From assembly GCA_008632985.1 (NCBI GenBank), contig QPGO01000051.1, positions 310,001-352,178 of the forward strand: 42,178 bases of DNA, given 5' to 3'. Positions 1 to 42,178 of this stretch are shown here, piece by piece (position 1 is the first letter of the stretch; every line of letters starts with the position of its first letter). The notes under the pieces were generated by a model that was not told the origin of the DNA, ran no database searches, and saw nothing but the letters and a program-made list of their open reading frames with translations. Made by a program: the position numbers and the translations under genes. Origin of the DNA: Psammoneis japonica (taxonomy: Eukaryota).

Positions 1-84
1 GTTGTCCGTTGAGCCTTCTGGAACAACTGTGGCTCAGTTGAGACTTCAGGATTGGGCAGCTCCTTCTTCTTGGGCATCTCCACA

Positions 85-1803
85 TCATGTTGGACAAATC
101 CTGGCATCCATTGGAATGCACATGGATGACATTTGCAGACTGCAAAGCAGAGCATCACAAAAGACCACATGGATGTCATGCTGCATGCCGACAAAATGCA
201 CAAGGCTTCTGGATGCACTTCCAATGCCACTCGGATCTGAATCTTCTTTTGCATCAGTTTCCCTCTGATGATTGGTTTTAAATGGGACAGGACTCTTTGT
301 GAATGACAAACCAACAATCCACTGGCCCATTGGTTCAACAAGTTGCACACCAAAGCACAGCCCATGAAGATCCGATTCGATGCACTCTGGGCCAAAGTGC
401 ACTCTTGAGAGGCTTGGGCAGTGCCAGAACCTTGCACAGAAGCATCCCAAGATGTCATTGGCATTGGAAGTGCAACTCTTGGATTGGCTTTGAGCAGCAG
501 CAGTGGCACTCTGAGTGTTTGCATCGGCAGCTCCCTCTGGAGCTGAATGATTGGCAGTTTCATGAGTGGCCCAGCACCCACATCTGCCACACCAATGCTT
601 GGTCACACCATTGGAGACTCAAGCATGAGATTCTCCATGTCTCAGAGGAATCTCACAAGGATCCCTTTGAGTTCAAGCAGCCTGGCATGGCCAGCAATTG
701 CAGCAATCGCCACGACCACAACCACCTCCACCCCAATCTCCATGACCACCACCACGTCCACCATGGCCTGGGTTTCCACATCCACTGCCACCACCTTGAC
801 TGTTGTTGTTCCGGGGTTGAGGGCAGCTTGGATGGATGTGGCCTCATTGACCACAGTTGCAGCAAACACAATTGTCTGCGCAGTTTAGAGAAGTGGCAAA
901 TCTGGACTTGCCTGCATTTGAAGAAGTTCATTCTTCACAATCATCCACCAAACTTGTGTGTGACTTGTTTGCATGCACAGTGAGATTGCCGTGCATGCAT
1001 CTCATCAAATCCACATCAACTTTGTTGAAAGAGAGTCACAAATTGAATCTAAAATGACTCGAGAACTGTTGATGTTGCAAGACCACTGCAAATGATCAAA
1101 GCAGCATCTTCGGGAAGCTTGTGATGGCCTTCTTGGCATCTGCACAATTCAACAACCTTTGCAGCACAGTTCTTGACATTCTCTCCTGGCTCTTCCTTGA
1201 GTTTCACAGCCTTGAGTTTGTCCACCACCATGCACAGAGCCCACTCAGTTGATGAATGCAACTTGTTGGCAGTGACAAGCTTGCAGACAACGGGCCCATG
1301 CGTGGGTCCACCAATGTGCTTCTGGGTGTCACCGTGTGGGGTGACAACCAACCAAGTTTAGAAAGAACTGTTTGGGCCAAAGCAAGTTTTGATGATCACA
1401 TTGGCCACCCATTGTGAGCGACTCTTGCAGATCCGACAAGCTGCAATCCATCACGAGATTCAACTCTTGAGGTGCCCCAGTCCTCGGGTCTCTCCTCTGG
1501 ATGCAGAGCGCGGAATCCGTGCCACTCATGAGAACACATTTGCCAACAGAGTTGGTCCAACTGATGAGAGTCACCTTGCAATCCTTGCCAGTGTCAATCT
1601 TTGACTCCAAGCCTTTGTGACAGCAAGAGACAATTGTTGTTGTGTGACAGAATGACATCGGACGTTGACATCTAGGTCCACAAGCCATGGCATGTGGACC
1701 AGTGATTCTCGGACCATCGGTCCAAGTGATGTGCCTCAAGAAGTGGAGAAGTGACCTTGAGATTGATCCCCAAACTTGGCACTTGAATCATCTGACGTGT
1801 CAT
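85..1803 (-). pseudogene. gag: Fragmented gag-like ORF of the Copia element
   Basis: Fragments lie in several frames: HITWTDGP (cf. AWTGGxP), KLKAVKLKEEPGENVKNCAAKVVELCR, a Gly/Arg-rich linker near 700-770, and HWCGRCGCWATHETANH (zinc-knuckle-like). Multiple frameshifts and stops. Confidence 0.65.
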
Positions 1804-1937
1804 TGTTGCCAAACAAACTGGCGTCATGCCGACAAGAGTGTTTCTTGATCCTCCAGAACAATCACTCATTTCGGAGAATCAGAGGTCTTGCTTCATGTCA
1901 ATTTGCAGACCAGTCAATTCAAAGCAATGACAACACT

Positions 1938-1950
1938 TGGGCTCACAACC
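1938..1950 (-). promoter_or_regulatory. Primer-binding site complementary to the anticodon arm of initiator tRNA-Met (Copia/Ty5 type)
   Basis: The minus strand reads GGTTGTGAGCCCA, which is GGTTATGAGCCC with one TA->TG change. It lies between the putative LTR and gag. Confidence 0.65.
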
Positions 1951-2637
1951 ACGGAAGTGAGCTAGATGACAGCATGAGCTGGGGCAACAACAACTGTCCA
2001 AAGCAGACATGTGTCAACGGCAACCGCTGTCAAAGAGATCCTGATTCTCGCGAAAGTCAAAATCTGCAAGAAGTGAGAGAAAGAGAAGAAAGCTTCAAAA
2101 GTGACCCACGAGTCTGAAGAGAGCAAAGATGCCAATTCCATGAGAAAGGAAGAAGCAGATCGGACAACCGGCCTGTTCCAGCTCCAGGTGCTCCGCATGG
2201 GTTCGATTCCCATCATTTGCCCATTTTTAGGTTTGGCGCAATTAACTTTTTCCAAATCCGTTTTTTGCCAAATTGAAGGGTGAGTGCACACTTTGCATGC
2301 ATTTTTGGGTGTACACTTGCCTTTTGATTTTCGAAATGATCAAAATTGAAGGAGTTCAATGCGCTGAACTGTGCAGAAAATTGGCCTCTCGCATGATGAA
2401 AAGCGGATCACCTGGAGCTGGAACAGGCCAACCGAGGACCAGAAGGTCATCAATGGAAAAGGAGCCAAACACTCACAAAAGTCAACTGTGAAGTCCCGTG
2501 CAAGACTGGCCAACTCCCATGTGTGACCGACCCATGTCATGGATCAGAAACTGCAGCTCTTGTTGCTTGACCCTCTTGCACTGGTCTGCGTGTTGTTGTC
2601 CAGTTTTGATTTCTGCAAAAATTCAAAACATCTCACA
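1951..2637 (-). repeat. Candidate 5' LTR (interrupted by a MITE at 2170-2429)
   Basis: Starts TG on the minus strand and ends at the PBS. The terminal CA is not clean and the second LTR is outside the window. Confidence 0.4.
2170..2429. mobile_element. MITE, 27-bp TIRs, 4-bp TSD AACC
   Basis: GGCCTGTTCCAGCTCCAGGTGCTCCGC (2170-2196) matches the inverse of 2403-2429 with 1 mismatch. AACC flanks both sides (2166-2169, 2430-2433); a 6-bp TSD CAACCG also fits. Confidence 0.85.
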
Positions 2638-2639
2638 GT

Positions 2640-3160
2640 TGAAGACAAACGCTTTCATTTTTTCAAAATCAGGCAAGTGGGGGGCTGCAGTGCTCAAACA
2701 GCATGGAATTCCATGCTGCGCACTTTGCCGAGTTGCAAATCGGCATCACATGGTGAAAGCACGGCAAAACTGGCAAGTGGCAGAGAACATCCAAGCGACA
2801 ATTGGAAGGAAAGAGTGATGTTGTCGAGCTTGTCCTAGATGCATGCTTTCTCATGTAAATGGAAACTTTTGTCCAGAGTTTTGTTGTAAGAACTGTTTTG
2901 GACAATTCCCAAGTTCACCACGGTGAAGCACGGGAAATCACTTGCCAAATTGCCGCGCAAATCGCCGGCAATTGTCTCTGTGATGGCAGAGCTGCAGTCA
3001 ACGAATGACTTCTTTTCCGACATTGAACTGGTTTGTCATGTGATGTGTCAAAGCACAGCTGTCATTTAGCAGAGTGTTCTTCCAATTGTTGAGTGTGCTC
3101 AGAAGCAGTTGTGGCTTTTCATTTTTACAACACGGTGAGGCACGCACGTAAATTCATACC
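2640..3160 (-). mobile_element. Mutated, internally deleted non-autonomous relative of the DNA transposon at 36137-41526
   Basis: 2640-2975 aligns in inverse orientation with ~41190-41520, sharing GCGATTTGCGCGGCAATTTGGC and TGAAAGCACGG. 3121-3160 (TTTTACAACACGGTGAGGCACGCACGTAA) matches the inverse of 36198-36235. Confidence 0.75.
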
Positions 3161-3735
3161 GCGGTCCCCCATTTGATCTCGGGTGTGTCTTATTTTGCTT
3201 GTCAGCTTGTCTGCGATCGGCACGCTAGAGAGTTACAGCAGCAGAGGGAGCGCTCATCTTACCTGACGACTTCGCGTTCCACGTTGGCCAGAAACTCTGT
3301 GCTTTTAAGTTTAAAACTGATCATGTCTGCTCTCTAGAGTAGTGGCAGCTGTTTCAATGGATTTGTAGAGAGTTGAAAACTACACGACGTATGCAGTCAA
3401 TTTGAAATAATGGAGAACATTTCTCTCACGTTCAACCCGTACCGGTATCGCGTCAGGCAACGTGCAACAAAGATCTCCATTCCATTAAAACCTAATGTGG
3501 AAAGCAACTGCGCTAGCTAGAGTAGGACGACCATTCTGATTTCTTCTATTTGTATCGCCTATGAAATTGTCGTCCATACCGCAACATCCCCAGACCCCAC
3601 GGTAAAAAGAGCAAACCGCGCCTATCATTTTCACACAGTAAAAGTAAATCAAACTTCCATCCCGGTCGCTTCTGAGCTTGCGGTGTATCATCCCCATGAC
3701 CAATACAAGCAACAAGAGTCTATCCATGAACGACT

Positions 3736-4830
3736 TCAAGGAGCAGCGCCAAACAAGAAAGGAACATGATCCTGTGCTTTCTTCATTGATTGAACCACGA
3801 TTTCACCGAGAATAGAAGGATGCAGCAGCCTGATCCGATTGACGTTTGAAAGATCAATTCGACTCCAGCCCTCGACAAGAGCGCCAATGCACCGCTTTTG
3901 CAGCGACGTTAGAGCACTGTAGCTTGCTTCGAGAGTTTTGCGCTCGGCATCCAAAAGCCCAATCGCAGCATTGAAATGAATGTTGGGCAAGACATCGTCT
4001 GCAGCGATCAACTCGAGGCCAGCAGCATCCACCTCGAAATTCTCTACCAAGGCAGCAACAAGCAAACTCATGTGCTTACTCTTTTCGACATCCTTGGGTA
4101 CCCTTGTCAATAAGTCATGCCACAAGTCCAGGTCGCCAACGTGCACAAGCCGCGACGTTGTCTCTACGCGCACAATATCATCCACGCAAGTGTCAACAGC
4201 AGCCTTCAACAACTTTTCCTCGTTCAAGGCTTTAGCATGCTCGACATACGTTCCACATGTAACATGGTCCAAGTCCTCTGCCCAAAAGTTTTTTGCCTTC
4301 CAACGCAAGCGTTGTACTCCAAAGTACTGAGCTAAATGATACAGAGCCGCAGCATTCTCCGTGCTAATCTCCAGAGTATCGTCTGCCGCATACATGTAAT
4401 CCAACATGGCTGGAAACGCTTTCGCAGCAAGCTCTGGCAATTCAATGTTGCTCGTTAGCGCCTGTTGCTCGGCATAGTTATTGTTGAAGAGCGAGCAGAA
4501 GTAGTCACTCTTTCTGGCACCAGCAGATAGGATGCTCTGGTGCACGTGGTACTCGTTCACTTTATTCTCTCCCGACGCTTCTTCCACGAACGAAATACGA
4601 ATACACCAATCGCTCTTGCTCTCCTCCTCGTTCATTCGCCAGCTCAGGTTGTAAATCTCAGGCTTTTCGGGTTCGTGATCAGACTCACAGTCTTCCGCCA
4701 TGATTCGTCGCCTCTTGATGGCCCTCTCATTTCTGTCATCAAAGCCAAAGCGAAACGAAGGTGCGCCTTCACCTCGTTCATTCCGATCAGGAACGAACAC
4801 AGCTCGTTCGTTCGGGTTAGGAAAGAACAT
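3736..4830 (-). CDS. BTB/POZ domain protein (diatom-expanded type)
   Basis: Motifs LSWR..SDWCI, YHVHQSILSAGARKSDYFCSLF, AFPAMLDYMY and LAQYFGVQRL. The likely start is ATG 4830 (or 4702); the ORF extension to 5157 runs into repeat sequence. Confidence 0.85.
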   Translation of the reverse strand: MFFPNPNERAVFVPDRNERGEGAPSFRFGFDDRNERAIKRRRIMAEDCESDHEPEKPEIYNLSWRMNEEESKSDWCIRISFVEEASGENKVNEYHVHQSILSAGARKSDYFCSLFNNNYAEQQALTSNIELPELAAKAFPAMLDYMYAADDTLEISTENAAALYHLAQYFGVQRLRWKAKNFWAEDLDHVTCGTYVEHAKALNEEKLLKAAVDTCVDDIVRVETTSRLVHVGDLDLWHDLLTRVPKDVEKSKHMSLLVAALVENFEVDAAGLELIAADDVLPNIHFNAAIGLLDAERKTLEASYSALTSLQKRCIGALVEGWSRIDLSNVNRIRLLHPSILGEIVVQSMKKAQDHVPFLFGAAP

Positions 4831-5059
4831 TGTAATACATGTATATGGACGGAGTGAGTTGATCGAAAGCAGTAAAATGATACAACTTAGAGCGGCGGCG
4901 GCAGCGGCAATGCCATCAACGTGATCATCGCACAGTGAAGTGCGAGATGTTGTGTGCGTGATGCGCATGCATAAAGGTTGAAATGTGTGTTTTCGTTCCA
5001 ATTCTGAACAATTCTGTTTTTTGCAAAAACGTATTGCATTTTTGTAAAAAAACGAAATT

Positions 5060-6220
5060 GCACGCTTTTTGCTGAGCGCCTGTGCGTGTGTCTCGTTGTT
5101 GTCTGCATGAAAATGATGCGAGGGGTTGTTGTCATCAGCGTCCGAATGCAAAAACACAACATCATGATGTCATCAAATGGGTCATTTGCCATGGCACTTG
5201 TGGTGACCCAACAGCATCATTCCCAGCCACACCAACACAAAGCTGAGCAGCATCGTTGTGAGAGCTCTTGTTGGCTGGCTGTGCCACACCGCCAACAAAG
5301 AGTCAAGTTTTTTGCACCAGCAAACTTCTCGAGAGTTCTGCCCCAACGTCAAGTTTCTTCTTGAGCTTTGCACCAAACTTGAAAGTTTTTTGAGATCTGC
5401 TCTCCAAAGTCAAGTCTTGCTCCAAAGGAGCCAAAGCGAAGCAATCCACACAAGAAACAAGAACAGCATCGTCTGACTGGCCGGCCTGTGCNNNNNNNNN
5501 NNNNNNNNNNNNNNNNNNNNNNNNNNNNNNNNNNNNNNNNNNNNNNNNNNNNNNNNNNNNNNNNNNNNNNNNNNNNNNNNNNNNNNNNNNNNNNNNNNNN
5601 NNNNNNNNNNNNNNNNNNNNNNNNNNNNNNNNNNNNNNNNNNNNNNNNNNNNNNNNNNNNNNNNNNNNNNNNNNNNNNNNNNNNNNNNNNNNNNNNNNNN
5701 NNNNNNNNNNNNNNNNNNNNNNNNNNNNNNNNNNNNNNNNNNNNNNNNNNNNNNNNNNNNNNNNNNNNNNNNNNNNNNNNNNNNNNNNNNNNNNNNNNNN
5801 NNNNNNNNNNNNNNNNNNNNNNNNNNNNNNNNNNNNNNNNNNNNNNNNNNNNNNNNNNNNNNNNNNNNNNNNNNNCTGCCCACCAGAATCAAGCCATTTT
5901 CTTCAACCCAAGAGCAGCGCGGGCTCAGCTTGACAGCATCGTTTTCTTGTTGTCGCTCAAAGCAGTTTGTGATGAGCCCCATGCTGCTGGCACCAGAAGC
6001 AAGAGCTGCTCTTGAGCCCTGCGTGCAGCTCAGCCTCTGCCCTGTTGGGGTTGCTCTCATGAAGAGCCAAGGAAGGCTCTCCTGCACACCAACAACAAGG
6101 TGCAAAAGCGTCAGGCAGAAAGAGAGAGAGAGCACGTGCTCTGCCAGCTGCCCCCGCAGCACCGCACTCTTTCCCACCCTCGCTCTGAGGACCCTGCCAC
6201 CCAGGCAGCAGCTGTGCTTG
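5060..6220. mobile_element. Unclassified TpA-depleted repeat remnant spanning an assembly gap
   Basis: Same TpA/CpG-poor, TG/CA-rich composition as the other TE blocks; no recognisable domain. Confidence 0.45.
5492..5875. other. Assembly gap (run of N)
   Basis: 384 N characters. Confidence 1.
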
Positions 6221-6441
6221 TAAAGCCTTCTCCAGCCATCTGTTGCAAGCATTATAAAGCGAGCTCACTCATCCTCAATGTGTAAAGGACTGCCAGCGAG
6301 AAAAGCGGCAGTGAAACGTCTGCGTGTGTCGCGTGTCTCGCCGGTCGGGGGAATGGGGACAGCGCTCGCCTCGACGCTCGACGGACGCGACAATGAGCGG
6401 ACGGACGGATTGACGTTCTTATTTCGCTCGCGCGGTCTATC

Positions 6442-6650
6442 TTGGGGGACGTCTTCGGAAGTGAGACTGTCGAAGAAAGTTACGTAGAATTTGTACTAAA
6501 ACAGTCTATCAATCAGTGCGATTGGGTATTTGGGACCTCTGGACAGATCCTACGTGTTTTCTTGCGCGTACAAAATGTACTGGGAAAACCCCCAAACGCA
6601 CTGGCGATCAGACCGCCTTCGACGATCTCACTTCCAAAGACGCCCCCCAA
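6442..6650. mobile_element. MITE-like element with ~33-bp imperfect TIRs upstream of the RDD gene
   Basis: TTGGGGGACGTCTTCGGAAGTGAGACTGTCGAA matches the inverse of TTCGACGATCTCACTTCCAAAGACGCCCCCCAA. Flanks TCTATC and TCTATG are a possible TSD. Confidence 0.75.
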
Positions 6651-6822
6651 TCTATGGCTTTTTCTTTCTCATTTTTCAGAGGCGAATCACGATGACGCCT
6701 GAAACGCCAATGTGCTGAAACATAGCCCTCTTTTCCTCTTGTAATAACCCAAAGCAATACCTTTCTGTCTAAAGAATCCGTCCTTACGATTGACTCTTTT
6801 GAGTTAGACTGAAATAAGCAAC

Positions 6823-7830
6823 ATGAGTCGAGCTCTAGGTCGCGCTATTGGATCGGTAGTTTCTCCGATTGTGGAATTTGTTGACGTCGACGGCGTTGTA
6901 CAACGTGTAGATGTGGACGCTCTTCTGGATAACATTGACATCAATCGTCACTTGGATCGTATCGATATCAACAGGCTCTTGGATAGAGTCGACATGGACG
7001 CAGTGCTTGCGAGAGTCGACGTTCAAGAACTCGTAGACCGATCGGACTTGCCGAGAATCATCACTCAGTCCTCCGCCGGTGTGTTTTCCAACCTCATGGA
7101 TGGAGTAAGACTTCAGCTAGCGCTTTTAGATGAAGTCTTGTTTTCTCTGTTTCGATGCAAGTGCACGAGATGTAACCACTTTTATCATGATTTGCCACCA
7201 GCCCCCGGCGCAAAAGAAGACCCAATGCCCATGTACCCCAAGAAGCCGTCGCTTCGAGCTGTTGCTCTACAGGGACGTTGCGCTGGCTGTATTTCGAGGC
7301 TTTCGGGTTGGATTATTGATGCCGTCATTACCACGCTTATATTTGGATTGGCTGTTATGATTTTTGAGTCTGTTTATGGCGTTTTTACGGACGAGGACTA
7401 CGCAACCGACAAGAATTCGTTGCTCTTTGGATTGATATACTACGGATGGTGTGTGATTTATAACTTTGTGTCACTTGCCCTCACAGGACGCACCGTTGGA
7501 CGTGCCATGGTGGGAATATTAATTGTATCCAGTGGCGGGAAAAAGCTGGGGGTGATTTCGGCCTTTGTCTTTTCTCTCTTTACACCGTGGTTCTTTCTTA
7601 TTGTGGTTGGCTTTGTGGTTTCGTTTGTGAGACGAGACCGACGCATGATTCATGATTGGATTTCGTTCGCCACTGCGGTGTATTCTTGGGATGCCAAGGC
7701 TGCTCGTTTGCGTGACCAAGACTTGATGGACGCGGAACAAGTTCAACCCGTGTTTAGAAGCGAATTGGTTGATGTGGACGAAAGCATGCAAGTTTCCAAG
7801 AGGCATTCTGCAAAGCCGTCTCCAGCGTAG
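6823..7830 (+). CDS. RDD family membrane protein with N-terminal 9-residue (V/I)DxxxLxxR repeats
   Basis: RDD motifs AGCISRLSGWIIDA, GRTVGR and RDRRMIHDWIS, three hydrophobic segments, intronless 335 aa. Confidence 0.85.
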   Translation: MSRALGRAIGSVVSPIVEFVDVDGVVQRVDVDALLDNIDINRHLDRIDINRLLDRVDMDAVLARVDVQELVDRSDLPRIITQSSAGVFSNLMDGVRLQLALLDEVLFSLFRCKCTRCNHFYHDLPPAPGAKEDPMPMYPKKPSLRAVALQGRCAGCISRLSGWIIDAVITTLIFGLAVMIFESVYGVFTDEDYATDKNSLLFGLIYYGWCVIYNFVSLALTGRTVGRAMVGILIVSSGGKKLGVISAFVFSLFTPWFFLIVVGFVVSFVRRDRRMIHDWISFATAVYSWDAKAARLRDQDLMDAEQVQPVFRSELVDVDESMQVSKRHSAKPSPA

Positions 7831-7953
7831 TCAGACAGGACAGTACAGGTGTAAGGAAGCGATGAATATGATATCAGAATAATCCTATCTCTATGGATTG
7901 TGCAAACGCGAAAGACTTAATTTTGAATGTACAGTTATTCCCTTTTTTCATTT

Positions 7954-10253
7954 TCATTCTTCGTCAAGTGTGCTACACCAAGGATAGTGTCTTCCCCCTT
8001 CACATGTATTTCGTAACCATTGATTGTACTTGATCTCAGCATCCTTCAGCACTACTTGAGAGTCGTCGTCAAAGATCTTCTCGCAGTAGTTGCTAGGCTT
8101 TCTGTCCGCCAAGTCACCCAGTTGCAGATCTCCCTCCTCGTGTCGGAGGCCAATATCCGCAAACAACTCGGTCAGAGCAGTTTTCACTCCAATCTTCTTG
8201 GCTCTGTCGTAATCAAAGATATGAATCTGTGCCTTTCTCGATTGATCAGGGCATCTTGACTGAGCCACACGTACAGTCTCAAGAAAATCTTGTAGGTAGT
8301 CTTCTTGTTCAACAACGAGCCTTGCTGCTTCGTTCTTTGAAAACGCCACGGTTACATTCTTCGTCTTATCCCTGTTATCACCATGGAATTGTGACAGTCG
8401 CTTGTAGAGGGCCTTGTGCTGATGCACAAACTTGCTGCAAATCCTATCAAAGCCATACCGCACGGGCAGAATCAAGTGATCAATCGTGTCTTCTGGTTCA
8501 CCACAAACCAAGTCATCAATCACCTCTGTCATGCAATCGGTCCAAGTCCTTGTTTTGTTTTCCATATTCTTGCAAACGCGTGCCTTTAGATAGGTAGCAC
8601 GGGCGTCCCCAACCTTCGCAACTAGTATGTCCTCTTCAATATACAACCCCGGCTTGGTTTGAAATTTGTGGATATTACTTGACATTCGGAGCAGAAACCG
8701 AATCGCTTCCAATTGTTTCTTCAGTGAGAAGTTTTCTTCGTCCCAGTTACGAGGATTCACTGGTTCAATTTTCCATGCGGGACTGTATACATGAGGATGT
8801 TCCCTCAAACTCTCAGACATGACGGTACTCCCCTCGTCTCCGACATAGAGGCACAGGAGTTTGGCTGGTGCAACCAGAGATTCCGAAAGCGGCGGTATGC
8901 GTGCATTCTTGTCGATTTTGATTTCATCCAACACTGGCAGTTGTACTTCCATATCTGAATTGAAGCGCTTAAAGAACCTTCGCCACCTCCCGTCTCTCTG
9001 AAATTCCCATTCGGCGTCGACGGAGCAAAACACTCCGTTATCGTGGCCCCTTTTAATGTCAGCCTTTATTTCTAACTCACTGGCGGGTGAAGATGCCATT
9101 TCCTGTTCTAGCTCTAGCGTGGCTTCCAAGACTATCTTGCGGTCACTAGCCGACAAGCATGTTGTTTGAAAGTCGGTAAGGTTGTGGCGTCCGAGCTCCT
9201 CCTTGGAATACTTTTCAATCGCTTCAATGGCGACTGAACGCGACATGGCCTTGTTGATCCATCCTCGCTCAGCGGCTTCAAGAGCAAGCATATCATATCG
9301 AATACGATTGGGCCCATGCTGATATAGCCCGGCCTGTTTGTAGAGGATTGATAAATCGCCACGCGACGTAGTCGCATGGACGCAAGCCTTGGATGCCTCG
9401 GGAAGCATGCTGCAGAAAAAACCTGAAATCAGATCGTCGTTCTCGTGGGTATTGAACACCTGAACACTTCCTGGAAAGTGTTCCTCCCATCTCGCCTTGA
9501 TGGTTGGGGGTTTTTTGTGGTCTTTGTTGGTAAGAAGTAGGTCATGTAGCTTGCAAGTGTTGGGGTCACTCTACCTCCGCCATCCGGCCAGCGTTCTCGC
9601 TTTCCTCCCTTTTGGGGGTTGTACAATTGATTGTACTTACTCGGGAGCCATTCATAGTAGCGGCGATAAGAATAGATGATGCGAACGCGCCACTTGCTTA
9701 ACATGGGTACAAGAAACTTCCACAAGTGTTCGTTGGCGTCTCGTTCATCATGAAATGCTGAAAGAAGGTCTTCCGCGACGAAGACGTTATGTTTCTGTGC
9801 AAAGTGAAGGTCCACCTCTTTTTGTAGGTCGGTCCATTTGCGTTTGCATTCATTCTCATTCAAAACACTCCTGGCCTTAAAACATACCTGGTACAGGCCT
9901 TGAAGCTTCGAATAAGGCTGTTCTCTCCAGTTGCCGAGGTAATAGAAATTGTCTTGCTCGAGGATGTTTCTGTATTTTGCAGAATACCACTGGATTTCTG
10001 GGCCTCCTGTTTCCTTCGGTCCCACATGCAATACAAAGAGCGGAGCATCATTGATTTGCTCGTCAGCCGCCGCAACAACTAATGACTCGCCCCCGTCGGT
10101 TTCGACACTGGTGGTGGTGTCACTCCTGCGATGTGTCGTTTCAGCTTGAATAAGACTTCGCCAGTCTTTGTCTAGGGCGTAATGAAGAAAGAACCCAAGG
10201 GAAAAGCTAAGTATCACTACAATCGGGATGTACGTTTGAGTAAGTGTCCTCAT
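7954..10253 (-). CDS. Type II membrane protein with two sulfotransferase-like (P-loop-fold) domains; one frameshift near 9505-9535
   Basis: N-terminal TM segment (IPIVVILSFSLGFFL), LHVGPKETG, YRRYYEWLPSKYNQ; second domain GDEGSTVMSESLREHPHV. The downstream frame extends back through TIKARWEEHFPGSVQVFNTH, so the two ORFs join by a 1-nt indel. Confidence 0.65.
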
Positions 10254-10577
10254 GGTCTCTCGGACTTGATTGCAAAATGGAGGGATCAAATGCGATGGTA
10301 ACTGCGCCGCAAAAAAAAATGGAAGCTTGTGTGGCAACCACCACCGCATGACTCTTGTTTCAAATGCTGGTCATTCAAAAGGTCATCGAAAATTTAAAAT
10401 ATCTTAGTGGTGCATTACAATTTATGTTAGGTCATTGCCTTCGACAGGAAATGTCTCCTTTGGAGATCCATGATAAAATCGGCATTGAATTTCCGCTGCG
10501 CTGTCGCAGTCCCGAGTTTTACCGCAGTCAACAGCTCACCTCGACCAAGAAGGTGCAGGATGGACATTGCGTTGCCA

Positions 10578-12786
10578 CGGGGAGTTGCATGAAATGTCAA
10601 AATTTTCGTTTTTCCCTGCAAAAACGCACAGAATGTCAGAGAGACCTGCCTGCACGCGAGTGCCGCCACAGTCTGCACGATGCTGCGAAAGTTTGTGCAC
10701 TTGCCACCAAAACGCTGCTCGCACTTTTTGCCAGGGGACATGCCACAGACACACAACATTGCATTTGGCTGCAGGACAAATCCTGTGTTTTTGGGGCTCT
10801 GTTTGATTTGACAAAATGTCGAAATTCTGTGGAAGGTTTCTCAACAATTGCCTTTTTTCCCAGCCAGTGCTGAGACAAAATGCCCCAGAAATGCAGGTGG
10901 TTGTGTCTTCACCAGACCCCGCCAAAATTTCTCGTTGAGAAGACAACCCACTGGATGGAATGAGAATGTTTAAATGATGTTGCACAGTGCGTGAAAAATG
11001 ACAACCTGCACTCACTCAATTGGGTTGGCATGGTGACATCAAGCACTGAAATGAACAACAAAACGGTGCGACAATCGATGATGACGACACCTTCTATCGG
11101 TGCCTGCCTGTGCGCTCATTTTCTGCTGCACTCAAATTTGTATGTCCACACATACATCATGAGCAGTTGCCATGAGCACATCACGTTGTCACGGCGTTTC
11201 TGCACGCATGATGATGCACATGGCACCGCACGACTGCAAGAGACGCCGTTGAGTTCCCTTCTCGATCCCGAACTCCGATTTGAACCAGTCACGACTGTCC
11301 CAACCTCATCGCTTCGTGCGATGGTACAGATTTCAAATTCAAACCCGCCAAATGGCTCCAACCGCCAAAACCAAAAAAGGCCTCTTGGGGGGGACTGGGG
11401 CTAGAGACTATTTTGGATTATTGTCGTTCAAGATTCCCTTGCATGCCGTTCCAAAAGCGTTCCAAAAGCGTTCCAAAAGCGTTCCGAGAACGTTCTCATG
11501 TGCACCAATTCGCGCGGAAATCAAACTTTGGAGCCGGTCAATTCGCCAATGAGACATGTGATGCATTGCAATTAGTGCGCTGTTGTTAGAACTATTTGAG
11601 CATGGCACAAAAGTGTAAAAGTTTAACAGATCACATGGATTTGTTGCAAAAAGGTACACCCGTCAAAACAGGTTTCTATTTTCTCTAAGAAAAAGAACGG
11701 CTGGTGGAAGTCTCAACAATTTTGAGTTGCAGTGGCCACAAGTTGAACCACAAGGGTGCATTGTAACTGCCAGCATTGTTTGACAACAAACCATGTCTGT
11801 GACAACCGCCAATGGCTCCAACACGGAAATGCCATTCGACGAAATAGGCATTTCGTCATTCCCGTGTTTCCACCATTCCGGGACCGCACCAAAAGCGTTC
11901 CGAAACCGCGCCAAAAGCGTTCCCGAAGGGAATCTCTCTAAAAGGCCCAACATCAAAGCATTGTTTTTAGACGTTGGAAACGAATGAGAACCCTGCCCGA
12001 CAATGCATGGAACCATCAATCCACCTGCGGCAACAAAAACACTGCTGCATGGCAACAGCGCGGTGTCAATCATTTTAGCACAGTGTAAAATGTCAAATGC
12101 GCAACACACGACTGCACTGCTCACCACACAAATGCGCCTGCCCAGAGCCACAGTAGATTGTCTTGCAAGGACAGTCATTCAGAGGCAGACAAGATCGGAA
12201 TGGATTTGGAACCAACAGGTTCGCGTCACACTTGAGCACTTTGCAGGACATGCAGTGGTGTGCGAGTTGTGGGGCCTTCTTCAAGATGAAGGCAACCTTT
12301 CTCATGGGTTCCTGCCCACTCACTTGTTGTGTGCCCTTGTTTTCTGAATCTGCATTGTTCTGAAACCATTTTGCCGGGAATCTGTGGTGGAGCACACGAA
12401 GACACGACAAGAAAATGGTTTTGTGTCGGAACAGAGTTAATTGTAAATCTGGACTTGTTGCGTGCCATCATTCCAATCTCTTTTTGAAAATCAACGTACT
12501 GGCATTAGCTTCACCATCTTGTCATCTTAGATTGACTGGTGACACAGGTTTGTGGATGACAATGGCATGCACGGTGACGGTGGACGGCACTGACTTTCGC
12601 TTCGCATCAACGAACCATCGCCGCGTTCGCCGTTCGACCCCATCTTCTACCTGGTGTCTGGTGTTCGCACAGCCCAAAATGCAACATTTTGGGGGATGTG
12701 TAAAATGAATTGTCGTCACGAAAAAACACGAAAAACCACGAAAAACAGGGAAAAACGAAAATTTCGACATTTCATGCAACTCCCGG
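10578..12786. mobile_element. Non-autonomous TIR DNA transposon (~2.2 kb), probably Tc1/mariner-like with a mutated TA target duplication
   Basis: 39-bp TIR GGGAGTTGCATGAAATGTC(A/G)AAATTTTCGTTTTTCCCTG at 10580-10618 and inverted at 12746-12784. CA flanks both ends (10576-77, 12787-88), as expected for a TA TSD after TA->CA change. Confidence 0.75.
11447..11485 (+). repeat. Minisatellite (CGTTCCAAAAG) x3.5
   Basis: Three exact 11-bp units plus a partial unit; CAAAAGCGTTCC recurs twice at ~11890-11925. Confidence 0.9.
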
Positions 12787-13229
12787 CATCCAGCATGCAG
12801 CGGTTCAGCAATTTGGCAAACACCGACAATTCATGCCAAGCTTTCAGCCAGCATGTCTGCAACATGTTCTTTGTGCTTGACAAGAAGAAGATCCACATGT
12901 TGACGCGACGAACAAATTTTTTGTGCCTGTGGTTTTGCACTCTCCACAGATGCCAAAATTTTTCAAAAGCCAGCCAAGGCAGTCACTGCAGCTGTGACTC
13001 CAAACAGTGCTCTGATGCTGGTTCATTTTCCAGTGTTGCCAAGAACAAAGCCATCATCATTTGAGGTTCTTGACAGTCAAATTTTTCAGCAGCCATGGGG
13101 GTCTTCCATGTTTTTTTTCTGTTGTGCTCTTTGTCTCTTTGTTGCACTGGGCACCACCACACAACTCAGCCAGCACCAAGATCTGTTGTTTGCGTGTGGT
13201 TTGCTCCTCTGTTGCAACTTGATGTTCAA

Positions 13230-16200
13230 TGAAAAGAGGCTCTCTCTTCAAAACAAACTTCTCACTGAACCAGCCCCTTTTGACAGTGTGCAAAGCCGCG
13301 AGCTTGGGTCCTTTCCTTCTGCCCAGCTTGGCTTGGCTTGCACAATTTTGACAAATTCCAACAGCAGCTCAACTCCAACATCAACTCAGATTGCTGTTGT
13401 GAGTCCATCTTCACTTCATTCAATGCCGCTTTGAAGCTGCAGATTGACAACAAGCATGCTGCAAACACTTTTTGGGGTGTCAAGTTGTCTGGGCTGATGG
13501 CCCATGCTTGCACATTGCACTCCATTTTGGCCACAGCAGCAGATTTCTGCTGGCAAACACCAAATTGTCTCCACTCTTTGCACAGCTCTTTCTTGCCCTT
13601 GCTCTGAAAATGCATCTTCTTTTCTTTGTCTCTTGCTGCAGAAGATTGCACAGAGGGTTTTTTGTGTGTCACGCTTGTCCAAGTGCTGGTGCCAATTTGC
13701 TTGTTGGCTTTGTGCGAAGGCCAATGTGGACAATTGAAGCCACATTGCAACAACTGCAAAAACACAAGATGTGCCCAAGAGCAGCAGCACATGAGCAATG
13801 ACAACATTGCAGAAAAAGACATCAACAACACCCGCAGGACTCGGCGCACACCAGCAAAGTCAAAAAAGCCACAGGAAAGGCAAGAGGTCAGAAGTGTGAC
13901 ATGGGAGCAAGCAGCTTGGAGCAAACAATGACAAACACTGGCACTTTCCTTTCACAAATTGACAAAAACAAAAAAAGACAAGAAACAAAGTGCCACAACA
14001 TTGTGCACACAGGCGAGCAAAAATGGAGGCATTGTGCCACACTTGCCAAAGAAAATGCAACAAACTGACAACTTCTCCACTGTCTTCTGCCAGGAATGTT
14101 GAAGACGCGTTCCAGGTCTAGGTGGGACCTCGTACTACTGAACTGTGACATCGATAGTTTTTTGAATCACGTCGTATGTCGCGCACGTAGATTTCTACGT
14201 GATTTTTTCGATATTTTGTGTCGTTTTACGGTACACTTATTGAGCGATCCGTCAAAAAACTTTTGACATTTTTTGTTACAGCGCGATTCTATAATGTCTT
14301 AAGAGTCGCGTAGGGCAGGCGCATTTGCAAAAACGTCGAGTGGCAAGAGGCATAATTGTACCAAAAACTTGGCCGTTTATTTGATGTTGAAGATAAACAT
14401 ATCCAGTAATTAAATTCTCGTACTACGGAGCTCGCACGTAGAATTCTACGGGCCCAATGTCACACGGAGTCCCACCTAGGACTGGAACCCGTCTGAAACA
14501 CAAAAGATTGGAACACAATGCAGTGCCAGCACAGCCAAGAGATCGCCAAGACGCAAGGCAGCCAAGTTCAAAACAAATCTGATCAACAGCCCAAGCACTG
14601 TGAGACCAAATTTCCTTGAGTCTGGTCTCATCCCACTTTGCCAATTTGGGCAATTGTTGAAGTTGATTTGCTCAAAATGAAAGAGCACTCAACAAAAACA
14701 CAGGCTTTTCATTGAGCAAATTTCAACTCTGAACACAAGCAACCACATTTTCCAGATGAGGAAGGCAATGGCACAGATGAGAATTTGCCCCAGCTGCAGA
14801 TGCAGGTCAGCCAGTGACTGCACAAAAAGAGCTCCAAATGTCTTGCACATGTTTTGAACAGAAAAAGTGCAGGAAGAGCCCTTCAAGACACCCTTGTGGA
14901 GCACAAGCAATTTTTGCTGGTCAAGGGCATGCTGCCTTAAAATTTGACATGTCTCACAAGTCATTGTGTGCACAGTGAAAAATGCACATGTTGTGAGCCA
15001 ATTTTGGACAACCAAGTTTGTGGCTGTGCCAAAAGCATCAGATGGGTCAGCTTCATTCAGCAGCTCAATGAGGCCAGGGCCAAGATTGATTGTGTGCGTG
15101 ACAATGGCGCGCCCCTCTGTTGCAACCCACCGTGCCATTCTTGCTGCATGGTGAGCCGACTGACAACAACAATGAAGAAAAGATGCTCTCTTTTCAAAAC
15201 AAACTTCTCATTGAATTGCTCCCTTTTGACAGACAACAAAGCTGCAAGCTTGAGTCCTTTCCTTCCATGATCCAGTGTTGGCTTTCACAATTTTGACAAG
15301 CCCCAACATTGGCCCAGGTTTTGCTGCTGTGGGTCAAGAATCTGCACTTCATTCAGTGCCACTTTGAAGTTGCGGATTGACAACAAGCACTCCATTTTGG
15401 TCATGATGGCCGCAGATTTCTTCTGGCAAACACCAAAAATCATGGCCGCTGTCTGTGCAGCTCTTCCTTGTTGCTGCTGTGAGAATGCACCAGCTTTGTC
15501 TCTTGCTGTAGAAAATTGCAGCAGAGGGCTTTTTGTGTGCCATGCTTGTTTGAGTGCTGGCGCCGACTGGCTTGCTGGCTTTGTGCAAAAGTCAACATGG
15601 ACAATTGAAGCCACATTGCAACAACTGCATCATTGGTGAGATTGGCCACAAAGACTCACTTGTGACAACTCGCGGCAGGAAAGCTTGGCGAGGTTTCAAG
15701 CCTCTAAAAATTCTTGTGCAGCACGCAGCCAGCCAACAAAGCCCAGTTTCACATTTCCAACTCACACCTCAGCCAATCCTCCCATGAGATCCGCTCTTGC
15801 ATGAGCTTTGCATCAGGATGAAATGGAGGATGGCTCATTGTTTTTGTCACAGAGTTCTTTGATGTTGCCAACAAAAAGAAGCTTGTTTCAAAAATGCTGC
15901 TGCAAATTTCTCCTCTCTCCTTGAGCCATTTTGCCACTGCAAAACAACTCTCTGCATTTCAGGCACTCCCAATGCATTGCTTTTTGAAGTTTTGCTCATG
16001 GATCCAAAATGCCATCCTTTGGCAACCAAACCTTTGGGTGTGAGCAACTCTTTGCTGTTGGGAACAAGGTGACATGGAGCCACAATGCTGCAAGATCAAC
16101 TTTGCAATGCCCAGCTGCAGTTCTCAAGGTGTTGCCTGGGGGACCAACAGACACAGCCAGAGTCTTCAGCTTGCTGTTGTCAGGTTGGCTGGCACTGCTG

Positions 16201-17310
16201 TGGGGTCTTTCACTCTGGAGTTTGGAAGTTCAAGTCTGCTGCTGTTGGGCACAACATGACATGTGTGGCCACAATGCCACAAGCCACAAGATCAACCTTG
16301 AAACAAACCCCCAAACTTCAAATGCGAGTGTGACAAAAGGCTTTTTTTGCAAAAACTGACTGCTTCCAAGGACGTGGGCAATGATTGCCAGGACAGCTGG
16401 CATGGCTCCATGGAAAAAAGGTGCGCAATTCTCACACAAAGCAATGCAAAAACACAGCATGAATCCAAGCAGCACACAAACAATGACAACATGACAGGAA
16501 CACATCAATGACACCCAGGACTCTGCACACACCAATGCAGAAAAGCCACAGGAAAGTCAAGAGGACAAAATTGTGGCATGAGAGCAAGCAGCTTGCAGCA
16601 AACAGCAACAAACTGATGCTTTTTTTTCATGCTTTTTTTGTTTCTTAAAGCTCAGACAAGTTGACAAAAACAAACAAAAACAAGAAATAAAGTGCAGCAA
16701 CATTGCACTCAGGTGAGCAGAAAAAGCAGTGTTGCAGCACCCACTCTTGCTGAAGAAAATGCACCAAACTGACAAGTTCTCTGCTGTCTTCTGCCAGGAG
16801 GGACATTGCTGTCATGTTTTGCAATGAAAAGCCATCACAAAAACCAACTCTTGTTGAAACACAAAAGATTGGAACATGGTGCAATGTGCCAGCACAGCCA
16901 AGAACACCAAGACGCAAGACAGCCAAGTTCAAGACAAATCTCAACCATGGCCCAAAAGCTCTGCCAAGCTGCCTTTTCTCATGAAGCCAGGTCTCCCACT
17001 TTGCCAATTCAGCGAATTGTCAAAGTCAATTTGTTCACAATGAAGGAGCAAGGTCAACAACCAGAGCACATGTTTTTCATTGAGCAAATCTCAATTTTGA
17101 ACAAGAGCAACAACCAAGTTTTCCAAATGAGAAAGAGGCAATGACACCACAGATGAGATTTGATCAAAAGCCCAGCAAGACACCCTTGCAGGGCACAAGC
17201 CAAGTTGTTGTGTGTTCAGCAAAAAATTCACATGTTGTGAGCCAATTTTGGAGCAAGTTTTCAGCTGTGCCAAGAGTGCTGGAGGGGTCGGTTTTGCTCA
17301 ATGGCTTGAT
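13230..17310. repeat. Two diverged tandem copies of a ~1.5-kb TE-derived unit (~13230-15075 and ~15175-17310), each with its own insertion
   Basis: Collinear shared blocks: TTCAAAACAAACTTCTCA (13245/15193), CACAGGAAAG.CAAGAGG (13870/16547), CTGTCTTCTGCCAGGA (14080/16784), GAAACACAAAAGATTGGAACA (14495/16856) and CACATGTTGTGAGCCAATTTTGGA (14986/17229). Confidence 0.8.
14104..14493. mobile_element. MITE, ~30-bp TIRs, 4-bp TSD TGAA
   Basis: GACGCGTTCCAGGTCTAGGTGGGACCTCGT matches the inverse of ACGGAGTCCCACCTAGGACTGGAACCCGTC. TGAA flanks both ends (14100-03, 14494-97), and the paralogous copy at ~16853 shows the empty site GTTGAAACAC. Confidence 0.9.
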
Positions 17311-17419
17311 GAAGAGAACAGAGTTTTAACCTCCACTTGCATGGCAGCAGCCAAGTCAAGTGAAAGCTCATCAGCAGGTCAGACCAGCAAGCTGTTTGCA
17401 TGACTTCTGCCCAAGGCAG

Positions 17420-18640
17420 GCATCAGAGACTCTGGTCACAACCAGAAAATGCTGCTCTTGTGTTTGCCGCACAAAGCACTGCACATCTCTGGGTGCTTGC
17501 AGGCTGACAGAAGCCTTGGTTTTGAGTGCTGCAGGCACAAAGTGCACTTCTGGATGTGGCGCTGACTGAAGCCTTGGCTTTGAGTGTTGTGGGCAAAAAG
17601 CCTGCTTTTTCCAGCTGTGTGCAGAGCTTTGGGGCAGGTGAGCTCTTGTGTGTGAGCAGATTTTCTTGGCGCAAACTGTGAGAAAAGCTCTTTTGCAGAG
17701 CAGGAGAGTCACTTTGAATGTCAGCGAGAAGCTCTTGGGGCACGTGAAGTTTTGCAGCATGTCAGAGTTCTGAGTGGATGGAGTCAGTGGGCAGCTGTTT
17801 TTGAAGCGACATGGCAGGAAAAGACGTTGGCTGCAAGATCTTTGCCACATGACAGTTTTGCAGCCAGAGGCTGTCTTGTTGGTTCAAAGCTCCCAAAAAC
17901 TCCACAAGCACCCACCAGAGATGCTGCACTCCTCCACACAGCTGGCATTGTCGTGCTGCTGCAACAACTCTGGCAACTTGACAGTGTGAGACCATGCAAC
18001 AAGCCACAAGCAAAAAACAAAAAACAAGAAACGGTTGCCAGAGAGCAGCCAAGAGGCGCTGCAGCGACCCTGACGAGCTGCTAAAAAGTGTTCACTCATC
18101 TCACTTTTGCTCAAACCCCAAGTCAACTGCTGAGTCAATTTTGACATCTGCTGCTCTTTTAGCAGGAAGCTCTCTTTTCCTTGTCAATCTCTTTCAAAAC
18201 AACCTTTGGCACAAGAGCCATCCCTGTTGAAGCTTCAACTTGACATGGTCTTTTGTTGCTTGATCTCACCACTGGCATTGGAACACATCACTGGCCTCAA
18301 CTCTGGCATGCTGGTCATGGCAATGTTGCTTGCTTTCTGCTTGTGCTTGCATTTCCATCATCTCCTCCTTGGGCCCAGCTGTTGCACGCCTCGCCAGGCC
18401 CAGCCATGGCGCGAGACACTCTCTGGTCACAACCAACAGTTGTTCATGCTTGCCACCACATTGAACATGCTTCTGGGTGTGGGCTGGCTGTGTTTTGTTG
18501 TGATTTTTTAAGTGCTGCAGCAAAGCATGCTCCTTCTGGGTGTGAGCAGAGCTTTTTTGCAGAGCGGGAGTTGTTTTGAACATGAGTGAGGAGTTTTTGG
18601 GGTGGGTGAAGTTTTGCACATGGGAATTCTGAGTGGGAAG
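17420..18640. repeat. Second pair of diverged direct repeats (~17420-17780 and ~18415-18640)
   Basis: Shared CTCTGGTCACAACCA, TTTTGCAGAGC, GTGAAGTTTTGCA and TTCTGAGTGG in the same order. Confidence 0.6.
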
Positions 18641-18915
18641 GAGGAGTGGGCAGCGGCCTTTGAAGGACCAGGGACAGGGGAGGACATTGTCGGACCTTCA
18701 CTGCGGTGGTTCTGCAACCTGAGACTTGTCTGAGTGCCCAGTCTCTAGAAACTCCACGAGTGCCCAGAGATTTTGCACCCTGCATAGAGCACGGCAATGC
18801 TGCAACTCTGGCAGCCTGACACACAAGCTACAAAACAACAAATGGGTCACTAGCGAGATATAAAGTTGCACTACAACAACCTAAACACATCACTGGAAAG
18901 CGGTTCACCAGTCAC

Positions 18916-19756
18916 TTATTGTGACTCAAATCTTGAATCAATCGAGTCGATTCCAACGTCTATCTCTCCTTCCATGGGAAATCCTTTTCCTTGTCCATCT
19001 TTTTTCCCGAGCAATGCAATGGATGCCATATGTGCCAGACAATAAAGAATCGCTTTTGGGGCAAGCTGTCCCTGTGAAAGCTTCAACTCGGGATAGTCTT
19101 GTTGTTTGATCTTGCCATTGACGTTGAAACACACGATTGGTTTCAACTCCGGCATGCTGCTGTTTTCGTCATTCAAGTTTTTTGTATAAATCAAGGTGAC
19201 GCCTGTTCCCATTATGCTTATTGCCATGGGCGTTGCACAGCAAGTTGAATAGATGCGGCGGTTCTCGGTGTTCTTGGATAGTTTCATTGATCGAATCAAA
19301 TCCGCGCCAGAAGTGAGCTCAATTTCCGAGTCTAGCAAAACCAAGGTTTCGATTCCGGGAGAAAGCAATCTGTTGTTGTTTGAAGCGGAATGCGATTGAA
19401 CCTTTGATAGAAATGATGAAAATAAAACAAAATAGATTTAGCCACACAAACGTGAAAAGAACTCTCATTAACGTAGATACCCGGTTTGTGCGTTGGTCTT
19501 ATACCTTGTTCACAAAATCGACGCAATCATTGCATAAGCACTGAAAGGAAGGGATCTCAATGTACCTATAATTAGCAGGTGGAATAGAGATATTGGCCTG
19601 AACCTTTCCACATTCACATGAATACTTTGCACACCGCGTTGGTTCGTCGTCGAACGATTTTCTTCTCTGGAAAAAAATCGCAGAAGCTGCCACCAACGCA
19701 ACAGCGACCGCAGTAGACGGCACAATAGCAACGCTATTTCTAGCAGAGAAGGGCAT
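18916..19756 (-). CDS. DUF6151 / GFA (CENP-V)-like zinc-binding protein with N-terminal hydrophobic anchor; 2 exons (19756-19505, 19401-18916)
   Basis: Motifs CECGKV, CLCNDC and RRIYSTCCATPM. A GT-AG intron at 19504-19402 (103 nt) restores a 245-aa frame. Confidence 0.8.
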
Positions 19757-19945
19757 TGCTCATCTACCTTCTATGTTCGAATATCCGCCAAGACTGAAGC
19801 GATGCAGCGCCGCAAAGTTCGCCATAGTATCGCTCATATTTCTGCGATGTTCGTCAGTTTACCGGCGGGACATAACGGGGGAACAATTTGGTCGAAAGTA
19901 ACCCCCTCATGCAATGCAGCCCTTTGTCAGACTTGGAATGTATGA

Positions 19946-19972
19946 GTAGAATTTAGGTCGAGTAAATTCTAC
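19946..19972. promoter_or_regulatory. Perfect 10-bp inverted repeat (GTAGAATTTA-N7-TAAATTCTAC) in a divergent promoter
   Basis: Lies in the 366-bp spacer between two head-to-head genes; the arms resemble half-sites of the recurring palindrome. Confidence 0.4.
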
Positions 19973-20122
19973 GGAAGAAAATCCGGAATTTCTTGCTCCC
20001 CGACATGCAATCATCGGCTTGAGGCTTGCCGAAACAGCAATGCGATAGACTCTAATAGCTATCAGAGTAGCAACTGAATCTGAAGAGCAACCCCCAAAAG
20101 AGGTGTACGACTGAAGCATCAG

Positions 20123-21085
20123 ATGGCAACAGAAGTTAGAAAGGAAGCAGATGGGACGCCTCCACTTGCAGCGGTAGCTTTGCTGGGAGTGATGTCTGCT
20201 GTGTTTGTAAAGACGCTACCCAATTGGAAGTCGCTCGATGAGATTGCGACTGTGGAAACCTTTACGAATCGAGTGTTTGATGACATACTATCTCTACCAA
20301 CTCTGACGTGGATACGTACAGTGATTGCCATCTTTATGTTGACCTTGCAAGTTCGGGAAGTGTTTTTCCGACCCGGCTGGGATCAGGCCACAAATTACTT
20401 GCCCAAGTCCAAGTGCAAAAAAGCTTTAATACCCATGCATGGCTTTCGGACGATGATGCCATTCACAAGTTGGGCGTGGAATATATTAACAGCTTCCTTT
20501 GGAATCAACGCCATGATTTGTCACTGCATCCTTCAGGAGCAAAACATACCTCGTTGGATGCTGCGACTTGCTGTAGTGCTGTTTGAAATTGCTGCTCCAA
20601 CAAGTCTCTTGGTGTCCATGGTTGTTCGATACGGAATATGGACAAACATGCTTCGGTGCAAGGTAGACACGTCTCCGCTAAAGACTGTGCGGACCTTGCT
20701 ATGGCATAATGCCAACGTAGTGCTTTCTCTTTCAGAGGTTGGCTTGTTGGGTGGCCTCCCGGTGCGATCGTCAGACTTTTCTGTAGCACCGCTCTTTGGT
20801 GTTTGTTACGTTGCGTTTACTTGGAGCATGATACATAGATGGATACCAGGGGGTGGACCGCATTTTCTCTATTACTTTTTCGATACAACATTGGGTCCCA
20901 AAACATGCTGCACAGTCTTGCTGACCCTACTGTGCGTATTGACCTTTTTCTATGCCTTGTTCACCGTGGCAGAGTATGCATTTGAACACGTCGGTGCGCA
21001 TGTGGAGCAACAACTATTAGGCATGGTGATTCATAGCATGATGCTTCTACTGGTATGTTGCTGCGTTTGTCGTTTCCGAGACTAA
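20123..21085 (+). CDS. Multi-pass membrane protein, FAR-17a/AIG1 (rolling stone)-like
   Basis: FTSWAW, LWHNAN and FLYYFFD motifs, about 7 hydrophobic segments, intronless 320 aa. Confidence 0.7.
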   Translation: MATEVRKEADGTPPLAAVALLGVMSAVFVKTLPNWKSLDEIATVETFTNRVFDDILSLPTLTWIRTVIAIFMLTLQVREVFFRPGWDQATNYLPKSKCKKALIPMHGFRTMMPFTSWAWNILTASFGINAMICHCILQEQNIPRWMLRLAVVLFEIAAPTSLLVSMVVRYGIWTNMLRCKVDTSPLKTVRTLLWHNANVVLSLSEVGLLGGLPVRSSDFSVAPLFGVCYVAFTWSMIHRWIPGGGPHFLYYFFDTTLGPKTCCTVLLTLLCVLTFFYALFTVAEYAFEHVGAHVEQQLLGMVIHSMMLLLVCCCVCRFRD

Positions 21086-21588
21086 GGATTGAAGGGTAGA
21101 GTAGGACAAACGAAAGGCGACGAAGCGACAATTCAAAAAACGACGTTGAAAAACAAGATAAGCCCTTTTTTGAATGTAAACCCAGGAAAGTCGAATACTA
21201 GACCACATATACCTCCGATATGCTCGATTGGATTCACTCCGCCTCGATACAGTAGGGGTCACGTGGAAATAATGTACAATAACTAAGTTTCTACTTTGGC
21301 ATGCCTATCTTTTTAATTGAGGCGTTGTCAAGTTTGATTAGGTGCTACTATGAAAGATGTAAGCCACCATCAACTTCAATTGCACCTCCGTCTATTGATT
21401 GTGTCCGTCTATCCAGCATCATGAACAAATGGATTTTGTATGGATATGAATTAGCAAGCAGCGGTAGGGTAGGTGTGGTCATGCGAGAATCCTAGACGCA
21501 ATTAGTCTTGTCTCGCTGCGACTCGCCAGCTTTACAGTTCATTATTTTTCACTGCGTAGCAATCCTCAGGTCAGCTGAGCTACTCTTT

Positions 21589-23248
21589 CTATGGTTCTCT
21601 CAGGACAGCAAAGTTCTGGTCGTCGTTATCCTCTTCACAGCGACGTACCCATACGTTATTTTCGGAACAGCTCTTGCAGAAATCAATGCAAAGGTCAAAC
21701 TCTTCATTCACAATTTGATACAAGTCGTCACTCTCTGGTACTTCTTCCAGCTTCCAACGAAACTCGTCATCCGATTCGTCACAAGGAAGCAAGTCGAGAG
21801 GATAAGCTATTTGGTCTCGACCAGGATAGGCCACAGCGAGACATCTGAGGCTACCGTCTTCCAACTCTATTTGAATCAATCCGCTACCCGCAAATATGTT
21901 GTTTTCAGCTTGGAAACTCCAGATCGTTCTGTCATTGCTGCTGCACGACTCGTCTGTGCGTAAGCTGTACTCTGTCTCCTCATCAAACTGAAAATTGAAT
22001 GGTTCGTAATCATCATAGCTCAGGCAGAGACCAGAGTAGCTGTTCTCGAATTTGACCTCGACAGAAGGCAATCCTGGAGGTGGCGTTGGCCGCCTTGTCG
22101 GATTTTGTGTTGGAAGTCTCGTAGATTCAGAAGAAGGAGGCGATGTCGGAGGTCTCGTAGGTTCAGGAGAGGGAAGCGGTGTTGGTGGACTTGTCGGCCT
22201 ATCTGTTGGACGCGGTGATGGTACATCAGTTGGTTTTCGGGTCGGAGAAGGCGTGTCTCGAGGAGTCGGACGCTGCGTACGCGATGGCAGTGTTGGAGTG
22301 GGCGTCACAGGAGGAGTCGTAGGTTCAGGTGTCTCTGGCGTGTCTCGAGGTGTTGGTCTAGGAGTCGGTCGTTGTGTCCGTGACGGAGTTGATGGCGGCG
22401 TAGGATCATCTATTGGGTCTCTTTCTGTCGGTGACAAAGTGGCAGTTATTGTTGGCCTTTGGCTAGGTTGGACTGGTGATAGAATCGTCGGGGATATTGT
22501 TGGGGATCCTGGTGGCAATGTCGTGGGAGATATTGTAGGAGACCCGGTGGCAATATCGTGGGAGAAAATGTAGGAGACCCTGGAGTTGGTGTTGGTGGCT
22601 GAGGAATTTCAGTCTGCGGATTGCCAGTCGTCGTTGGACCTGAAGTTGGCGAATCTGGAGCTAAGGCGGTAAACAACCCTTGCGTCTCAAAAGTAAAATC
22701 TCCTGAAATGTAAAGAATGGGATCAGGGATCTGGCGTAAGACACGTCGGGTCAGTCGGCCAGAAAAATCACCAAAGTACACCTCAAAGAATCCATCTTGG
22801 ATGCCATCTCCCCCAGTATCCACAACAGAGAGTATGCATACTTCTCCCTCCACAACATGAACAAGTACCTGAATTTGTGCATTCGGTTGGGTGTAAGACC
22901 CGCACGAACAGACGTCACGGGTTGAGACTGACACGCCAGTGCCCATCCCGTTTCTTGAGGCTTCTCGTCAAGTTGAATCAAAATCGTAAGTGGAACTGTA
23001 CTTTCAGGTGGTTCAGAGGCAACGCTGGCTGCGCCTTTTTTCGGTCTAGTCGTCACCACTGTAATCGCCAAAATAGCTCCAATTGTAATCAGTATTAATA
23101 TGGTAACAATGACGACAGGTCGCGTACATCGTCTCCTAATCCCTTCGAGGCTTCCAGACGATGGTACCTCAATCTCATATGGGACAAACGCTTCATCAAG
23201 TGTGACCTCGCTGGTCGTCCCATCTCTCTCAATATGCCTCTTTGTCAT
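21589..23248 (-). CDS. Type II membrane protein: TM, small beta domain, long Pro/Thr/Ser stalk, C-terminal ricin-B (beta-trefoil) lectin; two 1-nt frameshifts (~22898, ~22543)
   Basis: TM VVIVTILILITIGAILAITVV; IQLDEKPQETGW and VDTGGDGI motifs; PT/SPT repeats; ricin-type repeats SGLCL..C..W, RCL..C..W and LCID..C..Q. Three ORFs join at CGGGTCT sites that each lack one G. Confidence 0.75.
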
Positions 23249-24072
23249 TGGGTTGGCTTGTTTCTCTTTTCTCTGGTTCTTCTGCCTCTTCGGTGTGTTC
23301 CGGCCATGAATGCAACGGTATGTTCGTTTTTTCTCGTTGCTCAAAATTTCGAAAAAATTAGTGATGCGACCAGCACGTAACAACGCAACCTACGTAGCAT
23401 CCAGTACAAAATCACGTAGAGATTTCCGTTCCTTCACCAGTCCCGGATCGATCTTCACATCATCATTTTCCGTGACTTGAGACTGAAGATGGACAGACCA
23501 TTTCACGACCAACGTCTTTCCGTCCGTCCATCTGTCCTGCCTGCACCCTGCACCAGGACGGCGCTACCCTAGCTAGCGAGAGCGAACTACTGTATTTCCA
23601 ATTTGTGTTGCTTTTCCCCTCGAAACATGGATTAACCTAGAGTTTTTAGTTTGACGAGGAATGCACTGAAAAAGGAAACAAAAAGCTAGTTGCAATTCGC
23701 AGCTGAGGCTGAAAAGAGCAACTGCCGAGAAGAAACTTGAAACTAGAAGTAGTGGGCATTCCTGCGTGTAAAGGTTGTTATGCTTTGATGTAGTCGTAGA
23801 AACAGCAAATTATTGAGACCTTCCTCTACTAGTGGGCTTGCTCTAGAGGTGTGGCGATACGTAATTAGTGTAAGAGAAGAAACTTATGCAAGAATAGTGT
23901 TCGCAATAATGAAATCTTTCCGTCAAAGTGCGGGCGACATCAACTTCTGTATTGTACTGCAGTCCAAACCTTATCCCATGACCCAAGCACAAGTTTATGA
24001 GTTCCTTCATAGCATGTTGATCCAGGTCAAAGCATAAAAGGAGCGCAAAAACGTATTGCCATCCAACACCAC

Positions 24073-24871
24073 TTATGAATTGCTACTCGTCATCCAGCTA
24101 GCAAACCGAGCGACGCAGGCTGCTTGGAGTTTGACACACGCCACAACGACTGGTCGTAAAAGTTTCGCCATGGCACTCGCTAGCATATGCAGTCCCGCCG
24201 ATCCACCGGGTATAAAGGATATAAGGTACCACAAGAGCGCCACTAATTGACAGCCACTTGACGCCAACACAAGGACGTAACCAGATGCGCCACCAGCATT
24301 AAAGGTAAAGTAAATGGTCGCAAACATGCTTGCAAGATAGATAGTTGTAAAGGGAAGTCTTTCTGCAGTCAGCATGCTTTTGAAGTGCTCCATAGGACCA
24401 ACTAGAATACCAAAGCTTCCCATAAACGTAAGCGATCCGAATGTGAAACAGAGAGCGAATTTTTGAGGCCGAACGGCAATAAGAGGCATGCCCACGCCGA
24501 ATCCCAAGCCAAAGAAGAGCGCCGATAGAAAGATCAAAGCCGTAAACATCTTTGAATACAAAACATGATTGGCAATCAACAACAACGGTTGAGCAAGTGA
24601 AAGCGAATTCGTTTCAACGGCCTCGCAACAAACATACCGAGTTCAAATTTTTGAAACATACCTTTAGTCGCTGCTGATAGTTCATACCCATGACTTTCTG
24701 TGGCATTTGTGACTCCATACTAGCCTTGAGACTGGACATGCTGTACTGACTCGTGTCTCCAAACAGAGGAAGCGTATCGCCGTCGCCGCCCCACCACGAG
24801 GAGGATGTTTCGTTGCCGTCCTCCTCGGATGTTTTTTGATCCTCATACCACTGCCCAAAACCCGTTGACAT
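24073..24871 (-). CDS. SFT2: Got1/Sft2-family vesicle transport protein; 2 exons (24871-24662, 24549-24073)
   Basis: Motifs MNYQQRLK, RPQKFALCFTFGS, ERLPFTTIY and LWYLISFIPGG; GT-AG intron 24661-24550 (112 nt); 228 aa. Confidence 0.9.
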
Positions 24872-25619
24872 TTTTTTCTTCTACGTATAACTCAGCTATC
24901 AACTGTGCCATTCAATCAGGCGTATCCTGCAATGGGAGATCAAACGGTTCGGGTTGCAATAATAAACCCAAAACAGGCAGAGCATTTTGAGTCATCGCTC
25001 ATACGTATCCCAGACGACTTCATCGTTGGAGATACCGCAACCGCACCGCGCGCACCCGCGCTCTCCTTTTCAACAAGACTCCCTCCTCCTCACCATCATC
25101 CATCGCTTTCTCCACCACGCTGCCTCCCGTGCTGCTCCCTTCCCTGATCACTCCCTGGCCACAGCCTTCCTTCCAGCATCGCTTTGCGACCACCAATGAT
25201 CCAGGTGTCGCACTGGCCGTCAAGATTTCTTGAAACAAAACCCGACATTTTCTCCCTTTGATCCAAGGTCGTGCTGATTTGTCAAGTCAGCTTTTCTGAA
25301 ATGTCCAACAACAAACATCTGTGTTCCTCAATTTAACTGTTTAACCCCCCCCCATCCGACAAGCCTCATGTGTGTGTTTGGCTCCATTTCAATTTCTGGA
25401 TCATGCGTCAATCAACTTTCTGGATCAAAGTCGCCGCCTGCATCATCAGCCAATCTAGACTCTCCAATTGTTTTCTCAATTTTCTCTCCCTGCCCATTCC
25501 ATCCTTCCTTCCAGTCCATCCGCACGTTGCATCTCCACGTTTCTGCCCTCACTGTGTCCCCAAGTGATTGTTGCTGCACCCACTGTTTCCTTTCGATTCT
25601 CTTCTCAACTCCTTCGTCC

Positions 25620-25830
25620 ATGCACATGTCGGCCATGTCGTCTGATGGTCTTGTTTGTCCATGGTGCAAACGAACCGGTTTCTTTTCCGAACGTGGCCTC
25701 AGCAGGCACATCGCAACCAACTGCCTCCATTCCGCCATTTCCACCAAGTCTTTTGGTTGTCCTCGTTGCGGACAATGTGGGTTTGACTCTGAAAACAACG
25801 TGCAGTGTCACCTGTCTCGGCACTGCACCG
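25620..25830 (+). pseudogene. Remnant ORF with two C2HC/C2H2-like zinc fingers
   Basis: CPWCKRTGFFSERGLSRHIATNC and CPRCGQCGFDSENNVQCHLSRHC, followed by Ser/Pro-rich and then acidic low-complexity sequence. Confidence 0.6.
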
Positions 25831-26279
25831 CAGCATCTGGTCTCCACCCCCCATTGACACAGTTGCGCCGCACAACCCAATTGTCTTCTTCATCCGGCGG
25901 AGCATCTCTTTCCTCTCATCCTCTGGATTCTGCCTCCGTGGCTCCCTTGGATCCAACACCAACAAACCCAAATGTCCCCATTGCCGTGTTCCCTTTTCCA
26001 ACATCGCCCTTCATCTACAGAAGCACTCACCCTGCCATGAAAAGGAGGAAATGTCCCTTCGCCTGCATGCTGCATCTTCTGCTGCCGCCCGTGCACTTCC
26101 CCCTCCAGACAATGAATCACTGGATGACCATGATGAATCACTGGATGACCATGATGATCATCACTGACAGGATTGTGAGCAACAAAATTGTTTTCTGTGC
26201 TTTTGAGACAGCTGGGGTGACCCATTTGGTGAGATCATTCAGCAAACAGGATCGATGAAGATCACATCACACATGACTG

Positions 26280-26410
26280 TTTGCGAAAAAAACATCTGTG
26301 GTGCACCCAACAGACAGACTGCCATTGTCAAAACATCACATGGGACCATTTACAAAAAAAACATCCGTGGTGCACACAACAGACAGGCTGCCGTTGGCAA
26401 CACACATTTG
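26280..26410. repeat. ~68-bp tandem duplication (possible subterminal repeat)
   Basis: AAAAAAACATC(T/C)GTGGTGCAC(C/A)CAACAGACAG(A/G)CTGCC occurs twice. Confidence 0.7.
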
Positions 26411-26529
26411 GCGAAAAAGCCATTTTCGTTGGAAAGTTGTGGGTGCAGACTTTTGCTGGATTGGGTCTGTTCCACTTAAAGAAAAAGACTGGGTGCCATT
26501 TGATTTGGTAGAACAGGCATTTTCAGAGA

Positions 26530-27300
26530 ATGGCGCGGAAGTGTTCTGTGAACGGATGCCGGAAATTTGCCCGTTGGCCAACAACGTCATGCCAGAAACA
26601 TGGCAAGTTGCTGGCACACCCGGACGAAAAGAAATCTCATGTCGTCAAAAGCAAGAAGGCGGGGTCCAAAGAAAGAGAGCACCAGGAAAGAAAAAAAGTC
26701 TGCTTGCAAAAATTCAAAACACCACCACCCCTGCTCAACAAGATGACAACACTGGCAAACAAGGCACCAAGCAGCAAGGGAGAGAAGGAAGGACACCATT
26801 TTGTCGGTGAGTTTGCCATTGACAAAAAGGACAAGGCGGAAGGTGTTGGGTTGGCAGAAAAAATGTTGGAGTTAATTTCTGGCTTTCCCCTGGCAGGTGA
26901 TTTGAGCAGAAAGACATCCCGGCACACAGTGGCAAACGCTCCTGCTTCAAGTTCAAGATCTGGCTTCTGGTCAAAGGGGGAAATTCATCGCAATTACGTG
27001 GAAACCAAATTGTCACCTGGCAACAAAATTTTCACCATGTTTCTGTTCCTTGATGACACAACGGAGCACAATGGTGCAGTGGAGATGTGGCCGGACAGTT
27101 GTGAGGTGACATTGAATGAGAAGGAATGTGAAAGACACTTGGTTGGGTTGGGTTTGGAAAAACAATTGCTGGTTGGAGAAGCAGGCACTGCATTTGTTTT
27201 TGATGCAAGAATGTTGCGCCGAGCTTTGCCCAACAAAACGAGTTCGGATCGAAGGAACATGGCATGTCCAGTCCATAATTTCAACACAGCAAGCATGTGA
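26530..27300 (+). pseudogene. PhyH-like 2-oxoglutarate/Fe(II) dioxygenase with mutated metal ligands
   Basis: IHRN (expected HxD), TMFLFLDDTTEHNGAVEMWPDS, GEAGTAFVFDARMLRR (expected LLHR) and PNKTSSDRR. N-terminal CSVNGC..C.KH zinc-binding motif and a basic region. Confidence 0.7.
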
Positions 27301-27424
27301 ACACAGCAAGCGTGTGAACAAGCAGGTGTTGGAACACAAAACTGGTGAAGCAGCAAGTCAACACAGGCAAAAGTGGGTTTGTGAAAAGGGCCAGTTGACA
27401 ATTCATTGCTTGCACAGATGACAG

Positions 27425-28170
27425 TCACATTGTGAACAAAGTGGAACTGCAAAGTTGCCCAATTTTGGCAGGCTTGAATTTGCGTTTGATGTCAGACCCC
27501 AGGTCGTTCCCAGTGGAATGCCTTGTCTCCACGGCAATGTCTCTTTTCTTGGTGCACTTGTGAAGTGGGTGCCTGTCGACACCGTCTCCCCACAATGGAT
27601 CATCTGGACAGGCAGGAACAAAGAATGCTTCATGCCTCCATTTGTGCATGTGAGCACAAAACATCGCATCCAGTGAAATGACAACAGTGCCTTCAGGACA
27701 CTCGTTGGACAGCATCTCCTCGAGTTGGTTCTGTGTCGCGTTGTTGTCAAAAAGCATTCGCCCATTGCAGCTGTTGAAGAAAATCTTTAAGTTGTTCAAA
27801 CGGTGCAACCAACGCACAGCATTGTCTTCGGAGAGCAAGTGTCCTGATTTGTCAGGGTCGGAAAGCGACTGGCGTTGTTGTGCCATGTGGCATTGCACCA
27901 CTGAGAGCCAAGATCATGACGGGGATGGTGGAACTCGATGCTGCAGGCATTGCAGGCAGGAACAAGCAGACGACAGGCAATCGCAAAACCGCCAACACCA
28001 CCACCAACGTCGAGGAAATTAAAACGGCTTTGAATTTGTGCCGCAAAGAGAGCGGGGCTACAAATGACCTCGGCGGAGAAGGCAAAGCTTGCCGCACCAC
28101 CATGAGATTCCACACCACCACCAGCAAAACGACCAATTTGATCATCAATTGGTGGCATGTGATTGCAACA
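27425..28170 (-). pseudogene. DOT1-like class I SAM-dependent methyltransferase, frameshifted near 27850
   Basis: ESHGG (cf. YGE), FLDVGGGVG (motif I, 27991-28017), SIEF..PRHD, then in the next frame KIFFNS..LF (cf. IFVNN.F) and PEGTVVISL (cf. GxRIVS). Order and spacing match the DOT1 catalytic domain. Confidence 0.6.
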
Positions 28171-28889
28171 GAGGGAACACGCGCTCCCATGACGGGAACG
28201 ACTCACAACAACCACATCTTGATGACAATGACAAACTTCAGTGGACATTAAAGTGGGTTGGAAAATTTGGGCAACAGAGAGAGCAGTTGGACAAACATGG
28301 TGTCGGGGAAGCAGAGGGAATGACCCATTAAGACAGGGATGACAAACAGGAGGTTTGACACGACTCAATGCACCAAATGAAGCAGATGTTGCATCCAGAA
28401 GGAAGTGCAATGCATGCATCAATGCAAGGAGACATGACACATTGTTTGGCATTGATTTGGATGACATGGCAATCTTCATTGGTGCATTGGATTGGCTGAC
28501 AAAGGCACACAATTCAAAACAGTGAAACGTTGACAGAAATGCAAACATGGGGTTGGGAATGAGCACTCAAAAATGATGCAAAGACCTGTTTGAATCAAGA
28601 GAGGACACGCGAGCAATGGCAAAACCGAGAAAATCACATGCAAAGTGCGCTCTTTTTGCAACTTGCCTTTCACAAAGCAACAGGAAAGGACGGAAGTTCC
28701 AAACAAGAGGAAGCCATTGGGAAGGTAAAAAAAATGGAGGACACAGTTCTCACAGGAGCAACGGAGGGAGGAATTGCAACTTCCAGCGGCAAGTGAGACC
28801 AAGGAAGGACATGACAAAGAGTTGCTGATGAACTGACACAACTGTTGGATTGATCTGTGTGGTGTCACATGAAGTCACCATGAGCTGCG

Positions 28890-30014
28890 GTGGCGGCCTT
28901 GTTGCATGCACAAAGAAACGAACATGGGGAATTGAACAGATTCCAGCACGCAGGTGGCGATTCAAGTTCGGCGGTGACTCCCACAGAGGGATGTCTTGTG
29001 TTGGATCGTGCACTGGCGGTGGGCAAGAAATTGACAGCATCGATGTTGACTGAGGTCATCAATGAGAGTGTTTGGCCATGTCGCAAGTTCACAATCTTTG
29101 ATCATGAACTCGCCGTGGGAGGAGATTGCATGAAATTGGTTCTGCAGGAGCCAAGGAGCATGGCGTCTTCACCAGAGAAGTTCTGGGAAGAATGCAAAGA
29201 GGTGCTCAGGACCAAACTCAACTGAAAGAGGAACAATGTGCAGGACAACATTGGGAGGAGAATGACAGGCAAGCAGATGTGTGCGTGCCGGTGATTGTGT
29301 TGGAGGCAATTGTCTGGCGGGATGAGCGTCTCTTCCTTTGCTTTCATCTGCACAGCCGCTGCTTTAGAGGGATCGCTGGTGGCTTGCGAAGACTTGACAA
29401 AGGGAAGAAATGACAAGGACACATGCACGTGGTTCTTGGAAACTGTGGTGCCAACGGTGGTGGGACAAGTGCAGTTTGGCAGAAGCACAACCGACATGCT
29501 TCAGGAATGGCTTTCGGTTTCGTCAGAGGCGTTTGCTCTGCTGGTGCACTTGAGCTGCTGCAACAAGGTGAAGGACACGGCAGAGAAATTGGAAAAGGAA
29601 GAAAATGTTGCAAGGAGAAGAAAGCCAACTGTGAAAGATGCTGCTCCCACAAAGTGCACAGCGCAGGTGGTGGGGGAATCGGCAAAGAGGAACCAAGGAT
29701 GGAGCAAGGAGGGGATCAAGAAGTGCAATGATCTGTGTCAGTGGGTGGTGAAAGACAGAGAGAACAACCAGGGATTCGGTGCATGGTTCAAGGAGAGAAG
29801 GCAAGAGAAGACAAACTTGTCTCAGGAGGAAAACAAGAAACACAAAAGAGAGGAAAAAAGAAAGGAGAGAGAGGAAGGATGGGCGGCGCCAATGGGAGAG
29901 GACCTGCCATTGCAGGCGGTGGCTGCAGGCAACGGAGCGGCAGCAAATGCCGCAATGGCCGCCAACCAACTGGTGTGCAAACGTAATTTGAAACAAACAA
30001 TAAAATCTGGATGA
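28890..30014 (+). pseudogene. Decayed diatom transposon accessory gene (S-EAF..L / KYT / GWS.EG..YN.L..V..DR type)
   Basis: VWPCRKF, FWEECKE..LN*KRNN, SVSSEAFALL, PTKCT and QGWSKEGIKKCNDLCQWVVKDR. Internal stop at 29223-29225, a probable intron at ~29270-29350, and expected Tyr residues appear as Cys/His. Confidence 0.6.
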
Positions 30015-31879
30015 GCAAAAATTAAAAAAAACATTCTGCGACACGGTTTAGATGCAATGACGTGTGGCAATTGGGAATTTGGATTTGAAAATGGCACAGC
30101 AAAGAGATAAAATGTAGGACGAGTTGGTGGAAAAGGAGGGCGGGTTGCAAGCAGCAACATTTGTGTTAAAAGAACGAGAAACCCCAAATGTCAATTGGGG
30201 TGCAGGTCAGCATCATGTGAAAGGAATGATCACGCTTAAAAGTGAGAAGCGACTCAGGTTTTAGAAGCTTAAAAACTCGTGCAGTTCTCACATTGTGTTC
30301 AAGGAGAGAATTGGCTCATGAGTTGACAATGATCTGGCATTAAAGTCAAGAAATGCCCAGATTGTGGCAGACGGTCAGACCCAGATTGTTGGCATCCCAG
30401 ATGCATCTCACAGCATCAAATTGCCATCAGGTTCTGCTGTTGCTCTTCCACACTGTTTTCGGCTCTCCTTGTCCTCTTGGCACAACCCTCATTCCACCTT
30501 GCACCTTCGCACGATCTTCCATCACTGTGCTCCGGTCCTTGCTTCTGCTGCCACCCTTTCTCCTGCCTCCCCGGCTGCTCCAGTTAAGTCAGCTGTTCTT
30601 CCTGGCCTGGCTTTCCACCTCTGCCACGATCATCAACAGCAACTGGCTGCTTCTGCTCTTCCAATGCTCTCTCCAATGCCTGGGTGCAAAGGCCAACAAG
30701 TCATTTTCCAATGGACCCAATTTTTTGCAGGAGTGCTTCAATCTTGAAGTTGCCAAATTGGTCAATCTGTGCAACCTGTTTTGCCCAGATGTCACAGGAG
30801 GTTGACAAAACAGAGAAAGAAGCAGCTGTTGTTGTGAGGTTCTTGATGAGACCCTTTTGATGAACACACAAAGTGGGTTGACAGTTTTTGTGCCATGGTG
30901 GAGGAAAGGTTGTGGCCAAATGTGATTCTTTGTGGCACTGTGAAAAATGACAAAAGGGTGTTGATGAGGACGACTTGCCAGAACACAATGAAGATGTGTG
31001 GTCTGGTCATGAGAGCACTGTGGGGGCCATTGTGAAAAAGACGCCGGCCCAAATCTGGACATTGGAGACCACTTGTCTGAGCACCTGCAACTCCTCAGCA
31101 ATCACCTGGAAAGTGCAAAGAACATGGAGTTTTTGGAAGTCAATGTTGGCTTTGTTTTTTTGCATGAAGACAATGAAGAGAGTTCCCACTGTGACAACTG
31201 CAATGATGAGGACTCACAGGCAACAGTTGCTTTCCCACTGTTGGGGCCAGAAAATCAATCTCAGCTGTGGTCTTTTTTCACATTGTCGCCAAAAAATCTG
31301 AAGCCCTGTTGAGATGCAAGATCAGCTTTCCCTTTCAACCAAGGAACATCATTTTCACAAGCAAAAATGGTTTGAAGGAAAATCCGCAGCATCGCAACAT
31401 GGCCCCACCCGCCACCAACACAGGTCATCTGCAGACTTTTCTTGCAACACAACTTGCTCACAGGCTCATCCAGGGAAATGCCATTGTGAGCGTTGTCTGC
31501 TCCAGCACAGGATGGTGCTTCCACTGCCCAAGCATGGTTTCAGCTGGCACCTGCAAGGCCACATTGAGTCTCCCATGTCCATCCAAAGACAACTGCATGC
31601 TCACACTGACATGGAGTTCCATCACATGACTCTTCATGTGCAGCTCACAGCTGAAATCCTGTCATCTCATGAGCAGAGTGGGCTGCCAAGGCCCATGAAA
31701 AGTCCTCCAGTGCCTGCCCAGGCTGCTTGTTGGGTCCCCTGTGACAAAACAGAGTTGACCATGTCCTTCCAAAGACAAATGGTGAACTGGAGACAGCTGC
31801 TGATGGGCCCCTTTGCTTTCCAGGTGGTGTGGCCAGGCAGAGTCCGGCCAGCATGTCAGAAGGAAAAGGGTCTGCCTCG

Positions 31880-32650
31880 GCGCATTGACACAACACAAGT
31901 GCTCCAGCAGCACCCAACTGCGGTTCTTTTTGGGTCCCCTGTGGGCACCCACTGGTGGAGTTGCTCATGTTCATCACAAAACAATGTTGGACTTGCACTG
32001 CTCCAAAAGCGCGCCCCTTCACTCTGTGGGTGTGGCTGCTGCGTGCCAAACCCTGCAATCTCAGGAGGATCGGGGCACCTGTCAACACAACACTGCCATT
32101 CCAACTCCTCACCATGGTTCATTTTGGGTCCCCTGGCACTGCCTGCTCTGCCCGTGCCCATCACAAGACAACATTGGACTTGTGCTGCTCCAAAAGCACA
32201 CCCCTTCACTCTGCAGCTGTGTCCGCTGTGCCAAGCCCTGCGCAACATCAGGAGGGCCAGGGGCCCTGTCAACACAACATGTCAATTCCTGCACCCAACC
32301 ACAGTTTATTTTGGGTGCCCTGGCACCACACAGAGTTGCCCACGTCCACCACAAGACAACATTGGGCTTGCGCTGCTCCAAAAGCACCCTGCTGTGCCAA
32401 ACCCTGCAATCTCAGGAGGACCAGGGGACCCATCAACACAGTGCAGCTGTTCCAATTCCCAGCAATGGCTCTTTTTGAATGCCCTGGCACCCAGTGGAGT
32501 TGCCCAGGTCCATCATAAGACAACATTGGACTTGTGCTGTTCCAAAAGCACATCCCTTTGCTCTGTTTGTGTGGCTGCTGTGCCAAACCCTGCAACCCCA
32601 GGAGGGCCAGGGGCCCCGTTGACACAACGCAAGTGTTCCAATGGGTGCTG
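31880..32650. repeat. Tandem array of about 4 diverged 163-188-bp units
   Basis: The anchor CA(T/C)CA(C/T)AA(A/G)ACAA..TTGG.CTTG..CTG.TCCAAAAGC occurs at 31972, 32159, 32347 and 32510; GTGCCAA(A/G)CCCTGC is in each unit. Confidence 0.85.
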
Positions 32651-34358
32651 TCTGACCCACAAGCCCTGTGGCAGGGCCAGGCACATGTTCGTCATTTGTG
32701 CTCAATTCTCTGGTGTGATTTCCCCACATGCTTTGCAGCACAAGGTTCTTCAAAAATGTGTGGAAAACACATCACACCAGAGCTGCTTCAGAGCCTCTGA
32801 ACAGGGTGCTGGTTGCCCCACAAGCATCGCTGTGGCAGCATCTCACACTTGGGGTGTGTGAGATTTGCAAGTGCCACAGCAGCTGCAGGCCAAAATGGAG
32901 ACTCTGCCTCTCTGCAGCATTGCAGATGTTGGGAGCTGGCTGCTCCTCCTGCTTCTAACTGTGCTGCCACACACAGCCCTTTTGTGGACCATCAGCTTTG
33001 CTTGGCTCACAGATGGTCAAAGTCAGCTGTCTCAACATTCAACAGCTGCTTTTGAGATTTGTTGTTGTTTGCACATCTTGAAGCATGAACAAGAACAAGT
33101 GAGTTGGGTGTGCCAGGAAAACACACACCACTGTGCCATTGCTGCGCTGCTTCCAAAAATGTCAACTTTCTCCTGTGAGACTTTTTTGTTCTGCACAGAT
33201 GGGCAGACCCACAACAAACATCTGCACAAGAACACACCCAGCCACTCTCTTGTCAATCCTTTGCAGAGCCTTTGCAAGCAGCCACACAAAGCTCTCAGGA
33301 GCCAATGCCTGCCCTGGGCTCCAGGAGCCACCCTGCACATGCTTGGCACTGCTGCATGGCATCACAGTGCAAGGTTTCATTTTCTGGCTCTGTCTTGTTC
33401 AACAGGACTTTTGGGTTTCAAACAAGAAGAGCTCTTTGCCAGATCTGCAAAGTGCAGTGGTGAGTGTCAAAAAATTGTCTGTGTGGCAGGAGTCTCTTGG
33501 CTCTGGCGACAAAGTGAACAAATTCTGCTGGTCCCACCTTTTCTCAGGAAAGAAGATGGGACCCACAATGATGCACACAACAAGCATCCTCTCTACATCA
33601 CAATGGCTGCAAAACATGAACTTTTTGGTTGAAGAAGAGTGCCATGAATGACCCACCTGGAGAACAGCTGCCCAGCACAGCAGCCTGGCAGAGATCATCA
33701 TCAGGAGCACACATTGACCATCAGAATTTTTGCTCAAGAAATCACGCCACAATGATTCTGTGAATCGGGAGTTGAGCACCTCCCGGGCTGAAAAAGAGTG
33801 CACACTGTTTTTGAAGACCCCACAACCCATGTGTGCTGTCGGGGTTGGTTGTTGCGTCGTCAGCGTTGAGGAGTCAGCAACGGCCGTGAGCCGTGAAGGG
33901 AAGAACGCAGGTCAGATGCAGGTGTCAGTTCCTCTGGCTGTCTGCGCTTCGTTCTTCTGCATCTGCTCTGTTCTGTCTGCTCTCTCCTCAATGCTGAAGG
34001 GGCGTGGTGCATGGCATGGGCATGGAGCACTCAGGACTTTCGTCGGCACGTGTGGTTGAGGTTACCAAAAGATTGCAAAGCAACATGATGGGCTTAGGCT
34101 CTCTACTAGAGAGAGGTCTGCTTCACCAGCAATGAAGCGTTTCATTGGCACTGCATTGAAAATAGTTCAGCAGTTGTTGCCAACACAGATTTTCAAGAGC
34201 ATTTTTAATTCAGAGAAAAAAGATAGCGCTCGACGCAACAATGTATTGGTAGTCTACGACTGAACCGCATGGCTGGCTCTCTGAATAAAGAGAGTCGCTG
34301 GCGGCTAGTATAACTGATAATCTCTTCGTGTCTTAGTTTTCTAGGTTCATCTTCTCCC

Positions 34359-35787
34359 CTACTCTTGCTTGATGTACGCCACGGCCTCTCCACTAGCGCC
34401 AAGTACAACGGGCAAGGCATGTTTGTCCCAATTCTCGTCCCATTGCGTTTGTTCTTGTAAATTACTCGAGTATCGCTTCAACTCTCCGTACCCGTGTGGA
34501 GGCAATCGACTCGATTTGTCTCCCAAAGGTTTGAGTAGTTCAAACAACTGACTGGCTAGATGTGAGGCGGTTACAAAGACACGGCCATTCACCTTGTCTT
34601 GTACAAGCTCCGACAAGCACGCAAAATCCTTGGCGCATACGGGTACATGACAACCAAACAAATCCAAAATCTTCATGGGAAGGTCCAGCCCGCTAATGGA
34701 TGTATGCAACGAAACACCCAAGCCGGCGCATGCCAACAGTAGTGGGTAGTCCTTGTGTTCCAGCCAAAGCGTCATGATGCGTACATGATGAAAAGTCAGC
34801 TTTTCCATTTCTTCTTGGCAGTACTCCTTGAGCGGTCCCTTGCCAGTCACCACCACTAAAATTCGAAACGGCCGGCTGTGCTGGTGAATAAGGGAATCCA
34901 ACTCTTGCAGTGCGTCCAGCAACAATCCAAAGTCCTCATCGGGTGTCCAAGATGTAGAACTCACCGCGAGAGCAGGACTAGCAAGTCATGGCTGTACAAA
35001 TTTCTTACTTGATTGCTCCGTAAAGAGACTTTCCGAATCAGAAGTAATCCAGCCGTCACCGCCACCAGGAAGTTGGTTCTCCAGTTGAATTCGTCTGAAA
35101 AACTCGTGTTGCTCTTGTAGCGATATTGGTTGAAACATACTCGGTGGACAGTCACACAAGACATTGATCCGATTCGTGGCTACTCCAAACTCCTTGACGA
35201 CAAACTCCTTCATGGCAGACGTGACACACAAGTGCCCGTCCGCAAGGGGAGCCATTTGTGCCTCGTACAGTCTCGTCATTTTGCTCAGAACGCTTCCAGA
35301 AGGAAACATGGAGTACCCCAAGTTGTGCCAGTCAATAACAAGGCTGGCTTTGGAATGACCGAGACGTATCAATCTGCAGTAGAGAAATGACACGAGCAAG
35401 AGCGGGATAGCAGGAGGGTTCTGTACCAACCAAGACGCATCGTTGCTCCACGTGGTTTTTCCTACAGTACGTTGTAGCATTCCAAAAAGCCCATAATAAA
35501 TTGAATACCAGACTCAGTATCCTCCATATATAATACAATGGCAATATTCTCTTCAATCTCAATGGTGGTGTGGACACTTGCATGTGAATCACATTCAGTC
35601 GGTCCGAGTATCGCGAAAAAGCAGGAATCAACTCCTGGCATACCCAATCATAGATACATATTGACCGTTCTTTAGGAGAGACAATGCATGATACTGCATT
35701 CGACGGGATCGACCCAAGTCTCCCAAGACAATTAGGTCTACAATAAAATGATGACGCTGTGGCAGTGGTGGAACTTGATGACGCCAT
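34359..35787 (-). pseudogene. ALG1: ALG1 (chitobiosyldiphosphodolichol beta-1,4-mannosyltransferase) pseudogene
   Basis: Motifs VLGDLGRSRRMQYHALSL, QNPPAIP, IDWHNLGYS, SSTSWTPDEDF, TGKGPLK and SGLDLPMK. Frameshifts near 35765, 35638 and 35430 (TTGG duplication), plus an in-frame TGA at 34986-34988. Confidence 0.9.
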
Positions 35788-35885
35788 GGGTGCTGGGTGC
35801 GTGCTGCGGTAACGGAACCGACCCTACACCTCGCTCGCTCAAGCACACAACATACCATACTTCAGTCGGACTAATCAAATGATGC

Positions 35886-36068
35886 AATTTAACGTCTTTA
35901 ACATACGTTTAACGGCCGACCAAACCAACCCTTCAATTTTTAACGGCCGACCAATCGTGGTGCACAAAAATCTCAAAATGGAAACCGTCCAAGCAGCCGT
36001 TGGTCGGCCGTTAAACCTAAGAGGGTTGGTTTGGTCGGCCGTTAAACGTACGATAGAGACGTTAAATT
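35886..36068. mobile_element. Foldback/MITE-like element: ~70-bp inverted arms, each with two TTAACGGCCGACCAA motifs
   Basis: 35886-35957 is the near-perfect inverse of 35999-36068; TTAA near both outer ends could be a TSD. Confidence 0.85.
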
Positions 36069-36671
36069 TATAACACAGAAGCAGTGCGGAAATATCCCTG
36101 GTGAGAAATTCAGGATTCCAGATTCCAGTTGACCTTCAACTGGACTTCATAATAAACCCTTTCAGTCGGCAAAACCACAGCATGCTGTAGCGATTGGTAC
36201 AAAATTACGTACGTACTTCACCGTGTTAAAAAATGGCAACCACGGCGAAAGCACGAAGGAAAGAGACAATCTATTATCTGCCCTGTTTAACACTGGGACG
36301 TATCTTGACTATACAAACTGATTTAATAGACATACTTGACAATACGCAATGATCTTCTACCGAAGGAATCTACTTTATAAGTCATTTAGAGTCTCATAAA
36401 GTATGAGTCTCGAGGGAGGATTAGGAATGGCGCTACGAGAGCCAATCAGAATTCAGCATTTGGGATTTCTACTTATAGGGGGCCCTCGGAAAGTCGAGGA
36501 CTTTCCGACTAATTAATTAACATTTTTTCGGAAAATCTGACGCAATCATTTATAGACGAGGAGGCTGAGACAACTCTCCAAAATCAGACACAAGAATCAA
36601 AATGATGCGGAGACCGAAATCATCTTCTTTTCGCGCCACGGAAAAACACAACAACACAGACTTCTGTCGCG

Positions 36672-39600
36672 ATGAGAAAAATTCTCTCACAAAAAAAACC
36701 CACGAGAGAGAAAAGTACAATCTCTACTGGTGCTTCGATGATGACCGACGTTGAAGAAGAATCAGCTCCACTAAAAGTGGCTACACAGCAGCAGCTGCAT
36801 CCTTTCTTTATCAACATGGGCATTCAATCCCAGAAGCGCAAAGGCTCCATTAAAACGAGCAAAAGTCAAGCGCAGACACGTAAGAAGCGCACGCAACAGA
36901 GCGATTTAAGTGGGCGCAAGGTGCCAAGAGTAGACGACGGAACAAAGAAATGCAAGAGGTGTGAGAATGGGCCTACATACCATCATGGTCACGATCCCAC
37001 GTGCAAGTTTTCGAAACGATACATGCAAATCAATGTCACCGCGGCTACGAAAGATGCAGAGCGACGGGAAAAAGAGCTCCATGAAAAGAACAATACGATC
37101 CCAGCCGCCCCACAGAAAGGAGTTTCTACCATGGAAGACCATTTTGAAATTAAAGAATCAAACAGTCGAGCTCCATTGCCTCCTCCCGGTGATTCAAACT
37201 TTTGCAAGCCCGTGAATCTGGGAGCGTCCAGTTCTACCGTCGCAAGCAACCCGAATCTTTTTGATGCCGCAAGGAATACAAAATTCTCGGTTGAGACGTT
37301 GAAAAAAGAGATTCGAGCACGAGTGAAAAAGTATGAGAACTCGGAGGAGAAGACAAAGTGCCCGGCTGCAGTGAGTGCTCTTATCAGTTATCTGTTGGAT
37401 TCTGTCAAGCCCAGATTTGATCAGGGCAGCAACACGTATCCTGTTGCTACAGCAAAAAGCACTAAGCTCAAAGAGATTCTGGAGGTCAAGGATGGTACCT
37501 TTCCGCCTGGTACAATATCGTTTCAAGTTCCCAAGGATGACTGCACTTCACCGCCTGATTATTACTACCACCAGCTGCAGGGTATGATAATATACATCGT
37601 TTGTTGGGAGCTGAATTGTCCTAACATCTACATTTCCTGTATTGACGGAGAGTGTGACGGGGAGATGATTCATGACCGTATGGACTTTACTCGATACGGT
37701 GGGGCGACGCCAATATATTGCATCAGCGGTAAGACTCATGTGGCAGTGTCAATGTGGTATGAGTGCAACAAATGCAAGACGCGATGCAAGGGCAACGACG
37801 GTCGACTGCTACACAAGTTACCAAAAAGCCTTCAATCATCGTATCCAACTGAGCCAAAGTATGCCAGCGCAACCAACAAATGGCACCTTACAAGGGAAAC
37901 CACAAGGCTATTTGAATCCTTTCTTGTCACGTACGCAAACGGCGATAAGTTTTCTCACACGCTACACCAGATGCGAGCTGCCTATTTCGAGGATCTCCAG
38001 AAAGAGTATTATCAACGAGCCAACGATGAATCAGGTGACTGGATATCTTTCTACGAGTGGATTGGCAGCTACAGTCCATCAGGTTCTGCGATTCTTGATC
38101 TTTATGATGAATCTGGCGCATCGGAATTGACAGCTCTTGATACGTCATCATACTCCAGATGTACAAGATTGATCCAGATGGTGGGAGCATCAATGAGCGT
38201 GGCTTCTGACCACACTTTTCAAATTCTCAAGAATTATACAAAGAAAGGTGGTGGAGCGGCGGCAGGACTATTTACTATGTGCAACGAAAAGGGACAGGTT
38301 GGAGTTGCTTGTCTGACACCGACGTTGGAAGCAAAAGATTTTGCTCACGCAGCCGAGCAGTTCGCGAGGCGAAAGAACGTGCGTCCAAAAATCCATTACA
38401 GCGACACTTGGCCGAATAAGTCATCGTTATGGAAGGTGTTATTTGGAGGTTACATAGTATGCCGTTTGGGTCTCTTTCACTGGATGCACCGTATTGTACA
38501 GACACTTCGAAAAGACCACGTCGACTATCATCAAGCAGTTCGGGACCTTCGAGCTACAGTTTCATACACCGAGTGGTCGGACCGCCAAGCAGTAATACAA
38601 GCCCTCAAGGATGGAACTCTCAATGGCAAAAAGCACACGGATGCAGAAATAGATGAGATCATCCATTCTTCCAGGTGGAAGCACTACTCAGAATACATGC
38701 GCATTTGGAGGCATCCGCTGGAAAAGAGAATCAGCTTGCTTGACGATTGGCACGCCCGATATAAGTGTACGGCTTCTGATGGATCGCGACCCGCTGGGGG
38801 ACGTCTTGATCCAAACAGTGGTTTGACACTCTTTACAAGTGATACAAAGGATGCCGTGGCAAATGGAAGAGAAACATCCAAGGGATTGGACGTTCCAGTG
38901 CCAAAGTCAGAGCAGTACTGGCCAGTGGCTCCATCGCTCCGTTCAAGAGCGAAGCTGGTGAAGTGGCGGACATTACTCGGGCCGGAGTCAAAGTTGGAAA
39001 AGGCTCATGATTCGCTGGCTCATTATGGGAACTGTGGGATGCGAGATTCATTGATGGATTTGATCACTCTGGAAGGTTTGGTTCTCTACAACGCTACAAT
39101 TGAAGAAAAGGAACGCGTTGAACGAATGAATCCAGAGACTCGAGCAAAGATTCCATACGATTTTCGGGGTGTGGTTGCTCATCGGAACGTGCTCAATCTA
39201 ATCGAAATCAACAAGCTAGCAACAAAGAAGGGGAAGAAAGCGCCCTATCCAGATGTAAGGGAACTCGAGGCGGACACCGGCGAGCGTTTTCTGTCCAAGT
39301 ACCTGCGGGAGCAGAATGCTAGAAATGAAACAATTACTCCACACCCGGAGACGGATCGATGTATGTGCAATATCTGTGGGACAAAGCCAGTGACAAATCC
39401 ATACAAGCGAACAACAAGATCAGTTGTTGGAAACGGCAACGATGGAGAAACTACAGCAGTGGCAAGCGTTCGACCGGCTAGTGGTTTTGTGGAAATTGTG
39501 GCGGCTCCTCAGGTGGGGGTTGAATCTATGTGTGTGAATGACACACCATTACTTAACGCGGCTCACGTTCGAGTCGAGGAGCAGTTCAACATGTTGCAAG

Positions 39601-39866
39601 CCGTGAGAAGCGCCCTGTCACAACAAGTTGCCATTGCATCGAGCATGAGCGCATCCCTCCCATCTGTTCCATATCAAGTGCAACCGGCTCTTTCAAATCT
39701 TAATGATCTGATACGGGATCAGAGGAAGCAAGACATTGATCCATACTGTTGTCCTGTCTTCCTACAATACAAGCTGCAGCAAAGCTACAGTGTGACGGGG
39801 TGCCGACCAAGAGGTCGACCAGCGCATTCTAAGGATTGCCCAAAGAGACAGCAGTCAAGGAGGTAG
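36672..39866 (+). CDS. DDE transposase of the MULE/hAT/Dada-related group (DUF6729-like), 1064 aa, with several zinc-binding motifs
   Basis: ASDHTF (D1), LFTMCNEKGQV, YSDTWP (D2), RLGLFHWMHRI (xxxH motif) and ESKLEKAH (E). Zinc-binding motifs CKRC..HHGH..C, CIDGEC..YECNKC, CMCNIC and CC..RGRPAH..C. Confidence 0.75.
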   Translation: MRKILSQKKPTREKSTISTGASMMTDVEEESAPLKVATQQQLHPFFINMGIQSQKRKGSIKTSKSQAQTRKKRTQQSDLSGRKVPRVDDGTKKCKRCENGPTYHHGHDPTCKFSKRYMQINVTAATKDAERREKELHEKNNTIPAAPQKGVSTMEDHFEIKESNSRAPLPPPGDSNFCKPVNLGASSSTVASNPNLFDAARNTKFSVETLKKEIRARVKKYENSEEKTKCPAAVSALISYLLDSVKPRFDQGSNTYPVATAKSTKLKEILEVKDGTFPPGTISFQVPKDDCTSPPDYYYHQLQGMIIYIVCWELNCPNIYISCIDGECDGEMIHDRMDFTRYGGATPIYCISGKTHVAVSMWYECNKCKTRCKGNDGRLLHKLPKSLQSSYPTEPKYASATNKWHLTRETTRLFESFLVTYANGDKFSHTLHQMRAAYFEDLQKEYYQRANDESGDWISFYEWIGSYSPSGSAILDLYDESGASELTALDTSSYSRCTRLIQMVGASMSVASDHTFQILKNYTKKGGGAAAGLFTMCNEKGQVGVACLTPTLEAKDFAHAAEQFARRKNVRPKIHYSDTWPNKSSLWKVLFGGYIVCRLGLFHWMHRIVQTLRKDHVDYHQAVRDLRATVSYTEWSDRQAVIQALKDGTLNGKKHTDAEIDEIIHSSRWKHYSEYMRIWRHPLEKRISLLDDWHARYKCTASDGSRPAGGRLDPNSGLTLFTSDTKDAVANGRETSKGLDVPVPKSEQYWPVAPSLRSRAKLVKWRTLLGPESKLEKAHDSLAHYGNCGMRDSLMDLITLEGLVLYNATIEEKERVERMNPETRAKIPYDFRGVVAHRNVLNLIEINKLATKKGKKAPYPDVRELEADTGERFLSKYLREQNARNETITPHPETDRCMCNICGTKPVTNPYKRTTRSVVGNGNDGETTAVASVRPASGFVEIVAAPQVGVESMCVNDTPLLNAAHVRVEEQFNMLQAVRSALSQQVAIASSMSASLPSVPYQVQPALSNLNDLIRDQRKQDIDPYCCPVFLQYKLQQSYSVTGCRPRGRPAHSKDCPKRQQSRR

Positions 39867-41091
39867 ATGTTATCATTACTAGGCATACTTTATGTATTAC
39901 TACTTTTGTTGACATTCTCGTGAGATAGCTACTACTCGTAGAAGCGATCTAGCCTAGAGACGCACAGTAGTGTTTTCGAAACAGAGCTGAGTTTCCATGA
40001 GTTACGAATTCACTATTTTATTTCTTATCTACCACACTTCTATAACTATTGGTTGTTGTGTCCTCCACATACTTCATCACAATACCACACTCAAATGCCA
40101 CCTTTCAAGGGCAGGTGAACCCTATCGCAACGGAGATTCGGGTCTGCGGCGGTTGAAGGCACTCCCGTCCTTGGAAGCACCAGTCAACGCCTCACCGGGG
40201 GGCAACCCCTTGGCTCTCGTTGGCCGTCTCAATGTTCAGAGGTGGGGCCACATGAACATTATTGCAGAAAAAAAATTACCGAGGCGCTGCTGCAGTCAGC
40301 AACCTCGGCAGTAGCCCGTGTTATTTAAAGACGAGGGCAACCTCGTCTGCCGCTTATACACGGACTTTTCCAAAAGTGGTAGATTGTAGATTACCAGCCA
40401 AAACAAACCACACCCACAACCAACATGTGACATCCATTCCATCATATCCCGGTCAACAGCGCTTGTGGTACCGCCGCACTCAGCAATTCCAATGAACCCT
40501 GAAAAGCCACCACTCCAACAACTTCTAAAGCCTCGTCAACGAAGGGTGAACACTCGGCTGAAGCCAAAAGGCAACAATACAAAGCATCAGCATGAGAGAC
40601 GCCATGAATGATCAATGCTTAAAGGAGGGCTCTTCAATCTGTCAAGAACGAACAGAAATTGCAACGCAAGAGCGGTGAGAGACGAGTTCAAAAAATGGAA
40701 AAAGTACCAAGCATTTCTTATCCATTTTTCACGTTTTTCATACATCTCTTTTCGTATATTCATTCATCAGAGAGAGTTTTAATGCGTGCTTTGTTGTCAC
40801 AACAGTATCACAAGTGACGGCGACAATTTCGACTACCGGCTCTTGCAGCTCTCATGGTCGATTTTTTGTGTGGTGTCGGAGGGAAACTCCTGAATTGCGT
40901 AGATTTCTACGTAAAATTCATACTAGAGATACTTCAACACTACAATGTCTCGATCTGTGTCACCACACCAAATTACTTCAACATGGGAGCACCCGGAGAT
41001 CTGACACATCGGGTGGTGAAACGGGAGAAAGAATTGACGATGGCTCTTCAAACCACTTCTGCCTTTTAGATCAAGCTCGCTGCCCTCGCAA

Positions 41092-41159
41092 CCCCTTCCT
41101 CTCTCCTTCCTTTCTCTCCTCCTCCTCCTTCTTTCTCCTCTCCCCTCCCCCCCTCTCTT
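41092..41159. repeat. Pure polypyrimidine/polypurine tract (~68 nt)
   Basis: CCCCTTCCTCTCTCCTTCC...CCCCTCCCCCCCTCTCTT contains only C and T. Confidence 0.85.
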
Positions 41160-42178
41160 GGAGTCACTAACCCCCCCAAAATCGAGTCTAGTTGATTGCT
41201 AGCGATTTGCGCGGCAATTTGGCGAGCGACTCACCGTACTTTACGGTGGTGAAACAAGGATTGTCCAAAATTTTCGATTTAACATCTCTACTAGCGAAAG
41301 TTTCGAGTTACATAACCTTTTCATGTGTCGAGCAACAGTTGTATAACGTTAAACCGATTGCATTGCTCATGTGGACGTTCTCCACCCCTCAAACTTTTCA
41401 CCGTGCTTTCATCACGTAATTTTGATTTACAACACGATAAAGTGTTGACGTAGAATTCTACGTAGTTTATGTACGGCATGCTGTGGTTTGGCCTTTTTCT
41501 GAAAACTGAAAGGGTTTATCCAGTTGGCATGACGCTGCGTGCAAAATGGCGTTTCGGGGCATGCAGCGTTGAGTTAGACCATTCTACCAATTCATCGGTG
41601 TGCAGAAGACTCCACTGTCATCCCATGTGAGTATAGAGTAGTCACAGTAGTGAAGCTTTATCATTATTCTGTACAAAATTCGATATGAAGAAGAAAGCAC
41701 AGCACCAGTTCACGGTGCGACAACAATTGACACGCATCAGAATTGCATCCCACGATTATATTCCTCGCCACCATGATGGATAACAAAGTAGGGCTCTAGA
41801 TGGCTCGCACCAGCGTGATGTATCAAATTGACGTTAAGAATGCAGTGGCCTCTTCCATTGCGTTGGTAAGTGTCTTGCAGTCGTCGCGGCACATCTTCAT
41901 TCTGAACACCGAATACCTCTAATCCCCGTGGACCTCCTACGGTAGGGCCCTAAGTCACAGGTAAGATCTTTCCTTTCTTATGACTTCCAGATGCGCTCCG
42001 AATTTCGGATTTCTCCATGTGATCAAAAGAAGTTGCTTGGAAGGGGAAAACCAATGTCTCTTTGTCGCTTTCGCTTGGTTGAACCACGATGCGGAAGCTT
42101 GAATCGGTTGGCTTGTGTTCGCAGAGTGTTCTGTGGCTAACGGATTCAGCAGATGGAAAGCCTCATAAATCCTTGGTC

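Follow-up and report, generated by a model that had tools for sequence, protein, structure and literature searches.

The closest described counterpart of the pattern reported here comes from the chlorarachniophyte Bigelowiella natans, in which, according to the main text of a preprint (bioRxiv 10.64898/2026.01.13.699255), integrated NCLDV and virophage DNA undergoes A>G/T>C hypermutation at TpA only. The mutation-accumulation lines described there gained 231 mutations in two integrated viral regions; 230 of these were A>G or T>C changes, every one at TpA, and the rate in the viral regions was about 1000 times the background. The same text counts 124 TpA-depleted, CpA+TpG-enriched clusters in the B. 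natans genome and names an ADAT2-like candidate. An initial annotation of the diatom DNA considered here knew of no described pathway with this signature; that statement is outdated, as the preprint reports the signature as measured in B. natans (bioRxiv 10.64898/2026.01.13.699255). No report of TpA hypermutation in a diatom was found in the literature.

The window analysed is a 42,178-nt stretch of a contig from the diatom Psammoneis japonica (QPGO01000051.1, positions 310,001 to 352,178). Four blocks in it, separated by genes, are depleted of the dinucleotide TA:

1..3000: TA-depleted block 1, continuing past the left end of the window; TA observed/expected (o/e) 0.07, CG 0.39
5046..6220: TA-free block 2, split by a gap in the assembly (N run 5492-5875), with zero TA among its 791 called bases
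10521..18508: TA-depleted block 3, in which nested repeats fill the space between two genes; TA o/e 0.12, CG 0.42
25034..34062: TA-depleted block 4, between an SFT2-like gene and a glycosyltransferase gene; TA o/e 0.06, CG 0.39

Pooled over the four blocks (20,071 nt), TA o/e was 0.06, against 0.62 in the genes between them (20,059 nt). In the 20,071 block nucleotides 84 TA were left, where about 865 would be expected from the flanking-gene frequency, and TA made up 0.4% of dinucleotides in the blocks and 4.3% in the genes. The values by block were 0.07 (1-3150), 0.00 (5060-6220), 0.12 (10550-18850) and 0.06 (25050-34100), and those of the four gene stretches between the blocks were 0.54-0.65. 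CG was also reduced, with a pooled o/e of 0.38 in blocks and 0.95 in genes (0.39-0.66 and 0.90-1.06 per stretch). TG and CA were each raised to a pooled 1.69 in blocks from 1.17 in genes; per stretch they stood at about 1.65-1.7 and 1.12-1.29, with nominal values of 2.4-2.5 in block 5060-6220, which contains the N run 5492-5875. AA and TT were not depleted in the blocks, and GC was 0.486 in blocks and 0.470 in genes. The TA depletion is thus a genuine observation, and the description in the initial annotation of nearly TA-free, CG-poor blocks beside ordinary genes was confirmed; its estimate by eye of about four TA in 31321-33600 proved to be exactly four (32307, 32516, 32956 and 33594).

The borders of the blocks were mostly sharp. 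All 30 TA-free runs of at least 250 nt, the longest of 1,721 nt, lay within 1-2835, 5046-6220, 10521-18508 and 25034-34062, and at five of seven borders the change between a TA o/e of about 0 and one of 0.5-0.7 took one to three window steps (150-450 nt). The other two, near 3000 and 18600, were less abrupt; in block 1, TA-free runs extended to 2835 and normal TA was regained by about 3150.

The mass balance between blocks and genes supports the direction TA->TG/CA. TA fell by 3.9 points and CG by 3.0, TG+CA rose by 6.6, and the sum of the four dinucleotides was nearly constant (23.80% in blocks, 24.06% in genes). At least about 90% of the TA loss was recovered as TG or CA, i.e., as transitions. 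Two pairs of repeat copies bear on polarity:

2643..2974, + strand: short-repeat copy that is hypermutated; its counterpart with normal TA is at 41193-41521 on the opposite strand
41193..41521, - strand: the short-repeat counterpart with normal TA, serving as polarity reference
17677..18313, + strand: TA-free duplicate copy, whose partner (18541-19159) spans the block border

The first pair was found by purine/pyrimidine-recoded self-BLAST (333 columns, 82%), a recoding that recovered repeats missed by ordinary BLAST. At the 20 TA of the normal copy, the mutated copy has CA seven times, TG seven times and TA once. A>G changes were found at 7 of 12 TpA sites and at 5 of 52 sites in other contexts in the ordinary alignment (p=0.0007), and at 18 of 40 and 21 of 148 sites, respectively, in the purine/pyrimidine-guided alignment (p=9e-5); with the roles of the copies swapped, this pair gave no TpA excess of A>G. 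ApA was spared, with 2 of 25 sites changed in the ordinary alignment against 7 of 12 for TpA. In the second pair, six of the seven TA of the border copy correspond to TG or CA. The proposed enrichment of A>G at TpA over other contexts was therefore present, and the proposed direction, opposite to that of fungal RIP, was borne out, TpA being destroyed and not made. The results also support the earlier claim that a second process besides CpG decay converts TpA to TpG/CpA, here in discrete silent blocks.

Polarity was judged from these two repeat pairs, both small, and from a single protein family, which is represented in block 4:

28884..30011, + strand: decayed ORF from an unnamed family of all-helical proteins; it lacks Tyr and frameshifts and is interrupted by two in-frame TGA codons

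This ORF had 144 homologues at E<=1e-3 (best 2.7e-47), in which Tyr and Cys make up 2.8% and 1.6%; in the decayed ORF they stand at 0% and 4.3%. Cys (TGC) occupies three of the four columns where at least 30% of homologues have Tyr. The Cys (TGC) residues at 181, 225, 226, 258 and 281 fall on columns in which Tyr is the top or second residue among the homologues and Cys occurs in 0-3 of 112-143 of them. The replacement of Tyr by Cys or His that had been described for decayed proteins in general was thus confirmed for this one protein. His320 (CAC) falls on a column that is Arg in the homologues. Five metagenome loci that encode relatives had a normal TA o/e, at 0.60-0.97, which again supports the direction TA->TG/CA. 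One relative adjoins a reverse-transcriptase ORF (metagenome locus L005), and no relative of the family was found in viral contigs.

On the + strand of the blocks there were 1,995 TG and 2,246 CA, the two being about equal in every kilobase; together with the 7:7 ratio in the first repeat pair, this indicates that both strands were hit. The survival of TA depended on the base 3' of the A (chi-square p=1e-16), at 0.009 before T, 0.025 before C, 0.063 before G and 0.14 before A, and in the partly depleted parts at 0.21, 0.27, 0.50 and 0.83, respectively. The order of target preference was TAT ~ TAC > TAG > TAA. As TA is self-complementary, the sequence alone cannot tell whether the A or the T was attacked. 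TA loss precedes CG loss: TA was at or below 0.06 in 45 of 62 block windows, 22 of which kept CG at 0.3 or more and five at 0.6 or more, and none of the 62 combined CG of 0.3 or less with TA of at least 0.3. The two losses were correlated across windows (Spearman 0.50).

The content of blocks 3 and 4 was resolved into the following further features:

10580..12784: element with a 39-nt terminal inverted repeat (TIR) at each end, the two 97% identical, with one CG/CA difference
13231..15035, + strand: repeat copy 1, paralogue of 15177-17276, with 69-81% identity in four BLAST segments
14096..14493: MITE-like insertion with terminal inverted repeats of about 20 nt; TA o/e 0.75-0.78, CG 1.1-1.8
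15177..17276, + strand: repeat copy 2, containing a further repeat at about 14x single-copy depth around 15835-16501
25173..30508: high-copy repeat with a copy number of about 40-75 at a likeness of >=90%, its ends approximate because they were set by depth-bin edges
26512..27297, + strand: remnant of a PhyH-like 2-oxoglutarate/Fe dioxygenase, lying within the high-copy repeat (Pfam PF05721, E 2.6e-5)
30509..34062: TA-free, very CG-poor stretch of depth 49-80, with a tandem repeat at 31883-32644; TA o/e 0-0.13, CG 0-0.5

Summed word depth was 2,110-4,348 in 25173-30508 and 50-62 in single-copy parts; 17169-18502 was likewise at single-copy depth. The interior of the TIR-bounded element (10971-12701) was partially TA-depleted with near-normal CG (TA o/e 0.14-0.43, CG 0.5-1.16). 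The MITE-like insertion, missing from the paralogue, has normal TA and CG inside a TA-free block, and its retention of TA there was counted against the explanation favoured below. The term 'repeat-restricted', used in the initial annotation, is too narrow because the stretches of single-copy depth at 30509-34062 and 17169-18502 are as TA-free as the high-copy part. Its description of the blocks as TE-derived was partly supported: the high-copy repeat, the 39-nt TIRs and the paralogues fit it, but two stretches are at single-copy depth, and 146 block ORFs of at least 80 aa gave zero matches to reverse transcriptase, integrase and transposase Pfam models. The same 146 ORFs contained no viral domain or hallmark. 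The reported primer-binding site with a TAT to TGT change was not recovered, a tRNA-iMet-type pattern with TAT or TGT giving no match, and the reported TA target-site duplication was not located.

Within the family of about 40-75 copies, 146 places in the 20 kb compared had another letter at 10% of depth or more; independent decay of each copy would predict hundreds of variant places in the 5.3-kb repeat alone. Between the paralogues at 13231-15035 and 15177-17276, alignment of 1,128 positions gave 21 CA<->TG double differences, about 18 of which are predicted by a CpG-only model; CG stood opposite TG/CA 12 times and opposite CG once. The scarcity of variants in the one family and the CpG-only fit of the other suggest that most TA loss may predate the duplications, and the loss in both families seems, from these comparisons, to be mostly common to the copies and not gained after duplication. 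TA loss before duplication would weaken repeat-induced readings and would imply that dead TA-free DNA was amplified.

The explanation favoured here, at a probability of roughly 0.6, is that the blocks are non-genic, largely mobile-element debris between diatom nuclear genes, rewritten by two transition processes, the faster of which would be the counterpart of the TpA hypermutation of B. natans. The fast process would be a TpA-specific change of A:T to G:C that turns TA into TG or CA according to strand, acting on both strands and best with a pyrimidine 3' of the A. The slower process would be decay of CpG to TpG/CpA, as expected from 5-methylcytosine deamination in methylated repeats. The fast process may be enzyme-driven editing of DNA marked as foreign or silent. 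TadA and ADAT, which act on tRNA, are adenosine deaminases whose target A follows U/T (U33-A34), and the natural site of TadA is UACG. The likeliest enzyme would be a TadA/ADAT-like deaminase that converts adenine to inosine in DNA, the inosine then being read as G; among the candidates listed in the initial annotation, a TA-preferring DNA adenine deaminase is the best guess.

Several other explanations were weighed against this one. The elements could have been TA-free before their arrival or spread, e.g., because selection favoured escape from a nuclease, transposon or editing system directed at TA, and the TA loss does look largely common to the 40-75 copies and to the two paralogues. This is nonetheless unlikely: a TA-free coding sequence cannot encode Tyr, and the decayed ORF, with zero Tyr, has Cys on Tyr columns and in-frame stops; the loci of its relatives are at TA o/e 0.60-0.97; the unrelated TIR-bounded element, PhyH remnant and single-copy DNA are all TA-poor; the mass balance fits conversion; and the pair of normal and mutated copies shows change in place. 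It is also improbable that thymine is the target, i.e., that a TET/JBP-type or other enzyme modifies the T of TpA in silenced DNA (to 5-hydroxymethyluracil, 5hmU, or a base-J-like form) and that this base is then miscopied or misrepaired as C. Every result would fit T->C equally, TA being self-complementary, with the 3'-pyrimidine preference becoming a 5'-purine preference for T (RTA), and both the 5hmU of dinoflagellates and the base J of kinetoplastids are concentrated where T is followed by A. However, 5hmU pairs with A, and its repair is not known to give a clean T->C change. In the main text of their preprint the B. natans authors favour adenine deamination, as a hypothesis. A dedicated enzyme would be superfluous if compact, late-replicating or poorly repaired heterochromatin raised a spontaneous TpA lesion or repair bias, and the CpG decay of the blocks is what silent methylated chromatin would show; near-total erasure (o/e 0.06), borders that are sharp to within 300 nt or less and a strong 3'-neighbour rule point instead to a sequence-reading activity, the B. 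natans rate was raised about 1000-fold and switched on only in some lines according to the preprint's main text, and a TA-normal insert lies within a block. Such a passive origin is accordingly quite unlikely.

Pol-eta-like error-prone patch synthesis, triggered by mismatch repair at deaminated methyl-CpG and mutating nearby A:T, had been another candidate of the initial annotation. The shared blocks and the correlation of TA and CG loss are in its favour, but it fits poorly and is very unlikely, since TA is lost before CG (CG is still at 0.3 or more in 22 of the 45 TA-free windows, and no window shows the reverse), ApA was spared and lost TA returns as transitions. Pol eta hits WA (AA and TA) and yields many transversions. 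A-to-I editing of element RNAs by an ADAR- or ADAT-type enzyme, carried into DNA by reverse transcription, would agree with the U before the edited A that ADARs usually prefer (as stated in the Discussion of bioRxiv 10.64898/2026.01.13.699255) and with the relative of the decayed ORF that lies beside a reverse-transcriptase ORF. It is highly improbable, given that both strands were hit, that the TIR-bounded element and single-copy DNA are affected too and that the block ORFs include no reverse transcriptase. ADAR, moreover, prefers G and not T 3' of the edited A. An artefact of assembly or base calling is scarcely credible. Contigs derived from the reads of one public DNA run agree with the assembly and cross block borders, as the initial annotation had asked of the reads; because this sequence comes from one sample and the run may be the assembly's own source, the agreement is not independent confirmation. 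Matches included 1,522 nt with eight other letters and 1,059 nt with one; a 5,068-nt contig crosses the right border of block 3, and another crosses the left border of block 4. Among the block differences listed between read contigs and window, 15 of 27 were CG<->TG/CA. Diverged paralogues within the blocks differ by TG<->CA, which systematic error would not generate.

The occurrence of the same signature in an unrelated alga suggests that this form of genome defence may be widespread. A bolder and tentative reading, at somewhat under even odds, is that diatoms carry an active DNA-editing immunity that reads 5'-T-A-Y-3' and erases TpA to saturation in invading or silenced DNA, acting both earlier than CpG methylation and together with it. 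Taken with the Bigelowiella case (Rhizaria), such editing would represent an old SAR-wide defence using a natural DNA adenine deaminase, under which dead TA-free DNA could still be amplified to dozens of copies. TpA-targeted hypermutation has so far come from a single preprint on one rhizarian, and a second, deeper footprint in a diatom would mean that it is not a one-lineage curiosity and would place the process in a group that is ecologically important and includes transformable model species. The loss of TA before CpG, the T-A-pyrimidine target and the action on both strands provide three handles for finding the enzyme. Adenine base editors were evolved from TadA, and base editing would be a field of interest for any natural enzyme with A in double-stranded chromosomal DNA as its substrate. 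TA-free blocks have TGA as their sole stop and therefore contain long false ORFs, and searches for their homologues fail if transitions are counted in full.

Among known systems, fungal RIP resembles the present case in being transition-only and dinucleotide-specific, in ruining mobile DNA in place and in leaving sharp compositional islands. RIP, however, makes TpA from CpA and lowers GC, whereas here TpA is depleted (o/e 0.06) and GC, at 0.486 in blocks and 0.470 in genes, has not fallen; it also needs duplication and mutates copies independently, whereas here single-copy stretches were hit and the loss seems mostly shared by copies. RIP was rejected as the process at this locus, where neither a TpA rise with a GC fall nor dependence on duplication was found. 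The CG o/e of 0.38 with a TG/CA excess resembles the CpG decay of 5mC-methylated repeats (the Phaeodactylum tricornutum genome is about 6% methylated, per work cited in PMC6604790), but of the 6.6 points by which TG+CA rose such decay accounts for only about 3.0, and it cannot remove TA. Hypermutation of retroelements and viruses by animal APOBEC3 and ADAR is likewise deaminase-type editing against invaders with a dinucleotide context; those enzymes edit cDNA or RNA, on one strand, by C>U or by A>I in double-stranded RNA, whereas here chromosomal DNA of several element kinds was changed on both strands at TpA. The UACG site of TadA fits the TAC preference seen here, although TAT was at least as good a target as TAC and the natural TadA/ADAT enzymes act on tRNA.

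The B. natans system, as its preprint's main text presents it, differs in several respects. The host here is a diatom (Stramenopiles) and there a rhizarian chlorarachniophyte; erasure is near complete here (o/e 0.06), against a Rho of 0.45 for the B. natans NCLDV region; and the DNA affected here includes a high-copy repeat and yielded no viral hallmark. CpG is also depleted here and a 3'-neighbour rule applies, while that main text contains neither, and the transitions were read here from substitutions and there from de novo mutations. The likenesses to what is described there are nevertheless close: TpA alone is hit and becomes TpG or CpA by strand; the change stays within separate tracts of DNA that is silent or not the host's own, and here the adjoining host genes were spared; TE-type domains occur among the depleted sequences; and the lasting footprint is TpA depletion with CpA/TpG enrichment.

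TA dinucleotides were nearly absent from four blocks of the window (approximately 1-3150, 5060-6220, 10550-18850 and 25050-34100), with observed/expected ratios (o/e) of 0.07, 0.00, 0.12 and 0.06, respectively, against 0.54-0.65 in the four gene stretches between them. CG o/e was 0.39-0.66 in the blocks and 0.90-1.06 in the genes, and that of TG and CA approximately 1.65-1.7 and 1.12-1.29, respectively. The block at 5060-6220 gave nominal TG and CA ratios of 2.4-2.5, and its content is incomplete because of an assembly gap at 5492-5875 (384 N) inside it. Pooled and strand-symmetrised, the blocks held 84 TA in 20,071 nt (0.4% of dinucleotides), where approximately 865 would be expected at the 4.3% frequency of the flanking genes (20,059 nt). 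All 30 TA-free runs of at least 250 nt, the longest of 1,721 nt, fell within 1-2835, 5046-6220, 10521-18508 and 25034-34062. In 300-nt windows, one to three steps sufficed at most borders for TA o/e to pass between approximately 0 and 0.5-0.7; the passage was slower at those near 3000 and 18600. The initial annotation had placed the blocks at these positions and reported about four TA in 31321-33600; both were correct on recount, with exactly four TA.

The stretch was present in one public sample, possibly the very source of the assembly. Contigs assembled from that sample's reads agreed with the window, for example over 1,522 nt with 8 differing letters and over 1,059 nt with 1, and single read contigs crossed the right border of the third block (16234-21298) and the left border of the fourth (21300-25159). 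Diverged paralogues within the blocks are separated by TG<->CA swaps, which disfavours systematic read error. An artefact as the cause of TA loss therefore failed at least one test, since the read contigs agree with the window and the paralogues carry these swaps.

The exon at 24076-24549 (-) encodes a Got1/Sft2-family protein whose matches with a named organism were diatoms in every case (Stephanopyxis, Cyclophora, Ditylum, Thalassiosira, Trieres, Pseudo-nitzschia, Phaeodactylum, Cylindrotheca and others), with a best identity of 72%; the nearest protein match of a 1,086-amino-acid ORF of the window reached 34%. The window is therefore assigned to a diatom other than those with proteins in the searched collection, and not to Bigelowiella. 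No RNA sample was listed as containing the stretch. Spliced contigs from a further run, X2, covered gene stretches only and none of the blocks, which is no evidence that the blocks are silent. These contigs omit 19400-19502 and 24550-24661, whose ends both read CT..AC; they are introns of minus-strand genes, 103 and 112 nt long with GT..AG ends, and X2 thus behaves as an RNA run despite its 'DNA?' label. An imperfect palindrome of 183 nt (35886-36068, 77% self-complementary) lies in a gene-side intergenic stretch.

Four independent lines of evidence agree that the direction of change was TpA to TpG and CpA: the mass balance, a repeat pair, a decayed ORF and the loci of its relatives. Relative to the genes, the blocks had lost 3.9 points of TA and 3.0 of CG and had gained 6.6 of TG plus CA, such that the sum of the four dinucleotides was 23.80% in the blocks and 24.06% in the genes, and GC content was nearly constant (0.486 and 0.470, respectively). 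The repeat pair consists of a copy with normal TA at 41193-41521 (-) and a TA-poor copy at 2643-2974 (+), on the margin of the first block. Opposite the 20 TA of the normal copy, the TA-poor copy had CA at 7 and TG at 7, and kept a single TA. By ordinary alignment, A>G was found at 7 of 12 TpA sites versus 5 of 52 in all other contexts (p=0.0007), and by recoding-guided alignment at 18 of 40 versus 21 of 148 (p=9e-5); there was no A>G excess at TpA when the roles of the copies were reversed.

The decayed ORF (28884-30011, +), in which the motifs WPCRKF and KCNDLC had been read by the initial annotation, is a member of a genuine protein family that has no name. A word-based protein search gave no match, and an exhaustive search with the same ORF found 144 representatives at E<=1e-3 (best 2.7e-47). 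No Pfam family was found in the 17 homologues scanned; the predicted fold is all helical (pLDDT 79) and had no PDB match at E<=0.001. Viral contigs yielded no relatives; in one metagenome contig (L005), a relative adjoins an RVT_1 (reverse-transcriptase) ORF. The decayed ORF contains no Tyr and 4.3% Cys, versus 2.8% Tyr and 1.6% Cys in the 144 homologues. In the four columns where at least 30% of homologues have Tyr, three of its residues are Cys (TGC) and one is Phe, and its Cys residues at 225 and 226 likewise fall where Tyr is the family's most frequent residue; the proposed loss of Tyr to Cys is therefore borne out in this ORF. His320 (CAC) occupies a column in which the family has Arg. 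Over its 376 codons the frame contains two TGA stops and is nowhere shifted, so point changes outran indels. TA o/e was 0.60-0.97 at five metagenome loci encoding relatives, and the family is therefore not TA-free by nature; these five short contigs are the full yield of a tighter alignment, a 16-sequence alignment being too loose for the locus search. The conversion proposed by the initial annotation is thus borne out by all four lines of evidence: it is real and striking, and was correctly read, but it is not without precedent.

Tyr content across the 144 homologues is continuous rather than bimodal, and the 13 with less than 1% Tyr have only slightly higher Cys/His, which gives no clear proof that low-Tyr homologues are hypermutated copies elsewhere. 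In three relatives (P0004, P0007 and P0014), His replaces the family Tyr of the K-Y-T and Y-N-E-L motifs; these may be copies that were hypermutated in other organisms.

The following features were distinguished in the blocks:

10580-12784, element with 39-nt terminal inverted repeats (TIRs), which differ from each other by one CG/CA
13231-15035 and 15177-17276, paralogues
14096-14493, MITE-like insertion of approximately 400 bp with terminal inverted repeats of approximately 20 nt
17677-18313 and 18541-19159, old duplicates detected only after purine/pyrimidine recoding

Read depth indicated approximately 40-75 copies of 25173-30508 at a likeness of at least 90% (summed depth 2,110-4,348 versus 50-62) and approximately 14 copies of 15835-16501. 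However, 17169-18502 and 30509-34062 have single-copy depth, and the description of the depletion as repeat-restricted was consequently wrong as stated. Among 146 block ORFs of at least 80 amino acids, none matched reverse transcriptase, integrase or transposase models, and the sole matches were a PhyH-like remnant (26512-27297), which had no match among PDB sequences, and a weak methyltransferase match. No tRNA-iMet-type primer binding site pattern and no tRNAs were found in the window. The repeats, the TIR element, the paralogues and the protein family make 'mobile-element debris' a fair name for much of the blocks; the broader claim that they are TE-derived is not established for all of them. 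In the old duplicates, TG or CA stood opposite six of the seven TA, the same direction as in the first repeat pair. Transitions far outnumber transversions between them in all contexts, which could reflect either extra transition pressure or the way in which the alignment was discovered.

The TIR element has a partly TA-depleted interior (approximately 0.2) with near-normal CG, and may therefore be a younger target caught mid-way. The MITE-like insertion, which the paralogue lacks at 16800-16854, has normal TA (o/e approximately 0.75) and normal to high CG within a repeat copy that is itself TA-free; either the insertion is recent, or the process selects its targets by element rather than by domain. 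The insertion was also considered as a third sequence for polarising the 2643/41193 repeat pair, and belongs to a different family.

If each copy of the 5.3-kb high-copy repeat (25173-30508) had decayed independently from approximately 230 ancestral TA, several hundred variable places would be expected in that repeat alone. Only 146 places over the full 20 kb of aligned read contigs varied in at least 10% of the depth, 130 of them by transitions. The paralogues at 13231 and 15177 differ by 21 CA<->TG double differences, of which a model with CpG changes alone, fitted to CG/CG=1 and CG/YR=12, predicts approximately 18; that model suffices, and the pair was rejected as support for TA loss after duplication. 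The few variable places and the CpG-only fit suggest that most TA loss predates these duplications, and they weaken a simple repeat-induced reading. On this view, sequence already dead and TA-free would have been amplified to dozens of copies. Read contigs and window were listed as differing at 27 positions inside the blocks; 15 of these differences were CG<->TG/CA and 4 were TA<->TG/CA, as would follow from exhaustion of TA.

Both strands were affected, with TG approximately equal to CA in every kilobase of the blocks and a ratio of 7:7 in the repeat pair. TA was at or below 0.06 in 45 of 62 block windows, among which CG was still at least 0.3 in 22 and at least 0.6 in 5; the reverse order, CG lost and TA kept, was found in none of the 62. 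TA loss therefore runs ahead of CpG decay. Survival of TA relative to gene stretches depended on the 3' neighbour (chi-square p=1e-16): for TAT, TAC, TAG and TAA it was 0.009, 0.025, 0.063 and 0.14 in fully depleted parts, and 0.21, 0.27, 0.50 and 0.83 in partly depleted parts. No ATAT is left in the blocks, survival of TTAA is 0.48, and residual TA is mostly TTAA, TTAG/CTAA and GTAA. A mild AT deficit and GC excess in the blocks follow from TAT->TGT and TAC->TGC. Two A>G changes in conserved columns of the decayed ORF, Asn224->Ser (AAC>AGC, 29553-29555) and Asp299->Gly (GAT>GGT, 29778-29780), lie outside TpA with a pyrimidine 3' of the A; four differences that only the window's copy of the high-copy family carries (25847, 25902, 27394 and 28184) fit this pattern too. 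These may represent a weaker side activity.

The favoured explanation of these observations is a targeted, enzymatic editing process that acts on DNA at T-A-Y, most likely by deamination of adenine to inosine, with ordinary methyl-CpG decay as a second process. Biased gene conversion was rejected, since CG declines and the change is confined to particular dinucleotides. Error-prone repair of the Pol-eta type, RNA editing followed by reverse transcription, and a composition inherited by the blocks each failed at least one test. We consider targeted editing as a whole somewhat favoured, with a probability of roughly 0.6, and hold a deaminase itself as the cause with less confidence; attack on the thymine of TpA would leave the same sequence as attack on the adenine.

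The view that no pathway with this signature had been described does not hold, as the TpA signature is already in print for a rhizarian, Bigelowiella natans. According to the available text of that report (bioRxiv 10.64898/2026.01.13.699255), 231 of 302 nuclear mutations in mutation-accumulation lines fell in integrated NCLDV and virophage regions, and 230 of these 231 consisted of A>G or T>C changes, in every case at a TpA. Mutation ran at approximately 1000 times background, in some lines only; 124 TpA-depleted, CpA- and TpG-enriched clusters were found genome-wide, and an ADAT2-like protein was proposed as the deaminase. CpG, diatoms and flanking bases go unmentioned in its main text as available. 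A full-text literature search found no diatom report of TpA hypermutation, and the available part of a Phaeodactylum tricornutum mutation-accumulation study (PMC6604790) names CG, CC and TG as mutagenic contexts and leaves TpA unmentioned. As far as the literature was searched, the window is thus the first diatom example, and a new instance, of a B. natans-type process, to which it adds near-saturation, precedence over CpG loss and the 3'-pyrimidine rule.
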